A DNA stretch of 64,000 nucleotides, from contig JAFUQQ010000013.1 in the NCBI GenBank assembly GCA_017472285.1, forward strand, positions 8,527 to 72,526, given 5' to 3'. The position numbers and the translations under genes are program-made. Under the pieces are notes generated by a model that did not search any database, had not been told where the DNA came from, and was given only the letters and a program-made list of their open reading frames with translations. Shown piece by piece: positions 1 through 64,000 of this stretch (position 1 is the first letter of the stretch; every line of letters begins with the position of its first letter). Source of the stretch: Clostridia bacterium. GTDB lineage: Bacteria > Bacillota > Clostridia > Oscillospirales > CAG-272.

Positions 1-198
1 GAAGCAACCGCCGAAGGTATCAAACGCATCAACGAAGCCATGCCTTCCGATAAAGTCATCGCGATCAAGAGCCTCGAAACCTTTGAAAAAGTTGCCGACG
101 GCAAAGCAACCAAGATCATCATCCCCAGCGAGATTCAATCCCTCGCATCCCTTACCGCAAGCCTGAAAGGCTTGACGGAAGACGACAAACCCGAATAA
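1..198 (+). CDS. SPFH/band-7 (QmcA-like) membrane protein, 3' end only
   Basis: Frame +1 reads EATAEGIKRINEA...IKSLETFEKVADGKATKIIIPSEIQSL...*, which resembles the C-terminus of Firmicutes SPFH proteins; TAA at 196-198. Confidence 0.7.
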   Translation, partial: EATAEGIKRINEAMPSDKVIAIKSLETFEKVADGKATKIIIPSEIQSLASLTASLKGLTEDDKPE

Positions 199-201
199 TC
201 A

Positions 202-232
202 AAAAAGACGGATTCCGCGGAATCCGTCTTTT
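202..232 (+). terminator. Rho-independent terminator
   Basis: aaaagacggattc-cgcg-gaatccgtctttt hairpin right after the stop codon. Confidence 0.8.
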
Positions 233-305
233 AATTATTTGGATGTTCGGGATGCTGTCCCGAAACCTTCTATGTGGGGAGGGTTATTATTTTTGGAAAT
301 TGGAC

Positions 306-335
306 TTGACGATGCGTGGATATTGGTGTTATAAT
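306..335 (+). promoter_or_regulatory. Sigma-A promoter of the small toxin-like gene
   Basis: TTGACG (306-311), 18-bp spacer, TGnTATAAT extended -10 (330-335). Confidence 0.7.
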
Positions 336-429
336 ATGCATCGGAGTTACCAATTTAACGGTGGCGGTTTCTTTCCTCGTTTCGAGGGAGGATGATCTTT
401 GCTCCCTCGAAAGAGAGGGGGTGATGTGC

Positions 430-573
430 GTGTACATGACATATGAACAGTTTTTACTGTTTTGTACGTTTATACTTGCGCTTTTATCGTATGTACATAC
501 GCTGTACATGAAAAATAATGATAAAAAAGATAACCGCCCAACTTCCCCAAGTTCCGGTTATCTTTTTAACTAG
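430..573 (+). CDS. Small hydrophobic peptide, putative type I (holin-like) toxin; start 430 GTG or 436 ATG
   Basis: SD GAGGGGGTG upstream; MTYEQFLLFCTFILALLSYVHTLYMKNNDKK has one transmembrane helix plus a charged tail; an antisense promoter and terminator overlap its 3' end. Confidence 0.7.
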   Translation: MYMTYEQFLLFCTFILALLSYVHTLYMKNNDKKDNRPTSPSSGYLFN

Positions 574-607
574 CAACGAGGAAGAGACCGTCATCGGTAA
601 CTCCTTC
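523..607 (-). ncRNA. Putative cis-antisense antitoxin RNA (about 85 nt)
   Basis: Minus-strand promoter TTGACT(642-637)-17 bp-TAAAAT(619-614); hairpin aaaaagataaccg...cggttatcttttt (524-567) has a U-tract on the minus strand. Confidence 0.6.
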
Positions 608-649
608 ACTTATATTTTATATCAAATGCGGGAAAAAGTCAATATGGTT

Positions 650-688
650 TATAAAAATCAGGAGGATTTTCATCCTCCTGATTTTTAT
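650..688. terminator. Bidirectional terminator between the toxin locus and rubrerythrin
   Basis: tataaaaatcaggaggat-tttc-atcctcctgatttttata perfect inverted repeat. Confidence 0.8.
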
Positions 689-698
689 AAAGTGAATA

Positions 699-1238
699 TT
701 AATAGTTTTCTGCTTTGATCTGGAAATAGCTCTGAGGATGTGCGCAAACGGGGCAGAGCTGAGGAGCTTTCTTGCCGACCATGATATGACCGCAGTTGGA
801 GCACTGCCATACCATATCGCCTTCGCGGGAGAATACGATACCGTCTTCGATATTTGCGAGGAGTTTGCGATAACGTGCTTCATGTTCTGCTTCGATCTTT
901 CCGACCATTTCAAAGAGAGCGGCGATTCTGGTGAAGCCTTCTGCTTTTGCATCTTCGGCGAAACCTTTGTACATATCGGTCCATTCGTAATTTTCGCCCG
1001 CTGCCGCATCCTTGAGGTTTGCCATTGTATCGGGAACACCGCCGTCATGAAGGAGTTTGAACCAGATCTTTGCGTGTTCTTTTTCGTTCTTTGCCGTTTC
1101 TTCAAAGAGTTCACCGATCTGAACGTAACCGTCCTTCTTTGCTTTGGAAGCGTAATAACCGTATTTGGTATATGCCTGCGATTCGCCTGCAAACGCTGCC
1201 ATCAAATTCGCTTCTGTTTTTGTGCCTTTGAGTTCCAT
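699..1238 (-). CDS. rbr: Rubrerythrin
   Basis: [20 protein letters not shown], di-iron ExxH motifs, C-terminal WQCSNCG...CPVCAHP rubredoxin-like domain. Confidence 0.95.
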
Positions 1239-1286
1239 AATGTGTCTCCTTTTCCGCCGTTTATAACGGCTTTATATTTTTTAAAA

Positions 1287-2978
1287 TTATTCTTTAGGCA
1301 GTTCATCGAAAAGATGCTTCATACGGATGGTGACAGAGGATTCTTGCGGTGTGAATTCCGTCAGTGCCAACGTGAATTTCTTCTGGTCAGCGGGGAAGGA
1401 ACCGCGCATCGTTTCACCGTAAGTATGTTTCATGAAACCGCCTTCGATTTCAAAATATTGAGAACCGTTGATAAAATATCTTGCGTTTCCGTTCAGATAT
1501 GCATATGTACCGGCTTTGGGGGAGATGGCAATGCTGTCCGTCAGGAGCTTGCCGCCGACGGGAAGAATGATCTCGAATTTCGTGGGAACGGCATCGCAAC
1601 CGTTTGCGCGGAAATCAAAGCGGATACCGTCTTCAAGGATATGGATATCGATCTCTCTGTGGAGGTTCTGGATATTGATCGTGTCACGTTTGGAATGATC
1701 CATTCTGCGCCAATCGGAAGTTTCCGGTTTTTCGGCAAGCGTGGAACGATAGCCTGCTTTTTCGTCACCGATCAGACGGAACCCGTCTTCGATCTCGACG
1801 ATTCGGTTGGCGCGGAAGGGCGAATGAGGATCGCCGAAGAACGAGCCTGCATAACGGAATTGTACGATGGATGAACCGTAATTGAGCTGACAGAAAACGG
1901 GATGGCGCGTACAGAGCGCGGTGACTGTCGCATTCAGCTCGGGTTTATAAATTCTTGCGATACGGCTATGGGGAAGGAAAACGGTCTGATCTTTTGCGGG
2001 TGCCTTCGGAATGATCTTTTCAAATTTTTCTTCTTCTTCGGGATGGAGCAGAGAATAGATGATGAGATAATGATAATGCTGACCGTATTTTTTGAGGTAT
2101 TCATCATAATACGTGTCTGCCATATAAGCAAATTCGGGATTTTCATCGCGGAGCGCGAGGATCGCATAATAGGGATAATATTTCGCAATGGAATATTCGC
2201 CGCCCATATCCCAACGGGTAGAGTTAAGTGTATTGATGGTATGATCCGGCTCGATGAAGCTGAACATCAGGTTCAGATTACGTCTGGGGGGGCAATAATA
2301 TGCGTCGTTGCCCGAAAATTCTGCCCAGACAAGAAAAGAATAATCGCAAATGATATTATAAGATCCCGTGGAACGCTCGGTATATTCACCGCATTCATCG
2401 CAGTCGATGCCTTCCATCAGGAATTTATCGATGGTCGCCTGATATTTGGGATCTTTGATAAAATGATAAACGATGGATAGCGCGGAGCAGATGACCCAAC
2501 GGTGATTGGGTGTATGGAAACCGAGAGTTGCCATCGCATCGCCCATACGTTTCATAATTTCGAGATATTTATTGAAAAGCTTGTCCTCAAGGGGAGTGTG
2601 TTCGGTATATCGTTCAATGAGCGCGGCGGGTGCTAACAATCCTTGCGCGTGGAATGCGGTCTGCGCGGGGTCGTGGAAATTGGTCACGGCAAGATCGGCA
2701 GAGCCGTCTTCATGCAGATAGGCTTCATACATACAAAGGGATTCATACGCGTATTCCAGCATTTTTTCATCACGGTAATGCGGCGTACCTTTCGTATAAT
2801 AAGCGATGACGAGCATAATGGATTGCGAACCGAGATACATACCGTCCGGAACACCGCTTACGGCTGTATTGAGCCAGGTGTCATCAAGAACGGGATCTTT
2901 ATGCATCTTGTGGGTCTTGATGTAATCATCCGTTTTGCTACAAACGAAATCTCTGAAAAGCTGGTAATGGTTTCTCAT
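1287..2978 (-). CDS. Conserved hypothetical protein, possibly an alpha/alpha-toroid heparinase/lyase-like fold
   Basis: Long ORF; SD GAAGGAGG before ATG at 2978; motifs GFHTPNHRW, GEYTERSTGSY, NSTRWD. Confidence 0.55.
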   Translation of the reverse strand: MRNHYQLFRDFVCSKTDDYIKTHKMHKDPVLDDTWLNTAVSGVPDGMYLGSQSIMLVIAYYTKGTPHYRDEKMLEYAYESLCMYEAYLHEDGSADLAVTNFHDPAQTAFHAQGLLAPAALIERYTEHTPLEDKLFNKYLEIMKRMGDAMATLGFHTPNHRWVICSALSIVYHFIKDPKYQATIDKFLMEGIDCDECGEYTERSTGSYNIICDYSFLVWAEFSGNDAYYCPPRRNLNLMFSFIEPDHTINTLNSTRWDMGGEYSIAKYYPYYAILALRDENPEFAYMADTYYDEYLKKYGQHYHYLIIYSLLHPEEEEKFEKIIPKAPAKDQTVFLPHSRIARIYKPELNATVTALCTRHPVFCQLNYGSSIVQFRYAGSFFGDPHSPFRANRIVEIEDGFRLIGDEKAGYRSTLAEKPETSDWRRMDHSKRDTINIQNLHREIDIHILEDGIRFDFRANGCDAVPTKFEIILPVGGKLLTDSIAISPKAGTYAYLNGNARYFINGSQYFEIEGGFMKHTYGETMRGSFPADQKKFTLALTEFTPQESSVTIRMKHLFDELPKE

Positions 2979-3121
2979 AAACGAGTACCCTCCTTCAATT
3001 TGTCTTTTCGCAAGCATTTTACCATATCGAAAGAGAATAGTCAATGACATGAGAGAACTTTTTTGTATAAAATTGCTGTATACGGTAGAAAAAATCTTGC
3101 CGTACACAGCAGAAAGATGGT

Positions 3122-3532
3122 TTACGCAGTCACAGTCGGCGGGATTTCTTCTGCGTTTGTATTGGCAGCAACGGCATGCGGTTCGGGTGTACCCAAGCCG
3201 AAGCTGATGGTGATGGCGGTATTGACCTTTTGCATAAGTACGTCGTCAATATGTCCCATTTTTTCACGCAAACGGGTCTTGTCAATGGTGCGGATCTGTT
3301 CCAGAAGGATCACGGAATCCTTGACGAGTCCGAAGCGTTCGGCATATACGTCAATATGCGTAGGTAATTTCGCCTTTCCCAGACGGCTGGTGATGGCGGC
3401 GGCAATCACGGTCGGGCTATGTTTATTTCCAATGTCATTTTGTACGATCAGAACCGGTCGGAGTCCGCCTTGCTCACTGCCGACGACAGGGCTGAGGTCT
3501 GCGTAATAAATATCTCCGCGTTTGATGGTCAA
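3122..3532 (-). CDS. mazF: PemK/MazF family mRNA endoribonuclease (EndoA/NdoA-like), no adjacent antitoxin
   Basis: [33 protein letters not shown]...AAITS...KLPTH...[14 protein letters not shown]; TTG start. Confidence 0.93.
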
Positions 3533-3750
3533 TTTGGCTCACTCTTTCTTTTTTAAAACTTTCATTTTCTTGTATGTGAAGAAAATGCGGAAGGTGTTTC
3601 TCCGCTTTCTGATCTTATTTTTGACAGCTTCCCCTGTCCTTAATCAAACAAAAACAGAGAAACACCTTTCCTATACTCATAGTATTTCCTCAAATCCGAT
3701 TTTGATACAACGATATCATATCTCCGCCCAAATTCCTCAGAGTGCACAGT

Positions 3751-3823
3751 GAAAGTTTTGAAAGATTTTCAAGAAAACTTTTTCAAAAGTTTTCTTGAAG
3801 CAGGTATGGGCGGCAGCCCATCG
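3751..3823. repeat. REP-like palindromic repeat (AAGTTTTTGAAG family)
   Basis: Two hairpins (caagaaaacttt/aaagttttcttg; atgggc/gcccat); related copies at about 9005-9098, 18411-18450 and 59867-59902. Confidence 0.5.
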
Positions 3824-3835
3824 TAAGGCAGCCCG

Positions 3836-5086
3836 TCATAACGTATGCGCGATTTTCAGCAGGCGGTTGTATTTGGCAACGCGCTCACCGCGCGCGGGTG
3901 CGCCGGCTTTGAGATAGGGTGCGCCGACGGCAAGGGCGATATCAGAAATAAAGGTGTCGGCGGTTTCACCGGAACGGTGAGAAATGATGGGGGCATAGCC
4001 GTTTTGCTGCGCCAGATGGATGGTATCGAGGGTTTCCGTCAGTGTTCCGACTTGATTGGGCTTGATGAGGATCGCGTTGGCAAGGTCTTTTTCGATGCCT
4101 GCGGCAAGACGGGATGTGTTGGTCACGAAAAGATCGTCACCGACAAGAAGCGTTTTTTTGCCAAGTTTTTCTGTGATATATTTCCAGCCTTCTTCATCGT
4201 TTTCACCGAGCGGATCTTCGATGGAAAGGATGGGATAGCGTTCCAGATAACCGTCAAATTGCTCCGTTAGCTCTTTTGCCGAGCGTTTTATTTTGCGTTT
4301 GGGGAGCTGATATGCGTTTCCTTTTGCCCATTCGCTTGCGGCAACGTCAAGGGAAATTTTAACCGTTTCCGTATCATAACCTGCCGTGCGGATGGCTTCC
4401 AGAAGAAATTCTATGGCATCTTCATCGCTTTGCAGATTCGGCGCGAAACCGCCTTCGTCACCGACGGCAGAGGAAAGACCGCCGCGTTTCAGGAGACTGC
4501 CGAGCGTATGATAAATCTCACAGCCGATGCGTACCGCTTCCGCAAAAGAAGATGCGCCGACGGGGACGATCATAAATTCCTGAATATCGATATTGTTATC
4601 GGCATGACGGCCGCCGTTCAGGACGTTCATCATGGGACAGGGAAAGCGTTTTGCACCGTAAATACCGCCGAGATAGCGATAAAGGGGCATTTCATAGGCA
4701 TTTGCGGCGGCACGGGCGGCGGCAAGCGATACGGCAAGGATGGCATTTGCGCCGAGATTGTGTTTGTTTTTGCTTCCGTCAAGCTCGATGAGTTTTTCGT
4801 CGAGCTTTCTTTGTGCGCTTGCGTCAAAATTTCGGATGGCGGGAGAGATCGTTTCTTCGATATCACGGCAGACGGTTTGTGTGCCTTTTCCGAAATATCG
4901 CGCGGTGTCACCGTCGCGCCGTTCGTATGCTTCGCCTTCTCCTGTGGATGCGCCCGAGGGGACGGATGCCGTGCCGCACGCGCCGCCTTCCAGAGAAAGA
5001 TGTACGCTGACGGTTGGATTCCCGCGGGAATCGAGTGTTTCAAACGCGGTCACAGAGGTGATTTTTTTGCTTGTCATAGGCTTCAT
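3836..5086 (-). CDS. eno: Enolase (phosphopyruvate hydratase)
   Basis: LDSRGNPTV, VPSGASTG, NGGRHA, VGDEGGFAP, VGDDLFVTN, SHRSGET, KYNRLL motifs. Confidence 0.96.
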   Translation of the reverse strand: MKPMTSKKITSVTAFETLDSRGNPTVSVHLSLEGGACGTASVPSGASTGEGEAYERRDGDTARYFGKGTQTVCRDIEETISPAIRNFDASAQRKLDEKLIELDGSKNKHNLGANAILAVSLAAARAAANAYEMPLYRYLGGIYGAKRFPCPMMNVLNGGRHADNNIDIQEFMIVPVGASSFAEAVRIGCEIYHTLGSLLKRGGLSSAVGDEGGFAPNLQSDEDAIEFLLEAIRTAGYDTETVKISLDVAASEWAKGNAYQLPKRKIKRSAKELTEQFDGYLERYPILSIEDPLGENDEEGWKYITEKLGKKTLLVGDDLFVTNTSRLAAGIEKDLANAILIKPNQVGTLTETLDTIHLAQQNGYAPIISHRSGETADTFISDIALAVGAPYLKAGAPARGERVAKYNRLLKIAHTL

Positions 5087-5371
5087 ATCCTTTCTTTGAT
5101 CGTTTAAAACGTGATTGGACTTGCCTCTTTTGCATATTATGAATATAAAAACAGGGGGAACAACGAATCATAACTGTGAAAAGGGACAAAAAATTTTTAA
5201 AGACTTGATTTTTTTTTCAATCTGTGATATACTCATAAACAATTAAAGTGGCTATGTATAGCATTCAAAAAAATGCGTCGGATTATACTCTTTTTCACGA
5301 TTTTATTGTTGCTCCTGAACAAATTTTCGCCGTGTTTTTTGACTCAAGTGAAAAGAAAAGGAAGAAATTTT

Positions 5372-5983
5372 ATGAAAAAGAAAATTCTTGTGACCGGTTT
5401 TGAGCCGTTCGGCGGCGATACGAGAAATCCTTCCGGAGAGGCGGTGATTGCCCTTCCTTCTTCCGAAGATTATGAAATGGGTAAGCTCATTCTGCCTGTT
5501 TCATGGAAGCGTGCCTTCCCTGAGATCGAAAAAGCATGGGATGCATGGAAGCCCGATGCGCTTCTGATGGTCGGTCTTGCGGCAGGTGCGAGTGCGATCC
5601 GTATTGAACGCGTTGGTATCAATCTTTGCGGCGCGACAAAAGATATCGACGGTCTTTATGCGGACGGTACGGAGGATAGTTGCGCGGAAAAACCGATCCT
5701 TGCGGATGCGCCCGATGCGTTTTTTGTGACTTATGATGAAAAAAAGATTCTTGATGCTTTAAAAAAAGCGGAAATTCCCGCGAAATATTCTTATTCGGCA
5801 GGTACATATATCTGTAATTATTTACTCTATTCTTCTCTTGCCAAGAGAAAAAGAGAAGATGCCGATATGCAGATCGGTTTTATTCACGTTCCTTATGCGG
5901 AAGGTCAGAGAGAAGATTTCCCCTCGATGCCGCTCGATACGATCGTATCCGCACTGGAGACCGTTCTGTCCGAAATGTTTTGA
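5372..5983 (+). CDS. pcp: Pyroglutamyl-peptidase I
   Basis: KILVTGFEPFGG...NPS, IRIERVGIN, SAGTYICN, GFIHVP (Glu-Cys-His triad). Confidence 0.92.
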   Translation: MKKKILVTGFEPFGGDTRNPSGEAVIALPSSEDYEMGKLILPVSWKRAFPEIEKAWDAWKPDALLMVGLAAGASAIRIERVGINLCGATKDIDGLYADGTEDSCAEKPILADAPDAFFVTYDEKKILDALKKAEIPAKYSYSAGTYICNYLLYSSLAKRKREDADMQIGFIHVPYAEGQREDFPSMPLDTIVSALETVLSEMF

Positions 5984-6007
5984 AATTTGTGAAAGGTTGG
6001 TATCACC

Positions 6008-6745
6008 ATGAAAATGGCAAAGATCATTACTGCAATTGCATTATTTTTAGGACTGATTCTCGTTGGTGTTGCCTGTTCCGCATCCGATAAGGTGGAAACA
6101 CAGGTATATGATTATCTGGATAAAAAATATGACGGTCTTAAGTTTGAGATCAAAGGATATACACAGGATAAATCCATGAGCGGACGCTATGAAGTCGAAG
6201 TGCTTTGTAAAGAAACGGGTGTTTCTTTTATGGTTTATCATACCCCCATCATGACGACGGATAGTTATGCCGTCGCGCAGGCAAATGCTTATATGGATGA
6301 CGATTTGCATGAGATTCTCGGCGCAGCTTGGGATCTTGCAAACGTGGAATTCATCCAATGGCAAGATCATTTCGCTGAAGAAAGCACAGGTTACAAATTC
6401 CGTGAAGTCGATATGGCGGGCATTCCGTATAATCCGTACAATCTGACGGAAATTTACCGCGTGAAATTAAAAGATATCAAAAATCCCAACGATGCCGCGC
6501 AATGCGTGGATATGGTCATCACGGTTCTGAATACGAAGGGTATTTCTCTTGAAAAGATTACGTTTGAATTTGTCCTCGGAGAAGATACCATCCTCTTTAC
6601 GACCGATACCGATACCGTTCTCGGTACGACTTACGATATTCTCGAAATCCTTTTCACCCGTGTCAATTCCAATGAGGATGAGGGTAATCTTTTCTATCGC
6701 AATCCCGATTCCAAAGCAAAAATCATCGAATATTTCAAGCCTTGA
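6008..6745 (+). CDS. Hypothetical lipoprotein
   Basis: Signal peptide with lipobox-like GVAC; SD GAAAGG. Confidence 0.65.
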   Translation: MKMAKIITAIALFLGLILVGVACSASDKVETQVYDYLDKKYDGLKFEIKGYTQDKSMSGRYEVEVLCKETGVSFMVYHTPIMTTDSYAVAQANAYMDDDLHEILGAAWDLANVEFIQWQDHFAEESTGYKFREVDMAGIPYNPYNLTEIYRVKLKDIKNPNDAAQCVDMVITVLNTKGISLEKITFEFVLGEDTILFTTDTDTVLGTTYDILEILFTRVNSNEDEGNLFYRNPDSKAKIIEYFKP

Positions 6746-6749
6746 TAGG

Positions 6750-6781
6750 AAAAAGAGCGTTGCTTCGGCAACGCTCTTTTT
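6750..6781. terminator. Bidirectional terminator
   Basis: aaaaagagcgttgc-ttcg-gcaacgctcttttt between convergent genes. Confidence 0.85.
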
Positions 6782-6795
6782 CGTTATAACTTTAT

Positions 6796-7326
6796 TTATC
6801 CCGTATAGATGGGATTCAGGGCGAAACGGTTATGATCGAGCGCGAGGCGATCCCATGTGGTACTGTCAACGATGCCTGTTTCGGCAAGGCGATTGATGCG
6901 TTGAAAGATACGGATAGCGGCTTCCGTTTTTTCATCGTAGATGCCCGAAATATCGATGTCATCAAAAATATCGTAGGCAACGTCAATGCTTGAAAGCATG
7001 ATCTGAATGATATAAACAAGATCGCTTTCTTCGCCTCGTTCCACCTTATAATCACCGCCCGGAAACGGAAAGAGCGCAAGTCCCCGCCTTGTCAGTCGCA
7101 ATGCGTTCTGATAAGCGTTCGTGATCGCTGTCCACGTACCGAAATCGACGATCCCCGTTGGCGCAAGTCCCGCACCCGTCTGAAAAGCAAGCACGGCTCT
7201 TTCCGTTTCGGGACCGAAAATGCCGTCGGGATTGATGATGGGAAGCAAAGGATCCGTTTGTGAGAGCAAACGAAGCATGGTTTGAAGCTCATAAATTTCC
7301 GTGCGTTGATTGTTTGTTTGCGGCAT
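6796..7326 (-). CDS. Peptidoglycan-binding protein (two PG_binding_1 domains)
   Basis: DGIFGPETERAVLAFQ...TGIVDFGTW and GIYDEKTEAAIRIFQ...TGIVDSTTW. Confidence 0.85.
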   Translation of the reverse strand: MPQTNNQRTEIYELQTMLRLLSQTDPLLPIINPDGIFGPETERAVLAFQTGAGLAPTGIVDFGTWTAITNAYQNALRLTRRGLALFPFPGGDYKVERGEESDLVYIIQIMLSSIDVAYDIFDDIDISGIYDEKTEAAIRIFQRINRLAETGIVDSTTWDRLALDHNRFALNPIYTG

Positions 7327-7347
7327 AAAATCTCCTCCGTATTTGCG

Positions 7348-8748
7348 TTAAGATTGAGAAAGCTCATTGCCCGAAAATTGTCCCTCACTCCGAATATTGC
7401 CCGATTCGGCATCGTTATAGATATCCGCGAGGGTATCCCAGACGAGCGGACCTGTGATGCCATCAACATCCAGACCGAACAATGTTTCTGCGGCATAGAT
7501 CGCATCCCGTGTATCTTCATCATAAACACCTGTGATCGGCACGGGCGGTATCGCGGGATAGATGGAAGAAGCGACGTTGATAAATTCCTGTAATTGCACT
7601 ACGTCCTCTCCCGTATCGCCAAGCTGTAAGAATCTGCCCGGAAAAGGAATGATCGCCGTGCCGACCTGTTCGGGTGTCAGACTGCGGATATCGCCGAGAT
7701 AATCGTCATAGATGAGATTCCACGTTGCATCATCGACGATTCCCGTTTGCGGAAGTCCTGAAAATGCCTGAAATGCAATTACGGAATTTCTTGTCTGTTC
7801 ATCGTAAACACCGCTGTATACGGGTGCGGGGATTGCAGAATTGAAAAAAGAAATTGCCGTCAGAAAATATTGAATCACTTCCACGGATTCTCCCGTATCA
7901 CCAATCGCAAGTGTTCCGGGGAAAAATTTGGAAACGTCTTCAAGTCGAAGCCCTTCGCTTTCCAATTCGTTGAGTTTTTTGACGGCATTATATACGAATT
8001 GTATTTTATACCACGTTGCTTTTCCGACGATACCGTCTTCCGTCAGATTGAAGATATTCTGAAATTTTTTGACGGCATTTTCCGTTTCGATACCGAAAAA
8101 ACCATCCACGGGCAGAATTTTTGGGATTGCGGGATAATTGGCGGAGATACGGTTCAGACGCGATTGGATAAAGGCAACGTCATTGCCGACAGAACCGCGG
8201 CGAAGCAAAATTTCGGGCTGTGACGGTTGAATTTCCGCGATCGGTGCATTGGTAACGAGTGAAATATCATTGCCGTAAAAACGGGTCAGGATATCAAATG
8301 CGCCGAGACCTTGCTCCGCAAGCGGCACCGTTCCCCATTGGGAAAGTCCGTTGCAGGTCGTTGTCGTGCCGTTGCAATAGACCGCAAAAAGCGGCTCGAC
8401 ATTGCCGTTCCTGACGATATAATTATTGAAGATTTCATCCACGATCTTACTGATGTTTTCAAAAATATCCCTGCCGTTAACAAAAGATTGATCGATACCC
8501 GTATTGTTCGTGATATCAAAATCATAACCGAGGGAGGGATAATATTCCGTATAGATACGGTTGAGCGCAAAGGATATCTGCGCTAAAATATTGGCGCGCA
8601 AGGCACTTTCCGGCCATGTCGGAAAGATTTCGCTGGAAGCGACATTCTTTATGTAGTCTGGAAAAGAAACCGTGACGTTAGGCGCATTGCTGTCGGGCGC
8701 GCCGAGGTGGACGCGTATGGTTTCGGGAATGATCGGTAAATTTGGCAT
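7348..8748 (-). CDS. sleC: SleC-like spore cortex-lytic enzyme (catalytic region plus three PG-binding domains)
   Basis: IPETIRVHLG...DYIKNVASSEIFPTWPE...ALNRIYTEYY...YCNG...C.GLSQWG matches the clostridial SleC mature region; SD GAAGGAG. Confidence 0.85.
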   Translation of the reverse strand: MPNLPIIPETIRVHLGAPDSNAPNVTVSFPDYIKNVASSEIFPTWPESALRANILAQISFALNRIYTEYYPSLGYDFDITNNTGIDQSFVNGRDIFENISKIVDEIFNNYIVRNGNVEPLFAVYCNGTTTTCNGLSQWGTVPLAEQGLGAFDILTRFYGNDISLVTNAPIAEIQPSQPEILLRRGSVGNDVAFIQSRLNRISANYPAIPKILPVDGFFGIETENAVKKFQNIFNLTEDGIVGKATWYKIQFVYNAVKKLNELESEGLRLEDVSKFFPGTLAIGDTGESVEVIQYFLTAISFFNSAIPAPVYSGVYDEQTRNSVIAFQAFSGLPQTGIVDDATWNLIYDDYLGDIRSLTPEQVGTAIIPFPGRFLQLGDTGEDVVQLQEFINVASSIYPAIPPVPITGVYDEDTRDAIYAAETLFGLDVDGITGPLVWDTLADIYNDAESGNIRSEGQFSGNELSQS

Positions 8749-8760
8749 AAATACTCCTTC

Positions 8761-8809
8761 CCGCTTTTCTTTACGGAAAGAAAAGCTTGGCAAAAGAAAC
8801 GCTCTGTGG
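8761..8809 (-). repeat. Dispersed hairpin repeat (family A) fused to the sleC ribosome-binding site
   Basis: Reverse complement ccacagagcgtttcttttgccaagcttttctttccgtaaagaaaagcgg, nearly identical to 22851-22902 and 33089-33178. Confidence 0.85.
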
Positions 8810-8869
8810 TGGCACAGACTCTGTTTTGATGAGATTTTGGTATTTGGGAGTAAGTACTACGTACTCTAT

Positions 8870-8965
8870 GTGAAAAGAAAAAGCTCACTGTATTGCTTTA
8901 GCAATACAGTACGAAATGAAACGGCAGGCAGTGCCTGCACCCCTATGTTACCTCTGTTTTTATTT
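8870..8965 (-). repeat. Degenerate family A repeat (GGGGTGCAGGCACTGCCTGCC subtype)
   Basis: gaaacggcaggcagtgcctgcacccctatg..cctctgt is the reverse complement of the segments at 16501-16541 and 28278-28318. Confidence 0.75.
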
Positions 8966-9098
8966 TGAGGAGATTTTGGGGCATAGGTGTCGGGCGTTGC
9001 ACTGTTTTGATAAAATTTTTAAGGGAGGCGGCAACTTGCCGCTTTTTGCGGAGGGGCTTGGGGAGGTGCTTGAAACCAAGCATCTCCCCATCGTTCCC

Positions 9099-9518
9099 CT
9101 AAAGATTCGGTCTTTGCTCGTCGTTATGGATCACAACGTCGGAGGGCGGTTGCGAACCGTAAAGGGAATCGGGCAAGGGAATGAGGGGGACGGGCTGAAT
9201 GGACGTGATGCCGGGATAGATGGGGATATTCAGATTGACTGCACTGAAATAACCGTCGGCGGTGACTTCCGTTGTGATCTCGCTATACGGTTTCTTTCCG
9301 CCGGGAGATAGGGATTCGGAAACGGATGGGGTTGCGATCGATATCGGCTCGGTAATGCCGCTGTTATCCGTCGTAAAAATACCGAGCGTGCGGATGTGTC
9401 CGTTTTCATCTTCTGCGCGGACGATCACGCGCGCGCCTTCGATCGGAACAGCTCCCGATGCGGCGCTGACCTGTACGACGAGCTTTCCCGTGTTTTTATC
9501 ATTTTGTAAAGTATCCAT
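9099..9518 (-). CDS. Stand-alone SleC N-terminal pre/pro-domain-like protein
   Basis: GKLVVQV...PIEGARV...TDNSG.T....TP....SLSP...PYS...V.ADGY......I.IYPG resembles the N-terminal region of clostridial SleC. Confidence 0.7.
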   Translation of the reverse strand: MDTLQNDKNTGKLVVQVSAASGAVPIEGARVIVRAEDENGHIRTLGIFTTDNSGITEPISIATPSVSESLSPGGKKPYSEITTEVTADGYFSAVNLNIPIYPGITSIQPVPLIPLPDSLYGSQPPSDVVIHNDEQRPNL

Positions 9519-9647
9519 ACATATTCCTTTCTTCTTCTGATATGGAAGTGATAAGCCTTTCATAGTGATTCTATGCAAGGAGAATCACTTTTGCGAAGAA
9601 ATTTAAAAAATATTTGGATGATTTTTGAATAATTTTTGTAAATCCAC

Positions 9648-9677
9648 TTGACAGGAAACCCTTATTTGTAGTATAAT
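9648..9677 (+). promoter_or_regulatory. Sigma-A promoter of rpsU
   Basis: TTGACA-18 bp-TATAAT with an AT-rich upstream region. Confidence 0.75.
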
Positions 9678-9738
9678 AAACGTCGAGAAATTTTAAATTC
9701 TCTTTGCACTTTTTTTCATGCGGAGGGAGGGATCATGA

Positions 9739-9918
9739 ATGGCTGAAGTTAGAGTTAAAGAAAACGAATCGCTTGACAGCGCTCTTCGCAGATTTAAGAG
9801 ACAGTGCGCTCGCTCCGGAGTAATCGCTGAGGTTAAGAAGAGAGAGCACTACGAAAAACCGAGTGTTAAGCGTAAAAAGAAATCTGAAGCTGCAAGAAAG
9901 CGCAAATTCAAAAGCTAA
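9739..9918 (+). CDS. rpsU: 30S ribosomal protein S21 (not in the ORF track)
   Basis: Translated by hand: [59 protein letters not shown]; SD GGAGGG. Confidence 0.97.
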
Positions 9919-9947
9919 ATCGTAGCTGAACTTTGCAAAAACAACTT

Positions 9948-9980
9948 ACCCCACGAGGCGCACAGTTTCGTGGGGTTTTT
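9948..9980 (+). terminator. Terminator after rpsU
   Basis: accccacgag...ttcgtggggttttt. Confidence 0.7.
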
Positions 9981-10045
9981 GTTTGGAAATCGATTAACCT
10001 CACAAAATGAGGAAATACTATACATATATTTTTTAAGGATATCTT

Positions 10046-10564
10046 ATGGAAAAGAAAGCTTATCTTGAGATCGCAAAGATCATCAATACCCACGGCGTGC
10101 GCGGCGCGGTCAAGCTTGACCCTTGGTGCGACGGTCCGCAGGTATTCAAAAAATTAAAGCATCTTTATCTCGAAAACGGAAAAGAATTTGAGGTTTCCGA
10201 CGTGAAGACCGTTGGCGTGTTCGTCGTTTGTTCGCTTTCGGGTGTCACGACCGTGGAAGATGCCATCAAACTCAAAAATAAAATCCTCCTTGCAAAAAGA
10301 GAAGAAATTCCGCTTGCAAAAGGTTCGCATTTCATCTGCGATATGATCGGTCTTCCCGTCAAAGATGCGAATACGGGCGAGGTCTACGGAACGCTGGAAG
10401 CCGTTTCTCAGCCCGCTTTGCAGGAAATCTATGAGATCAGAACGCCAAGCGGCAAGCTCGTTCTCATGCCCGCCGTTCCGCAGTTTGTCGACCGTATTGA
10501 TACGGATGACGCGATCCATATCACCCCCATTGACGGCTTTTTCAGTGATGCCGAGGAAGCGTGA
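10046..10564 (+). CDS. rimM: 16S rRNA processing protein RimM
   Basis: IINTHGVRGAVK, PRC-barrel C-terminus, next to trmD. Confidence 0.92.
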   Translation: MEKKAYLEIAKIINTHGVRGAVKLDPWCDGPQVFKKLKHLYLENGKEFEVSDVKTVGVFVVCSLSGVTTVEDAIKLKNKILLAKREEIPLAKGSHFICDMIGLPVKDANTGEVYGTLEAVSQPALQEIYEIRTPSGKLVLMPAVPQFVDRIDTDDAIHITPIDGFFSDAEEA

Positions 10565-10572
10565 GGGCTGTC

Positions 10573-11295
10573 ATGCGTTTTGACATTATGACACTGTTTC
10601 CCGCGCTCGTGGATACCGTGCTTTCCGAAAGCATTATCGGCCGAGCGAGAAATGCGGGAATCATCGATATTCATGCGCATAATATCCGCGATTATTCCAA
10701 GGATAAGCACAGACGCGTGGACGATACGCCTTACGGCGGTGGCAAAGGGATGCTCATGAGCCCCGTGCCGATCTATGATTGCTATCTTGACGTGATCGAT
10801 CCCGAAAAAAATCCGTGCGAGCGCAGACGCGTGCTCTATATGTCCCCGCAAGGTGCGGTGCTGACACAGGCAAAAGCTAAGGAATTTTCGGAAAATTATG
10901 ATAATATCATCATCCTCTGCGGTCATTACGAGGGCGTTGACCAGCGTATCATTGACGAGATCGTTGACGAGGAGATCTCTATCGGCGATTACGTTTTGAC
11001 GGGCGGTGAGATTCCCGCCTGTATCGTCGTGGATGCCGTTTCCCGATTGCTTCCCGGTGTGCTTTCTGATGCGGAATGTTTTGAAAAGGAAAGCTTCTCG
11101 GATGAAACGCTTCTCGAATATCCTCAATACACAAGACCTTACGATTTCCGCGGCAGAACTGTTCCCGATGTGCTTCTGAGCGGACATCATGCCAATATCG
11201 AAAAATGGCGCGCCGAAAAAGCTCTCGAAAAAACGAAAGCCGCGCGTCCCGACCTGATCGAAAGACGTAACGAAATTTCCAAAGAAAGAGATTGA
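10573..11295 (+). CDS. trmD: tRNA (guanine-37-N1)-methyltransferase
   Basis: VDDTPYGGGKGM, MSPQG, LCGHYEGVDQR, SIGDYVLTGGE, EYPQYTRP. Confidence 0.97.
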   Translation: MRFDIMTLFPALVDTVLSESIIGRARNAGIIDIHAHNIRDYSKDKHRRVDDTPYGGGKGMLMSPVPIYDCYLDVIDPEKNPCERRRVLYMSPQGAVLTQAKAKEFSENYDNIIILCGHYEGVDQRIIDEIVDEEISIGDYVLTGGEIPACIVVDAVSRLLPGVLSDAECFEKESFSDETLLEYPQYTRPYDFRGRTVPDVLLSGHHANIEKWRAEKALEKTKAARPDLIERRNEISKERD

Positions 11296-11302
11296 ACACC
11301 AA

Positions 11303-12883
11303 ATGAAAAAACGCGATTTTTTCCGCAGTGCAGGCGCGACCGTTGCCGTCATGATCCTTGCGACCCTTCTTTCCAAAGCATTGGGACTCGTAAGACAAAT
11401 GATGACGGCTGCCATCTTTGCCGCAAGCATGGAAGGGATCGCGTTTTCTACTGCCTCCAGATTGCCGCTTGCGATCTTTGATATGCTGTTTTCCACGGCA
11501 GTCGTCGGCGCATTTCTGCCTATCTATAAAGGCAATCTTTCTTCCGACAAAGAAAGGGCAAAACGCTTCTCATCATCATTCCTGACGACCGTGACGCTCG
11601 TGACAGCCGCCGTTTCCTTGCTCGGTATTCTTTTTGCCGAACCGCTCATTGCGCTTTCCGCGCCCGATCTTGACGAAAAGACCGCTTCTCTTGCCGTTAC
11701 GCTTCTGCGTATCATGTTTCCTTCCATGATCTTCGCAGGAGCGGCATATACGCTCGTTGGCATCCTTCAATCGCATGAAAGCTTTATTTTGCCCGCTCTC
11801 GTCAGCGCGATCTCCAATCTCGTTATGATTGTTTATCTGCTTTTCTGCAAAACTCCCGTGGATCAGACTGCGGCAATTGGCTTTGCTTTTGCATATCTTA
11901 TTTCATGGCTGGCGCAATTTCTGACGCTTGCCGTTCCGCTTTTCCGAAAAGGCTTTTTGCCTTCTCCGACGGCACGGCTGAACGATCCCGATACGATGCT
12001 TGCTTTGCGCCGTTCTCTGCCCGTGATGTTTGGTTCATGGCTTATTCCGATGATTACGCTTGCCGCGGGTGCGTTTTCTTCCTTTATTCCCGGCGGTGTC
12101 ATAGAAAACGGCGCGCAGACGGGGGCGGCGATCGTCGTTTACGAAAATGCTTTTTCTGTTTTTTCCATCGCGGCGGGACTTCTGACTTACGGGGTCTGTA
12201 ATTATATCTTCCCGAAGCTTTCCGCGCGCGCAGCAAACAAGGATGGAGAGGGATTCTCCCGGTTGATACAGAACGGACTTTTTGCTTCAGCTGCCTTAAT
12301 TTTGCCGATCACGATATTCGTTTTTTTACTTTCGGATGAGATTGTCACGCTTTTATATATGCGTGGTGCATTCTCGGCGGGACTTGCCGCGGCGGCAGGG
12401 AAAAGTCTGCGGATGCTTTCTCTTGCGATGCCGGCTTACGGGATCATCGAATTGCTCTCCCGTGTCTGTTATTCCGACGGAAAAGTGCGGCTCCCGATGC
12501 TATCTTCCTTTTGCGGTATTGCTTCGGCTTTGACGGCATTTTTTATCTTCCGTCTGACCGATATGCTCTCCGTGGAAACGGTCGCGCTTTCGGTCGCAAT
12601 CGGTCTTTCCGCGGCGGCGCTTACGCTTTATATCCTTTGTGCGCGCTTTTTCACGGATATGCATAAAGGAATGTGCTTTTCAAAATATATCCTTTTACTG
12701 ACGGGATGTGCGGTGAGTGGTGTCGTGATGTTTTTTTCTAAGCTATTTTTGGAACATTTTTTGAATTTTTCGGGTGCTTTTCAAAATTTTATCACAATAG
12801 CTATTGTCTTTATAACGGGTTTTATGGTATATTTAATATGGTTGATTATGACAAAGATCATCAATGCGGAAATGTTCCGCTGA
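11303..12883 (+). CDS. murJ: MurJ/MviN family lipid II or polysaccharide flippase
   Basis: Polytopic membrane protein; LLSKALGLVRQ, LYMRGAF motifs. Confidence 0.8.
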   Translation: MKKRDFFRSAGATVAVMILATLLSKALGLVRQMMTAAIFAASMEGIAFSTASRLPLAIFDMLFSTAVVGAFLPIYKGNLSSDKERAKRFSSSFLTTVTLVTAAVSLLGILFAEPLIALSAPDLDEKTASLAVTLLRIMFPSMIFAGAAYTLVGILQSHESFILPALVSAISNLVMIVYLLFCKTPVDQTAAIGFAFAYLISWLAQFLTLAVPLFRKGFLPSPTARLNDPDTMLALRRSLPVMFGSWLIPMITLAAGAFSSFIPGGVIENGAQTGAAIVVYENAFSVFSIAAGLLTYGVCNYIFPKLSARAANKDGEGFSRLIQNGLFASAALILPITIFVFLLSDEIVTLLYMRGAFSAGLAAAAGKSLRMLSLAMPAYGIIELLSRVCYSDGKVRLPMLSSFCGIASALTAFFIFRLTDMLSVETVALSVAIGLSAAALTLYILCARFFTDMHKGMCFSKYILLLTGCAVSGVVMFFSKLFLEHFLNFSGAFQNFITIAIVFITGFMVYLIWLIMTKIINAEMFR

Positions 12884-12910
12884 AACTATTCTCGGAAAGG
12901 GGGAAAGGTC

Positions 12911-14815
12911 TTGTCTTTCAATAAGAAAAAATTTTCTCGGTCGGGATTGTTCAGAAATTCCGTTCTGATCTATTATCTGACGAAATTTTCCGGATGGGTC
13001 TACCGTGGGTTTCTTTCCGGGATCTTCGGTTGGCTGCTCACTTCTTACGATTTCTTTGAAAAAGGATTTTCCGAGTCATTGATCGTCACAAAACTGAAAC
13101 TGATATCCGAACACAAGGTTTTTGGTTTCGCGAAGACTTGTAAGCGGTTTATTGCCAGACATTATGAAAGAAGCTTCTTTCTGAATCTTGTGAAAGGGAC
13201 GAAGCAAAGGATACTGACGGCGCGTGTCAATACCTTCGGTCTTTTCTTTTTCTCATACGGCTTCTATCTCGTTCTGATCCAGCTCATCAAACAATACGTC
13301 ATGGAAATGCAAACGACTGTGCCACACGCGATCTATATCGGCGGCGGCTGTATGGTCGGCGGCTTTTTCATGCTTTGTTCCAGAAAGAACGTCGCAAGGG
13401 CCATCTGGGACAGCCGTTTTCTTTGCGCAATCCTCTTTGATTTCCTCTCTCTCAGCAGTCTTGAGGTCGCGGAGGCGGCAACGGGTGAAGCCCATAAAGG
13501 CTTCAATATTCCGTTCCTTGGCGGTATGGCGTTCGGTATCCTTTCAATCTTTATCGATCCGCTTCTCATCATTCGCGTACTTCTTGTCCTCATGTTCCTT
13601 TCGATGATCTTTTCCTCGCCCGAATCGGGAATCGTTATGATTATGCTGGCTTTGCCGTTCCTTGAAACGATGACGCTTGCGGGGGTACTCTGTCTGATTT
13701 TCATTTCCTATGCATTGAAATGGCTTTGCGGCAGACGCACGTTTCATGTCCGCTTCGTAGATTTCTTTGTGATCGCCTTTATGATTTTCGTCTTTTTTGG
13801 CGGAATTTTCACGATCGATGGCTCCAGCTTCCAAAAGATGCTCCTTTTCCTTTGTTTTATTTCGGGGTATTTCACCGTGAAAAACCTGATCGCATCGCCT
13901 TCTCTTGTTAGGAGCTGTCTGTATGCGCTCGTGATTTCAGCCGCTGCCGTTGCGCTTTACGGGATTTATCAGAATTATTTCGGAACGCTCTCAACGGTAT
14001 GGCAGGATACTTCCGTTTTCACGGAGATCAAGGGTCGTGTCATTTCTACATTTGAAAATCCGAACGTCCTCGGAGAATATTTGATCCTCGTCATCCCCAT
14101 CACAATCGCTTTGATGGCAAGTACGGAAAATGCGCTTGGCAGATTCGGTCTTTTTGCCGCCGTTGCCGCAGAATGTGCTTGTCTCGTCTTTACTTGGTCG
14201 CGCGGTGCATGGATCGGTTTTGCGATTGCAACGGTGATCTTCCTTTGCGTTTCCAGCAAATATTTCATGACAGCGGGACTTCTTTCCATTCCTGTCATCG
14301 CGACATTTGCCGTTTTCAAGATCGATTCTTCCATTATCCGAAGGATCACGAGCTTCGGCGACAGCTCCACATCTTACCGTCTGGATATCTGGGAAGGTGT
14401 GCTGCGTATGCTGGAGGATATCGGTATTTACGGTATCGGTATCGGAGAAGGCGCGTTCAGAAAATTATATCCCGTATATTCTCTCGCGGAGATCGAAGCC
14501 GCACCGCATAGCCATAATCTTTATCTTCAGATCTCTGTGGAGACCGGATTTTTCTCGCTCATCGTCTTTTTGCTTTTCATTTGCGCATTCACTCAGTGTT
14601 CCCTTAGCTTTTGCAAAAGCGCGGTCAACCGCTCCAATCGCTTGATTGCACTTGGTATTTTCTGCGGTGTGCTTGCGTTTTTGATTCAAGGTCTGACGGA
14701 TTACGTCTGGTATAATAACCGTATCTTCCTTTTATTTTGGCTGATTACGGGGCTCGGTATGGCGCACGTCATTACCGCGAAAGATACGTATGAGGAATCC
14801 GCGCAATACCATTAA
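12911..14815 (+). CDS. O-antigen ligase (Wzy_C) family membrane protein
   Basis: RVISTFENPNVLGEYL, FTWSRGAW, YRLDIW, GIGIGEG.F, HSHNLYLQ. Confidence 0.85.
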   Translation: MSFNKKKFSRSGLFRNSVLIYYLTKFSGWVYRGFLSGIFGWLLTSYDFFEKGFSESLIVTKLKLISEHKVFGFAKTCKRFIARHYERSFFLNLVKGTKQRILTARVNTFGLFFFSYGFYLVLIQLIKQYVMEMQTTVPHAIYIGGGCMVGGFFMLCSRKNVARAIWDSRFLCAILFDFLSLSSLEVAEAATGEAHKGFNIPFLGGMAFGILSIFIDPLLIIRVLLVLMFLSMIFSSPESGIVMIMLALPFLETMTLAGVLCLIFISYALKWLCGRRTFHVRFVDFFVIAFMIFVFFGGIFTIDGSSFQKMLLFLCFISGYFTVKNLIASPSLVRSCLYALVISAAAVALYGIYQNYFGTLSTVWQDTSVFTEIKGRVISTFENPNVLGEYLILVIPITIALMASTENALGRFGLFAAVAAECACLVFTWSRGAWIGFAIATVIFLCVSSKYFMTAGLLSIPVIATFAVFKIDSSIIRRITSFGDSSTSYRLDIWEGVLRMLEDIGIYGIGIGEGAFRKLYPVYSLAEIEAAPHSHNLYLQISVETGFFSLIVFLLFICAFTQCSLSFCKSAVNRSNRLIALGIFCGVLAFLIQGLTDYVWYNNRIFLLFWLITGLGMAHVITAKDTYEESAQYH

Positions 14816-14922
14816 AGGCAGCGAATCCATTTTCGTAAAAATTTCCGTTTGCCGTCGGCGGCGGCAACATTCGTTAAAAATAAAAACAAAAATAAAAAAC
14901 CGTCGGGAAAAGAGTTATATTT

Positions 14923-15432
14923 ATGCTTCAGCAAAGAAAAAAAGCGCGATTCAATCTGGTTGATGCGCTGATTATCATTTTTATCCTTGCCGTGATCGCG
15001 GTGGCTGCATATCTTCTTTTGAGTGTGCTTCGTCAGCCCCGCACGGTCAGCAACAGCGGTCAGATCGAATTTGACGTTCGTATCTCCAACGTTGACGAAT
15101 CCTGTCTTTCTTTGATTAAAAACGGCGATACGGTCAAGGATTCCGTAACGGGTGCTGTGCTCGGAACGATCGTAGATGTGCAAACCGAAAAAGCACAGTA
15201 TTATGGTACGGTCGCTGTGGAAGAAGACGGTGTAATTACCGTTCCCACAACGGATTATACCGATAAATACGACGTATACGTTAAAATCACTGCCAACGCG
15301 GAAAAAGATGAACGAGGTATCCATACCGTTGCGGGTACAAGAATCGTCATCGGTTCCACCGTTTATTTCAAAGTCCCTTCGTTCACCTCCATTTCTTATA
15401 TTACGGAATTTTCAACGAGAACACCCGGCTGA
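14923..15432 (+). CDS. DUF4330-like membrane-anchored protein
   Basis: FNLVDALIIIFILAV N-terminal anchor typical of DUF4330. Confidence 0.7.
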   Translation: MLQQRKKARFNLVDALIIIFILAVIAVAAYLLLSVLRQPRTVSNSGQIEFDVRISNVDESCLSLIKNGDTVKDSVTGAVLGTIVDVQTEKAQYYGTVAVEEDGVITVPTTDYTDKYDVYVKITANAEKDERGIHTVAGTRIVIGSTVYFKVPSFTSISYITEFSTRTPG

Positions 15433-15459
15433 CAGCCTTTTTCAGAAAGGAAATAACAT

Positions 15460-15939
15460 ATGCAAACGAAACAGAAAACAGGTCCGAGATTCAATATATT
15501 TGACGTGCTGATCATTCTTGCGGTCATTTCCTGTATCGCGGCGATCGTTGTCAAAGTATTCTTTATTGAAGAAGTACAAGCGGATCTCAATAACGCAGAG
15601 ATCACTTTCATTGTCGAAAATGTATCTGAAGGTACGGCGGAAGCATTTTGTGTGCCGGATAGACAGATCTATCTTCAGGATGATGATACGCAGATCGGTA
15701 CCCTTCAGAGTGCATCGTATTCCGCACAGAAACTGCTTGTGGAAGATGCAGGCGGTAAGCTCGTCGAGGCTGACCATCCTACCAAAAAACAGATACAGGG
15801 GGTCGCTTCCATGAGCGGTTATTGGAGCGAAGATGGCTTCCTGATTGGCGGTACACATCTCGCGACGGTCGGCAGTACCTTCAAAATTTATACGAAGGAC
15901 GTTGCTTGTACGATCAAGATCGTCGGTATTGCTGAATGA
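15460..15939 (+). CDS. DUF4330-like membrane-anchored protein (paralog)
   Basis: FNIFDVLIILAVI anchor; same length and layout as the previous gene. Confidence 0.7.
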   Translation: MQTKQKTGPRFNIFDVLIILAVISCIAAIVVKVFFIEEVQADLNNAEITFIVENVSEGTAEAFCVPDRQIYLQDDDTQIGTLQSASYSAQKLLVEDAGGKLVEADHPTKKQIQGVASMSGYWSEDGFLIGGTHLATVGSTFKIYTKDVACTIKIVGIAE

Positions 15940-16117
15940 ATTTGGGAAAGTCTGCCTTTTTTGAAAGAAATTTTTCAAAAAAATCACGGATATTCATAAT
16001 TTTTTAAAAAAAACTATTGATTTTACGGATAATCATTGATATAATAATTATTAATTGATAGTTCAAACATTGATTGTTTTGACAAGCAGTAAAATTGAAA
16101 CAGGAGTATGATTAACA

Positions 16118-16375
16118 ATGATTTCCAGAGATATAACCATCAAAAACAGCGTAGGTCTTTACGCAAGACCCGCAACCTTTTTTATTCAGAAGGCTAACTC
16201 CTATAAAAGCTCCATTTGGATCGAAAAGGACGACCGCCGTGTCAATGCAAAGAGCCTTCTCGGTGTTCTTTCCTTGGCGATCGCAGGCGGCACTACCATC
16301 ACGCTCGTTGCAGACGGTCCCGATGAAGCAGAAGCACTCAGCGGCATCGAAGAACTCGTAAGCAAAGAAATCTGA
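16118..16375 (+). CDS. HPr family phosphocarrier protein (His15 replaced by Tyr)
   Basis: GLYARPA in place of GLHARPA; NAKSLLGVLSL regulatory Ser motif. Confidence 0.85.
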   Translation: MISRDITIKNSVGLYARPATFFIQKANSYKSSIWIEKDDRRVNAKSLLGVLSLAIAGGTTITLVADGPDEAEALSGIEELVSKEI

Positions 16376-16396
16376 GCGTAAAATAGTTAACCGATA

Positions 16397-16429
16397 ACGA
16401 CAGGAGCAGAGTGCTTCTGTCGTTTTTTT
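16397..16429 (+). terminator. Terminator after the HPr gene
   Basis: acgacaggagca-gag-tgcttctgtcgttttttt. Confidence 0.75.
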
Positions 16430-16500
16430 ATACTGTAAGAAATTGCGTTGCTCACGCGATCCGCATCTCCTCACAAGATGGAAAATTCACACGAAATATA

Positions 16501-16576
16501 GACAGAGGTGCCATAGGGGTGCAGGCACTGCCTGCCGTTTCTTTTGCTTACTTTTTCTTTTCGTAGAGAAAAGCGG
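16501..16576 (+). repeat. Family A repeat fused to the uvrC ribosome-binding site
   Basis: gacagagg..cataggggtgcaggcactgcctgccgtttcttttgcttactttttcttttcgtagagaaaagcgg then GGAGG and ATG. Confidence 0.85.
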
Positions 16577-16585
16577 GGAGGTATT

Positions 16586-18412
16586 ATGATAAAAGAAGAA
16601 TATGCCGAAAGGCTCAGAGAAAAAGCGGCGGCTTTGCCGCTCACACCGGGCGTTTATATTATGCGGGATGTGGCGGGAAAAGTCATCTACGTCGGAAAAT
16701 CCCGCGCGCTGAAGAACCGCGTCAGCGGCTATTTTCAGGAAAGCGGTCAGAACAGCTATAAGACCGATGCCATGACATCTCATATCCATGATTTCGACTA
16801 TATCCTTTGCGATACGGAGATCGAAGCGCTGACACTTGAAAATAATCTCATCAAGCTCTACCATCCCCGATACAATATCAAACTCAAGGATGATAAATCC
16901 TATCCCTATCTGAAAGCGACGGTCGGAGAAGAATTTCCCCGTTTCGTGCTGACACGGAAAAGAGAAAGTGAAAAAGCCAAATATTTCGGTCCATATACAA
17001 GCACGCAGACCGTTTACGGCATCATTTCCGCTTTGCAAAAAACATTCGGTCTTCCGTCATGCTGCCATCATTTTCCGAAAGACAGGGGCAGAGTCAAAAA
17101 TTGCGTCTATAAACAGCTCGGCTGTATTGCGCCTTGCGATCCTTCTGTTTCTTCGGAAGCTTATAAAGAAGCCTTTATGCAAGCCGTATCATTCCTTTCG
17201 GGCAATTATGAAAAAATTATCGAATCCCTGACGGAAAAAATGGAATATGCCGCGGAAAATCTTGCTTTCGAAGCCGCGGCGGCTTACCGCGACCGTATCA
17301 GAGCCGTTAAAAAATTGGAGGAAAAACAAAAAGTCGTTGCCAGCCCCGATACCGAAAGAGATATCGTCGCATGGCACGTCGGGGACCCCATTTCTTCCAT
17401 CTGTATCTTCTATATCCGCTTCGGTAAGCTCATCGATTCCGAAATGTTCTATTTTTCGGGCGGTGAAATTCTTGATAGCGATGCCATCGTGTCATTCATT
17501 TATGAGCTTTATACGCGCCGTGAATATATCCCGAAAGAAGTCAATCCCGCGGATATTTTAGCGGAAGAAGATGCCGAAGCGGTTTCCGCATGGCTGACGG
17601 AAAAAGCGGGCTACCGTGTCTACGTCCGTACCCCTTTCAAAGGGGAAACACGCAGACTTTGCGATATGGCAAGAGAAAACGCCGAAGTCCGAGCTAAAGA
17701 ATATGCCAAAGCGGCGGAAAAAAGCGATAAATCCCTCGTCCGTCTTGCCGCCCTTTGCGGACTTGAAGCCGTTCCCGAACGCATCGAAGCCTTTGATATC
17801 TCCAATTTCGGAGATGATAATATCACGGCGGGTATGGTCGTTTATGAAAATGCCAAGCCGAAAAAGAGCGATTACCGCCTTTTCAATATCAGGTCAACGG
17901 AAACCCGTGATGATTACGCGTCCATGCGTGAAGCCGTTGCCAGACGTGTGGCACATTTTGCCGATGAAGGCGCAAAAATCCCCGATCTTTTCCTGATTGA
18001 CGGCGGCGAGAATCATCGTGCGATCGCAGCGGCGGAGGTTGCGGCGGCGGGATATAATATCCCTGTTTTCGGTATGGTCAAGGATGAATTTCATAAGACG
18101 CGCGCTCTTGTCGGAGAGATGGGTGAGATATCCATTGCCGCGGAACAATCCGTCTATACTTTAATTTATAACATCCAGGAAGAAGTCCACCGCTTCACGA
18201 TCTCTAAAATGGGCGCGGCAAAGCGCAAAACACAAACGACTTCCGTTCTGGAAGAGATCGACGGTATTGGAAAAGCCCGTGCCCGTGCTTTACTCACACA
18301 TTTCGGCGGTCTTGCAGGCGTGAAAAAAGCAACTATCGAAGAATTGTGTGCCATACGCGGTGTCACTCCCGATATTGCGGAAAAGATCGTCGCATATTTT
18401 TCCTCCCATTGA
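16586..18412 (+). CDS. uvrC: Excinuclease ABC subunit C
   Basis: GIY-YIG (PGVYIM...YVGKS), LENNLIK.YHPRYN, RIEAFDISN, LIDGG, HhH GIGKAR. Confidence 0.97.
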   Translation: MIKEEYAERLREKAAALPLTPGVYIMRDVAGKVIYVGKSRALKNRVSGYFQESGQNSYKTDAMTSHIHDFDYILCDTEIEALTLENNLIKLYHPRYNIKLKDDKSYPYLKATVGEEFPRFVLTRKRESEKAKYFGPYTSTQTVYGIISALQKTFGLPSCCHHFPKDRGRVKNCVYKQLGCIAPCDPSVSSEAYKEAFMQAVSFLSGNYEKIIESLTEKMEYAAENLAFEAAAAYRDRIRAVKKLEEKQKVVASPDTERDIVAWHVGDPISSICIFYIRFGKLIDSEMFYFSGGEILDSDAIVSFIYELYTRREYIPKEVNPADILAEEDAEAVSAWLTEKAGYRVYVRTPFKGETRRLCDMARENAEVRAKEYAKAAEKSDKSLVRLAALCGLEAVPERIEAFDISNFGDDNITAGMVVYENAKPKKSDYRLFNIRSTETRDDYASMREAVARRVAHFADEGAKIPDLFLIDGGENHRAIAAAEVAAAGYNIPVFGMVKDEFHKTRALVGEMGEISIAAEQSVYTLIYNIQEEVHRFTISKMGAAKRKTQTTSVLEEIDGIGKARARALLTHFGGLAGVKKATIEELCAIRGVTPDIAEKIVAYFSSH

Positions 18413-18479
18413 AGTTTTTTGAAAGAGGTTTGGAGAAATGTTTTCTCCGAATAAAGATAAAAAGAAAGGAATTATCATT

Positions 18480-19049
18480 ATGAGAATCATTACAGGAACA
18501 GCGCGCGGCGCGGTACTTGCAACCCTTGAAGGCGAAGCGACTCGTCCGACTCCCGCCAAAGTCAAAGAAGCACTTTTCAGCTCCATTCAATTTGATATTG
18601 AAGGCAGACGCGTGCTCGATCTTTTTGCGGGTTCGGGTCAGCTCGGTCTGGAAGCGCTTAGCCGCGGTGCAGAAAAAGCAACTTTTGTGGACGGCGCAAA
18701 GGATGCAACTGCAATCATTACTGCCAATGCACAGAAAACTCATCTGTATCAGAAATCCAATGTACTTTGCATGGATTGGAAACAATATATCAAATCCGCG
18801 GGCGGCAGAAGCCAATTCGATCTCGTTTTCCTTGATCCTCCTTATGCACTCCGCTTGCTCCCTCAGGTGACGGCGGCTCTTTATGATGCGGATATGCTTG
18901 CCGAAGGTGCGCTCGTGATCTGTGAAGATGAAGAAGGCGGTCTTGAAAATGATGTTATGGTGGAAGCGCGTTACGATCTTGTGAAAACAAGCCGTTACGG
19001 TCGTGTTCATCTGACGATCCTGACACCGAAGGCGGATGATGAAGCATGA
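18480..19049 (+). CDS. rsmD: 16S rRNA m2G966 methyltransferase
   Basis: MRIITG..RG, TRPT, LDLFAGSGQLGLEALSRGA, DPPY. Confidence 0.95.
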   Translation: MRIITGTARGAVLATLEGEATRPTPAKVKEALFSSIQFDIEGRRVLDLFAGSGQLGLEALSRGAEKATFVDGAKDATAIITANAQKTHLYQKSNVLCMDWKQYIKSAGGRSQFDLVFLDPPYALRLLPQVTAALYDADMLAEGALVICEDEEGGLENDVMVEARYDLVKTSRYGRVHLTILTPKADDEA

Positions 19050-19498
19050 AAAAAATCGCTCTGATTCCCGGTACGTTCGATCCCGTTACGGTCGGACATA
19101 TCGAGCTTGTGAAATTTGCTTCCGCGCTTTTTGATGAAGTCGTGGTCTGTATCGGTATCAATCCCGCGAAAAAACATCTTTTTGATGAAAAAACAAGAAT
19201 GGAAATGCTGGAAAAAGCCATCGCGCCTTATCCGAACGTCAGGGCGGATTTCTTTCACGGTATGACGGCGGATTATGCGGTCGCGATCGGTGCAAACTAT
19301 ATCGTGCGCGGTATCCGCAACGAAACCGATGCCAAATATGAATTGGAAATGGCGGATTTTAATCGCAATTACCGTGGGATCCGCACGGTTCTCGTTCCCG
19401 CTTCCACGGAGATCGCCGATATCAGTTCCACACTCGTGCGTGAAAAACTCGCGCTCGGACAAAGTGTGGATGATCTCATTCCCAAGGATGTATTGTAA
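19046..19498 (+). CDS. coaD: Phosphopantetheine adenylyltransferase
   Basis: PGTFDPVTVGH, IVRGIR, ISSTLVRE; coupled to rsmD. Confidence 0.95.
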   Translation: MKKIALIPGTFDPVTVGHIELVKFASALFDEVVVCIGINPAKKHLFDEKTRMEMLEKAIAPYPNVRADFFHGMTADYAVAIGANYIVRGIRNETDAKYELEMADFNRNYRGIRTVLVPASTEIADISSTLVREKLALGQSVDDLIPKDVL

Positions 19499-19499
19499 G

Positions 19500-19532
19500 A
19501 AAATAACCGCGGAACATCCGCGGTTATTTTTT
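19500..19532 (+). terminator. Terminator after coaD
   Basis: aaaataaccgcgga-aca-tccgcggttatttttt. Confidence 0.85.
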
Positions 19533-19847
19533 ATTTTATAGCAAATTGCGCAAAATCGATCTCGACGTTTCGCTACATCCAAATGCGGAAACAACTGAGA
19601 TAGGCGAGAACTTGGGCGCGGCGACTCAACGCTTTTTGAAAAAATTTTAAAAAAATTTCAAAAAAGGTGAGATTTTTTTATCAAAATATCGACTAATGTA
19701 TAACCGAGCAGGTAAAATGGTTCGTTGAAACGAAGAAAATTACAAATCGGAAGCGGGAAATCGTCTGACTGCACCTCCAAAGGTGTTGTTCCTTGCCGAA
19801 GAAGCGTCTTTTTCCGAGCGAAAACAACCGTGAAAGGAGGATTTCCA

Positions 19848-20576
19848 TTGAATCGATTTTTAGCATTGTTTCTCGTTCTGTCTATGCTTTTCCTTTGCGG
19901 ATGCGATCCCGTATCCGACGAAAGCAAGGAAACCGAGCTTGATACCACATCAAGTGACACCACTGCATTGACTGAAACGACTGAAACAACACAAACCACC
20001 GCAGATTCTTGGTATGCGGTGACGGAAAAACCCGTGATCTACCTCTATCCCGAAACGGAAACAGAGATCACCGTGAAGCTGGATTACAGCGGTAAGCTTT
20101 ATTGCACGTATCCCGCTTATCGCGACGGTTGGCATATTCTGGCATCTCCCGACGGAACGCTGACCGATCTTTCCGACGGCAGAGAATATGCTTATCTTTT
20201 CTGGGACGGTTATATTGATACCACATACGATATAAGCCAAGGCTTTGTCGTAAAAGGTGAGGATACCATGATCTTTTTGCAGGATATTCTTGCAAAGATG
20301 GGTCTTACGGAAAATGAAGCCAACGATTTTATCGTTTATTGGCTGCCCCGTATGCAAAAAAATCCTTATAATCTGATCACGTTCCAGCATGAAAGTTATA
20401 CGGATATCGCCAAATTGGAGATTTCTCCGAAGCCTGACAGCGTTTTGCGTGTATTCATGGTGTTCATGGCACTTGAAACGCCGATCGACATGGAATCTCC
20501 CGAAATCGTCCCGTTTGAACGCAACGGTTTTACCGTGGTCGAATGGGGCGGCACGGAAATCCATACCGTCAACTGA
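19848..20576 (+). CDS. Hypothetical lipoprotein with a KPVIYLYP...VVEWGG domain
   Basis: SD AAAGGAGG, TTG start, lipobox LCGC, Thr-rich linker, conserved-looking C-terminal domain. Confidence 0.75.
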   Translation: MNRFLALFLVLSMLFLCGCDPVSDESKETELDTTSSDTTALTETTETTQTTADSWYAVTEKPVIYLYPETETEITVKLDYSGKLYCTYPAYRDGWHILASPDGTLTDLSDGREYAYLFWDGYIDTTYDISQGFVVKGEDTMIFLQDILAKMGLTENEANDFIVYWLPRMQKNPYNLITFQHESYTDIAKLEISPKPDSVLRVFMVFMALETPIDMESPEIVPFERNGFTVVEWGGTEIHTVN

Positions 20577-20649
20577 AATTTCGGGACTTACAAATGCGAT
20601 CCTTTTCCTTCCATTAAGGATCAAAGGGAAAATTTTTCATATAATTTCA

Positions 20650-20690
20650 GCAATCCCTGCGAAGACTTTTCTTCGCGGGGATTGCTTTTT
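20650..20690 (+). terminator. Terminator
   Basis: gcaatccctgcgaaga-cttt-tcttcgcggggattgcttttt. Confidence 0.75.
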
Positions 20691-20714
20691 ATCGTTTTTA
20701 ATTATAAAATAGTA

Positions 20715-20743
20715 TTGCAAAAGAAATTTATTTGTGATACAAT
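20715..20743 (+). promoter_or_regulatory. Sigma-A promoter of uvrB
   Basis: TTGCAA-17 bp-TACAAT with extended TG. Confidence 0.6.
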
Positions 20744-20793
20744 AAAATGAATATTTGTCTATAATATGATTATGAAGTGAATGGAGGCTTACA

Positions 20794-22758
20794 ATGTCAG
20801 AAAAACAATTCAAATTGGTTTCTTCCTATCAGCCGACCGGCGATCAGCCCGAAGCCATTGAAGCCTTGACAAAAGGTGTTCTCCGCGGCGACCGCGCACA
20901 AGCGCTCGTGGGTGTTACCGGTTCCGGTAAGACTTTTACAATGGCAAACATTATCGCAAATTGTAACCGTCCCACACTCGTTCTGGCACATAATAAGACC
21001 CTTGCCGCACAGCTTTGTTCGGAATTCCGTGAATTTTTCCCCGAAAATGCCGTCGAATATTTCGTTTCTTATTACGATTATTATCAGCCCGAAGCCTATA
21101 TCCCCGGCAAAGACCTCTATATTGAAAAAGATTCCGCCGTCAATGATGAGATCGACCGTCTGCGCCACAGCGCGACCTCTGCGCTTTTTGAACGCCGTGA
21201 CGTTATCATCGTTTCCAGTGTTTCCTGTATCTATTCTCTCGGCGATCCCGCAGAATATCAGCAGCTCGTGCTTGCGCTCCGTCCCGGTATGGAGATATCG
21301 ATGGACGAGCTTGCAAGAAAACTCATCTCTATCCAATATAATCGCAACGATATCTCTCTTGAACGCGACCATTTCCGTATCCGCGGCGACGTTTTTGACA
21401 TCATGCCCGCTTCGGGTAAAAATGCCATCCGTGTCGAATTTTTCGGGGATGAGATCGACCGCTTGCTTGAGATCAATACCGTCACGGGTGAAATTCTCGG
21501 CGTGCTCAGTTATGCCGCGATCTATCCCGCTTCCCATTATGCGACTTCCGATGAAAAAAGAGAAGCCGCCATCAATGAGATCAATCATGAAATGCTTGAC
21601 CGTGTCGCTGAATTTCAGGCGGAAGGTAAGCTTATCGAAGCCCAGCGTATCGCGGAACGTACCAAATACGATATGGAAATGCTCCGTGAAGTTGGTTTTT
21701 GTTCGGGTGTTGAAAACTATTCCCGCGTGCTTTCGGGCAGAGCACCCGGTTCAACCCCTTATACACTCCTTGATTATTTCCCCGATGATTTTCTGCTTTT
21801 TGTGGATGAATCCCACGTAACGCTCCCTCAGGTGCGCGGTATGAGCGGCGGTGACAAAGCAAGAAAGAAAAATCTCATCGATTTCGGTTTCCGTCTGCCT
21901 TCCGCTTTCGATAACCGTCCGCTTTTCTTCCCCGAATTTGAAAGCAAACTCAACCAGACCATTTATGTCAGCGCAACTCCGGGCGATTATGAAAAAGAAC
22001 ATTCCACACAGCTTGTCGAACAGATCATCCGTCCGACAGGGCTTGTCGATCCCAAAGTGGAGATCCGTCCCGTTAAAGGTCAGATCGATGATCTGATGGG
22101 TGAAATTCGCGCACGCGCTGAACGTGATGAACGTGTTCTCGTAACGACTCTTACCAAAAAAATGGCGGAAGATATCTGTGAATATCTCGAAATGAACCTG
22201 ATTAAAGTCCGTTATATCCATCACAACGTGGAAACCATGGAAAGACAGGAGCTCATCCGCGATCTGCGTCTTGGCGTTTATGACGTTCTCATCGGTATCA
22301 ACCTCTTGCGCGAAGGACTTGACATTCCCGAAGTTTCTCTCGTTGCCATCCTTGATGCAGATAAGGAAGGCTTTCTCCGCTCCGAAACTTCTCTCGTTCA
22401 GACCATCGGACGTGCCGCACGTAATGCCGACGGTACGGTTATTATGTATGCCGATACCGTAACGGGCTCTATGTCCCGCGCCATCAAAGAAACCGAACGC
22501 CGCCGTGCGATCCAGACAGAATACAACGAAAAACACGGCATTATTCCCAAGACCATCAAAAAAGACGTTCGCGCCGTCATTGAGATCACTTCCCGTGATG
22601 AGCTTGCCAAAGCTGAAAAGAAAGGCAAGAAGATGACCAAAGCGGACAGGGAAGCTCTTATCGAAAAACTTACAAAAGAAATGAAAGAAGCTGCTAAGGC
22701 TCTCGATTTTGAACACGCGGCTTATTTGCGAGATACCATTGCAAAACTAAAGAAATAA
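20794..22758 (+). CDS. uvrB: Excinuclease ABC subunit B
   Basis: [39 protein letters not shown]-terminal UVR domain. Confidence 0.98.
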
Positions 22759-22902
22759 GCAAAGAAGAAACGGCAGGCTGTGCCTGCAACCATCTGTTAC
22801 AGACAGCATATCCAAAATAAAAATCGAAACGAAATAACAAGAAAACGCACCAACAGAGCGTTTCTTTTTGCCAAGCTTTTTCTTTACGTAAAGAAAAAGC
22901 GG
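22748..22902. repeat. Inverted pair of family A repeats between uvrB and uvrA
   Basis: Partial minus copy (agaaacggcaggctgtgcctgca) at the uvrB stop; full plus copy 22851-22902 running into SD GAAGGAG of uvrA. Confidence 0.8.
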
Positions 22903-22914
22903 GAAGGAGAAGAT

Positions 22915-25731
22915 ATGTCTGCAAAATATATCAGAATCAAGGGCGCGCGCGTCCACAATTTAAAAAATATAGACGTGGAGATTCCGAGGGATCAGCTTGT
23001 GATCTTTACTGGACTTTCCGGTTCGGGTAAATCTTCACTTGCGTTTGATACACTTTATGCGGAGGGACACCGTCGTTTTGTGGAATCACTTTCGTCTTAC
23101 GCAAGACAGTTCCTCGGTCAGATGGATAAGCCGGACGTGGATTTCATCGACGGTCTTTCTCCCGCGATCTCCATCGATCAGAAAACAACGTCCAAAAATC
23201 CCCGCTCCACCGTTGGTACGGTCACGGAAATTTATGATTATCTGCGACTTTTGTATGCCCGTATCGGTGTTCCGCATTGTCCCGTCTGCGGAAAAGAAAT
23301 CCGTAAAATGTCCACGGATACCATGATCGATCAGATCATGGCTTTGCCCGAACGCACGAAATTCATGCTTCTTGCACCTGTCATCTCAGGTAAAAAGGGT
23401 ATGCATGAAAAGGTTTTTGACGATGCGAGAAAAAACGGTTATGCCCGTGTGCGTGTGGACGGTTATCTTTATCCTTTGGATGAAGTCCCTACGCTTGATA
23501 AAAATAAAAAACATACGATCGAGGTCGTGATTGACCGTCTGATCCTGAAAGAAGATATCCGCCGCCGTCTTTCCGATTCGCTGGAAACGACGCTTGCACT
23601 CGGCGGTGGTATCGCTATCGTTTCGCTCGTCGATTCGGTTGAGGAAATGCGTTTTTCGCAGAATTATGCCTGTGAAGAACACGGTATCGGTATGACGGAG
23701 CTTTCTCCCCGTATGTTTTCTTTCAATAATCCGTTCGGTGCTTGCGAAAAATGCTCGGGTATGGGTGAAATGCAAGTCGTTTCCGAACATAAAGTGATTC
23801 CCGATCGCTCACTTTCCTTGCGCGAAGGTGCAATAGCGGTCAACGGTTTCAAGACCATGATGGAAGAAAGCTGGAACGGACCTCTTATCGATGCGGTGGG
23901 TAAAGAATTCGGTTTTACGCTCGATATGCCGATTGAACAGTATTCCGAAGATGCGCTTCAGGCACTTCTGCGCGGTACGGGTACAAAAAAATATCACGTC
24001 ACACGTTATTTCGGCGGAGAAGGCAGAGAAACACTTTCTGCTTGGAACGGCATTTTAAATATCATTGAAACGCGTATGACACAATCGGGAGGGGAATACT
24101 ATAATGAGTTTATGGATTTCGTTCCGTGTCCCGCTTGCAAAGGTAAAAGACTTTCTCCCGAAATTCTTGCCGTGACGGTCGGCGGGCTCAATATTTATGA
24201 ACTTTGTTCGCTCAACGTCATGAAAGCTCTGGAATTTTTTGACGAACTGAAGCTTACTCACATGGAAGAACAGATCGCCAAAGAGATCCTTAAAGAGATC
24301 CGCGCAAGACTCGGCTTCCTGAAAAGTGTTGGTCTTGAATATCTGACGCTCTGGCGCAAAGCGGGTACGCTTTCGGGCGGTGAGGCGCAAAGAATCCGTC
24401 TTGCCACACAGATCGGTTCTTCACTCGTCGGCGTGATGTATATCCTTGATGAACCAAGCATCGGTCTGCATCAACGCGATAATTCCAAACTGATCGAAAC
24501 GCTTCGCCATCTGCGCGATACGGGCAATACCGTCATCGTTGTGGAACATGATGAGGAAACGATGCTTTCTTCCGATTATATCGTTGATATCGGGCCTGGC
24601 GCGGGTATTCACGGCGGTCATATCATTGCCGCGGGCACACCCGAGGAGATCATGAAAAATGAAAACTCCTTGACAGGCGCATATCTTTCGGGCCGCAGAA
24701 AAATTCCCGTTCCCGAAACGAGAAGAACAGGCAACGGCGAAAAACTGACGATCGTCGGCGCATCGGAAAACAATCTCAAAAATATTACCGTTGATATTCC
24801 GCTCGGCAAATTTATTTGCGTGACGGGTGTTTCGGGCTCGGGCAAATCCTCGCTCGTCAATGCGGTTCTGCTCCGCGAGCTTGCGAGAAAACTCAACCGC
24901 GCGCATACCTTCCCCGGAAAATTTAAGCGGATTGACGGTTTGGAGCATTTGGATAAAGTCGTTTCCATCGACCAGAGTCCGATCGGTCGTACTCCGCGTT
25001 CCAATCCTGCAACATATACGGGACTTTTCACGGATATACGCGAACTTTTTGCCATGACACCCGATGCCAAAGCAAGAGGTTATACGGCAGGACGCTTCTC
25101 CTTTAACGTCAAGGGCGGTCGTTGTGAAATGTGTGAGGGCGATGGTGTGCGCTGTATCGAAATGCATTTTCTGCCCGATGTTTACGTGACTTGCGATACT
25201 TGCCACGGCAAGCGATACAATCACGACACGCTCGAGGTCAAATATAAAGGCAAGAGCATCTTTGACGTTCTGGATATGACAGTTGAAGAAGGACTTTCGT
25301 TCTTTGCCAATATGCCGAAGCTTGCGAGAAAACTGCAGACGCTTTACGACGTGGGACTCGGTTATATCAAGATCGGACAATCGTCCACAACGCTTTCGGG
25401 TGGTGAAGCGCAACGTGTAAAACTCGCAACGGAACTTTCCAAGCGCGGCACGGGCAAGACCATTTATATCCTTGACGAGCCGACGACGGGTTTGCATACG
25501 GCAGACGTGGAAAAGTTGCTGACCGTTCTCAACCGTCTTTGTGAAAACGGCAATACCGTGCTTGTGATCGAGCATAATCTTGACGTAATCAAAACTGCCG
25601 ATCACATCATTGATCTCGGTCCCGAGGGCGGTGACGGCGGCGGTACGGTCGTTGTGACGGGTACGCCCGAGGAGGTCGCAAAATGCGAATGCTCCCATAC
25701 GGGCAGATATTTGAAAAAGTTTTTGGAGTAA
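22915..25731 (+). CDS. uvrA: Excinuclease ABC subunit A
   Basis: Two ABC ATPase domains ([26 protein letters not shown] twice) and zinc fingers. Confidence 0.98.
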
Positions 25732-25768
25732 GGTGTTTTTAAAAGATTTTTGATTTGGTGCCTCAATG

Positions 25769-25893
25769 GGTTTTCTCATCTTTTTCTTTGTTTGAAAGAA
25801 AAAGATGCAAAAAGAAGCAAACGAACTTTCAGTTCGATCGCACAGTCAACACAAGTGTTGACCGTTAGACTTTGCGGATCCGCAAAGTCTAAC
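25769..25893. repeat. Family A variant repeat followed by stacked palindromes
   Basis: 25769-25841 is nearly the reverse complement of 49355-49427; followed by gtcaacac/gtgttgac and gttagactttgcgg/ccgcaaagtctaac hairpins. Confidence 0.75.
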
Positions 25894-26027
25894 TCTCAAA
25901 ATCCTTTTTCAGAAATTTTTTACAAAAAACTTCAAAATGTTCACACAAAATCCACAACCTTATGATAAAAATCTGATATACTATATCAGTAAAATAATAA
26001 ATCAACCTTTGGAGGAAATGATAAGAC

Positions 26028-28088
26028 ATGAAAGGAAACATGAAGACCATTATCCTGTACCTTGTGATTATCGTTGCAATGATCAGTGTCTGTTTTATGT
26101 TTATCAACAATAAACAGGAACAGAAAGAGATTACCTTTGGTGAAGCCGTTGAGCTTTTCAAAGATAATAAAGTCGTTGAATTTACGATCACGTCAAGCAA
26201 TGTTCTGAAAATCACAACGACGGATACGACCGAAACAGGTACAGCCGTAACCTGCACACATAAGCTTCGTGACGTATCGCTCTTTATGAATACCGTTGAC
26301 GAATACGTACAAGCGCAACTCGCGCTTCCCAAAGAAGAACGCACGCTGAAGATTGAGAAATGGGATGTGGAGGCGATTAAGGAAACTTCTTCCTGGCTCC
26401 TTGCTTTTCTGCCCGGACTCATCATTGCCGTTCTGCTCATCGTATTCTATATCTTTATGATGAACAAAGCGGGCGACAGCGAACGCCGCATGAATTCTTT
26501 CGGCAAAGCAAGAGTAAAGATCCCCTCAAAAGATAAAAATCGTAAATTCTTCAGTGACGTTGCGGGTTGCGATGAAGAAAAAGAAGAGCTTCGCGAAGTC
26601 GTTGATTATCTGAAAGATCCCGCGAAATTCCGCCGTCTTGGCGCGAAGATTCCGCACGGTGTCCTTCTTGTAGGTCCTCCCGGAACAGGTAAGACTTTGC
26701 TTGCGAAAGCCGTTGCAGGCGAAGCAGACGTACCGTTCTTCTCGATCTCCGGTTCGGATTTCGTGGAAATGTACGTTGGTGTCGGTGCATCCCGTGTACG
26801 CGACCTTTTTGAAACTGCGAAAAAAGCCCCCGCAAGTATCATTTTTATCGATGAAATCGATGCTGTGGGCAGACGCAGAGGCACAGGTCTCGGTGGCGGT
26901 CACGACGAAAAAGAACAGACACTCAACCAGCTTCTTGTTGAAATGGACGGTTTCGGCGGTCATGACGGTGTTATCGTCATTGCGGCAACCAACCGCCCTG
27001 ATATCCTTGACCCCGCACTTCTCCGTCCCGGTCGTTTCGACCGTCAGGTAACTGTTGGTTATCCCGATATCAAGGGCAGAGAAGAAATTCTGAAGGTTCA
27101 CGCGAAGGATAAACCCCTTGAAAGCGACGTTGATCTCGCGAAGATCGCACAGACTACCGTTGGTTTTGCGGGCGCAGACCTTGCCAACCTTCTCAATGAA
27201 GCGGCACTTCTTGCGGCACGTAAAAACAAATCCCTGATCGGTATGGTCGATATCGAGGAATCTTGGATCAAGATTGCCGTCGGTAAACAAAAACGCAATT
27301 ACAAGATCAAACCGCAGGAAAAACTCAAGACGGCATATCATGAAGCCGGTCATGCGATCCTTGCGTATTTCCTTCCCACGCAAGACCCTGTTCGTCAGAT
27401 TTCGATCATTCCCAGCGGCAGAGCCCTCGGTTATACGCTCAATCCTCCCGTTGAGGACAAATACAGCGTTTATAAGAATGAAATGAAAGAAAATATTGCC
27501 GTATTCCTTGCGGGACGTGCGGCAGAAGAAATCGTTTTTGGTGATGTTTCGGGTGGGGCTTCCAATGATATCCAGAGAGCAACCCGTGTTGCCAGAGATA
27601 TGGTCATGGTATACGGTATGAGTGATGTACTCGGTACGGTACATCTCGGCAATGAACACGGTGATGACGAAGTGTTCCTCGGACGTGATTTCAATTCTTC
27701 TAAGGGTTATTCCGAACAGACTGCGGCTCTCATTGACAGTGAAATCAAACGTATCATTGATGAAGCATATGCAAAAGCAAAAGAAGTTCTGACGATGCTT
27801 CGTGACAAATTGGATTTTGTTGCGGAATTCCTTGTTGCACATGAGATCATGGATGATGAACAGTTCAGAGCAGCTATGGAAGCTGATGCACCTACGGTTG
27901 CGGAAATCGCGGCAATCGGTGAAGAACGCCGTCGCCGTTCCGAAGAAGAAAACAAACTCCGTGAAGCTGCGGAAGCCGAAGCCCGTAAAAAGGACGAGGA
28001 AGAAGCAAAACGCCGTGCGGAAGCGGAAAAAGTAAATCAACAGCGCGGTTACGGTTACGACGATCCTTACGATCCTCACAGAAGATAA
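26028..28088 (+). CDS. ftsH: ATP-dependent zinc metalloprotease FtsH
   Basis: Two transmembrane helices, [31 protein letters not shown]. Confidence 0.98.
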
Positions 28089-28095
28089 TTTACGG

Positions 28096-28134
28096 AAAAT
28101 ATCCCTTAGGCGTATCCCCAAGGGATATTTTTTC
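28096..28134 (+). terminator. Terminator after ftsH
   Basis: aaaatatccctt...aagggatatttttt. Confidence 0.8.
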
Positions 28135-28277
28135 AATTTTTTCGAAATTTACCAAACCTTTTTCCCATATTTGATACCATATTGATATACCTCATTTTTC
28201 GTGTCGGAACGGTAAGGGAAACCCCTCCTCTACGAATAAAAACGAACGTACCCCATTACAAATTTTATCAAAATAAA

Positions 28278-28353
28278 GACAGAGGGAACATAGGGGTGCA
28301 GGCATCGCCTGCCGTTTCTTTGGCTAAGCCTTTCTTTTCGTAAAGAAAGGCGG
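28278..28353 (+). repeat. Family A repeat fused to the ribosome-binding site of ORF 28365
   Basis: gacagagggaacataggggtgcaggcatcgcctgccgtttctttggctaagcctttcttttcgtaaagaaaggcgg then AAAGGA and ATG. Confidence 0.85.
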
Positions 28354-28364
28354 AAAGGATAACA

Positions 28365-29624
28365 ATGAGAGAAAAAATCAAGTCGTTTTTACAGAAAGCA
28401 GAACCGTTTCGTTTTTACGGTTTGCGAGTCATTCGTGTTTTTCTGATGTATTATCTTTTTATTATCGTGGCAGATTTATGTACGTTTTCGATTCCGGGCG
28501 GTGATCCCGAAATGTGGAATTACAATCCTGTTCAACATCACGGCTCTGCATCGTTTGCCCTTTTGATCACCTTTATTTGCGTTTGCGGTATTTTCGTTTT
28601 ATATGACCCGACGGCAAGACGGCATTTTTGTAAAAATCCGCCTCCCGAAAAGACGATATTTTCCGAATGGGGACATATTTTCTTTACATATGAATTCTGG
28701 TGTGACGTTGTGGGACTTGTTTTGTTTCCTCTGATCGTGAAAAGCGAAGTTTATGACCATCCGATCTGGTTTTTCTTCAGAAGGGATGATCTGGGAGAAT
28801 GGACGAAATATGGTTTATATCTTTTGACCATTTTGCCTGTTTTTCTGATCGTGGAATGGATTATGCGTGTCAGAACCCGTCGCTATTGGCGTGAGATGAC
28901 AAGAGCTGAAGCCGAATCGGGACATCTGGACGGTCTGGCACTTGTTTTTCTTTCGCTTTTATTGATTGTCGGAGCGCCTTTTGTTGCACAATTTTATCTT
29001 ATGACTTTTTTTGCGATCATATGGGTTGCTTTTTTTCCGACGACTTTGCTTGTCGTTGTGGGGATTCTTGCGGTTGTTTGGTTGCTGTCCGTGATTCGCG
29101 CGCTCAGAATTCGCAGAAAATTTATCCGCAAGCTTAAAAAGGTATGTAAGACAGAAAATATTGAAATTTCGGAGATTTATCATCCTTATCTTTCTGTGAT
29201 TCTGCGGAAAAATCACGATTTTCATTTCACCGTGAAGCAAGACGGAAAAACCTATGCTTGCAAGATGATCGCTGCTCTTTCCAAGGGCGCGCAGATGGTT
29301 TTTTTAGATGAAGATATCGGTTATTTCAAGCACGGTTTCCAATTCCGTAAGCATGATATCGTCTTTTTCCGCCCAAAATTTTATCATAGCTTTGAAGCGG
29401 AGGGTGCAGATAAAAATATATATATTGTTTCACCCGTGCCGTATGAGATCAGAGCCGTTGCCACGCAGGTTACGTTTCAATCGGAAGGTACAGATTTTAT
29501 AACGGAAAGCAAACGTTTCCGTGTTCTTGACAACGCTTCCGCGCTTTACGGCGGTACGCTTTTCTCCGGTGACGGCTTTATCAGTGCGCTCAAACGTCAT
29601 TGTCTGGATAAAAGTGAGCTTTAA
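28365..29624 (+). CDS. Hypothetical polytopic membrane protein with a soluble C-terminal domain
   Basis: 419-aa ORF with SD and about 6 hydrophobic segments. Confidence 0.65.
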   Translation: MREKIKSFLQKAEPFRFYGLRVIRVFLMYYLFIIVADLCTFSIPGGDPEMWNYNPVQHHGSASFALLITFICVCGIFVLYDPTARRHFCKNPPPEKTIFSEWGHIFFTYEFWCDVVGLVLFPLIVKSEVYDHPIWFFFRRDDLGEWTKYGLYLLTILPVFLIVEWIMRVRTRRYWREMTRAEAESGHLDGLALVFLSLLLIVGAPFVAQFYLMTFFAIIWVAFFPTTLLVVVGILAVVWLLSVIRALRIRRKFIRKLKKVCKTENIEISEIYHPYLSVILRKNHDFHFTVKQDGKTYACKMIAALSKGAQMVFLDEDIGYFKHGFQFRKHDIVFFRPKFYHSFEAEGADKNIYIVSPVPYEIRAVATQVTFQSEGTDFITESKRFRVLDNASALYGGTLFSGDGFISALKRHCLDKSEL

Positions 29625-29743
29625 GGAAAAATAAACCGAAAAAGAAACAAAATTTGCTGAAAAAGTCCTTGCAATCGGCAAAAATATGTGTTAATATAAA
29701 GACATATTGAATAAATTATGAACTTTAAAGGAGTTTATTTGCC

Positions 29744-30304
29744 GTGAAACAGTTTGATTCTATTGAAGATTTCAGCAGCAAGATCAGCAAGCCTCTGATC
29801 ACCGAGCAAGAGATTGCACAAGCAGTCAAAAGAGCGGCCAAAGCGATCGACGATATCTATGACGGTTCGCCGATTCTGCTCGTCAGCATTTTGAAAGGTG
29901 CTTTCGTATTCATGTCTGACGTTTGCAAAGCGGTCACCGTTCCCTGTAAGGTCGATTTCATGTGCGCAAAGAGTTATTTTGAAAGCACGGAATCTTCGGG
30001 TCATGTACAGATCATCATGGATCTGAAACAGGATATTGCTGGTTGCCATGTCGTTATCCTCGAGGATATCGTCGATACAGGCAGAACACTTGCTTTGATT
30101 ATGAAAATGCTCAAGATTCGCAATCCGAAGTCCTTGCGCGTCATCACGCTCCTGGACAAGCCTTCCCGCCGCCTTGTTGATTTCCAAGCGGATCTCTCCC
30201 TCTTTACGATTCCTGACCATTTTGTCATCGGTTACGGTCTTGACTACGGTGAATATTACAGAAATCTGCCGTATATTGCCGAATACAAAGAAAGTGAGAA
30301 GTAA
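29744..30304 (+). CDS. hpt: Hypoxanthine phosphoribosyltransferase
   Basis: ILKGAFVF, VILEDIVDTGRTL PRPP motif, FVIGYGLDYGEYYRNLPYI; GTG start. Confidence 0.95.
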   Translation: MKQFDSIEDFSSKISKPLITEQEIAQAVKRAAKAIDDIYDGSPILLVSILKGAFVFMSDVCKAVTVPCKVDFMCAKSYFESTESSGHVQIIMDLKQDIAGCHVVILEDIVDTGRTLALIMKMLKIRNPKSLRVITLLDKPSRRLVDFQADLSLFTIPDHFVIGYGLDYGEYYRNLPYIAEYKESEK

Positions 30305-30310
30305 ATCATC

Positions 30311-31681
30311 ATGTTGAACAAGATCTTTAAACTCAAAGAAAATAATACGACCGTCAAAACGGAAGTCATCGCAGGTATCACCACCTTTATGACGATGGCT
30401 TATATCCTTGCGGTCAACCCCAGCATCCTTGCCGAAGCGGGCATGGATCCTACAGCAGTTCTTCTTGCGACTTGTATCGCTTCCTTTATCGGTACGGCGC
30501 TCATGGCTTTCTGGGCAAACCTTCCTTTCGTTCTTTCTGCAGGTATGGGACTCAACGCATATATGGCATACACTGTTTGCGGTCAGATGGGTTATCCCTG
30601 GCAGATCGCACTCCTTGCAGTATTCACTGAAGGTATCATCTTCATCCTTCTCTCCCTGACAAAAGTCAGAGAAGCGATCTTCAATTCCATTCCCTTGCAG
30701 CTTAAAACAGCCGTTTCCGTTGGTATCGGTCTTTTCATCGCTTTCATCGGTTTGCAAAATGCAAAGCTTTCCGTTGACAGCTCCACACTCGTTACCATCG
30801 TAAACTTCACGGAAAACTTTAGTACCGTCGGTATCGGCGCGCTTCTCGCGATCCTCGGCACGCTCCTCATGGCGATCCTTTATGTAAAAGGTGTCAAAGG
30901 TTCTATCCTGATCGGTATCCTCGTTACTTGGGGTCTCGGTATGCTTTGCCAGCTCATCGGTATTTACGTTCCCAATCCCGAAGCAGGCTTCTATTCCCTC
31001 TATCCGACTCTCGGTTTCACAGACTTCACAAAGCTTGGCGAAACCTTCGGTCAGTGCTTTGACTTCAAAGTGCTCAAAGAACACGGCGTTGATATTTTCA
31101 ACTTTATCGTTATTATCTTCTCCTTCCTTTTCGTTGACCTTTTCGATACGCTCGGCACACTCATCGGTGTCAGCTCGAAAGCAAATATGCTCGATGAAGA
31201 AGGCAGATTGCCCAACATCAAGCCCGCTTTGATGGCAGACGCAGTTGCAACCTCCGCAGGTGCGGTTCTTGGTACATCCACAACCACGACATTCGTTGAA
31301 TCCGCTTCCGGTGTTGCTGCAGGCGGTAGAACAGGTCTTACCGCTATCACAGCAGGTATCCTCTTCCTCGTTTCCACATTGTTTGCACCCATCTTCACAG
31401 CAATTCCCTCTTTCGCAACAGCTCCCGCGCTTATCATCGTAGGCTTCTTGATGTTCAGCAATATTGCGAACCTGAAGCTGACTGAAGATAACTACACAAC
31501 TGCGATCCCCGCATACCTCTGCATCATCGCAATGCCCTTGTTTTACAGCATTGCGGAAGGTATCTCTCTCGGCGTTATCTCCTACGTTGTTATGAATCTT
31601 GCTTGCAAGAAGTGGAAAGATATCTCTCCCGTTATGTATGTCCTCGCCGTACTCTTTATCCTGAAGTATATTTTTCTTTAA
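30311..31681 (+). CDS. NCS2/AzgA family purine permease (PbuG-like)
   Basis: TEVIAGITTFMTMAYIL.VNP, GMGLNA, DLFDTLGT, ESASGVAAGGRTG. Confidence 0.92.
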   Translation: MLNKIFKLKENNTTVKTEVIAGITTFMTMAYILAVNPSILAEAGMDPTAVLLATCIASFIGTALMAFWANLPFVLSAGMGLNAYMAYTVCGQMGYPWQIALLAVFTEGIIFILLSLTKVREAIFNSIPLQLKTAVSVGIGLFIAFIGLQNAKLSVDSSTLVTIVNFTENFSTVGIGALLAILGTLLMAILYVKGVKGSILIGILVTWGLGMLCQLIGIYVPNPEAGFYSLYPTLGFTDFTKLGETFGQCFDFKVLKEHGVDIFNFIVIIFSFLFVDLFDTLGTLIGVSSKANMLDEEGRLPNIKPALMADAVATSAGAVLGTSTTTTFVESASGVAAGGRTGLTAITAGILFLVSTLFAPIFTAIPSFATAPALIIVGFLMFSNIANLKLTEDNYTTAIPAYLCIIAMPLFYSIAEGISLGVISYVVMNLACKKWKDISPVMYVLAVLFILKYIFL

Positions 31682-31685
31682 TATC

Positions 31686-31724
31686 AAAAAACGCCCTGAA
31701 CGGTTTTCGTTCAGGGCTTTTTTT
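31686..31724. terminator. Bidirectional terminator
   Basis: aaaaacgccctgaacg...cgttcagggctttttt between convergent genes. Confidence 0.8.
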
Positions 31725-31726
31725 GT

Positions 31727-33079
31727 TTAAAATTCAATGAGTTCGGGATCAAATTCTGCCTTTGTTTGCGGTTCATCCTGTTTGGGAAGAAGGGTCTCAC
31801 CTTGTTTCTGATATACGTCGGGCAGACGGGTCTTTCCGCCCGATTGCATGACGATACCGAGGGCTGTGAGATAAGCGCGTATCATTTCACGGGGGGTAAT
31901 CATCGTATCTGCACCCGCACGGGCAAGCATAAAATACAGGAAATCACGCATTTCTTCCGCTTTGACGTTGACTTCGCCGTAGCAACGGTTGAAAAGTACG
32001 GTTACACGTGCAAGCAGTGCCAGAAGTTCATCATCGGAAAGTCTGGCAAGACGCATGATTGGGCCGAACATCTGCCCGCCCGCCGTAATTGCCGCAGTAT
32101 TTTCTTTGCCAAACATATTATCGACAAGTCGGGACTTCAAGGCTTCATAGCTGAAAAGTCCGCGTCTGGTATCTTCTAAAAATTGCGGTGTACCTGCGAA
32201 AATGATCTCAAGTCCTTCTGCTTTACCCTGCAAGGTATCGTTGAAAATTGCAAGGATTTTTTCATAATTGTTTTCACGGGAAACACGGTTAGGAATCTTA
32301 TAAAGGTTGACACATTCATCGATGAAAACCACAAGACCGCCATAACCGATTCTGCGGACGAATGCCGCCATGAGCTTGATATAATCGTACCAGTTTTCAT
32401 CATTGATGATGCCCGACACGGAAAGTGCGGAACGTGCTTCGGTTTTCGTCCCGTATTCACCGCGCAACCAACGCAGACAATCGCTTTGTTTCTGTTCATC
32501 GGAATCACGCCATGCGCGGTAATAAATATCGATCACACGTGCAAAATCAAATGCACCGACACCGGTTTCCACTTCATGTAAAACGGCATAGATACGATGG
32601 GAAACTTCCTTTTCAAATTTCGGCGATTCGGGATAGATACCCGATTCCGTCACGGCATATTGGATATCCGAAAGCCATTTGGAGATCATTTGTGAAAGCG
32701 CGCCGCCATCGGGTGATGCTTTTGTGGAAAGATTTTTGATTAATTCTCTGTAAGTTGCGATACCGCCGCCATTCGATGAAGAAAGCCTTCGTTCGGGTGA
32801 AAGGTCGGCATCTGCACAGACAAAACCTTTTTCCACGGCATAGCCGCGCATCAGTTGGATCAGAAAGCTCTTACCGCTACCGTATTTACCGATCAGAAAA
32901 CGTGTGGAAGAACCGCCTTCCGCGACGTTTTCAAGGTCTTTGCAGATCGCCGCGATCTCCGCGGTGCGTCCGATGGCAATATATTTTGCGCCCGCGCGCG
33001 GCACGACACCTGCCGCCATTGATGCGAGCAATGAATTGAGTATTCTTTTCGGTATTTTTACCGATGCCATATCTTGCAT
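31727..33079 (-). CDS. DUF2791 / BrxD-like P-loop ATPase
   Basis: GVVPR.G...IAIGR..E, Walker A GKYGSGKS, ADLSPERRL, Walker B VVFIDE, YEALKSRL, TPRE. Confidence 0.85.
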   Translation of the reverse strand: MQDMASVKIPKRILNSLLASMAAGVVPRAGAKYIAIGRTAEIAAICKDLENVAEGGSSTRFLIGKYGSGKSFLIQLMRGYAVEKGFVCADADLSPERRLSSSNGGGIATYRELIKNLSTKASPDGGALSQMISKWLSDIQYAVTESGIYPESPKFEKEVSHRIYAVLHEVETGVGAFDFARVIDIYYRAWRDSDEQKQSDCLRWLRGEYGTKTEARSALSVSGIINDENWYDYIKLMAAFVRRIGYGGLVVFIDECVNLYKIPNRVSRENNYEKILAIFNDTLQGKAEGLEIIFAGTPQFLEDTRRGLFSYEALKSRLVDNMFGKENTAAITAGGQMFGPIMRLARLSDDELLALLARVTVLFNRCYGEVNVKAEEMRDFLYFMLARAGADTMITPREMIRAYLTALGIVMQSGGKTRLPDVYQKQGETLLPKQDEPQTKAEFDPELIEF

Positions 33080-33088
33080 ATTTTCCTC

Positions 33089-33178
33089 CCGCTTTTCTTT
33101 GGAAAAAGAAAAGCTTGGCAAAAGAAACCCCGCCTTTCTTTACAGAAAGAAAGGCTTGGCGAAAGAAACGCTCTGTGG
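33089..33178 (-). repeat. Two tandem family A repeats fused to the ATPase ribosome-binding site
   Basis: ccgcttttctttggaaaaagaaaagcttggcaaaagaaac and ccgcctttctttacagaaagaaaggcttggcgaaagaaacgctctgtgg. Confidence 0.85.
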
Positions 33179-33279
33179 TTCCTCTACCTTTATTTTGATA
33201 AGATTTTTAATGGTGGTATGTTCGTTTTTATTCGTAGTATCTTGGTTTAGCTAAAACTTTACAAAAAGTAATGATTTTC

Positions 33280-33333
33280 AAAGCTCTCCCCTTTGGAGAG
33301 GGTGTCAAAGCTTTTGCTTTGACGGGTGAGGTT
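33280..33333. repeat. REP-like unit (CTCTCCC...GGAGAG family)
   Basis: aagctctcccctttggagagggtgtcaaagcttttgctttgacgggtgagg, similar to 39081-39127. Confidence 0.65.
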
Positions 33334-33336
33334 ATT

Positions 33337-35661
33337 TCAAAATTTTCCATCTGCTTCCCACATTCCGCTTTCTTTCATATACCGGAAATATTCGTCGAAA
33401 TCATACGGTGCTTTTGCGCAGACGTAATAATTTTTGTCCGTGATACCATCATACGTCCATTCCATGACGTAAAAATGCATTTTGTCATCATGATAAGGGA
33501 TTTTTATGATATCCGATGCGCTGTTTTGAGGTAAAAATGCAGAACCTTGCATGATTTCGCCTGTTGCGAGATCGGTGATGCGGTAAGAAAGGGTGATATC
33601 TTTCAGAAATTCATTTGCGCCGATAAGGGTCAGCATTTGGTTTTCGGGTTCACGAAACATCAGACAAACGGGTGCTTGGGAGCGTTTGGTGACGTAGAAT
33701 GCCAATTTTTTTGCGTAATAATAGTCCACGACCGCATCGGAAAATTGAGACCAACCATCCACGAGATTCCACCAGATAATACCTGTGCGTTCCCAATTGC
33801 ATTTGCCCATACGGAAGCGTTCCACGAAGAATTTCATGGCTTCTGCTTGAGAGGCTTGGCTTGTCATGGCAAAGCGTTCCAATGTTTCGGGTTCTTCATC
33901 AAAGAGAACTTTGATCTGTTTTGCCATCAAAGGCAAACGGAACGCATATTGCGCGTGTTCACCGACTTCGATACAGGTTGCATGGAGTTGCCACTCGGGA
34001 TTCCTCTGCCACGGCCAGAGATATTCGGGAGAGAGGAATTTTTCAAGTGAAGACGGTGCAGGACAGCCGTGATAACCTGTTTCGCTTGCAAATTTTGCGG
34101 GAGATTTTGTATAAAAGTCGCTTTTGAAATAGTCACGGGGACCCCAGAGATGTTTTTCGGGTGTGTTACCCGGCATACCACTGTCATATGCAAATTGATC
34201 GATATAAGGGGAGCTTGGGATATAAGCGCGTTCGGGATCGTGTTGTGCTAAAACGGAGGGTATGACCTGTCTTGTCAGGATATTGCGGTTTGGGTCGACA
34301 CCGCAAGCCGTCCACGATACAGCCGCTTCGTCACATTCGTTATCACCTGCCCAGAGTGCAAGAGAAACGTGATGGCGGTATTTTTTCACGACGGCGGTCA
34401 CTTCTTTTTCAAGCGCATCGCAAAGATGACGGTTCAGGGGATATGTTGCACAACCCATTGCGAAATCTTGCCAGATGGCGATACCGTTTTCGTCACAATA
34501 ATCAAAGACGGATTCATCTTCATAGACGTTACCGCCCCAGAAACGAATCATATTGCAGTTTGATTCCGAAAGGAGTTCCAGTGCTTTGGGGATGCGTTCT
34601 TTATCGCGGGAATGAAGCGCATCCATCGGCACCCAATTCGTTCCGCGGATAAAGAGCGGTTTTCCGTTGATATGGAAAAAAAATTCATTGTTTTCATCGG
34701 CAAGACTGCTTCGTTTGAGTTCGAATTTGCAAAGTCCCGTGCGGAAAGATACGGTATCAATGATTTTTTCGCCGTGTAAGAGTTCGGCGGTGACATCGTA
34801 AAGATTTTGCTTACCCATATCGCGTGTCCACCAGAGATATGGTTCTTCGATATCGAAACGGAAAACGGAGGATGCATTCCAGAGTTTGAATTCTTCCGCA
34901 AAGGTACGGTCTTTGCAAGTACCTTTGATACGCAGGGTATATTCATAAGCGAAATCGCCTGTCAGAACGGCGTTGCAATAAAGACGCATTTTTGCTTTTC
35001 CGTTTTTGAAATTGATGGCGCGGAGGTAAACTTCGTCAAGGTATTCTTCACGGATCTTTTCGAGGCGGACGGAACGCCAGATGCCGCCCGAAAGGATTCT
35101 CGGCAGGATATCCCAACCGAACATATGCGCGGCTTTCCGGACGTTCAGACTTTCCGCATTATATTTCTGATGTGTGATGACACCCGCGTCGATGGGATGT
35201 TTACGAGATTCTAAAAAGACGGGTTTGATATGGATGAGGAGTTCGTTTGTTCCGATTTGCAGGTTTTCGGCTTTGATGGTATGAGAAATGAGCATATTGT
35301 CCGTTGTGCCGATCAAATTACCGTTCAGATAGATATCGGCAAAGGTATCGATGCCTTCAAAAATGAATTGATAATCGTCGGAGTCGTTGATGTCAAAGGT
35401 GCGGACGTACCAGAGGTGCAGATTTTCGCGCTTTTGTGCCTCGAGAGGATTTTGGCCGAAGAACACGTCACCGATGATGCCTGCGTTTTGCAGGTCGATT
35501 TCAAAATTGCCGGGAACTTTGGCTTTGACACGGGGAAAAGTGCTTGATTGCAGGGCGGCTTCGGTCGGATATTCGGTGTTTTTGGGAATTTTATAATTTT
35601 CTTCGTAATAGAGTGTCCAATCTCCGTCAAGAGAAAAGGCTTGCTTATGATTCGATCTCAT
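33337..35661 (-). CDS. Glycoside hydrolase family 2 (beta-mannosidase-like)
   Basis: FEGIDT, RKAAHMFGWD, RGTNWVP, NMIRFWGG, WQDF, WAGDNE, FASETG. Confidence 0.9.
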   Translation of the reverse strand: MRSNHKQAFSLDGDWTLYYEENYKIPKNTEYPTEAALQSSTFPRVKAKVPGNFEIDLQNAGIIGDVFFGQNPLEAQKRENLHLWYVRTFDINDSDDYQFIFEGIDTFADIYLNGNLIGTTDNMLISHTIKAENLQIGTNELLIHIKPVFLESRKHPIDAGVITHQKYNAESLNVRKAAHMFGWDILPRILSGGIWRSVRLEKIREEYLDEVYLRAINFKNGKAKMRLYCNAVLTGDFAYEYTLRIKGTCKDRTFAEEFKLWNASSVFRFDIEEPYLWWTRDMGKQNLYDVTAELLHGEKIIDTVSFRTGLCKFELKRSSLADENNEFFFHINGKPLFIRGTNWVPMDALHSRDKERIPKALELLSESNCNMIRFWGGNVYEDESVFDYCDENGIAIWQDFAMGCATYPLNRHLCDALEKEVTAVVKKYRHHVSLALWAGDNECDEAAVSWTACGVDPNRNILTRQVIPSVLAQHDPERAYIPSSPYIDQFAYDSGMPGNTPEKHLWGPRDYFKSDFYTKSPAKFASETGYHGCPAPSSLEKFLSPEYLWPWQRNPEWQLHATCIEVGEHAQYAFRLPLMAKQIKVLFDEEPETLERFAMTSQASQAEAMKFFVERFRMGKCNWERTGIIWWNLVDGWSQFSDAVVDYYYAKKLAFYVTKRSQAPVCLMFREPENQMLTLIGANEFLKDITLSYRITDLATGEIMQGSAFLPQNSASDIIKIPYHDDKMHFYVMEWTYDGITDKNYYVCAKAPYDFDEYFRYMKESGMWEADGKF

Positions 35662-37264
35662 GCTTGATATCCTCCATATAATCTTCGATGATGGTAAAGT
35701 CGCTTTCGATCAGCATATCACCGATATATTCCATTGCGATCTCATTGATCTCACCGCGCACCGTTTCTTCCATTTTACCGATACTGCGGCAATAAGTAGA
35801 AAACGTACCGTTCAGGGCGGCGGCAAGGGCTTTTCGTTGTTCTTCTGACAGAGTGTCATTGATAAAATCGAAATCACCGCTTGCGGAATCTTCGGAAAAG
35901 GTGAAAGAAAAAGGATTTTCTTCGGGTGGTGGAGATTTTTCTGGTTTGGGCATAGGCGGAGTGAGGGTTTCTGTTACGGGTTCTTCCTCTTCCTCTGTGG
36001 CAAGGAGTGCGGCGGTTTCCCATGCTTCTTCTTCGATGGCAAGCGCACGGGAAATATCTGCAGGACCGTTTTGTTTTGGTTCATAGAGTGCCATATAAGC
36101 TTCTTCTTCGGCGGCTTCTTTTTTTGTTTTTTTGATATTGCGGTCGGGATACTGTTCATCAAAATAGGAAAGAATCACGTCTTTCAGCCGTTCATCGATG
36201 CCGTTCGGAGAAAAACGGGATTTGATACCGTAGACCGCGCGGATCTGATTTTCACATAATTTTATCATATTGGCAAAAAGCGTTTTGATCTCACCGGTAC
36301 GACGGAGGGTATAGCGCAGGATCTCGATTTTGAATTTCATCGCGTGGCAAGCGATAGCACCCGAAAAACTGTCACGGGAAAGCTTCAGGGGAATGATGCC
36401 GAATGCTTCGGGACATTTCATGATGATCTGTTCGGCGGCTCTTTCCATGGCGGCAGGAATATGTTTGTCATATGCCGCCTGGCATTGATCGTAATATTTA
36501 CTTTTTTTGTAATCGTAAGCGGAGATCACGGAGATCAGACCGAAAGGCAAACAGTTATCTTTCAGATAAAATTCGGGGAAAGAAAGTTTTCCCGCGATAT
36601 CGTGGATAAAATGTTCCAGCACGTCCCAATCGGGAGAAACGTCATATAAAAGGCAGTAATCGCAAAGCCATTCTCCGATATATTTATCAAGATAACGGAA
36701 ATCGTCACGGTATGCGCTCCAAAGACGCGAAAGGATGATAGCACCTTGTTTCGGGGATATCTTTTCGGGCAGATTGATGATCTCATAGGCATATAAGAGG
36801 ATATAATTGAGATCGCTTTTGATATAGATTCCTTTACGGATTTCCGAACGCCAATAGACATAATATGCCATTTGTGAAACGGTCATTTGTTCGTATTGAG
36901 GCAGATAAGAGAAAAAATAAACGTATTCACAGGGTTCATGGGTGCGGTTGAAATAAGTAAGCGCATCTTTTCTGAATTTTTCATAGAAGCCGAAGACTGT
37001 CGGCCAAGGGCGAATACACACGTGACGGATCATACCGTTCGGATTTTCATATTCGCGAATGGTCGGAACGGCTGTATTTTCCTTGCGCTCCTGTCTGGGC
37101 GGAATACGGAAACTTGCGGTTTGTTCCGTATCGGCTGACGGTGTCAAGGAAATTTCCGTTGCCGATATATCTGCGGATACGGGATGGGGTACTTGTTTTT
37201 TCGTGCGCTTCGGGAGCATATCTTCAATATCCCAGAACGCATCGATATTTTCATTTTTCGGCAT
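35645..37264 (-). CDS. TerB N-terminal and TerB C-terminal domain protein
   Basis: YLPQYEQMTVSQMAYYVYWRS...YILLYAYEIIN (TerB_N) and EINEIAMEYIGDMLIE...IIEDY (TerB_C). Confidence 0.85.
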   Translation of the reverse strand: MPKNENIDAFWDIEDMLPKRTKKQVPHPVSADISATEISLTPSADTEQTASFRIPPRQERKENTAVPTIREYENPNGMIRHVCIRPWPTVFGFYEKFRKDALTYFNRTHEPCEYVYFFSYLPQYEQMTVSQMAYYVYWRSEIRKGIYIKSDLNYILLYAYEIINLPEKISPKQGAIILSRLWSAYRDDFRYLDKYIGEWLCDYCLLYDVSPDWDVLEHFIHDIAGKLSFPEFYLKDNCLPFGLISVISAYDYKKSKYYDQCQAAYDKHIPAAMERAAEQIIMKCPEAFGIIPLKLSRDSFSGAIACHAMKFKIEILRYTLRRTGEIKTLFANMIKLCENQIRAVYGIKSRFSPNGIDERLKDVILSYFDEQYPDRNIKKTKKEAAEEEAYMALYEPKQNGPADISRALAIEEEAWETAALLATEEEEEPVTETLTPPMPKPEKSPPPEENPFSFTFSEDSASGDFDFINDTLSEEQRKALAAALNGTFSTYCRSIGKMEETVRGEINEIAMEYIGDMLIESDFTIIEDYMEDIKHEIES

Positions 37265-37459
37265 ATGGTTTCCTCCCGATATTCTTTTAAGAGGTGATTT
37301 TATTTATTATATCATGAATATCACTTCTTTGCAATCACTTTGCGAAAAATACGGAAAAGGTTATTTTCGGGAGATATGACAAAAAAAGCGTCTTGACTTG
37401 ACATATGATGGCAAATATGGTACAATAATCATAACGTTTTTATGATTAAGGAGAATCCC

Positions 37460-38503
37460 GTGAAAGACGATATGCATGAACAAAAACATTTCGTTAAGTA
37501 TCTGCTGACGTTTGTTTTTATCTTTATTATTATGATCGCTGCGGTATTTTCGATTCATTATTCAGGTATCCTTGGCTTTGATACCATCGGCGCGACAACG
37601 ACGGACAGCATCGATACGCTTCCTTCCGATACGACCAGCTCAGAATCGATATCGCAGACATCTTCTCAGACACAGACGACCGAAACGACGGAATCCCTGA
37701 CGGACACGGAAGACCGGACACAGACGGAATCAACGGAAAGATCCACGAAATATCCGCCTGCAACCCTGCCCATTATCCCGACACAGACGACTTCTTCCAA
37801 AACGACGGCGACTACTGAGAAAACGACCGTGACGACTGTTACCACAACGCAAACGACCACCTCAGAAACGACAACAACGGAAACCACGACAACGGAAATA
37901 ACAACGACGGAAACGACAACAACGAAACCGATCACACCCGAAGAGCTGCACAAGATCACAGCCGAGGATATTACGGACGAAAAAATGGCGGAGCTGATTA
38001 CGAAAAAATATCTGACCGTACATAGCAAATCCCGTCCGGGCTATAAGCTTTGGAGCGTGAAAAATATCGTTGTACATTACGTTGCGAACCCCGGTACGTC
38101 CGCGCTTCAGAACTGGAAATATTTTGAGAATAAAAATAACGTCAGCGCGCATTTTATCATCGATATTGATGGTTCGATCATTCAATGCATGCCGACCAAT
38201 GAAGTTGCTTGGGCTGTCGGTACGAAAAACGGAAATTATACGTCCATTTCTATTGAATGTTGCCATCCCGATAGCACGGGTGAATTCACGGAAGAAACTT
38301 ATATCTCTCTTTTGAAGCTCGTTTCATGGCTCTGCGCGGAATACGATCTTGACAGAGATGACGTGATCCGTCATTATGATTACGGTATTCAGAAGAGTTG
38401 GGGTGTTTATCATAAGGCTTGCCCTCTTTATTATGCCAATGACAAAGAACCCGCTTCTCATGAAAGATGGGAAAAATTCCGGGAAGAAATTTATATCAAA
38501 TAA
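37460..38503 (+). CDS. Membrane-anchored N-acetylmuramoyl-L-alanine amidase (Amidase_2) with a Thr-rich linker
   Basis: IVVHYVANPG, VSAHFII, EVAW, SISIECCH, VIRHYD, KACP; SD AAGGAG before GTG at 37460. Confidence 0.88.
   Translation: MKDDMHEQKHFVKYLLTFVFIFIIMIAAVFSIHYSGILGFDTIGATTTDSIDTLPSDTTSSESISQTSSQTQTTETTESLTDTEDRTQTESTERSTKYPPATLPIIPTQTTSSKTTATTEKTTVTTVTTTQTTTSETTTTETTTTEITTTETTTTKPITPEELHKITAEDITDEKMAELITKKYLTVHSKSRPGYKLWSVKNIVVHYVANPGTSALQNWKYFENKNNVSAHFIIDIDGSIIQCMPTNEVAWAVGTKNGNYTSISIECCHPDSTGEFTEETYISLLKLVSWLCAEYDLDRDDVIRHYDYGIQKSWGVYHKACPLYYANDKEPASHERWEKFREEIYIK
37865..37924 (+). repeat. Four imperfect 15-bp tandem repeats encoding E(T/I)TTT
   Basis: gaaacgacaacaacg gaaaccacgacaacg gaaataacaacgacg gaaacgacaacaacg. 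Confidence 0.8.
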
Positions 38504-38546
38504 GATAAAAAGCGGGCTTAGCCTGCTTTTTATCTTAAAGGAGAAC

Positions 38547-39002
38547 ATGATGGAACATATTCTGATTAGCGCGTGTTTGCTCGGTGTTGTCTGTCGGTAT
38601 GACGGGCTTTCCAAACCGATTGACCGTCAGCGTATCGATGCGTTAAAAGAAAAATATCATCTGATACCGATCTGCCCCGAAATCATGGGTGGTCTGCCGA
38701 CACCTCGTATTCCTGCTGAAATCAATGCCGAAAGACGTGTTTTGCGGCGCGATGGTGCGGATGTGACGGAAAATTATCGGCGCGGTGCGGAAGAAGCTTT
38801 GCGCTTGGCAAAGTTATTTGATTGCAAGATTGCGATCCTCAAGGAAAGAAGTCCGTCTTGCAGTACGAATGGTATCTATGACGGTACGTTTTCAAAAACG
38901 CTGACGGATGGGGAAGGTATCGCCGCGGAATATCTGCGGAATGCCGGTCTGCGTGTCTTGGGAGAAAGTGATATTGAAAAACTAAGGACAGAGAATTTTT
39001 AA
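38547..39002 (+). CDS. DUF523 / 2-thiouracil desulfurase family protein
   Basis: ILISACLLG..CRYDG, ICPE..GGLPTPR, LKERSPSC. Confidence 0.88.
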   Translation: MMEHILISACLLGVVCRYDGLSKPIDRQRIDALKEKYHLIPICPEIMGGLPTPRIPAEINAERRVLRRDGADVTENYRRGAEEALRLAKLFDCKIAILKERSPSCSTNGIYDGTFSKTLTDGEGIAAEYLRNAGLRVLGESDIEKLRTENF

Positions 39003-39013
39003 TTCTCTGTCCT

Positions 39014-39270
39014 CAGTGTGTGGATAAAGTCGGTTTCAAAATTTGTCTTCGGCATTTTTAACAAAAGAAAAACTTTTTAAAAGCCTCTCACTTCAGGAGA
39101 GGTGTCAACGTAGTTGACGGAGAGGGCATTTTCAGCATATATTACCGTCCTCTCACCCGACTTTCGTCGGGAGCTCTCCCAAAGGGCGAGCCTTTATAAT
39201 AGGTATCTTTTTGAGTTTTTTGTGCAACTTTTTATTTTCGACTTTTCTACATAGGTTTTTCGACAGACTG
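39014..39270. mobile_element. 257-bp non-autonomous MITE-like element in a duplicated terminator
   Basis: Exact 31-bp direct repeats at 38983-39013 and 39271-39301; ends cagtgtgtggataaa and tttttcgacagactg are 12/15 inverted repeats; internal REP-like doublet. Confidence 0.75.
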
Positions 39271-39316
39271 TAAGGACAGAGAATTTTTAATTCTCTGTCC
39301 TTTTTGTCAAGGCTCA

Positions 39317-41797
39317 TTATTTGATTTCTTCAAAGGTATAATATTCGTGGTTTGCGAAGACTTCGGCATAGGTATCTTTACGTCCGATGATCGTGAGATA
39401 ACGCATCTTATAGGTATACGTTTCCTCACCGGAAGTATCGGTTGTTACCACGAGTGCGGCAAACGCTTCTTTTGCGATATATTCCACGGTGGAAGGAATT
39501 GTCACGGATTCGGGCTCTGTTTTCATGGAAGCGAAGCGGTGTGCGGGAATACGTTTGACGGTATCGGGGATCACGATATTTTTCGCATTGCCGTTATATG
39601 CGAGAAGCAAACCGTCGCCAATGACGATAAATTCTTCATTGGCTCTGGATTTGAGCCAGCTTGTGCCTTGGAATACGTTTTCACCGGCATAGATGAGATT
39701 TTCGGAGATATCGATCTTCACGAGCTTGGTACAACCGGAGAATACGCTGTCACCGAGTACGGTAACGGAATCGGGAATGGTGATACGCGCAAGCTTCAGA
39801 CAGCCGAGGAATGCGGCGGATTCAATGGTTTCCAGCGTGGAAGGAAGTATTACGGAAGTCAGGGATACGCAATCGGAGAATGCAGATGCGCCGATAAAGG
39901 TAATACCTTCGGGAATTACGATCTCGGTCAGACCTTCACAACCGTAGAACGTACCCGTGCCGATCTCGGTATCTTCCGTACCGATGATGATGGTTTCAAG
40001 CGCACGGCAGCCTGTGAATGCACCTGCGGCAACGTGCTTGACGGGATTAACAAAAGGAATTTCTTTGAGTTTGATACATTCTGTGAACGCACCTGTGGAA
40101 ACGGTTTCCACGGTTGCGGGGAGCATCAGCGTCGCGAGTTTCTGACAACCGTCAAAGAAAGAAACGGGAATGGTCGTGATGGGTGCTTCGATCACGGCTT
40201 TTGTGATACCGGAGGAATAGAATACGCCGATACCGAGTTCCTTGACTGTTGCGGGGATGACGATCTCCGTGAAAGCGGCACATTTACCAAACGCATAATT
40301 GCCGATGGAGGTGACGCTTGCGGGAATTTCAAAGGATTCAAGCAAGTCACAGGAGAAGAATGCGTAGTTACCGATGGAACGGATATTTTCGGAGAAGATC
40401 ACGTCTGTCAGGAGCGTACAGTTCTGGAACGTATACGCGGGGATGTCATGAATACCGCTGATATCCGCTTTTGTCAGGGTGATGCAGTTCTGGAAAGCAA
40501 AATCGCCGAGTTCCGTAACGAAAGAAAGATCGATCTCTTTCAGACGCTGACAGTTTCGGAATGCATATGCACCAACGGTGCGGACGGTATCGGGAACGTC
40601 GATCGCTTCAAGCTTCTGGCAATAGTTGAATGCAAATTGACCGATGCTTTCAATACCTGCGGGGAGTGTGATTTCCGCCAGAGCAGAGCAGGAGTCGAAA
40701 AGACCTTCGGGAATCGCTTTCATATGAGAGGGAAGTGTAACTTTGGTCAGAGCAGTGCAATTTCTGAAAACGAAAGAACCGAGTTCTGTATTTTCGGGAA
40801 TATTGGCTTCTTTCAGCGAACCGCAATCAAGGAATGCGTAACTGCCGAGTTTTTTGAGGGAAGAAGGGAGTGTAATGGTTTCGAGATTATACGCACAGTA
40901 GAATGCACTGCCTTCGATTTCTTCGATACCTTCGGAAACGGTGATGTGTTTGAGTCTCGTACCGGCAAAGGCACTGCCCGCGATCACACGCACTTCGGAA
41001 GGAACGGTATACGAACCGCCTTCATTTGCGGCGGGCGGATAGAGAACGAGTGTTTTGCCATCCTTGCTGTAAAGGATGCCGTCTTTTGCAGAGAATACGG
41101 TATTTTTTTCATCGACTTCAAAGGTATTGACCTGTGTGCAACCGTAGAATGCGCCGTGTCCGATTTCACGGAGATTTTCAGGCAGCTTTACGGTAAATGC
41201 GTTTTCCACGCTTGTTCCGCAGAAGGAGAACGCATAATCACCGATGACTTCAAGGGATGATGCTTCGGAAAAATCGATCGCGGCTTTTGCACAATCGAGG
41301 AACGCATCTTCACCGATTTTTTTCAGGGAAGCGGGAAGTTTGAATTCGGAAAGTGCGGAACAGCCCGCGAACGCACCGCCGCCGATGCTTTGCAAAGAAG
41401 ATTTATTGGAACGGAACGTCACTTTTTCCAGAGCGGTACAGGTTGTGAACGCGCCGTCACCGATGGCTTTGACAGAATCGGAAAGTTCAATGCTTTTGAG
41501 GGTGGTATTGCCTGCGAATGCATTATCACCGATGGCGATGACTTTCTGATTGCCGTCGATACGGTTGACGATGACACTTGCCGCGTTACCCGCATAGCTG
41601 ACGATAGTGGCTTCATTGTTTTCGTTTACGGTATAAGAAAAGAGGGAGTCTTTGCTTCGGAAGATACGCTCGCCGAGCTCGGTTTCCGTAACCGTTTCCT
41701 GTTCTTCGGTATCTTTATCCGTATTACAACCCGTACTGAGCGCACAAGCGGCGATCAGAGCGGCGGAAAGCAGACCGATCAGTAATTTTTTCATCAT
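39317..41797 (-). CDS. BspA-type leucine-rich-repeat (LRR_5) surface lipoprotein
   Basis: Lipobox STGC; many LxxIxLPxxLxxIGxxAFxxC repeats. Confidence 0.92.
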   Translation of the reverse strand: MMKKLLIGLLSAALIAACALSTGCNTDKDTEEQETVTETELGERIFRSKDSLFSYTVNENNEATIVSYAGNAASVIVNRIDGNQKVIAIGDNAFAGNTTLKSIELSDSVKAIGDGAFTTCTALEKVTFRSNKSSLQSIGGGAFAGCSALSEFKLPASLKKIGEDAFLDCAKAAIDFSEASSLEVIGDYAFSFCGTSVENAFTVKLPENLREIGHGAFYGCTQVNTFEVDEKNTVFSAKDGILYSKDGKTLVLYPPAANEGGSYTVPSEVRVIAGSAFAGTRLKHITVSEGIEEIEGSAFYCAYNLETITLPSSLKKLGSYAFLDCGSLKEANIPENTELGSFVFRNCTALTKVTLPSHMKAIPEGLFDSCSALAEITLPAGIESIGQFAFNYCQKLEAIDVPDTVRTVGAYAFRNCQRLKEIDLSFVTELGDFAFQNCITLTKADISGIHDIPAYTFQNCTLLTDVIFSENIRSIGNYAFFSCDLLESFEIPASVTSIGNYAFGKCAAFTEIVIPATVKELGIGVFYSSGITKAVIEAPITTIPVSFFDGCQKLATLMLPATVETVSTGAFTECIKLKEIPFVNPVKHVAAGAFTGCRALETIIIGTEDTEIGTGTFYGCEGLTEIVIPEGITFIGASAFSDCVSLTSVILPSTLETIESAAFLGCLKLARITIPDSVTVLGDSVFSGCTKLVKIDISENLIYAGENVFQGTSWLKSRANEEFIVIGDGLLLAYNGNAKNIVIPDTVKRIPAHRFASMKTEPESVTIPSTVEYIAKEAFAALVVTTDTSGEETYTYKMRYLTIIGRKDTYAEVFANHEYYTFEEIK

Positions 41798-41864
41798 ATA
41801 TTGTGATTCCTTTCATTGAAAATCGGAGGATTTATAGTAATGCCATAAAGATAAGCTTCCGCCC

Positions 41865-42000
41865 GTGTCATCCTCGAGGCGCAGACTCACGGGATTCTTC
41901 GTGTCCATCCGTTTTTTGAACGTCTGTACACTCAAGAATGACATCGTGAGCCAGCGCCGAAGGATCTCGGGCAACATATTTTTTCTTAACTGAATGACAT
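41865..42000. repeat. Nested REP-like palindrome (TGTCATCCT...GAAGGATCT / GAATGACA family)
   Basis: Outer tgtcatcctcgaggcgcag...ccgaaggatctc interrupted by an inner ctcacgggattctt...aagaatgacatcgtgag hairpin. Confidence 0.55.
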
Positions 42001-42005
42001 TGGAT

Positions 42006-42725
42006 TTATATGATATCCTGTTTTTTGATTCTTTTTTTCATACGGCGCACGTCGCGCAGCATCTTGACGGAGTCGCGGACGATATGCACGGTGGATTCTC
42101 TGTGATTGATGATCTTGACGGGCATTTCCGCGATTTTTGCATCGAGCTTGGTTGCGATCATAATGACTTCAAGGTCAAAGGCAAAACGGTCGACTTCGCA
42201 ATTGGAAAAGATCTTTTTTGCGATATCACGGCGGAAACCTTTGATGCCGCATTGCGAATCGGAAAGCTTGAAGCCTGCGGCAACGGAAATGACTTTGATG
42301 TAGGTTTTTGATGCGAGCTTGCGGATGAAGGTATAACCTTCATAACCGTCTTTAGAAAGGTTACGGGAACCGACGACGATATCTGCGCCTGTTTTTACAA
42401 GTGTTCTTGCGAGATTGCCGACGGCTTCTTCACCGTATGCGTTATCACAGTCCGTAAAGAGAATGAGATCGCCTTCGGCGGCCAGTACACCCGTGCGGAC
42501 CGCATAACCTTTGCCGCGGTTGGGGGTGTAACGGCAAAGACGGATGCGTGCATCTTCTGTATGCGCCGCTTCTACAACGTCGCCGCAACCGTCTGTGGAA
42601 CCGTCATCCACAAAGATCAGTTCAAAATCCTTGAACGTTTTTTTCATATATTCCGAAAAGGTTCTGACAGCTTCCTCAATGATGGAGCTTTCGTTATACA
42701 TCGGAATGACTAAAGATACTTTCAT
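42006..42725 (-). CDS. Glycosyltransferase family 2 (polyprenol-phosphate glycosyltransferase-like)
   Basis: SLVIPMYNE, VDDGSTD, NRGKGYAVRTG, FTDCD, DSQCGIK, FAFDLE. Confidence 0.9.
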   Translation of the reverse strand: MKVSLVIPMYNESSIIEEAVRTFSEYMKKTFKDFELIFVDDGSTDGCGDVVEAAHTEDARIRLCRYTPNRGKGYAVRTGVLAAEGDLILFTDCDNAYGEEAVGNLARTLVKTGADIVVGSRNLSKDGYEGYTFIRKLASKTYIKVISVAAGFKLSDSQCGIKGFRRDIAKKIFSNCEVDRFAFDLEVIMIATKLDAKIAEMPVKIINHRESTVHIVRDSVKMLRDVRRMKKRIKKQDII

Positions 42726-42747
42726 ATGCTTGTCCTTTCCTCAATGA

Positions 42748-43899
42748 TCAATACAAGGTGTTGATGGCGATACGGTCATAGACTTTATCGCTTACGGGTG
42801 TTAGGGCAGTATTCTGTTTATAGCTTTCGATGAGTGTTGTGTATTTGCTGTAATGAGGTGTCGTATATTCTGAGCCGACATAAGCGTATTCATAGATATT
42901 TTTTGCGACGGTGCTCGTTCCGCAGATGTAATCCTCATCAAAACCTTCGCGCACGAAGATCGCGAAATAACCCGTATAATCATCGTTATCACCCGAGACG
43001 ATATCGCTGATCTCACCGATATTCAATGCGGTCACGGTATCGACGGTCACGTTGCCGAGCGTTGCGTTCGTTGCGGAAGCGACGATCTTGCCGTAAGCGT
43101 CAAAATAGATATCGGATTGACTGTCCGCATCGGCATAGTTTTTGATAACGGTATCGACGGATTCGCCCGAAAGCAGCTTTTCCTGTGCTTCTATGATCGC
43201 GGTACGCGCTTTCGCTTCGGCGGCGGCATCGCCCTTCGTATAGGAGATCAGGACCTGTTTATAGTGGTAATAGGATTGGGAAAGATAATCGCTGAGATCG
43301 GATGCGAGGGCTTTTCTGAGTCTGGTTTGCAGGATCGAACGGTAATGAGAAAATTCAAAATATTCGGGAGTCATGCCCGCGATGGCAAGGGATTTTTCAT
43401 AAAGCTCTCTTGCGTATTCTTCTTTCGTTCCTTTATATTCGAGGTCGGATTCTTCGATGTTATCGACGTAATCCTGCAATTTTTTCTGGTAATCGTTATA
43501 ATAAGCCTGCTTGTCCGCTTCTGTGATGGAGATGCCGTACTTTTCGCAGAGGGCAAGAAGCGCATAATATTCGAGGAGGATATCTTCCGTTACTTCTTTG
43601 ACGGCTGTATTTTTTTCTTCATCCGTTGCGAGTGCTGTTGCGTTGCCTTCTTCGTCGCGGATGATATCGGTGACGTTATTTTTGAGATAAACGTACACCG
43701 CGCGGTAAGTATCAAAGGGAATGTCATACGTTTTCTCACCGTTTCCAACGTCGATGGTTGCCGTCATGACGGTATCCACGTCCATTTTTCCGCCGTACCA
43801 TGCGTAAAGCCCCGGTTCTTTTTCGCAGCCGAGCATCGGGAGCGCAAGCATGGAGAGGGCAAGTCCAAGACAGACCGTTTTGCAAATTTTTTTCATCAT
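42748..43899 (-). CDS. Lipoprotein, SurA/PrsA foldase-like
   Basis: Lipobox MLGC; helical N-terminal domain; degenerate parvulin-like segment (KQVLI...L.IGEISDIV). Confidence 0.6.
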   Translation of the reverse strand: MMKKICKTVCLGLALSMLALPMLGCEKEPGLYAWYGGKMDVDTVMTATIDVGNGEKTYDIPFDTYRAVYVYLKNNVTDIIRDEEGNATALATDEEKNTAVKEVTEDILLEYYALLALCEKYGISITEADKQAYYNDYQKKLQDYVDNIEESDLEYKGTKEEYARELYEKSLAIAGMTPEYFEFSHYRSILQTRLRKALASDLSDYLSQSYYHYKQVLISYTKGDAAAEAKARTAIIEAQEKLLSGESVDTVIKNYADADSQSDIYFDAYGKIVASATNATLGNVTVDTVTALNIGEISDIVSGDNDDYTGYFAIFVREGFDEDYICGTSTVAKNIYEYAYVGSEYTTPHYSKYTTLIESYKQNTALTPVSDKVYDRIAINTLY

Positions 43900-43994
43900 G
43901 TTTATTCAGATTCCTTTCAAAGATAGACGTTATAAGCGGATATTTGCCGACGGAAGAAGGTCTTACGTCGGCATAACTATCCAAATATAATTTG

Positions 43995-44023
43995 ATTATA
44001 TCACATATTTCCGCTTTTTTCAA
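43995..44023 (-). promoter_or_regulatory. Sigma-A promoter of the foldase-GT2 genes
   Basis: TTGAAA-17 bp-TATAAT with extended TG on the minus strand. Confidence 0.7.
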
Positions 44024-44039
44024 TTCCATTTTCGATAAT

Positions 44040-45092
44040 TTACATATTGTTCTCAAATATTTCGCATAAAATATGTGTGCCGATTGCATCGATTTTAGAA
44101 AAATCGATATGTTTGCCGTAAATGGCTTCCGTTTTTGCATGAAGTGTTCCCGCATCATGCAAAGCATCGAGCGCGCCTTGCACCAGAAGATCACGGCATT
44201 TTTCCGCAAAGCGCAGACGGTTTCTGCGCGCGGCAAGGGTTTCGCGGCGGATGAAACGCAGGCAGTTGACGGTCTTTTCGGCTTTTTCCGCTTGTTTTTC
44301 ATCACAAACGGTAAAGAGAATGTTTTCGCCTTCGATGAAGATCGCTTCGGTACGCAAACGGCTGAGAGGTGTACGGCAGACGGTCATGGCGATGCCTTTT
44401 GCCGAAAGTGCGCGGTAAAGACGGGACATGAAAAGATAAGCGAGTCCGTGTTTGCCGGTCACGGCGTATACTTTTTTTGCTTTTAGCCAAAGCGTATCCA
44501 GGGTCTTTTCGCCGTTTGTGCCGATCGCAGAAATATAACGGTGCGTTTCCCCGCCTTCTTTCATAAAATAAAAAGAAGATAGGAGCCGTCTGACAGCGGC
44601 ATCGGCTTTTTCCGTCAGAAACAGCGGGGAAAGCAATGCTTCTCTTTCTTTTTCCATTTTGCCCGCTGCCGCAAGAAAACGGTATGCGCTCTGATATTTT
44701 TCGTTTTTTTCACGGATCTGCGCGGAGATTAGTTCTCTTTTTTCGGTCAATGCTTTTTCGTCAAAGGCTTCGCCGAGATTGACAATGCGTTCCGCCGCTC
44801 CCGGATAGATGGGATCGCAGACGTGAGGTGCCGTACCGTCCAAAATTGCCGTGCGGAGCGCGGGGATGAGGATGCCGTCCAAGGAATCGGTATCGGAAGA
44901 ACAATAGATGTATTCCGTATCCAATCCCCGTTTTTCCGCCTCTGCACCGACTCGTTTCATCAGCGTGGATTTTCCCGAACCGGGACCGCCTTTAAGGATA
45001 TAAATTCGTTTTTGTACGTCGGGAGAAAAAACTTCATTAAAAAGACTGTAAAAGCCTGCTTCCGTATTTGCGGCAGCAAAAAATTTCGTCAT
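44040..45092 (-). CDS. P-loop NTPase of unknown function (PRK06851-like)
   Basis: FAAANT..GF.S, YILKGGPGSGKSTLM, CSSD..SLDG, DGTAPH. Confidence 0.75.
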   Translation of the reverse strand: MTKFFAAANTEAGFYSLFNEVFSPDVQKRIYILKGGPGSGKSTLMKRVGAEAEKRGLDTEYIYCSSDTDSLDGILIPALRTAILDGTAPHVCDPIYPGAAERIVNLGEAFDEKALTEKRELISAQIREKNEKYQSAYRFLAAAGKMEKEREALLSPLFLTEKADAAVRRLLSSFYFMKEGGETHRYISAIGTNGEKTLDTLWLKAKKVYAVTGKHGLAYLFMSRLYRALSAKGIAMTVCRTPLSRLRTEAIFIEGENILFTVCDEKQAEKAEKTVNCLRFIRRETLAARRNRLRFAEKCRDLLVQGALDALHDAGTLHAKTEAIYGKHIDFSKIDAIGTHILCEIFENNM

Positions 45093-45270
45093 AGACAATC
45101 GTTCCTTTCGGTATTTCTCTTACAGTTTATGAAAAAATTTGGAAAATGCTACCTTTTACAGCTTTACAAAAATATTTATTTATGATAAAATACAAGCAGA
45201 TCCTTTGCTTGAAAAAGCAAAAAATTCAAATCAAAATACAGAGAGATATATTCAGAAAGGAATCATGGGC

Positions 45271-46635
45271 ATGGAATTGATGAAACGAGAACTTTTGAAT
45301 TATGATATTTTCCCGAAGGTTATTCCCGTTGGTAAAGAAACCGAGATCACCGTAAAACCCCTCGGCGGTCATGCGGCATTCGCAAAAAACAAGGAACATA
45401 CCATTGCCATCCATACCACAACGGAAGGCAATCCCACGACCTATCCAAACCGTAAAAATTATGCGGAATATAAAATGACGGTCGGGGACGACGGCTGTTT
45501 CCATATCGTTCATACCTTTGAAAAGGAATGTGAATATTATATCCGTATCATCGCGGATGACAAACGTATCGTTCAGCTTTCCGTTTATGCGGTACTTGAT
45601 GATCTTGTCGGCAGATATCCTTATATCGGTGATATGCATATGCATTCCACCCGTTCGGATGGCAAGGAACATCCTTTTATCGTTGCGGCAAATTACCGTA
45701 AAGTCGGTTATGACTTTATGGCGATCACCGATCACAGAAAATATTATCCTTCTCTTGAAACCAAGCGTTTCTATGAACCGCTCGGTCTTGACGTGAAATT
45801 TTATCCTGGTGAAGAAATCCATCTCCCCGGAAACGATATCCATATCGTGAATTTCGGCGGTGATTACAGTATCAACGGACTTCTCGATTGTTCTCTCCAA
45901 TATATCAATAAAGGAGCTGACCCTGAATGGCGTTCCATCACGGGCATCTGTCCCGATGTGATGACGGAAGAACAGTACCGCGCGGAAGTAAATGCCCTTG
46001 CAGAAACGCTCGATATTCCCGATAACGTGGAAAAATTCCCGTATGCTGCTTGTGTCTGGATTTGCAATCACATCAAAAAAGCAAACGGTCTCGGTATTTT
46101 CGCGCATCCGTATTGGATCAGCAACGTATATCAGGTTCCCGAAGATTTTACCGATCATATGTTTAAGACACATCCTTTCGATGCGTTTGAAATTTTCGGT
46201 GGTCTGACCTATTTCCAGCAGAACGGTTATCAGGTACAGAAATATCATGATTATCGTGCGCAAGGTATTCAAGTGCCGATTGTCGGCAATACCGATACCC
46301 ATGGTTCAACGGCATATAACGCCGATTGGCATTCCGCACGTTCGATGGTTCTTGCGTATGCCAATACCCGCGATGAGATCGTCGGTGCAGTCAAGAGCTT
46401 CTATAACGTTGCCATTCAGGATATCAAAAATCACGTGGAAGTTCTCGGTACGCTCCGCATGATGAAATACTGCTGGTTCCTCTACGAACATTATCTTCCC
46501 ATTCACGATGAGCTTTGTTTTGAAGAAGGTCGTTTGATGAAAGAATATGCTTGCGGCGATACCGAAGCGGGTGAAGATCTCCGCCGTATCTCCGGCAGAA
46601 TGGATAAGCTCCGCCGTAAATATTTTGCGTTCTGA
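45271..46635 (+). CDS. PHP-domain metallohydrolase
   Basis: GDMHMHSTRSDG, AITDH, PGEE, AHPYW, GNTDTH. Confidence 0.8.
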   Translation: MELMKRELLNYDIFPKVIPVGKETEITVKPLGGHAAFAKNKEHTIAIHTTTEGNPTTYPNRKNYAEYKMTVGDDGCFHIVHTFEKECEYYIRIIADDKRIVQLSVYAVLDDLVGRYPYIGDMHMHSTRSDGKEHPFIVAANYRKVGYDFMAITDHRKYYPSLETKRFYEPLGLDVKFYPGEEIHLPGNDIHIVNFGGDYSINGLLDCSLQYINKGADPEWRSITGICPDVMTEEQYRAEVNALAETLDIPDNVEKFPYAACVWICNHIKKANGLGIFAHPYWISNVYQVPEDFTDHMFKTHPFDAFEIFGGLTYFQQNGYQVQKYHDYRAQGIQVPIVGNTDTHGSTAYNADWHSARSMVLAYANTRDEIVGAVKSFYNVAIQDIKNHVEVLGTLRMMKYCWFLYEHYLPIHDELCFEEGRLMKEYACGDTEAGEDLRRISGRMDKLRRKYFAF

Positions 46636-46698
46636 TCTTCTTTTCTTGAACGCCGGGGAAAAGAATCAAAAGAAAACGCAAGCGCAACGCGCTTGACC
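46636..46698 (-). repeat. Family A variant repeat
   Basis: ttcttttctt...ggaaaagaa-tcaaaagaaaacgc-aagcg.aa.cgcgcttgacc, similar to 49094-49160. Confidence 0.6.
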
Positions 46699-46703
46699 TC
46701 AAT

Positions 46704-46738
46704 AAAGAAAACCCTCGCAACAGCGAGGGTTTTCTTTA
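46704..46738. terminator. Bidirectional terminator
   Basis: aaagaaaaccctcgc-aaca-gcgagggttttcttt. Confidence 0.85.
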
Positions 46739-46747
46739 TGATGCAGA

Positions 46748-49039
46748 TCAATCTTTTTTGCCGATCTTAACTTCAACTTTGAGTGTTTTGCCTGCGATGG
46801 GCGCGATGATATTGCCATCGATCACATTGCCGTCAACCTTGATCTCGAGGACGTCTGTACCTGTGCCGTCACCCTTGAAGGTGATATCAAATGTGCAATC
46901 GCGCATGACTTTCACGATGCTACATTCATTCCAGCAAAGCGGCAGACAAGGATCGATGCGCAGACCTTCGATTTCGGGATGCATACCGAAGATAAATTCC
47001 ACAACGCTCTTGAGCATCCAGGAGCTGGAAGCAGTACGCCAGCTCTGACCGGGTGTACCTGCACGGTAGCCAACTTCGGGAGCGAAATAGGAGTTATACA
47101 TTGCGTAAGGTTCACCACAGGTCTGACCGATTGTGCCGTCATCATAGGTCTGATCCCAAGGAAGCATCTTGCGAAGACCTTCTTCCACGCGGTCGGGACG
47201 GCGGAGGATACTGTCAACAGCGAGCTTCCAAGCAGAAGGATGGAGGTAGATACCGCCGTTATCCTGTACGCCGGGGAATTTTTCAGCCATGGAACCGATA
47301 TAAGGACGCTGATAGGAATATGCGGGATAGGAAAGACGGATACCGATGGGCGTTTCGAGGAGTTCTTCTGCTTTATCCATCACAGCAGCACCTTTTTCCA
47401 TGCCTGCAAGAACTGCCCACATCTGCGGATTCAGGAAGATCTGACCTTCATCGCAATCGGAGGAGCCCATGATGATATCATCGTCGGTACGCGCGTAAAT
47501 GTAGTAGCCGCCCTTTTCGTCATAACCGTAAGCATCGATCTTCTTTGTCATATCGTCAACGCGTTCGAGTGCGAGCTTCGCATCGTCTTCTTTGCCGAGC
47601 ATTCTTGCGACTTCTGCAAACATCTTGCCCGCTCTGACCCAAGCGATGGAAAGCCATACGGAAACGCCTTTGCCTTTCAGACCTGCATTGTTGATACAGT
47701 CGTTCCAGTCACCGCCCCAGATACGTACAAGACCGTAATTACCTTGGAAATTATAAAGGAAATCGACGGAACGTCTGATATGTTCATAAACGGAATATTC
47801 TTCTTCTGTATCGTTGAATTTGACGGTTTCATAAAGCAAAGAAGGATCGCCAAGCTCTTTGATGATGGTGTTGACCGCGTAAGTCATCCAAACGGTATTA
47901 TCTGCGAAATTATTATCTTTGATTCTACCGTCAGCGATCGTACGAGGTGCATAACCGCTCTGATACTGATAAGAAAGAACGCGTTTCATTCTTTCCCAAG
48001 CGAGCTTCGGATTGACACAAGCCAGACATTCCGTGTCACTTGTCATGTCACGGTAGCCGTTATGACGAACACGCGCCCAACGGGAACCCATATGTGCTGC
48101 GTATTTCATCCAGCCGTTGATGAGATGGTCGAAATCTTTCCAAGGTGTTTTAATAGAAACACCGCTGAGGTCTGCCGCATATTTTGCTGTCATTGCCGCG
48201 AAATCTGCTTCGACACCTTCTGCTGTGGGAGATGTGATTTCATCAAAATTGTCCATAGCAATGCCGAGCTGATAATGAACGGTCTTTGTTTCGCCGGGAG
48301 CGAGCGTTACGGTATTCTGCAAAGCAAGACAAAGTTTTTCGGAGTTACAATCGGTATTGGTGCAGCCGCCGTTCTTACGGAGTGCTACGGGATGCTGTTC
48401 ATCACCGAAAGGACCGATGAATGCGTTGCGTCTGGAATCGAAACCTGTGATCTCCTCGGAGGATGTCATATAGCAATAGATCTTGCGATTGGTCTTGGAC
48501 CAAAGAGGACGGTAATCTTTTGCATAGACGGCTTTCTTTTCTTCGTTGAAGCCGCCCTGACCGAGGCTATAACATTGCGGACGGTATGTGCCGTCAACTT
48601 CTGTCTTTGCGTAAGAAACGAGATTCAGTGTACGAGTGGTATCGCCGTTATTGGTGATCGTTACACTCCAAAGCTCGCGTCTGCCTTCGTTGGGAACGAA
48701 AATACGGACGGTGCTTGTGATATCCTTATAAGAAAGGGTGATCGTGCTGAAGCCTGTCGCATGGTTGCAAGCATAATCCGTATAACCGTAATCGAGAGGA
48801 AGTCCGAAAAGGCTCCAATAAGCGTTATCTTCCGCAAGGAAAATATTTCTGTTGGAAAGAAGAAGGATTCTTCTGCCGAGGTCGTCCTGACAAAGACCTT
48901 CGCCAAAGCCAACCTGAGATGTGAAACTTACATATTCATTGTTGAACATGTAATTATACCAATGACGGGGCGTTTCCGGCTCCGTAATGGTATACGAATC
49001 GTCTGCGTTAAAGTGTCCGTACCATTTGAATTCTGCCAT
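46748..49039 (-). CDS. Glycoside phosphorylase, GH94 family
   Basis: TPRHWYNY, GYRD, GDWND catalytic motif, GVSVW, NGGIY.H, GLRIDPCLP..W. Confidence 0.88.
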   Translation of the reverse strand: MAEFKWYGHFNADDSYTITEPETPRHWYNYMFNNEYVSFTSQVGFGEGLCQDDLGRRILLLSNRNIFLAEDNAYWSLFGLPLDYGYTDYACNHATGFSTITLSYKDITSTVRIFVPNEGRRELWSVTITNNGDTTRTLNLVSYAKTEVDGTYRPQCYSLGQGGFNEEKKAVYAKDYRPLWSKTNRKIYCYMTSSEEITGFDSRRNAFIGPFGDEQHPVALRKNGGCTNTDCNSEKLCLALQNTVTLAPGETKTVHYQLGIAMDNFDEITSPTAEGVEADFAAMTAKYAADLSGVSIKTPWKDFDHLINGWMKYAAHMGSRWARVRHNGYRDMTSDTECLACVNPKLAWERMKRVLSYQYQSGYAPRTIADGRIKDNNFADNTVWMTYAVNTIIKELGDPSLLYETVKFNDTEEEYSVYEHIRRSVDFLYNFQGNYGLVRIWGGDWNDCINNAGLKGKGVSVWLSIAWVRAGKMFAEVARMLGKEDDAKLALERVDDMTKKIDAYGYDEKGGYYIYARTDDDIIMGSSDCDEGQIFLNPQMWAVLAGMEKGAAVMDKAEELLETPIGIRLSYPAYSYQRPYIGSMAEKFPGVQDNGGIYLHPSAWKLAVDSILRRPDRVEEGLRKMLPWDQTYDDGTIGQTCGEPYAMYNSYFAPEVGYRAGTPGQSWRTASSSWMLKSVVEFIFGMHPEIEGLRIDPCLPLCWNECSIVKVMRDCTFDITFKGDGTGTDVLEIKVDGNVIDGNIIAPIAGKTLKVEVKIGKKD

Positions 49040-49093
49040 AGCAATAACCAAACCTTTCTGATAAATATTTATATTTAATTTTGTTTTTGATTT

Positions 49094-49427
49094 TGTTTTT
49101 GATGTACTTTTCTTGTGTAAAGAAAAGTACCAAAAGATACACAAGCGTTCCGCTTGACCGAGGGTGCCGATTTTTAAAGTTTTATTATTTGAGTCTGCAC
49201 ACGGTAGTCATAAGTGCGGGAAGGGAAAGAAAAGAAATCTTTGCCAAAATAAAGTGCGCGTTCTTCAAGTTCGCAAAACATTTACCGCCATGCGCCTATC
49301 AGGCGGAAAGTAGCCTGATATGAAGCATGGTGACTCCGTAACAAATCTGCACCCGCGATCGAACTGCAAGTTCGTCTGCTTCTTTTTGCAACTTTTTCTT
49401 TCAGACAAAGAAAAAGTTGAGAAACCC
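49094..49427. repeat. REPIN/BIME-like element: two inverted family A arms around a spacer of about 170 bp
   Basis: Left arm (49094-49172) and reverse-complemented right arm (49343-49427) share the layout hairpin-CAAAA(A)GA-small hairpin-GA.CG.GGGTGC.GATTT. Confidence 0.7.
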
Positions 49428-49449
49428 ATAGAGAAAAAACAAAATAATA

Positions 49450-50925
49450 TCAATTCCAATACGGCAAATATTTTCTGGGATCAACGGTAACGTAAGAACT
49501 GCCCTGTTTGATGCGGATCTCAAAATGTAGATGTGTGCCTGCGAGGGGATCGCTCGCGGTGGGTGCGGGATTGACTCTGCCCGTATTGCCGCTGTAACCA
49601 ATGACCTGTCCGCCCGAAACGCGCTGACCGACGGAAACGGTCTTGCTTTTCAGATGCGCGTAATAGGAACGCATACCGTCGTCGTGTTCGATCACGACGT
49701 ATGTGCCATAAGTCCAGAGAATATTGTCCGTGGAAAAATAACCTTCGTTATAAGCGGCAATGACCGTGCCGCTTTTAATTGCGCAGATGGGCTCACCGTA
49801 CCATACGCCGAAATCCAGAGCGCGATGGGATGAACTGAAACTTTGCGTTACAGGATAATTATAACCGCCGTGCGCAGCATCGCGGAAGGGCATATAATAC
49901 GTTTCTTCTTTTTTTGTGCCGATGATGATGACTTCTTCCACGGGAGCTACTGTTTTTTCGGAAATGATTTCACGGGAGGATTCGTTTCCTTTATAATATG
50001 TAATTTGATACGTTTTTTCCGTATATCCGTTTACACCTGCCGTTTTCAGTTTTTTCAGACCGTAATCAAGGGTTTCATCATATTCATACCGTGTCGTATA
50101 TGCGACGGGATTTTCTTTGACCGTTTCGGTTTTCTCCGTGACGATTGGCTTGGTACCAATGCGGATAACTTCATTAACGGGAGCAAAAACGGAAGATGAT
50201 ATGAGTTTTCTCGAAATTTCTTTATTGTTTTCATACGTTATGAGATAAGTCTGAAGTGTATAACCGTTTTTACCTGTTGTTACAACGTTCCTTTCATCTT
50301 CATAGCGGGTATCATCATAAGTATATACCGTTTCAAAGGGGATGACGTTCGTCGTTTGGTTTTCCATTTTTTCCGTTCTGACGATTTTCATGCCGATGAG
50401 TACGACGGCATCCACACGTTCCGTCAATATTTCTCTTGTTTGCGAAACGTCGGTAACGGTATCGTTTTCATAAGTCGTGACAGTCGTTACTTTGATCTTG
50501 CCGTCAACGCCTTTTTGTTTCTGAACGTGCGTACCTTTTTCATGGTCGGCGGAATATTCATATCTTGTCTGAAATGCTTCTGTGACGATCTCCTCGGTGA
50601 TCTCCGTGCGGACAGAAACGACCTTTTCGGTTTCCGCCTCGGTTTTGGAGGTTTCTTCTGTGACGGCGGTATCGGGAACGACGGGAGAGGGAACAGTTGT
50701 CTGCGCGGTCTGCGTTTGCGTGGTTTGAGAAGATGCTGTTGTTTCGGATGCGATGAGATCGAAAAATTCCGATTGAGAAACGTAAGTCTGCTCTGCGGGC
50801 GGAAGCTCGGGGATCTGTGCGTTGTCTGCACAGGAAGTCAATTGAAGTGCGGTTGCGGCTGCGAGGAATGAGAGGAAAACGGTCTTTCTTTCGCGTCTTC
50901 CGAAACTGTTGTCATGAAATTTCAT
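49450..50925 (-). CDS. G5-domain M23 family peptidase (lipoprotein)
   Basis: Lipobox LTSC; three G5-like repeats; HRALD, YYAHL, GNTG, HLHFEI. Confidence 0.9.
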   Translation of the reverse strand: MKFHDNSFGRRERKTVFLSFLAAATALQLTSCADNAQIPELPPAEQTYVSQSEFFDLIASETTASSQTTQTQTAQTTVPSPVVPDTAVTEETSKTEAETEKVVSVRTEITEEIVTEAFQTRYEYSADHEKGTHVQKQKGVDGKIKVTTVTTYENDTVTDVSQTREILTERVDAVVLIGMKIVRTEKMENQTTNVIPFETVYTYDDTRYEDERNVVTTGKNGYTLQTYLITYENNKEISRKLISSSVFAPVNEVIRIGTKPIVTEKTETVKENPVAYTTRYEYDETLDYGLKKLKTAGVNGYTEKTYQITYYKGNESSREIISEKTVAPVEEVIIIGTKKEETYYMPFRDAAHGGYNYPVTQSFSSSHRALDFGVWYGEPICAIKSGTVIAAYNEGYFSTDNILWTYGTYVVIEHDDGMRSYYAHLKSKTVSVGQRVSGGQVIGYSGNTGRVNPAPTASDPLAGTHLHFEIRIKQGSSYVTVDPRKYLPYWN

Positions 50926-51243
50926 CTTTGGAAAGTTCTCCTTTTTTTGTATTGATGAGACAATTATAAACCACCTTTTGTTTTCCATCAATGCAAAATG
51001 ATTTCCTTGCGAGGTTGATCTTTCCATCCTGAATCATATCCATACCGATCGGAAACGAAAAGAAAACAATTTCATAAAAAAGAAAAGAAATTTTCAAAGA
51101 AGCTTTACAAATCATGAAATGATATCCATGCCGCTTTCCTTTATTATACCTTATAATTCCAAAATATTCAACAGGAAAAAGAAATTTTTTGCAACCGTTT
51201 CCAAACTCATCGAAAAAGAGAAACAAGGGTCGATGCCCTTGTT

Positions 51244-51930
51244 TCAGATATCATATTTGATTTTGATTCTGCCGAGTTTTTCTCCGAAGGGTTTCGCAAG
51301 AAAGAACAAAAAGAGAAAATTGGAGAGGGTATAGAGGATCGTATGCGGCAGAGCCGTCAGGATGGCGGCGAGATAAAGCTCTGCTTGCAGACCGCTGTTA
51401 TACCAGAGGACCGTCCATACGTCCATGACCAAGGAAAAGACGATGCCCGAAAAAACACCGTAGAGCATGAGCAGAACACGGCTTTTTTGGAGCGGTTTTT
51501 GCAGATAACCCGCGATCAGACCGATCATTCCCCAGGCAAGCATCTGGAACGGTGTCCAAGGTCCTTGTCCGAAATAGAAATTGGAGATCAAGGCGGAAAG
51601 TGCGCCGACCATAAATCCCGATTCACCTCCGAGCCAGACTGCCGTAATGACCGTCAGAGCCGTAACGGGCTTGAAAAAGGGAATGAATCTGCCGACGACG
51701 GAGAGCGCGATCATGACCGAAACGATCACAAGCCGTCTTGCGCCGATTTTTTTTCGTTCAAATCCGGCGGCAAAGAGCAGAAGTGTCAGAATCGCGATGA
51801 AAAAAGAAATAAAGATATGTTTTTTTTCATCAAAAACGAGTGTGCCGAAGATCGCAGCCGAGGGAATCAGTACAAAAGGAATCACCATCTTTAAGATGCG
51901 GCGGAGGCGTTTGCTTCTGATCTCGATCAT
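51244..51930 (-). CDS. ECF transporter S component (CbrT-like)
   Basis: GRFIPFFKPV, SNFYFGQGPWTPFQM..WG. Confidence 0.88.
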   Translation of the reverse strand: MIEIRSKRLRRILKMVIPFVLIPSAAIFGTLVFDEKKHIFISFFIAILTLLLFAAGFERKKIGARRLVIVSVMIALSVVGRFIPFFKPVTALTVITAVWLGGESGFMVGALSALISNFYFGQGPWTPFQMLAWGMIGLIAGYLQKPLQKSRVLLMLYGVFSGIVFSLVMDVWTVLWYNSGLQAELYLAAILTALPHTILYTLSNFLFLFFLAKPFGEKLGRIKIKYDI

Positions 51931-51931
51931 A

Positions 51932-53551
51932 TCAGGACTCCTTTCTTCCGTTCAACCGGCAAAGCTCTGTGATATCCTCGACCGTGACGGCATGGTCAAA
52001 AAAGCCTTTGCTCATTCGGAAAGCCGCCGTCGTATAGAAACGGTTTTCTGAGAAAAATCCGCGCGGTGTGCCGACGGAAACGATATCGCCGCGGAAAAAC
52101 AAAGCGCATCGATCCGCGCACAGCGCGGCAAATTCCACGTCATGCGTGACGATCAGGAGCGTCAAACCTTTGGCTTTCAAATCGCGGATGACGTTGAGGA
52201 GCGCAAGCTTCTTTTTCGCATCAAGTCCTTTGGTCGGTTCGTCCATCAGCAGTAATTTCGGTTTTGCCGCCAGCGTTTTGGCAAGGGCAAGAAGCTGTTG
52301 TTCGCCGCCCGAAAGATCATAGGGATGCCGTTCATAAAGATGGGAAAGGGAAAAGGGAAGTTCCTGTTCCGCGACAGAAGCATCTTCCAATTCTTCACGA
52401 ACGGTATTTCTTAAAAATACGCTTTGCACGTCTTGCGGCAGAAGCGCAAGACAATTTTGATAAAGACTTTGCCCTGTATATGCTTTCAGTTTTTTGCCGA
52501 ATACACGGATCTGTCCGCCATAAATTTTTCGGATTCCCGCCGCACAGGAAAGAGCCGTCGTTTTTCCCGAACCGTTACCGCCGAGAATACAGAAAATCTC
52601 ATTTTCATAAACGGTGAGATTCGTTTCATGCAGAACGTCGGGAAGCTCCTTTTCGTATCGGAAGCAGACATTCTGAAATTCCAGAGCTTTTTCTTTTTTG
52701 TGAATATCCTCCTGCGGAGGAATTTGACGGATATCGTTGCGAAAATTGTTCTCTAAAAAATTTCTGCCTTCGCGGAGCGTCAAGGGGCAGACTCCCTTTC
52801 CCGAAAGCGCATGATACAGTCTTGCGGCTGTGGGCATGGCGGGAAGCAGGCTGTCATCTGCGGAAAGCGTTCCGATCACGTCACGGGGAGCGCCGTTTTT
52901 CAGAAGCGCGCCGTTTTCCATGATGAGAAGCCGATCACACATCGGAATCAATTCTTCCAGACGGTGTTCCGCGATCAGAACCGTCAGGGAAAGATCGCGG
53001 TTGAGTTTTTTCAGCGTACCGAGAAAATCGGAGGTTGCGATCGGATCGAGCTGTGAAGTCGGCTCGTCAAGGATCAGGATATCGGGATCCATGACCATGA
53101 CGGATGCGAGATTCAGAAGCTGTTTCTGACCGCCCGAGAGCGTGGAAACGTCGCGTTCAAACCAATCTTCGATACCGAAATACGATGCCATTTCCGCCAC
53201 TCTGCGCGCGATCACGTTCTGCGGTAAGCCGAGATTTTCAAGCCCGAAGGCAAGCTCCGAATATACTTTATCCGTAACGAGCTGTTCATCGGGACGTTGC
53301 ATCACAAAACCGATACGTGCCGCCGATACCGTTTCGATCGCCTCATTTTTCAGAAAAATCTCGCCGTTTTCCGTTCCGCGCGGTGTGATCTGCCGTTTGA
53401 GAAGGCGCAGAAGCGTGGATTTTCCGCTCCCCGTTGCGCCGCAAAGGACGGTAAACGCACCTTCTTCGATCGAAAAAGATACGTTTTTCACAGCGCTTTC
53501 TTCGCAAAGCGGATAAGTAAAGGTCAGATCTTTGACCGTAAGTATTGCCAT
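51932..53551 (-). CDS. ECF transporter double ATPase subunit
   Basis: GATGSGKS, LSGGQKQ, DEPT; GGNGSGKT, HPYDLSGGEQQ. Confidence 0.92.
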   Translation of the reverse strand: MAILTVKDLTFTYPLCEESAVKNVSFSIEEGAFTVLCGATGSGKSTLLRLLKRQITPRGTENGEIFLKNEAIETVSAARIGFVMQRPDEQLVTDKVYSELAFGLENLGLPQNVIARRVAEMASYFGIEDWFERDVSTLSGGQKQLLNLASVMVMDPDILILDEPTSQLDPIATSDFLGTLKKLNRDLSLTVLIAEHRLEELIPMCDRLLIMENGALLKNGAPRDVIGTLSADDSLLPAMPTAARLYHALSGKGVCPLTLREGRNFLENNFRNDIRQIPPQEDIHKKEKALEFQNVCFRYEKELPDVLHETNLTVYENEIFCILGGNGSGKTTALSCAAGIRKIYGGQIRVFGKKLKAYTGQSLYQNCLALLPQDVQSVFLRNTVREELEDASVAEQELPFSLSHLYERHPYDLSGGEQQLLALAKTLAAKPKLLLMDEPTKGLDAKKKLALLNVIRDLKAKGLTLLIVTHDVEFAALCADRCALFFRGDIVSVGTPRGFFSENRFYTTAAFRMSKGFFDHAVTVEDITELCRLNGRKES

Positions 53552-54402
53552 TTGAGTTTTTCCCCCGTTTCTGCAAAGATCGGTATCATCATCAGAATAC
53601 CGTAAGATAAATAAGAAGCGATGCCGAGTGGTGTGGATTCCGTAAACGTAAGCATGGGATAAAACGCAAAATCCAATGCGCCCCATGCAAGTCCGAGTGC
53701 CGTCATACCCGTACAGAGTATAATCACGCAAAGCAAAAGGATATCGGACGTTCCGAAACGGAATCGGGAATAATACGTCCGTTTTCCCGTACCGTAAGCG
53801 CGCGCTTCCATGCTGTCTGCGGTCGTGATGCCGTTTTCCAATGCCCATGTGATGAGGATGGAAAAAACACGGAGATCACACCGAAGTTTATCAAAAATAT
53901 TATCGTCTTTATAAAGTCCGAGTGCTTTTTGCGTTTCGGTGATTTTTTTTGCCCGTTCTCTGAAAAGCGGAACGTAACGGAGTCCCATGGAAAGCACGAG
54001 TGCTACCTTGGGCGAAAATCTGCCGAAAACGTAGAGCAATTTATCACGTGTCATGATATCCGTAAACGTGCGGAACAGATAAAAGACCGTGACGAGTATG
54101 CCCGCGCTGACAAAGCCGTAGACCGTCGCTTCCAACGTAATAGGCGCATCGTTGATGACGAAAAGCACCGTTTTTCCGTTATGGGATACGAGCGGGTTGA
54201 CGAGCCCCAGAACGATGAAGATTAGAAAAAAATACAGATGGGAACGCGCGTTTTTCTGTCCGTTGCGAAGCAGAAAATGAGCGATCGCACCGATCGCGCC
54301 GAAAAGCAAAAGAATCGGATTTTGCGAAAACATCAGGATTCCAGCGGCAGACAAATAGTAAATACAGATCACGATGGGATTATATGCGGAGATGGATTTC
54401 AT
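53524..54402 (-). CDS. ECF transporter T component
   Basis: LRYVP, ENGITTADSMEARAYG. Confidence 0.9.
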   Translation of the reverse strand: MKSISAYNPIVICIYYLSAAGILMFSQNPILLLFGAIGAIAHFLLRNGQKNARSHLYFFLIFIVLGLVNPLVSHNGKTVLFVINDAPITLEATVYGFVSAGILVTVFYLFRTFTDIMTRDKLLYVFGRFSPKVALVLSMGLRYVPLFRERAKKITETQKALGLYKDDNIFDKLRCDLRVFSILITWALENGITTADSMEARAYGTGKRTYYSRFRFGTSDILLLCVIILCTGMTALGLAWGALDFAFYPMLTFTESTPLGIASYLSYGILMMIPIFAETGEKLKWQYLRSKI

Positions 54403-54403
54403 A

Positions 54404-55984
54404 TCATTCCCCTTTTCCGAGATCGAGCGTATATTCCCATACGACCGTATCGCCGTCTTTCAAAACGTATGCACCCGCGCTGACGGAAGGACGCTCGCCG
54501 TTGACGGAATATTGCCAGCCCGAAAGATCACCGAAATCAAATTCATAAAGATAAGCGATACCCGAGATATACGCCATCTTTGCCGTGCCGTTATTTTCGA
54601 TCTGTATCTGATATTTTTTTGCGGCTTCCGTCAAAATCTGATATACCGTATCGCCTTCTTCGATTACAAAAGAGGTTTCCGTAAGGATAACGCCATTTTC
54701 GGGAATGTGTTTTTCACGTCCCGCGACCGTATCGCAACGTATTTCCATCGTGACCGTGCCGATCGGATTTTCCTTGACCGCATCCGCGCCGTTATAATAA
54801 TCATCCACACTCTGAAAATCGATCATAAGTACCGCGCAGACGATCAAAGCTGTTACGATCAATACCGCAAGAAAATTCTTGGGATTTCGTTTTTTACAGA
54901 TAAAAAGAACCAGACAAACGATTCCGCCCGTGAGAACGACCGCAAGGCAGATGATCGCTTTGATATTCAGCCCTTTGGTTTCTGGCTGTTCGGCGGTGTT
55001 ATCCTTTTCTTGCGGAAGCTCTGCGTTTTCGGGATTTGCTCGGTCGAAAAGATAAACGGAATCTTCACCGTTTTGCATATGGAGATATGCGGTTGCCGCT
55101 AAAAATACCTGAACGGTTGCCACCTCGTTGGCATCACCGCCTTCCGTATGACAAAAATCACCGCTCGGTAAACGGTATTTCAGAATACCGTCCCAAAGCG
55201 TATTTCCGTTTTTGATGAATCTGCCGTCCGTTTCGGAATCGATGCCAAGAGCGGAAAGGGCGATCATAACTTGCGCCGTGCTTTCGGGATTGGGTACGCC
55301 GTAGCTTGAAAAATCACCGTTTTCCGATTGTCTTGCCGATAAGAATGCAAGCGCATTTTCTACGGAAATGGCAACGTCCGCATCCTTTTTATAATAGGGC
55401 GCAAGTGCCTGTACCGTCATGGCGGTCGCATCTACGTCGCTGTATTCTCCTGAAACGGAAAAGCCGCCGTCCTTATGCTGTAAGGAAAGGAGTTTTTCTT
55501 TGACGATTGATGCCGTCCATTCGCCGTTTTGATAGCCGTTATTTAGAAGATGCAGACCGAAAATGAAACTCATCAGCCCTTGCTTGCCGATAGAATCTTC
55601 AATCGTTTGCAGAATATACGAATCCGTGCTGCCGATTGCGGAAAGGCAGAGTGCGTATTTCAATCGGGAGGATGCCGATGAAACTTTATTGTTTTTCAGA
55701 TAAGTCAGTAACGCTTCTTCATAGGAAGAAAAATCAAGCGTTTCATCATGCGCGAGGGCAAGAATATAAAATTCTGCGCCAATTCCCGCGTTTTCGGTCA
55801 AAAATCCGTCAACGAAGCTCTGAAAAGCATTTTTCCCAAAAACACCTTGGGAGGCGAGGATATCCTGAGGGATATCCGCCGCCTCCGCTCTGGAAGTATT
55901 CGTGTCGGCAAGACAAGGAATGGAAAAAAGAAATACGAAAACCAGACAAATGCTTGCGAGGGATAAGATTTTATTTTTCTTCAT
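54404..55984 (-). CDS. Prenyltransferase/squalene-oxidase-repeat barrel plus DUF4430 protein, putative corrinoid-binding
   Basis: Signal peptide; LQHKDGGF, DVDATAM, QSENGDF repeats; two transmembrane helices; C-terminal YISGI..LYE..FG..SGWQYSVNG. Confidence 0.8.
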   Translation of the reverse strand: MKKNKILSLASICLVFVFLFSIPCLADTNTSRAEAADIPQDILASQGVFGKNAFQSFVDGFLTENAGIGAEFYILALAHDETLDFSSYEEALLTYLKNNKVSSASSRLKYALCLSAIGSTDSYILQTIEDSIGKQGLMSFIFGLHLLNNGYQNGEWTASIVKEKLLSLQHKDGGFSVSGEYSDVDATAMTVQALAPYYKKDADVAISVENALAFLSARQSENGDFSSYGVPNPESTAQVMIALSALGIDSETDGRFIKNGNTLWDGILKYRLPSGDFCHTEGGDANEVATVQVFLAATAYLHMQNGEDSVYLFDRANPENAELPQEKDNTAEQPETKGLNIKAIICLAVVLTGGIVCLVLFICKKRNPKNFLAVLIVTALIVCAVLMIDFQSVDDYYNGADAVKENPIGTVTMEIRCDTVAGREKHIPENGVILTETSFVIEEGDTVYQILTEAAKKYQIQIENNGTAKMAYISGIAYLYEFDFGDLSGWQYSVNGERPSVSAGAYVLKDGDTVVWEYTLDLGKGE

Positions 55985-56777
55985 TTTTCTTTTTCAGGAG
56001 AGAGATGACAATGGGTACGATGGCAACAATGACGACTGCGGTGCAGACGATCGGGAGGATGAGGATAGACATGGTATCATTCGCTGTGACGGTTACCTTG
56101 CATACGGGAGGAACGAGTGTCTGCGTATCGCTGACCGCGCTGACGACAAGCTCGCCCGTCTTGTCAAGTTTTACAGTCACTTTACCTTCTGCATCGGTTT
56201 TGTATTCGGTCGTTTCGCCATCGATTGTGATCGTAGCATTCGCAACGGGAAGTGTAACGGGGGCATAATTTTCATCGTAACCTGCCGCTTTCAGCGTCAG
56301 TGTCAGTTCGCTGTTCTTTTCCGCTTCTGCCGTCGGAATATCAAAGTAGCAATACGTATCGCTCCATGTGGTAAGATCCGTATAGATAAAAGCGTTGACA
56401 CGGTCGCCATCCTTCACGGGTGTTGTCAGACCCATGGCGGAAGCGTTATTCACGTAATAACCGTAAGAGCCGCCGTTTTCCACGCCCCAGAGCTTCATAA
56501 GGGAAAGTCCCCATTCGGTGTTGGCTGTACCGTAACCCGCCGCGGCACCGCCGTCATATTTTGCTTCATGTGCCGCATAAAGCACGTCGCTAATCGTGAG
56601 CGAACCGTCGTTATCCGTGTCGGTAACGGCGATCTTTTCCTGTGCCAAGACCAATTTTCCTTCTTCGTCTGCGATCGTCACGTAGACGTTTGTCGTGTTG
56701 TCGTCCGCGGATGCCGTAAGACAGAATACGCTGACGAGCATTAGAATCGACAGAGTGAGTGTGATGAGTTTTTTCAT
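55971..56777 (-). CDS. Cell-surface protein with a DUF4430-like domain and C-terminal membrane anchor
   Basis: Signal peptide; LWG..NG..YGYYVNN; Ig-like segment; C-terminal transmembrane helix plus KKK. Confidence 0.7.
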   Translation of the reverse strand: MKKLITLTLSILMLVSVFCLTASADDNTTNVYVTIADEEGKLVLAQEKIAVTDTDNDGSLTISDVLYAAHEAKYDGGAAAGYGTANTEWGLSLMKLWGVENGGSYGYYVNNASAMGLTTPVKDGDRVNAFIYTDLTTWSDTYCYFDIPTAEAEKNSELTLTLKAAGYDENYAPVTLPVANATITIDGETTEYKTDAEGKVTVKLDKTGELVVSAVSDTQTLVPPVCKVTVTANDTMSILILPIVCTAVVIVAIVPIVISLLKKKNEEK

Positions 56778-56821
56778 TTTTTTGAGTCCTCTTTCTTGAA
56801 ATTTTTATATAAATATTAAAT

Positions 56822-57118
56822 TTATACCGAATGTTTTTTCAGGCTCAAAGCCTCTTTTTTGCGTTCCGTCTGCGCGCGTTTGGTGCGGATGCGTTTTTCT
56901 TTGTTTTTCTCCGCTTTGCCGTCGTCACGCGGCGGTTTGATGGCGGCGGCTTCTAGTGCGCGCGGCCAAGGTCCGAGAAAGGCTTTGATCGCAACGATCT
57001 CCCGCTCGGAAAAATCCGAACGCTTTGGATAGCGTTCGATGCCTTGCGAGCGCAATTCTTCATATTTTTCCTGTAAAAGAAGAACGCAATCTTCTTTCTG
57101 ATACGTTTTTTCCGTCAT
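56822..57118 (-). CDS. Small hypothetical protein, first gene of the B12-regulated operon
   Basis: SD GGAGG; R.PK.SDF...IKAFLGPWPRALEAA motif; basic C-terminus. Confidence 0.7.
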   Translation of the reverse strand: MTEKTYQKEDCVLLLQEKYEELRSQGIERYPKRSDFSEREIVAIKAFLGPWPRALEAAAIKPPRDDGKAEKNKEKRIRTKRAQTERKKEALSLKKHSV

Positions 57119-57147
57119 AAATCCTCCGTAAGCGTTGATTTTACATA

Positions 57148-57189
57148 AAAGAAAAACGCTTTTTTATTGCAAGACAATAAAAAAGCGTA
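57148..57189 (-). terminator. Expression-platform terminator of the riboswitch
   Basis: Minus strand acgcttttttattg-tcttg-caataaaaaagcgtttttctttt. Confidence 0.75.
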
Positions 57190-57282
57190 GCAATCCTCTC
57201 AGGTATCAATGGATAGACTTCATCCATGATATCAATTGAAAACGGCTACACTTTTCATATCCAAAAATGTTGATACCTTCGC

Positions 57283-57420
57283 TTTTGTCCGATGGGTATT
57301 CCGACTTATGACCATACGATCTTATGATCGTTTGATTAATTACGGTAATGACGGTTGCGACGGATTTTCACCGAACTTCCCCCTCATCCGCGCCGAGCGC
57401 GGAACCGAACAGCGAACCTA
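57283..57420 (-). ncRNA. Cobalamin riboswitch
   Basis: Minus strand GGTTC...ATGAGGGGGAAGTTCGGTGAAAATCCG...CATTACCGTAA...AAGTCGGAATACCC; upstream promoter TTGACA(57467-57462)-17 bp-TAATAT; precedes ECF/DUF4430 genes. Confidence 0.88.
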
Positions 57421-57484
57421 TTTGGTTTTTGTATTTTCATATTACCACTTCTTTTTCCGTTTGTCAAGACGGAAATTACGGATT

Positions 57485-57934
57485 TCAGGGCTGTATTCCG
57501 CCCGTGGTCGTAATGCCCTCGTTGCCATCTGCTCCGTTATACATGGAATAGAAGAAATATTTTGCGGCACCGGGGTCTTCTGCCAAAAGGTTTTTAACGG
57601 CATCGTATACGGCAAAAGGACTGACATTCATATCATCATAACGCAAACGCCAAGTATAATCATAATCCGCTTCCCACGTAAACTCTTGCGCATTTTCGAT
57701 CGTGCGGAGGATCGTATGAAATTTCGGTGTGATTTCATAGCCTTCAAAATGATATTCTTTTCCGTCTGCATTCAAGGTAAGGTTTTCAATGCTGGCATCA
57801 TCATTGAGCATCAGAAAACCCAGAAGCGAAAGCTGATGCTTCATAACCAAGACCATTTCTTCGCAAATTTCCGTATTTCTGACCGTTAATTTTTCTTTTA
57901 CATGATAATAAACACCCATTTTTTTGTTCTCCAA
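57485..57934 (-). CDS. Hypothetical protein, possibly truncated
   Basis: 149-aa ORF with a TTG start and no recognisable motif; the real start may be the ATG at 57919. Confidence 0.45.
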   Translation of the reverse strand: MENKKMGVYYHVKEKLTVRNTEICEEMVLVMKHQLSLLGFLMLNDDASIENLTLNADGKEYHFEGYEITPKFHTILRTIENAQEFTWEADYDYTWRLRYDDMNVSPFAVYDAVKNLLAEDPGAAKYFFYSMYNGADGNEGITTTGGIQP

Positions 57935-58056
57935 TCATAAATTCATTGATTTATATTTTGAAAAACGCGCGTTTTTGATTTCTTTCAGCTGATGTCATCA
58001 TTATACCTGAAAACATCTCATATGTCAATGGGGGGAATTAGACGTGAAAAACAAGG

Positions 58057-58083
58057 AAAAAGCCTGTCGGATACAGGCTTTTT
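58057..58083 (-). terminator. Terminator after the ClC gene
   Basis: aaaagcctgt-cggat-acaggctttt. Confidence 0.65.
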
Positions 58084-58112
58084 CGCGTTTTAAGATAAAA
58101 CGGTTTTTTGAT

Positions 58113-59702
58113 TTACGACTGCAATTCGGATATCTTCATCTCATGCTCGCGACCGACAAGATCGTAAAGATATTCGGTGACTTCTTTTTCGTCATAAAGC
58201 TGAACGTGGAAAACGATCGTATCTCCGACGTAAAGCTTCTTTTCGCCCTCGTCGTCCATGATACGTCTGTTTTTGTCCGCGCGGATGATTGCCGTGATGA
58301 TCGAACCGTGAGGCCACATGATATCACGCACGGATTTGCCGATAACAAATGCGTGTTCGGAAATCTGTGCTTCAAAACGAACAATTCTGCGTTTGATACC
58401 GTGATTCTGTTGTTCAAACATATCGTCAAGTACCATGTCATAGAAAGGTTTGCAATCAAACAGCGTCGTGATAAAATATACCGTGAAAACGGCAATACCG
58501 ACAAAGAAAATATTCGTATATTGTGCCGTGCTTTCGATGAAAAAGACAGCCGCCGTGAGAGGCGCGCGCATCGTTCCGCCCATAAAAGCACACATCGCAA
58601 GCAATACGCAAGTACCGAATAATTCCTCGGGCATACCGATGGCGATCAGGATTTTTGAGAACAATGCACCGAGCAATGCACCGATGGCAAGTGTCGGAAC
58701 AAAGATACCGCCCGTCGCACCGCTATTGGATGTGACGATCATCATCACAAAACGCCATACAAAAAGTAGAACCAGAACGGAAAGCACCGTTTCTCCGCTC
58801 AACAAACTGAAAATAATACCGCGCCCACCATAAAGAGCTTCTGGGGCAATGAGTCCGACAGTGCCCGTCGCAAAGAAAACGATAAGCAATTTCACAAAAG
58901 ACGGAATCTTCTTGCCCTTCGTTTTCATCAATTTTGTAAATGCCGCGACGCAAATATCAAAAAGAGCGACCGCAAAGGCGATCATCACTGCCAGAAGAAA
59001 AATATATCCCGTTTCGGAAAGCGTGATCGGAACGAGCACGTCCGTATCAAAAAGGACGGGATTCATATTGAAAACGGAACAAAGCAGTTGATTGATATAA
59101 GCCGCGATCAAGGAAGTTGTGGATGTCATCAGGATCAGCATCGGCGTGATGCGTTTATGCACTTCTTCCAAAGCAAAAAGAATTGCCGTCAAGGGTGCTC
59201 CCGTCGCAACAGAAAATCCCGCGCAGGCACCTCCTGTCATAATATAACGGTTCCATGCTTCACGGTTTCGGGAAGGCTCCAGCATTCTGCCCATTGCCGT
59301 ACCGACAAGAACGCTCGGACCTTCGCTACCAAGCGGAAGTCCACAGAAAAAGCTGATTAAACTGCCGATCATCGTGCCGACAAATGTGCGGATAAAACGA
59401 AAATGCAACATACCGCGCATGATGCCTTCGCTTCGGGGGATACCGCCACCCTTGACTTCTGGCGATAACTTATGCAAATAACACATAACCGCCGCAAATC
59501 CTGCAAGTCCCGCAAAAAGTCCCGCGATATGCAAAGGATTCTTGCCAACCATGCCATATAAATGATGCGAAAATTCTTCTAAATGTTCCGCAATGAGCTT
59601 GAAAAAGAAAATGACGATACCGACGAGCGTACCCGTGATGATACCGTAAGTCAAACAAGGAGCAGTGTTTGCTAAAAACTCCCTGTGTCTGTATTTTTTC
59701 AT
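58113..59702 (-). CDS. ClC family chloride channel/antiporter with a C-terminal TrkA-C domain
   Basis: GGGIP, GSEGP, GGIFVP, RAPLTA motifs; RCK_C-like tail (IGKSVRDI.WP). Confidence 0.88.
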   Translation of the reverse strand: MKKYRHREFLANTAPCLTYGIITGTLVGIVIFFFKLIAEHLEEFSHHLYGMVGKNPLHIAGLFAGLAGFAAVMCYLHKLSPEVKGGGIPRSEGIMRGMLHFRFIRTFVGTMIGSLISFFCGLPLGSEGPSVLVGTAMGRMLEPSRNREAWNRYIMTGGACAGFSVATGAPLTAILFALEEVHKRITPMLILMTSTTSLIAAYINQLLCSVFNMNPVLFDTDVLVPITLSETGYIFLLAVMIAFAVALFDICVAAFTKLMKTKGKKIPSFVKLLIVFFATGTVGLIAPEALYGGRGIIFSLLSGETVLSVLVLLFVWRFVMMIVTSNSGATGGIFVPTLAIGALLGALFSKILIAIGMPEELFGTCVLLAMCAFMGGTMRAPLTAAVFFIESTAQYTNIFFVGIAVFTVYFITTLFDCKPFYDMVLDDMFEQQNHGIKRRIVRFEAQISEHAFVIGKSVRDIMWPHGSIITAIIRADKNRRIMDDEGEKKLYVGDTIVFHVQLYDEKEVTEYLYDLVGREHEMKISELQS

Positions 59703-59905
59703 GTGAAGTCCTCCTTCAATGGGATATTATCAAAGGATTATAGCATATTACACAAGAATTGTCAAATCTTTTTGGCAAATAAAACAATTTTTGAAATCTG
59801 CGTAGAAAAATTTTGAATATTGATACTGCCCACCTACAAACAGAATGCCATTTCCACGCACCCACGAGAAAGTTTTTGAAGCGGATTTGGGGTACGCCCC
59901 AATGA

Positions 59906-60655
59906 TTACTCCGTCAGCTTCGTGAAGCGGATCTCGAAAAGTCCTTCGTAAGTTTCAATGGAGAGCGTGTCGCCCGATTCGGTGTTTTGGAAGAAAGCCT
60001 CGGTGACGTTGTAGGTCAGAGTCTCGCCGTTTTCATCGCAAACGGTGAGGGTGTAAGCGGAATCGTTTTGTGTTTTTTCTGTCACGATGACGGGTGTGGT
60101 ATCAACGAGATGATTCTGTGCAACGAGAGAATTGGTCATGACAAGCATACCGAATACCGCCATCATCAGAATGAAATATTCATAAAATACGCTGAACGAT
60201 ACGTAGGCACGGACTTCTTTCTGATAGCGCAAAAGCAAAAGTCCGAACAGGATCAGCGCGAAAACAGCAGATGCGAGCCAGAGCTTCCAGCTTGCGCCGC
60301 GCAAAAGATAAAAGATCGGGAAAATGGATGGGATCATCAGAAAAAGTCCCGCGGGGAAGGCTTCGTTATCCGTTCTCGGTTTTCCGTAGCTCGGCAAAAG
60401 TGAAAAACAGGCGGGAAACGTAAAGACGATCAGCAGATGCAAAAGAAACGCGATCGGAAATATCGCGTAAAATGCGCCGAGATTGATATAGTATTCCAAT
60501 AAAACCGTTGCGAAAAACAAAACCGAAGCGATTTTTGCGTAGATATTGATGATCTTCATGAGCGTGGGATTAGAATGATCTTTTTTCCATTGCAGATATT
60601 CCTTTTCACGCGCCTTTTTTTCTTCGGGTGAGCATTTTTTTGCAAATACAGACAT
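59906..60655 (-). CDS. Hypothetical membrane protein
   Basis: SD GGAGG; about 5 hydrophobic segments and a small C-terminal beta domain. Confidence 0.65.
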   Translation of the reverse strand: MSVFAKKCSPEEKKAREKEYLQWKKDHSNPTLMKIINIYAKIASVLFFATVLLEYYINLGAFYAIFPIAFLLHLLIVFTFPACFSLLPSYGKPRTDNEAFPAGLFLMIPSIFPIFYLLRGASWKLWLASAVFALILFGLLLLRYQKEVRAYVSFSVFYEYFILMMAVFGMLVMTNSLVAQNHLVDTTPVIVTEKTQNDSAYTLTVCDENGETLTYNVTEAFFQNTESGDTLSIETYEGLFEIRFTKLTE

Positions 60656-60814
60656 AAAAATTCCTCCGTGTGTTTGATATTTCAAATTGTATCACGGATG
60701 ACAAAAAATTACAATATCCTTTCGGAAAGTTTTCAGACGGCTTGACGGTTTCCGCTTTTCATGATATGATAATCTTATCATCAAGCGGGGAATCACCGCA
60801 AAGGAAGGTATATT

Positions 60815-63013
60815 ATGGATCGTATCTATCTTGCAAATTGGCTGATGCCATCATTCAAGGAAAATGAAGCCGCATCGGAATTTTTCCGTTCGTTCAGCGT
60901 GGAAAAATCCGTGAAGAAAGCAACACTCTGGGCAAGTGCGCTCGGTGTTTACGCGGCAAGAATCAACGGTAAAAAAATTAGCTACGTTCTCGCTCCCGGT
61001 TGGACGGCATACCATGCGCGCGTACAATATCAGGAATATGACGTAACGGAATATTTAAAAGAAGAAAATACACTTTCCCTGACTGCCGCCGGTGGTTGGC
61101 GCATGGATTACGGCTTCGGCGGGAATCTCAAGGTCATCAAACCCTGGGCGGGTAAAGAAATCGCGGGTAATGAATATGCCGTCATCGCCGCACTTCTGAT
61201 CGAATATGCGGACGGCACGGAAGACATGATCGTAACGGATGAAAATTGGTCTGTCAAAGAAACAAAATGGCGTTATTGCAATATCTATCAGGGCGATATC
61301 TATGACGAAACCTTTGAAGGAAATACCCATTCCGTCAAGGTCATCGATCATCCGAAACACGTTCTCGAACAGCAAGAGGGCGAGATCATTGCCGAACACG
61401 AGCATCTGAAACCGATCGCGCTCATCCATACACCCAAAGGCGAAACCGTCATCGATTTCGGTCAGAATATGACAGGTTATATCTCCTTTACGCTCACCGT
61501 TCCAAAGGGTGAAAAGATCGTCATCGACCATGCGGAAATCCTTGATTATGAGGGCAATTTCTATAACGACAACTACCGTTCTGCCAAAGCCGAAATTATT
61601 TATATCGGTGACGGCACGGAACACACGTGGAAACCCGAATTTACGTTCTACGGCTTCCGTTATATTCGCCTGAAAGAATTTCACGGCGAAGTAAATCTCG
61701 ATGCTTTCACCGCCATTGCCGTTCATTCCGATATGGAACGCACGGGTTATTTTGAATGTTCCGACCCGAAGGTCAATCAGCTTTATCATAATATCATCTG
61801 GGGACAAAAAGGAAATTTCCTTGATATTCCGACGGATTGTCCGCAGAGAGATGAAAGACTCGGCTGGACGGGGGATGCACAGGTTTTTGCCCGTTGCGCT
61901 TCTTATAATTACAATACCCGTAAATTCTTCCGCAAATGGCTGACGGATATGACACATGAACAACAGCCGAACGGCGCGATTCCGCATATCATTCCCCGAC
62001 TCGACTGGGAATCCTGTTCTTGCGGATGGGCAGACGTTTGCGTGATCGTTCCGTGGCAGATGTATTTACTTTACGGCGATCGTGAATTGCTCGCAAGACA
62101 ATACGTAACGATTAAGCGTTGGATCGATTATATGTATGAACAGGGCGATGCGTATATCAGGAGCGGCAAGCATTACGGCGACTGGCTCTCACAGGATGCG
62201 CCCGATCCCAATAGCTGCGGCGGCGGTACGAGCAAATGGTTCTTGGCTTATGCATTCCGCGCATATTCGACTTCGCTCTTTATCAAAATTTCCAAAATCC
62301 TCGGTACGAATAAACGTGATATTCAGGAGTATACGGCAAAGCTTGAAGAAACGAAATGCCGTATCCGCGAGGATTATTTCAAGGATGGTATGCTGACGCT
62401 TATGACACAAACCGCACACGTTCTTACTCTGAAATTTGAGCTTTGTGAAGAATCAATGCTTCAGGCACACGCAGACAAGCTTGCGGAAATGATTCATGAG
62501 AACGGAGACCGTCTGACGACAGGCTTTCTCGGTACGCCCTATCTGCTCCATATGCTGACCGAATACGGTCATACCGACCTTGCCTATACGCTCCTTTTCC
62601 AGACGAAAATGCCTTCTTGGCTCTATGCCGTTGAACATGGCGCGACGACGATGTGGGAACATTGGGACGGTATCCGTGACGACGGTTCTCTCTGGGACGT
62701 TGGTATGAACTCTTATAACCATTACGCATATGGTGCGGTCGGCGATTGGCTTTACGGCACGGTCGCAGGTATTGAAACCGATGAAGACCATCCCGGTTTT
62801 GAAAAGATCCGTTTCTGTCCGAAAACAACGGATAAATTGACCTATGCGAAAGCATCTCTCAAAACAAAATACGGTACGATCGCTTCCGAATGGCATCATG
62901 ACGGCGAAAAGGTAACGTATACCTTTACCGTTCCGAGCGGACTTTCCGCAAAGCTGGAACTCGGAGAAGAAATCTTTGAACTCGGCGCAGGTACGCATAC
63001 GTTTGAAAGATAA
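60815..63013 (+). CDS. Alpha-L-rhamnosidase, GH78
   Basis: LAPGWT.Y, DFGQN, FYGFRY, PTDCPQRDERLGWTGD, TTGFLGT, GATTMWE, SYNHYAYG. Confidence 0.94.
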   Translation: MDRIYLANWLMPSFKENEAASEFFRSFSVEKSVKKATLWASALGVYAARINGKKISYVLAPGWTAYHARVQYQEYDVTEYLKEENTLSLTAAGGWRMDYGFGGNLKVIKPWAGKEIAGNEYAVIAALLIEYADGTEDMIVTDENWSVKETKWRYCNIYQGDIYDETFEGNTHSVKVIDHPKHVLEQQEGEIIAEHEHLKPIALIHTPKGETVIDFGQNMTGYISFTLTVPKGEKIVIDHAEILDYEGNFYNDNYRSAKAEIIYIGDGTEHTWKPEFTFYGFRYIRLKEFHGEVNLDAFTAIAVHSDMERTGYFECSDPKVNQLYHNIIWGQKGNFLDIPTDCPQRDERLGWTGDAQVFARCASYNYNTRKFFRKWLTDMTHEQQPNGAIPHIIPRLDWESCSCGWADVCVIVPWQMYLLYGDRELLARQYVTIKRWIDYMYEQGDAYIRSGKHYGDWLSQDAPDPNSCGGGTSKWFLAYAFRAYSTSLFIKISKILGTNKRDIQEYTAKLEETKCRIREDYFKDGMLTLMTQTAHVLTLKFELCEESMLQAHADKLAEMIHENGDRLTTGFLGTPYLLHMLTEYGHTDLAYTLLFQTKMPSWLYAVEHGATTMWEHWDGIRDDGSLWDVGMNSYNHYAYGAVGDWLYGTVAGIETDEDHPGFEKIRFCPKTTDKLTYAKASLKTKYGTIASEWHHDGEKVTYTFTVPSGLSAKLELGEEIFELGAGTHTFER

Positions 63014-63017
63014 GCAC

Positions 63018-63043
63018 AAGCCCTCTCGGTCTGAGAGGGCTTT
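63018..63043 (+). terminator. Terminator after the GH78 gene
   Basis: aagccctctc-ggtct-gagagggcttt. Confidence 0.7.
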
Positions 63044-63185
63044 ATCTCTTTAAGAATTTATAATTTCAATAAAAATATAAAATCTTATTGCAATTTTAAA
63101 CAAGAAATGATATAATGAAAAAAATAGCTGATGTTTTCGCGAACATTAGCTCAAAACAACAAATTTCATAAAAGGAGAGAGTATT

Positions 63186-64000
63186 ATGAAAAAATTCTTA
63201 TCCGCTTTTCTTGCGGTTTTGATGATCGTGATGATGCTCGTGCCTGTATCTGTCGGCGCGGATGATACGGCAAGCTTTACGGTCAACGCATCGAAAAGCT
63301 CGATAAATCTCGGAGAAGAAGTAACATTCACTGTCTATTTTTCAGGTGCAGCGGGTGTTTCTATTCTCACAGTCGTTCCTACATATGATTCTGACGCTTT
63401 TGATTTTGTAAGCGGTAATTTCGTAAATATTGCGGGTGACTTTGACGGCGTGGTAGGTGCATTTATGTCGATGTCCCCTGTTGCAATTCCTGCGGAAGAT
63501 GTTTTTCAGTTCACATTGAGAGCGAAAAAGATCACGAATGCTGCAACCGTATCCGCTTCCATGACGTTGCAGAATATCAGTAGCTCTTTCGAGGTAACGG
63601 ATATTGCGTTTAACGTAACCGGTGCGACCGTTTCTGTTGTTTGCAACCACACCTTTGGTGATTGGGAAAAGAACAATGCGGAAAATCATAAGCATACCTG
63701 TTCCGCTTGCGGAGAAGTTGCTTATGAAGCGCACAAATGGGATGAGGGTACAGTTACAACAAAGCCGACTCATCTGACGGAAGGTGAAAAGACTTACACT
63801 TGTACCGTATGTAAAGAAACCAAGATCGAAAAGATTGACAAGACCACAGACCACGCATATGGCGAATGGACAGATGCAAAAGACGGTAAGAACCATGTCC
63901 GCGTTTGTGAATGTGGTGATAAACAGACCGAAGCACACAAATGGGACAACGGTACAGTAACCAAACAGCCTTCCCATATGTCCACAGGTACCAAGACTTA
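63186..64000 (+). CDS. Secreted protein with a cohesin-like domain and Cys/His-rich repeats (runs off the window; not in the ORF track)
   Basis: SD AAAGGAG; MKKFLSAFLAVLMIVMMLVPVSVGA signal peptide; repeats H.W..GTVT..P.H...G.KTY and H...CxxCG. Confidence 0.75.
   Translation, partial: MKKFLSAFLAVLMIVMMLVPVSVGADDTASFTVNASKSSINLGEEVTFTVYFSGAAGVSILTVVPTYDSDAFDFVSGNFVNIAGDFDGVVGAFMSMSPVAIPAEDVFQFTLRAKKITNAATVSASMTLQNISSSFEVTDIAFNVTGATVSVVCNHTFGDWEKNNAENHKHTCSACGEVAYEAHKWDEGTVTTKPTHLTEGEKTYTCTVCKETKIEKIDKTTDHAYGEWTDAKDGKNHVRVCECGDKQTEAHKWDNGTVTKQPSHMSTGTKT

Follow-up and report, generated by a model that had tools for sequence, protein, structure and literature searches.

Does the intergenic stretch at positions 306 to 688 of the window, the whole 64,000 nucleotides of Clostridia bacterium DNA that were analysed, encode a small toxin together with the antisense RNA that silences it, and if so, which of the known systems does it resemble? 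A reading made from the letters alone (hereafter the sequence-only reading) had proposed a type I toxin-antitoxin module with long-range pairing between the two ends of the toxin mRNA, and had named hok and aapA as its models. The first part of this proposal is borne out by a family match of the peptide and by helices and an antisense promoter that are conserved in 53 loci, and the second part is to be replaced: we consider it probable (roughly 80%) that the locus is a chromosomal type I toxin-antitoxin system on the plan of bsrG/SR4 from Bacillus subtilis, with a toxin of the TxpA/BsrG/SprG family (Pfam Hol_Tox). The locus is real, and it introduces no new principle, its type being already known.

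The locus is flanked by a gene for an SPFH/Band 7 protein on one side and by a rubrerythrin gene (699-1238, minus strand) on the other, both assigned with Pfam. The surroundings consist of housekeeping neighbours, with no recognisable prophage. Phage and plasmid collections yielded no DNA match to 340-610, and a scan of 150-800 against Rfam at E <= 10 returned nothing meaningful, the best hits being hairpin-only miRNA-model matches far below their gathering scores. The window is identical at every base to contigs of two DNA runs, which are possibly its own source. Every feature named in the sequence-only reading is found at its place and none has the look of a chance product; between 150 and 1300, seven promoter-like sites are seen against 2.0 expected from shuffles.

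The toxin mRNA would be transcribed from a sigma-A-type promoter on the plus strand at 306-335, TTGACG-18-(TG)TATAAT, which has 11 of 12 matches and a TG extension, in agreement with the promoter first noticed there; 45 of the 53 relatives likewise have a promoter with at least 10 of 12 matches ahead of the 5' arm. Transcription should start near 342-343 and give an mRNA of about 350 nt, as judged from the sequence. A two-way terminator with a perfect 20-bp stem (648-691), assigned to both the toxin mRNA and the convergent rubrerythrin gene, is present in the fold of 342-690. The fold of this mRNA reaches -133.5 kcal/mol, compared with a shuffle mean of -78.3 (z = -9.46; none of 100 shuffles as good), and the helix between the 5' and 3' ends is part of the minimum-energy structure.

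The toxin frame occupies 430-573 on the plus strand and encodes 47 aa from GTG 430 to the stop codon TAG 571-573. Three in-frame starts are available, ATG 424, GTG 430 and ATG 436, giving 49, 47 or 45 aa (the peptide had been described as a single helix of 45-47 aa), and GTG 430 is chosen by homology: the relatives begin M-Y-(I/L/V)-T at the codon aligned with it. The peptide comprises about 21 hydrophobic residues, forming one helix, followed by the cationic KNNDKK and by a 14-aa tail that runs through the hairpin downstream. It matches Pfam PF16935 Hol_Tox with 26.6-26.8 bits against a cut-off of 23.3, and the peptide of the related locus L105 reaches 27.2 bits; on their own, only 12 of 46 relatives' peptides match Hol_Tox at E <= 0.01. 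A profile of these 46 peptides matches PDB 7ns1 with E = 1.9e-5, an entry that represents the 31-aa SprG1 type I toxin (PMC8309996). None of the NCBIfam models reaches its cut-off on the peptide, ComI and PepG1 being weak matches only, and the Hok-type Pfam families gave no match. The term "holin-like toxins" is equated with the TxpA family in the passages of Fozo 2010 on which we draw (PMC2887945).

At least 53 distinct homologous loci were collected from gut and rumen Clostridia of many genera, and they share one layout: toxin promoter, 5' arm, a hairpin between an anti-Shine-Dalgarno (anti-SD) segment and the SD, a peptide of 22-47 aa, a stop-codon hairpin, 3' arm and convergent promoter. 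These sequence features, the family membership of the peptide, and the conservation and covariation of helices and promoters are direct observations. One of the loci, L117, comes from Lachnospiraceae bacterium XBB2008, which is listed as a non-MAG record and may therefore be an isolate. The 53 loci were selected from 66 candidate rows. Eight of them were dropped as chance (L062, L065, L067, L072, L143, L154 and two of L128) and five were left out as the peptide rule found no ORF (L010, L014, L050, L079 and the second L021); at least four of these five resemble true family loci with a missed peptide. Most of the loci (44 of 53) derive from a DNA-pattern scan, so that bases belonging to the pattern are invariant partly because the scan demanded them; the scan itself found at least 121 stretches, and 77 of those listed correspond to no kept locus and are mostly chance occurrences in unrelated genomes. 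A DNA search of the window's taxonomic family gave matches in 30 of 301 genomes, many of them only to the antisense-promoter stretch; L022, L025, L027, L029-L031, L034-L038, L044 and L045 were discarded as being matches to this stretch with no locus behind them.

The long-range helix, P1, joins the first nucleotides of the mRNA to a segment immediately downstream of the frame. Its 5' arm (343-381, plus strand) consists of an outer part (343-351), a bulge (352-359) and an inner part (360-381), which pair in the minimum-energy fold with the 3' arm at 570-604, an arm identified by fold, repeat search and covariation alike. The sequence-only reading had described the mRNA 5' end as complementary to 575-604. 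Two complementary blocks are indeed found, 343-354 with 593-604 and 373-386 with 570-583, both inside one long helix whose arm-to-arm duplex amounts to -46.3 kcal/mol in the window. The complementarity is kept by the homologues: over the 53 loci the inner helix is 95.8% paired, with 8 of 15 pairs changed on both sides, and duplexes between cognate arms average -47.9 kcal/mol compared with -38.6 for non-cognate ones, the own 3' arm being the best partner in 13 loci and among the top five in 30. The outer part of P1 is not column-aligned by MAFFT and is assessed through the cognate and non-cognate duplexes only. For the structure as a whole, 95.3% of the cells are paired (39-64% in slid controls), 18 pairs have changed on both sides and none of 500 shuffles scored as high, although the loci are related to one another and shuffle as well as Wilcoxon figures therefore overstate significance. 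P1 contains conserved G-U pairs, GU in 51 and in 37 of the 53 loci, which indicates that the helix works on the mRNA strand only and is weaker than the antisense duplex. Predicted fold and covariation both speak for P1 as a helix between the mRNA ends.

The 3' arm lies wholly under the predicted antisense RNA. A convergent promoter on the minus strand (614-642), TTGACT-17-TAAAAT, had been pointed out before; it has 10 of 12 matches, and at the same place, at a nearly fixed distance, the relatives carry a perfect TTGACA-17-TATAAT in 43 of 53 cases and at least 10 matches in 52, compared with no score of 12 among 1060 shuffled flanks. The putative antitoxin sRNA of about 85-90 nt (518-607, minus strand), whose ends are deduced from promoter and terminator, would fold into a 5' hairpin and a terminator hairpin (-28.7 kcal/mol, z = -2.94), and at its 5' end it is almost identical in sequence to the 5' arm of the mRNA. 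The terminator hairpin, SL3, together with the A-run occupies 523-567; its arms at 524-536 and 555-567 are perfect over 13 nt, which confirms the hairpin reported over the 3' end of the peptide frame. On the minus strand SL3 would act as the intrinsic terminator of the predicted antitoxin, with the complement of A 523-528 as the U-run behind its stem; the relatives carry their stop codon in this hairpin on the plus strand. It is 99.1% paired in the 53 loci, and its outer pairs covary.

A covariance model (R1) trained on 53 of these RNAs, that of the window included, gives the latter 68.1 bits. Strong matches to the antitoxin RNA model (E <= 2e-7) occur in 19 of the 151 genomes sampled from the taxonomic family of the window, and some genomes have several copies. 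The genome of the window also holds an antitoxin copy without a toxin, which means that toxin loss does occur there. Weak matches elsewhere in the window are ordinary terminators.

Just inside P1 the leader contains a second element of interest, the hairpin that had been noticed beside the SD. Its arms at 380-390 and 402-412 (plus strand) are 11 nt long and 100% complementary, with an SD-like 5' side (GAGGGAG, 384-390) and an anti-SD-like 3' side (CTCCCTC, 402-408), and the latter can alternatively pair with the true SD. The SD region GAGAGGGGGTGAT (413-425, plus strand), read from the sequence, aligns with GAGGGAGGTGATG of the relatives. As a hairpin between the SD-like and anti-SD segments (2:3) the leader is 77.4% paired with covariation in 9 of 9 pairs; the alternative hairpin between anti-SD and SD is 92.9% paired with covariation in 5 of 7, and it is this pairing that RNAalifold places in the consensus structure. 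Constrained folds of 47 loci suggest that the SD is more accessible when P1 can form: its mean unpaired probability is 0.156 in the free mRNA compared with 0.071 when the 3' part is blocked, and the free mRNA has the more open SD in 32 loci and the less open one in 3, with no difference in the other 12. For the window the value falls from 0.36 to 0.04. A model in which capture of the 3' part refolds the leader is partly supported by these predictions: the helix that the freed 5' segment would form with the SD-like segment (1:2) reaches no more than 59.4% pairing in the MAFFT alignment, and in many loci the SD is mostly paired already in the free mRNA (median unpaired probability 0.13).

The nearest analogue of this arrangement is bsrG/SR4. 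Both have a small single-helix peptide with a Lys-rich end as toxin (here putative), a P1 between the mRNA ends with an SD helix just inside it (here predicted), a stop codon within the last hairpin before the 3' arm, and a convergent antitoxin (here predicted) over the 3' part. In bsrG mRNA, nucleotides 1-35 pair with nucleotides 232-262 as P1, the SD is sequestered and the antitoxin lies over the 3' end; both the architecture and the induced closure of the SD were seen by structure probing, as reported in the parts of that study used here (PMC3834814). First contact is made between the terminator loop of the antitoxin and the loop of the last hairpin, and SR4 binding frees the bsrG 5' arm and lengthens the SD helix from 4 to 8 bp (PMC3834814). 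The two systems differ in that SR4 is described as extending over SL3, the toxin terminator and the 3' half of P1 (PMC3834814), whereas the predicted antitoxin of about 90 nt has its start between P1 and the terminator and leaves the latter uncovered. Furthermore, bsrG/SR4 resides on the SPbeta prophage and has been studied by experiment, in contrast to the present locus, which is chromosomal, belongs to gut Clostridia and is known from its sequence alone.

More distant likenesses exist to txpA/RatA of the B. subtilis skin element and to sprG1/SprF1 of Staphylococcus aureus, a comparison that covers toxin family and antitoxin position: the toxins belong to the Hol_Tox family (PMC2887945), and the antitoxin (here predicted) overlaps the 3' end (PMC6563280, PMC3834814). 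The txpA/RatA duplex is cleaved by RNase III (PMC6563280, PMC3834814); unlike the closure considered here, RatA binding is reported to leave the SD helix unchanged (PMC3834814), and sprG1 differs in yielding two peptides from one frame. The CD-RCd pairs of Clostridioides difficile share with the present locus a Clostridia host, small toxins with a Lys-rich C-terminus and an antisense RNA partner. However, the portions of a 2019 review drawn on here state that the CD-RCd toxins have no sequence homology to B. subtilis toxin families (PMC6563280), whereas the present family is Hol_Tox-like and extends across Oscillospiraceae-type gut and rumen genomes.

From these comparisons we infer that both RNAs are transcribed and pair in the cell, and the following course of events may be proposed. 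The sigma-A-type promoter would give the toxin mRNA, whose first 39 nt would pair just after the frame as P1, with a strong SD that an upstream anti-SD segment could close. The convergent promoter would give an antisense RNA of about 90 nt with complete complementarity to both the 3' arm of P1 and the hairpin ahead of it. Messenger and antitoxin would first meet through complementary hairpin loops, and the duplex would then extend into the 3' arm and push out the 5' arm of the mRNA; refolding of the leader set free in this way would tighten the closure of the SD, and RNase III would probably cut the long RNA duplex. If the antitoxin were lacking, translation would yield the small membrane peptide, with expected harm to the cell.

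It might be asked whether P1 does not rather work as in hok/Sok of plasmid R1 and aapA1/IsoA1 of Helicobacter pylori, which likewise combine 5'-3' mRNA pairing with a small antisense RNA. In aapA1/IsoA1 the pairing keeps the mRNA inert until 3' trimming, and the antisense RNA binds the 5' region. The same is described for hok/Sok (PMC3834814). Applied to our locus, the helix would lock the full-length mRNA, 3' trimming would activate it and the antisense RNA would bind the activated form. Such a scheme would fit a conserved 5'-3' helix that includes the very 5' end, and also the SD, most of which is base-paired when the full-length mRNAs of many loci are folded, but we hold it to be very improbable, and the analogy drawn in the sequence-only reading does not stand: the predicted antisense RNA (518-607) lies over the 3' arm itself and the last part of the ORF and reaches neither the 5' leader nor the SD, so 3' trimming would also remove the antitoxin target; folds lacking the 3' arm close the SD further (mean unpaired probability 0.078 compared with 0.156 at full length); and the toxin families are unrelated. 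It is also unlikely that the locus encodes a small membrane protein under antisense control that is non-toxic at native levels and has no toxin-antitoxin function. Some candidate type I toxins are non-toxic and other functions have been discussed for them (Fozo 2010, PMC2887945), and the SPFH/Band 7 and rubrerythrin neighbours, with neither a recognisable prophage nor a phage or plasmid match, would suit such a role. However, the tested family members TxpA, BsrG, SprG1 and EF3263 are toxic on overexpression (PMC2887945, PMC8309996), and the locus bears the usual marks of type I systems, namely layered repression, a consensus antitoxin promoter, multiple copies per genome and toxin-less antitoxin copies. 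That promoter-like sites, terminator hairpins and a spurious small ORF came together by chance hardly merits consideration: promoter-like hexamers are common in AT-rich intergenic DNA and ordinary terminators do attract the RNA model elsewhere, but the stability of the mRNA fold, a layout with compensatory changes in 53 loci of many genera and a peptide above the Pfam cut-off refute this explanation, as far as comparative data reach.

A different matter is whether this particular copy is still armed, a question that modifies the preferred bsrG/SR4-like reading and does not compete with it. The peptide tail noted after the KK is real, but it is not a family trait and stems from a difference of one base: the A-run at 523-528 has six A in the window and seven in the KKR-type relatives, which puts the usual TAA stop in the hairpin arm out of frame. 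This TAA forms the first three stem bases in 42 of the 53 loci, and the tail is missing in 50, the peptides of close relatives having 28-31 aa; readthrough occurs in 3, one of which (L042) has a doubtful frame. Ribosomal frameshifting at the A-run is discarded as the source of the tail, since the window frame is +1 relative to the relatives and the difference lies in the DNA. It is conceivable, if on balance doubtful, that the locus is a decaying or disarmed copy with a weakened or dead toxin and a retained antitoxin, as the toxin-less antitoxin copy in the same genome might also suggest. However, this copy has kept its promoter, SD, start codon, hydrophobic helix and KK motif undamaged, the reading frame gains no more than 14 codons and closes before the 3' arm, and the six A are agreed by the contigs of the two DNA runs (possibly the window's source), so that an assembly error is not evident. 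TxpA itself has a long C-terminal tail, and a tail therefore need not kill activity. On the other hand, fusion of GFP to the C-terminus of BsrG abolished toxicity (PMC8309996), and the tailed copy of the window may accordingly be weakened.

Work on TxpA/BsrG-family type I systems has come almost entirely from Bacillus, Staphylococcus and Enterococcus, and the 2019 review, in the portions used here, names Clostridium bolteae as the only member of the Clostridia in which TxpA-like sequences were found (PMC6563280). The present locus and its 52 relatives place this family in gut and rumen Clostridia. A literature search for type I toxins in Ruminococcus, Oscillospiraceae or Faecalibacterium returned none of relevance among the matches listed; the 118-member TxpA tables of Fozo 2010 stood outside this search and might include Clostridiales peptides. 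The relatives add covariation support for P1 and for the SD-closing hairpin, for which the earlier evidence, in the parts of the literature drawn on here, came from probing the structure of one B. subtilis mRNA. The locus type should help to annotate small genes and sRNAs in metagenome-assembled genomes, and the relatives form a natural series for studying how a 3'-acting antitoxin controls translation at the 5' end.

Taken together, the pieces allow a more specific reading, which we put forward tentatively. P1 would be the permissive state of the mRNA and not a lock: while it holds, the SD-like segment would compete for the anti-SD and let the true SD breathe. The antitoxin, as a copy of the 5' arm, would take the 3' arm and so flip a four-segment switch that closes the SD, and the A-run would be a slippage hotspot that recurrently gives tailed, weakened toxins. 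The predicted antitoxin matches the mRNA 5' arm in sequence, lacking the bulge and carrying an A where the mRNA has a wobble G. The A-run would serve three roles at once, specifying codons of the Lys tail, supplying the U-tract of the antitoxin terminator and setting the frame of the in-stem stop codon, and a tailed peptide is found in the window and, independently, in L131.

The toxin family and the RNA architecture of the window locus are both already known. The peptide whose ORF stops at 573 scores 26.6-26.8 bits with Pfam PF16935 (Hol_Tox, "putative holin-like toxin"), whose curated cut-off is 23.3, and this ORF is the sole Hol_Tox match within the 2.6-Mb genome; no NCBIfam model matched the peptide at its own cut-off. 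"Holin-like toxins" have been treated as the TxpA family of type I toxins, for which 118 members were reported, some of them in Clostridiales (Fozo et al. 2010, PMC2887945). A profile of 46 relatives' peptides matches PDB 7ns1 (E = 1.9e-5), the 31-aa SprG1 toxin of Staphylococcus aureus sprG1/SprF1, a system discovered via homology to txpA/RatA (PMC8309996).

The elements proposed in the sequence-only reading are present in the window. The toxin promoter (306-335, plus strand) is TTGACG-18-TATAAT with a TG extension and matches the consensus at 11/12 positions, and the convergent promoter (642-614, minus strand), TTGACT-17-TAAAAT, matches at 10/12; seven promoter-like sites occur in 150-1300 versus 2.0 expected from shuffles. 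The leader hairpin placed at about 382-410 corresponds to an exact 11-nt inverted repeat (380-390/402-412), and the hairpin at 524-567 has exact 13-nt arms (524-536/555-567); a further exact inverted repeat of 20 nt lies at 648-667/672-691. The postulated complementarity of the two mRNA ends is accounted for by two long-range repeats (343-354/593-604 and 373-386/570-583). Folding of the toxin mRNA (342-690) gave -133.5 kcal/mol versus -78.3 for shuffles (z = -9.46; 0/100 shuffles as low); the minimum-energy and centroid structures alike pair its 5' end with 570-604. For the antisense RNA predicted at 607-515 (minus strand), the fold consists of a 5' hairpin and a terminator hairpin. A run of five T (563-567, plus strand) directly follows the hairpin at 524-567, so that some toxin transcripts might stop there and never gain the 3' arm.

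Relatives were collected by a DNA search over 301 genomes of the window's taxonomic family, in which 30 matched (some as promoter look-alikes only), and by a pattern scan of a species-representative genome collection, which yielded at least 121 stretches; at least 53 distinct full loci were kept after filtering. Among these, 44/53 came from the pattern scan and contain its pattern by construction, so that the invariance of the pattern bases is no finding for them; the 8/53 found by BLAST only have the same cores. The records that have names come from animal and human guts, as MAGs or isolates, and carry the labels Clostridia, Eubacteriales, Oscillospiraceae, Ruminococcus, Lachnospiraceae or Eubacterium sp. 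CAG:180, and three loci sit in two bins labelled Coriobacteriaceae or Sphaerochaetaceae.

All 53 loci share one order of parts: promoter, 5' arm, SD-like segment, anti-SD segment, strong GGAGGTGAT-like SD, peptide of 22-47 aa (mostly with M-Y-(I/L/V)-T at its start and KKK, KKR or KKN at its end), hairpin ATAACCGCC...GGCGGTTAT, 3' arm complementary to the 5' arm, and reverse promoter. In 43 loci this last promoter matches TTGACA-17-TATAAT perfectly, and in 52 it scores 10/12 or better, its -10 box ending 14-25 nt past the conserved 3'-arm core; of 1060 shuffled flanks, none reached 12 and 18 reached 10 or more. The forward promoter reaches at least 10/12 in 45/53 loci. Its spacing falls into two classes: the distance from the end of the -10 box to the conserved ACGG core is 17-25 nt in the class that includes the window, and 30-44 nt in the other (e.g. 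L064, L068, L047); in the three loci of the latter class that were inspected (L017, L023/L064) the predicted transcript has an additional small hairpin 5' of the long helix. Loci L010, L041 and L042, which the peptide rule handled poorly, form a sub-group that shares the RNA frame but is built differently upstream of the hairpin: a short hydrophobic peptide of 24-25 aa in another frame (e.g. MVTYEALFAFAMVLIALAALFIDRK in L042) comes after an additional small ORF.

With matching parts in matching order, bsrG/SR4 of B. subtilis is the closest known system. In bsrG mRNA, structure probing revealed a long helix, P1, between nt 1-35 and nt 232-262, with the SD within a 4-bp helix of the first stem-loop and the stop codon inside the last stem-loop before the 3' arm (PMC3834814). 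The terminator loop of the SR4 antitoxin contacts the loop of this stop-codon stem-loop, and the duplex then extends into the 3' arm, leaving nt 1-33 single-stranded and lengthening the SD helix to 8 bp, which lowers translation on top of RNase III-dependent decay (PMC3834814). The sequence-only reading had instead likened the locus to hok and aapA, and its 5'-3' pairing agrees with this. In aapA the antisense RNA lies at the 5' part, and the mRNA is activated by 3' trimming. The hok system likewise has its antisense RNA at the 5' part and an mRNA activated by 3' trimming (PMC3834814), whereas the predicted antisense RNA of the window locus covers the 3' arm itself, and the analogy is therefore looser than that with bsrG/SR4.

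Covariation among the relatives is in line with this architecture. In the alignment of the 53 loci, RNAalifold predicted the inner part of P1, the anti-SD:SD hairpin and the 3' hairpin, with compensatory changes in 18/34 predicted pairs; 95.3% of cells were paired, and in 127 cells both sides had changed. Of the controls, 0/500 shuffles reached any of five measures and slid controls were 39-64% paired, yet because the shuffle control leaves the kinship between sequences in, these figures describe the data and are not probabilities. Inner P1 is paired in 95.8% of cells with 8/15 pairs changed on both sides, the anti-SD:SD hairpin (3:4) in 92.9% (5/7) and the 3' hairpin in 99.1% (2/8). The alternative hairpin 2:3 between SD-like and anti-SD segments, which is the leader hairpin of the window, is paired in 77.4% (9/9), and helix 1:2 between the 5' and SD-like segments in 59.4% (7/9). 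Outer P1 was not alignable by MAFFT and was thus tested without an alignment: cognate 5' and 3' arms form duplexes of -47.9 kcal/mol on average (sd 5.0) versus -38.6 (sd 7.7) for non-cognate arms, and the cognate arm ranks first in 13/53 loci and among the top five in 30/53. Swaps between the arms are directly visible, as in GGAGTTACC/GGTAACTCC (window), GGAGTTGCC/GGCAACTCC (L011) and GGAAGCTGTC/GACAGCTTC (L105). Two conserved G-U pairs in P1 (51/53 and 37/53 loci) make the helix possible on the mRNA strand only, and weaker than a perfect antisense duplex; in the window the arms pair with a predicted -46.3 kcal/mol, and the toxin mRNA pairs with its cognate sRNA with a predicted -173.9 kcal/mol.

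Sequence features, family membership and covariation are shown directly, and all dynamic steps are inferred; among these, constrained folding suggests, with moderate confidence, a leader refolding that shuts the SD. In 47 loci folded from the predicted transcription start (six with a forward promoter below 9/12 were excluded), the mean unpaired probability of the SD window is 0.156 in the free full-length mRNA, 0.078 in an mRNA truncated after the hairpin and 0.071 when the 3' part is blocked to mimic bound sRNA; the SD is more open in the free than in the blocked mRNA in 32/47 loci, with 3 going the other way and 12 showing no difference. For the window the probability drops from 0.36 to 0.04, and its minimum-energy structure switches from P1 plus hairpin 2:3, which leave the SD free, to hairpins 1:2 and 3:4, which enclose it. 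An sRNA bound to the 3' part would thus refold the leader and close the SD, and this closure, a thermodynamic prediction, agrees with the bsrG result. Our confidence is no more than moderate because the free SD has a median of just 0.13 and support for helix 1:2 is poor.

The peptide tail that runs through the hairpin is real. In 42/53 loci the hairpin arm TAACCGCC begins with the stop codon TAA; in 8/53 a stop is located 8-11 nt upstream, and three read through: the window, L131 and L042 (its frame doubtful). KKR-type relatives have AAA AAA AGA TAA, with a run of seven A, whereas the window (523-528) and L131 have six, and the resulting change of frame carries the peptide through the hairpin to TAG at 571-573. 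Contigs of two DNA runs also have six A (word depths 55 and 48), and these runs may be the source of the assembly; seven are retained in a toxin-less paralogue of the same genome, which reads NNDKKR-stop. As the peptides of the window and L131 are quite different, the change seems to have arisen twice, and this stretch of A ahead of the hairpin may be a hotspot for slippage. The tail Lys codons are the U-tract of the antitoxin terminator on the opposite strand, so that one A-run serves three purposes. In BsrG, a C-terminal GFP fusion abolished toxicity (PMC8309996).

The window locus lies between genes for an SPFH/Band 7 protein and for rubrerythrin, and nothing similar to it was found in phage and plasmid collections. 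Adjoining the rubrerythrin gene is a 606-aa ORF (1290-3107, minus strand) for which Pfam gave no match at E <= 0.001. With a covariance model of the predicted sRNA (87 positions), matches at E <= 0.001 were obtained in 29 of 151 sampled family genomes and at E <= 2e-7 in 19; one genome has eight matches, seven of which (down to 36 bits) pass E <= 1e-4, the highest number in any single genome. Matches of about 30 bits are unreliable: the two at 19463-19570 in the window, on both strands and with about 31 bits, are an ordinary two-way terminator, AAAATAACCGCGG...CCGCGGTTATTTTTT, with a stem like that of the antitoxin terminator. Two points go beyond the parts of PMC3834814, PMC2887945, PMC6563280, PMC8309996 and PMC9045289 drawn on here: the wide spread of the family among Clostridia of gut and rumen, and the support from covariation for the bsrG-type design of P1 and SD closing.

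Several full loci can occur per genome, four in one goat-colon MAG (L047, L061, L100, L118) and three in a second MAG (L115, L148, L159), which fits the multi-copy habit usual in type I systems. The window's genome has two strong copies of the sRNA, the window's own (68.1 bits) and the toxin-less one on another contig (59.4 bits; L002 1512-1640, G000:C69:10606-10743, minus strand). The latter has its own promoter, TTGACA-17-TAAAAT, retains only the last toxin codons and lies directly 3' of the terminator of an M18 aminopeptidase gene. Its RNA is predicted to form a duplex of -90.4 kcal/mol with the window toxin mRNA, and it could thus serve as a second, trans-acting antitoxin. Toxin-less copies of this kind are also present in L015, L024 and L043, and L018 has a second sRNA in tandem.

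Follow-up and report, generated by a model that had tools for sequence, protein, structure and literature searches.

A dispersed, covarying hairpin repeat family with the layout of an intrastrand triplex, often placed ahead of ribosome-binding sites in a Clostridia genome

Repeat copies in the window

The stretch of DNA analysed here (64 kb; the window), from a gut bacterium of the Clostridia, carries, among other genes, uvrB, uvrA, uvrC, a PG_binding_1 gene, ORF 28365 and a PF10923 ATPase, and it contains nine well-formed copies of a short repeat unit together with several degenerate or partial ones (Table 1). In the 5′ to 3′ direction of a single strand, the unit comprises a pyrimidine tract, Y1 (TTTC and then a T-run); a short linker that supplies the 5′ strand of an outer stem of 4–7 bp; a second pyrimidine tract, Y2, which mirrors Y1; a loop of 4–5 nt; and a purine tract, R1, that is complementary to Y2 and forms a Watson–Crick hairpin with it. 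Reading the approximately 12 sites of the original prediction by coordinate showed that the repeat copies are real, but that several are degenerate or partial and that the site at about 8870 has an unrelated hairpin. The subfamily of the degenerate copy at 49104..49140 was also found after mnmE in a congener (G004).

Table 1. Repeat copies and related pieces in the window, with the coordinates of the unit proper where it is part of a longer element
Position	Strand	Copy	Unit proper	Details and neighbouring gene
3544..3590	+	Degenerate copy		Pyrimidine tract, hairpin CATTTTCTT/AAGAAAATG, GCGG
8761..8840	-	Composite: 5′ module (A-rich box, CAGAG..CACAGAGC) and full unit	8761-8800	Y1 TTTCTTTT, linker, Y2, loop CCGT, R1 AAAGAAAAG, GCGG; then 12 nt, then ATG 8748 of the PG_binding_1 gene (sleC in the original prediction)
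8872..8979	-	Related mosaic piece; triplex unit not present		5′ module with GCAGGC..GCCTGC hairpin, degenerate first tract, unrelated 10-bp hairpin, orphan pyrimidine tract
16501..16576	+	Composite: GCAGGC..GCCTGC 5′ hairpin and unit with imperfect 3′ arm	16537-16576	9 nt from GCGG to uvrC ATG at 16586
22759..22806	-	Partial unit, reverse orientation		5′ hairpin module and first tract TTTCTTCTTT, without hairpin; begins right behind the uvrB stop codon
22848..22902	+	Full unit, 5-T/5-A variant	22860-22902	12 nt from GCGG to uvrA ATG at 22915
25777..25840	-	Subfamily unit (GAACT..AGTTC)	25777-25822	5′ hairpin CGAAC..GTTCG, GTTTG, first tract, linker, 13-bp hairpin with loop CAAAC; start codon not adjoining
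28263..28353	+	Composite: A-rich box, GCAGGC..GCCTGC hairpin and full unit, AAAGAAAGG variant	28314-28353	11 nt from GCGG to ATG at 28365 (ORF 28365)
33089..33208	-	Composite: two full units in tandem	33130-33169; 33089-33128	33130-33169 is a AAAGAAAGG variant with matching first tract TTTCTTTC; 33089-33128 lies 9 nt (from GCGG) from ATG 33079 of the PF10923 (BrxC/D-like, DUF2791) ATPase
46636..46697	-	Degenerate copy		Own 5′ hairpin, long loop, matching TTTTCTT first tract
49104..49140	-	Degenerate copy		Hairpin GTACTTTTCTT/AAGAAAAGTAC
49356..49419	+	Subfamily unit (GAACT..AGTTC), resembling 25777-25840	49374-49419	GTCTG upstream, loop CAGAC; start codon not adjoining

The window contains two occurrences of the exact core, CTTTTCTTT-loop-AAAGAAAAG, against none in 100 shuffles, and GTTTCTTTTG with at most one mismatch is present 21 times (shuffle mean 9.4, maximum 17). 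Genome-wide, nhmmer returned 111 matches, 103 hairpins (206 strand hits) show a purine arm 8 nt or longer, and the genome holds about 100 units. No match to a described family was found in Rfam.

Covariation of the three tracts

Every compensatory stem change quoted in the original prediction is present in the sequence. Across 25 aligned units the hairpin is paired in 92.7% of cells, compared to 80.6% in shuffles, and both sides change in 6 of 12 pairs. The GTTTCTTTTG module had been taken for an interchangeable 5′ flank; instead, the run-length match and the layout detector described below identify it, as Y1, with a third strand that mirrors the 5′ arm of the hairpin and covaries with it, running parallel to the purine arm so that T faces A and C faces G. 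The length of the Y1 T-run equals that of the R1 A-run in 91 of 102 units; none of 10,000 permutations reached 91 (mean 34.5, maximum 52), although these figures overstate independence, since the copies are kin by descent and represent only about five independent tract variants in the genome. Matched variants in the source genome are 4T/4A, 5T/5A, 6T/6A, TTTC/AAAG and TTCTTT/AAGAAA, to which other genomes add TTTTC/AAAAG, TTTTTC/AAAAAG, CTTTC/GAAAG and TTTCTC/AAAGAG. Watson–Crick pairing between Y1 and R1 would amount to 7 bp at any run length and thus does not explain the match. A detector blind to the family found 66 layouts in the order Hoogsteen strand, pyrimidine, purine (H-Y-R) against one in the reverse order (R-Y-H), and neither in a shuffled genome. 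In a bracket test on four variable columns, sliding the partner by +1 raised the score from 79.5% to 92.3% of cells, a count that accepts G-U pairs and is therefore not specific for the Hoogsteen register. A second covariation, in which the 3 nt ahead of Y1 are complementary to the loop, is seen in 58 of 91 units; we could not reconcile it sterically with a full triplex.

At the level of sequence, then, the three tracts covary, and their layout is that of an intrastrand triplex, as in the BoxC/PIT/TMECO repeats but with the pyrimidine motif. In such a fold, Y1 would occupy the major groove in parallel with R1, forming U.A-U (or T.A-T) and C+.G-C triples; a pyrimidine-motif triple helix of this kind within one strand would be 'class IV' as that scheme is set out in Holder et al. 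(2015, PMC4666352). Because the mirror symmetry also gives a purine-motif triplex (A.A-T, G.G-C) on the complementary DNA strand, covariation alone cannot separate RNA from single-stranded DNA.

The copy number of about 100 per genome, the modular mosaic composites and tandem units, and the lack of coding capacity speak for an ordinary hairpin repeat of the REP/BIME type, mobilised by a RAYT (Y1 transposase) and carrying the mirrored first tract as a hitch-hiking flank. However, the Y1/RAYT mobiliser that had been proposed did not turn up: PF01797 (Y1 transposase) has no match in the source genome (96.5% complete) or in two other genomes that carry units, G126 (41 pattern copies) and G099, and TnpB is likewise absent. 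Moreover, the first tract tracks the purine arm over at least 10 variants in several genomes, which hitch-hiking does not predict, and we regard this explanation as very improbable.

Placement relative to start and stop codons

All five cases in which the repeat was said to run into a Shine–Dalgarno (SD) sequence are correct, with the spacings from GCGG to ATG given in Table 1. In 48 of the 91 oriented units, R1 is followed within 25 nt by the start codon of an ORF of 80 aa or more, and the distances peak at 11–18 nt. An SD-like motif accompanies 39 of the 48, all in the gene's own direction and none in reverse; the 12 apparent antisense starts all lie within the element and have no SD. At 0–24 nt, starts are found on the sense side of 40 of 91 units and on the antisense side of none. 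About 40% of oriented units lie in sense direction directly 5′ of a native SD. Together, the genome scan, the pairing and this tabulation bear out the original description of a dispersed, modular, covarying hairpin family that runs 3′ into ribosome-binding sites.

Roughly half of the units do not adjoin a start codon, and for 37 of 91 no start codon was found up to 60 nt away. Seven units, a small subfamily located directly 3′ of stop codons and antisense to the neighbouring gene, touch a convergent TAA at 0 nt; the C-termini were native at both sites checked (n = 2).

Two subfamilies have a GC-rich hairpin with the T-rich first tract behind it, a combination that resembles an intrinsic terminator, and a consensus scan flagged GCAGGC..GCCTGC plus first tract at 16521, 22787(-) and 28298 as well as CGAAC..GTTCG at 25836(-). 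Transcription termination or attenuation is nevertheless scarcely credible as the role of the family, since the commonest subfamily has no GC hairpin, units lie upstream of starts, some of them even inside operons that are tight in congeners, and the three-tract covariation would be left unexplained.

Comparison with congeners

The uvrB–uvrA spacer is without a unit in 15 of 15 congeners, and the regions upstream of uvrC and of the PG_binding_1 gene are without one in 5 of 5. These empty sites, which the original prediction had suggested looking for, indicate that the repeat comes and goes as a mobile or REP-like element would; its copies have been inserted relative to congeners, right against gene boundaries. 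The idea that the element supplies translation starts holds only in that it abuts the SD: the comparison shows that the native purine-rich SD is kept and that no whole new SD is brought in. R1 resembles the native purine run ahead of the SD in congeners. With a covariance model, the unit was detected in 14 of 15 congeners with an identical core sequence, and across the order 13 of 201 genomes carry it. The family is one of mosaic, gene-less intergenic repeats, found across the genus and patchily across the order. Among named Clostridia assemblies, 45 loci were found, several of them before the same gene in different species (e.g. L034, L055 and L056).

This last observation would fit a vertically inherited leader acting as an RNA switch that masks the SD, in the manner of a fourU thermometer or a riboswitch, in which the U-rich Y1 paired with the SD would be the OFF state and Y1 withdrawn onto the hairpin the ON state. 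In the MFE folds of 42 SD-adjoining units, Y1 pairs with the SD spacer 39 times, and at uvrA the Y1–SD helix encloses the hairpin (-22.7 kcal/mol, z = -3.9). However, the order of Y1 is not tuned to the SD: shuffled Y1 leaves the predicted SD pairing unchanged (6.0 vs 6.1 nt, same MFE). The downstream genes (uvrA, uvrC, the PG_binding_1 gene, the BrxC/D-like ATPase) share no function, the orthologous leaders of the congeners above have no unit, and many units are far from start codons. We consider such a switch unlikely.

Discussion

Our best explanation, held tentatively and with a likelihood a little short of evenly balanced, is that the family is a pyrimidine-motif intrastrand triplex repeat whose sense-oriented copies are transcribed within 5′ UTRs, where a clamp would spare the SD. 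Sense-locked copies would form part of the 5′ UTR, and the triple helix would hold the U-rich strand on its own hairpin; if free, that strand would wobble-pair with the SD, as the MFE folds predict. Clamping would make the insertion harmless to translation, and the compact 5′ block could also shield the message from 5′-to-3′ decay. A strand-specific insertion mechanism is another possible cause of the orientation lock.

It is also conceivable, if somewhat unlikely, that selection acts on the fold of the same element only while this is single-stranded DNA, at replication, at repair or as the element spreads, which is what has been proposed for BoxC/PIT/TMECO. Transcripts would then carry the fold passively, and SD adjacency would reflect insertion sites (for example SD-like purine-rich tracts) and tolerance. 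In its layout the element matches the DNA intrastrand-triplex repeats of Holder et al. (PMC4666352), and its complementary strand follows the purine-motif order of class II, as in BoxC. The antisense stop-adjoining subfamily and the units without a nearby start codon are consistent with this account, and the likeness of R1 to the native pre-SD purine run would suit microhomology-mediated insertion. On the other hand, the units abutting SD-preceded starts are all sense (39 vs 0 real antisense), and the pyrimidine-motif order can, according to the same source, form in RNA too (PMC4666352). Isolated stem mismatches on the sense strand, with 19 T:G and 6 C:A, give a weak hint of selection at the RNA level.

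The nearest known systems are the BoxC/PIT (potential intrastrand triplex)/TMECO repeats of E. coli and other Proteobacteria (Hoyne et al. 2000, cited in Holder et al. 2015, PMC4666352). As portrayed there, these are likewise short, multi-copy, intergenic and gene-less, have three purine/pyrimidine blocks on one strand that fold back twice into a triplex, differ sharply in copy number between relatives and come without an explained function or mobiliser (PMC4666352). BoxC is there G/C-rich, has its blocks in the purine-motif order pyrimidine-purine-purine (class II) and forms in DNA only, whereas the clostridial family is A/T-rich and of class IV, with Hoogsteen pyrimidine, pyrimidine and purine on the sense strand. 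Class IV, the RNA-capable pyrimidine motif, is a minor class in the survey as reported there (4% of motifs; PMC4666352). An outer Watson–Crick stem, interchangeable 5′ modules and the sense lock at SD sites further distinguish the clostridial family from BoxC. Neisseria REP2 and Borrelia IR elements, as outlined by Delihas (2011, PMC3184786), are also dispersed, have internal hairpins and lie directly upstream of ORFs, within the 5′ UTR or ribosome-binding region, but REP2 is 120–150 bp long with its own promoter, ribosome-binding site and ATG. The clostridial unit measures about 40–55 nt, uses the native SD, has triplex symmetry and yielded no sigma-70-like promoter in a consensus scan. REP/BIME repeats with RAYT are similarly high-copy palindromic intergenic units in mosaic clusters, in the account of Nunvar et al. 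(2010, PMC2817692). In the clostridial family, by contrast, no RAYT gene was found, tandems are direct and not alternating, the hairpin is joined by a third, mirrored strand, and copies lie 5′ of genes.

Among RNAs, SAM-II, SAM-V and preQ1-II are H-type pseudoknot riboswitches in which major-groove triples hold the SD. They share with the fold proposed for our unit a pyrimidine third strand in the major groove, beside or including the ribosome-binding site, but are single-copy, ligand-binding and gene-specific, whereas the clostridial family is dispersed before unrelated genes. The MALAT1 helix consists of a run of U.A-U major-groove triples interrupted by a C+.G-C triple, a composition with which the clostridial unit is compatible in sequence. 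The ENE helices of MALAT1 and PAN (reviewed in PMC7583470 and PMC13541005) guard an RNA end against exonucleases; they come from eukaryotes or viruses, sit at 3′ ends and clamp an A-rich tail in a U-rich internal loop, unlike the single strand predicted to fold back 5′ of a bacterial SD. As prokaryotic RNA triple helices, the pertinent passages of a 2026 review name only riboswitches and group II introns (PMC13541005). The kind of repeat is already known in bacteria; the clostridial family differs from BoxC in its A/T-rich, pyrimidine-motif order and its frequent position before ribosome-binding sites.

Repeat units in the window and across the genome

The repeat unit has the layout Y1-linker-Y2-loop-R1-GCGG, where Y2 and R1 are the arms of a Watson-Crick hairpin and Y1 is a candidate third strand; its conserved block runs, in the consensus, from an A-rich box about 36 nt 5' of CACAGAGC to GCGG. 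The window contains the exact core CTTTTCTTT-loop-AAAGAAAAG two times and 100 shuffles do not contain it at all; the 5' decamer, at up to one mismatch, is found 21 times against a shuffle mean of 9.4. About 12 copies had been listed in the original prediction. Five of these sites proved to be full units, one an imperfect unit, two subfamily units and three degenerate copies, but those near 8870 and 22748 hold only fragments.

Units of the repeat family and a further RNA element in the window
Feature	Coordinates	Strand	Remark
Full unit	8761-8800	-	Sequence read by coordinate
Full unit	22860-22902	+	Sequence read by coordinate
Full unit	28314-28353	+	Sequence read by coordinate
Full unit	33089-33128	-	Direct tandem with 33130-33169
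Full unit	33130-33169	-	Direct tandem with 33089-33128
Unit, imperfect 3' arm	16537-16576	+	Sequence read by coordinate
Subfamily unit, different 5' hairpin	25777-25822	-	Sequence read by coordinate
Subfamily unit, different 5' hairpin	49374-49419	+	Sequence read by coordinate
Degenerate copies (three)	near 3550, 46636, 49094		Sequence read by coordinate
Mosaic fragments (two)	near 8870, 22748		5' module present, unit-type hairpin absent; sequence read by coordinate
Cobalamin riboswitch (RF00174)	57274-57424	-	40.1 bits; gathering score 31.5

The family is real and abundant in the genome that carries the window (G000; 2.60 Mb, 77 contigs, 44% G+C, 96.5% complete). An nhmmer search seeded with 52 copies returned 111 matches, and a structural scan gave 206 strand hits, corresponding to 103 palindromic hairpins whose purine arm is 8 nt or longer. 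The predicted covariation of the hairpin holds: among 25 aligned units, 92.7% of cells pair and 6 of 12 pairs change on both sides. The 5' module is indeed interchangeable, as units bear CACAGAGC, a GCAGGC..GCCTGC hairpin or a CGAAC..GTTCG hairpin. A CAGAG..CACAG 5' module, present in many genomic copies, is common to the triplex-type units and at least two other hairpin families, which indicates that modules are shuffled between families and that intergenic regions are mosaics.

At least two other hairpin repeat families occur in the window (3766-3800 and 9049-9098) and genome-wide; in G000, these include GAAAACTTT..AAAGTTTTC with TTGAA flanks and GGGGAGGTGC..GCACCTCCCC. Upstream of the CGAAC..GTTCG subfamily, 13 of 124 regex matches (window 49280-49355 and 12 other copies) carry a conserved module of about 60 nt that includes an 8-bp hairpin of its own, TATCAGGC..GCCTGATA, plus the motif GATATGAAGC; a search of this module against Rfam gave no match.

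A mirror-image tract matches the purine arm of the hairpin

In the unit, Y1 comprises TTTC plus the T-run inside GTTTCTTTTG; of the hairpin arms, Y2 is the 5' one and R1, made of purines, the 3' one. Y1 is the mirror image of Y2, not a copy of it, so that, read 5' to 3', a T faces each A and a C faces each G of R1. This is the arrangement of a parallel pyrimidine-motif third strand, which is built from T.A-T or U.A-U triples plus C+.G-C. Matched Y1/R1 variants in G000 comprise 4T/4A, 5T/5A, 6T/6A, TTTC/AAAG and TTCTTT/AAGAAA. The Y1 T-run equals the R1 A-run in 91 of the 102 units with a recognisable first tract, compared to a mean of 34.5 and a maximum of 52 in 10,000 permutations. Watson-Crick pairing between Y1 and R1 was rejected as a cause, since it yields 7 bp at any run length and leaves the run-length match unexplained.

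Four Y1/R1 column pairs are variable. Two show double changes from T-A to C-G, and the other two show only T-A or a terminal G opposite G. When the partner was slid by +1, the column test scored higher because the scoring accepts G-U pairs; the three-tract claim thus rests on the run-length test and not on the column-pair test.

A family-blind detector, for which a hairpin qualifies if it has a purine arm, 8 bp or more and, 1-12 nt upstream, a tract that matches in parallel with no more than one mismatch, found 66 such layouts in G000 and 1 in reverse order, and neither kind in a mononucleotide-shuffled genome. In the 66 units, stems measure 8-11 nt and loops 3-7 nt, and there is no more than one Hoogsteen mismatch; most linkers have 4-5 nt, the longest 14 nt. 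We know of no protein-binding site whose symmetry is that of a mirror repeat. The only structural cause of such symmetry known to us is a triple helix or H-DNA, a matter of established knowledge that PMC4666352 summarises. In the definition given there (Holder et al. 2015), intrastrand-triplex repeats have three purine or pyrimidine blocks in succession on the same strand; stems measure 6-15 nt, loops are short and no more than one mismatch is allowed. The units here have this architecture, and they also exceed the shuffled genome. Taken comparatively, the tracts give evidence for selection on the predicted three-stranded fold itself.

Between Y1 and an outer stem of 4-7 bp lie 1-2 nt. In pseudoknots, a short loop is known to span 4-7 bp across the deep groove, and the triplex geometry is plausible. 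In 58 of 91 units (permutation mean 29.4, maximum 43), complementarity exists between the 3 nt that precede Y1 and the final 3 nt of the loop, and one subfamily shows a clean double change, GTCTG/CAGAC versus GTTTG/CAAAC. As a loop pseudoknot, this pairing is sterically incompatible with a closed loop of 4-5 nt plus a full triplex, and the complementarity is not retained in Butyricicoccus copies.

Many units adjoin native ribosome-binding sites in the gene's direction

Genome-wide, units are not randomly placed with respect to start codons. A start codon opening at least 80 codons lies within 25 nt 3' of R1 in 48 of 91 oriented units, with a peak at 11-18 nt, compared to 21% of random positions. 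An SD-like motif precedes 39 of the 48 starts, all in the sense direction, and no SD-preceded start within that distance is antisense; 12 apparent antisense starts all lie inside the element and lack an SD. When an SD was required, sense starts were found at 0-24 nt in 40 of 91 units and within 300 nt in 62, and antisense starts in 0 and 17 of 91, respectively. The five window cases in which GCGG was said to run into an SD are real, with 12, 9, 12, 11 and 9 nt from GCGG to ATG. For the genes 3' of these units, in this order, Pfam gives a PG_binding_1 protein, UvrC and UvrA, leaves the fourth ORF unassigned and makes the fifth a PF10923 BrxC/D-like ATPase.

For 37 of the 91 units there is no start codon within 60 nt. 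A smaller subfamily, recognised by its outer stem CTTAC/GTAAG, has 7 copies that directly abut, at 0 nt, the TAA of a convergent gene. Next to MnmE and PheT-like genes, the C-termini are native and the unit of this stop-adjacent subfamily starts exactly after the stop codon. Both the start-side and the stop-side context recur in other species. In two congeners (G008, locus L208; G004, locus L211), a different pyrimidine/purine hairpin directly follows the mnmE stop codon, and G004 also carries there a unit of the subfamily seen at window 49104-49140; one site is used by different subfamilies in different species.

The original prediction offered, as one of two options, a mobile element that prefers or supplies translation starts, and proposed a search for empty sites in related strains. 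Unit-free sites were found in congeners. The uvrB-uvrA spacer, here 156 nt, is made up of a partial unit in reverse orientation, which follows the stop codon directly, and a full unit immediately 5' of the SD; it lacks a unit in 15 of 15 congeners, of which 13 have plain spacers (about 10 to about 110 nt) and 2 have other repeats. Upstream of uvrC and of the PG_binding_1 gene, the unit is absent in 5 of 5 congeners, and the latter junction is 15 nt in one congener versus a 350-nt repeat mosaic here. At all three places, unit-free congeners retain the purine-rich SD core AAGGAG/GGAGG. The unit thus abuts a native SD and does not replace it: the association with SDs and starts stands, but at these sites the element brings no whole new SD. 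The upstream region of ORF 28365 was left out of this comparison, its best congener matches having 39-46% identity and different contexts.

MITEs are defined by terminal inverted repeats and a target-site duplication. The consensus ends of the family, from A-rich box to GCGG, are not inverted copies of each other, and no target-site duplication is visible at the three congener-compared sites, where relatives are too distant for base-exact borders.

Distribution in other genomes

A pattern for the 4T form matched 13 of 201 genomes of the order, with 62 matches in G000 and 41 in G126, a genome of another family; its reversed control matched once in all 201. Regions from 12 pattern-positive genomes contributed new R1 forms with matching Y1 (AAAAG/TTTTC, AAAAAG/TTTTTC and GAAAG/CTTTC), and a congener has AAAGAG with TTTCTC, which brings the matched variants, including the five forms of G000, to at least 10. 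Among loci from other genomes, the mirror strand is present at 91 of 188 strand hits, a figure that counts each hairpin on both strands, of which only one can carry Y1; these tracts are nearly mirror-symmetric, so that mirror and direct-copy readings are not separable there.

The 16-mer CACAGAGCGTTTCTTT, which spans the 5' module and Y1, has 69 copies in G000 and 0-1 in each of 40 relatives. A species-specific burst, as these counts might suggest, was rejected, since a covariance model built from 25 units finds the unit, with the same core sequence, in 14 of 15 congeners. At E <= 0.01 the model gives 3-121 matches per congener among the 150 candidates scored per genome, and these counts are not comparable with one another. 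Judged from these searches, only the 5' module is specific to this genome or species.

Butyricicoccus porcorum BB10 is among the roughly 25 named Clostridia assemblies in which an exact 24-mer was found, at 45 loci in total; of these loci, one matches within coding sequence by chance and another has no 3' arm. Viral contigs gave no exact match to the 24-mer. In the named assemblies, the same gene is preceded by a unit in different species at four sets of loci (L034/L055/L056, L016/L054, L021/L044 and L043/L049), so some positions have been kept across speciation. One such gene, in three Butyricicoccus-type genomes, begins LADISISG, and the GC-rich hairpins around the units show compensatory changes. 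No triplex-type unit was found in 79 metagenome loci around uvrA (1.04 Mb); no conspecific is among them, and amino-acid identity to the best relative is 87%. On this distribution, the family is old, widespread but patchy, and variable in its sites.

Relation to known repeat families

The Y1/RAYT-type mobiliser envisaged in the original prediction was not borne out: its domain, PF01797, is absent from G000 and from G126 and G099, which also carry the units, and present in three low-copy genomes (G150, G029 and G205). TnpB (PF07282) was not found in five genomes, and IS110 (PF01548) occurs in G000 and is absent from G126, G150, G029 and G002. In REP/RAYT systems, as described in the available part of PMC2817692, BIME clusters hold units in alternating orientation, whereas tandem units here are direct repeats (33089-33169 and G000:C75:89459-89820). 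The C75 array has four units with a period of about 94 nt, and a congener locus (L020/L245) has four or five with a period of about 80 nt.

To our knowledge, BoxC/PIT/TMECO repeats have been known since the 1990s, with no function assigned to them. Intrastrand-triplex repeats of four classes, BoxC/TMECO among them, were described by Holder et al. (2015); in the part of that paper available (PMC4666352), the BoxC/TMECO consensus is CCCTCNCCC, N3-6, GGGNGAGGG, N3, GGGNGAGGG, which is G/C-rich and of class II (pyrimidine-purine-purine). In contrast, the units here are A/T-rich (TTTCTTTT / AAAGAAAA) and belong, on the sense strand, to class IV, the Hoogsteen pyrimidine-pyrimidine-purine order; for BoxC/TMECO proper, the criterion is a triplex shown by CD or NMR on the oligonucleotide, and the triplex here is predicted from sequence. 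Like REP2-type repeats, the units lie immediately upstream of ORFs in the sense direction (39 SD-preceded starts within 25 nt, 0 antisense). Unlike REP2-type repeats, which bring their own promoter, ribosome-binding site and ATG, they show no sigma-70-like promoter match inside units in a consensus scan of 15900-33400 and adjoin a native SD core. The upstream A-rich module was rejected as a promoter for want of a sense-orientation match in the scan; the sole match overlapping a listed part (33195-33222) is antisense to its composite.

A match to a described Rfam family, which would have removed the novelty, was absent from well-formed and partial units both at the gathering score and at E <= 1. 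The sole Rfam overlap is a set of sub-threshold Leu_leader matches (46614-46776) that cover a degenerate copy and the adjoining terminator. Full-text literature searches gave no description of this repeat family. We conclude that the family is a pyrimidine-motif, SD-anchored variant of the known intrastrand-triplex kind of repeat, the triplex being predicted.

Assembly, annotation and neighbouring features

The repeats limit assembly, breaking it at contig ends, and several G000 contigs start or end in units. When four DNA runs were compared over 8501-28500, contigs from the two likely source runs stopped at repeats, with gaps at about 16270-16518 and 22859-22936; two low-share runs gave short pieces that bridged no unit and have no bearing on presence or absence in strains. 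The repeats also create false ORF calls, both through GTG starts inside the element and at the long minus-strand ORF 16112-16474, which is probably spurious. In 5 of 5 congeners, the region upstream of uvrC conserves a small plus-strand ORF (16118-16375) and, after it, a terminator-like hairpin (16396-16424).

The cobalamin riboswitch lies in the spacer between genes 55971-56777(-) and 57236-57889(+) and faces the minus-strand genes at lower coordinates. The minus-strand gene run 29735-37264 encodes the PF10923 BrxC/D-like ATPase, a 650-aa ORF with no assignment, a glycosyl hydrolase 2 and a TerB_N/TerB_C protein; of these, the first and the last may belong to a defence locus.

RNA or DNA as the substrate of the fold

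RNA is one possible substrate of the triplex fold. The sense lock at SD sites, which is absolute, points to this, and the pyrimidine-motif order is RNA-compatible, being able to form in RNA according to the available part of PMC4666352. Single mismatches on the sense strand of 136 regex-defined units also lean weakly this way, with T:G more frequent than C:A (19 versus 6). Equally, the fold could form in DNA. On the complementary strand the order is that of the BoxC-like purine motif, units of the stop-adjacent subfamily lie antisense to the neighbouring gene, and the 37 units distant from any start codon are likewise consistent with a DNA structure.

In RNAfold predictions, a free Y1 wobble-pairs with the SD around the hairpin (uvrA, -22.7 kcal/mol, z = -3.9), and such pairing is predicted in 39 of 42 SD-adjacent units. 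Shuffled Y1 pairs the SD equally well, which indicates that Y1 has no base order tuned to the SD, and Y1 was rejected as a sequence-specific anti-SD. The same equality applies to the sequence-dependent SD pairing by which fourU-type elements are judged. The mechanism we favour is that, in the transcript, the triple helix would park the U-rich Y1 on its own hairpin and leave the SD free, so that insertions would be tolerated right at ribosome-binding sites. A compact 5' block may, in addition, slow 5'-to-3' decay.

A more far-reaching reading, which we consider unlikely, is that the sense-locked units are transcribed and give the 5' UTRs of about 40 genes per genome a ligand-free RNA triple helix of 8-10 consecutive U.A-U/C+.G-C triples. 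The third strand would toggle between clamping the hairpin, with the SD free, and wobble-pairing with the SD, which would mask it, and many unrelated genes would become sensitive to pH, Mg2+ or temperature in their translation or 5'-to-3' decay. Such sensitivity would be expected of an RNA toggle since one of the triples needs a protonated cytosine. Prokaryotic RNA triple helices are represented, in the available part of a 2026 review (PMC13541005), only by riboswitches and group II introns. If the RNA triple-helix reading were true, the units would represent the first bacterial family of long, MALAT1/ENE-like triple helices.

What is new is a pyrimidine-motif intrastrand-triplex repeat whose predicted fold could form in RNA as well as in DNA, and whose copies, in uncultured gut Clostridia, are pinned to ribosome-binding sites before dozens of unrelated genes, in the direction of the gene. 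Its function is testable, as leaders with and without the unit exist within one genus and Butyricicoccus porcorum BB10 is a cultured carrier.
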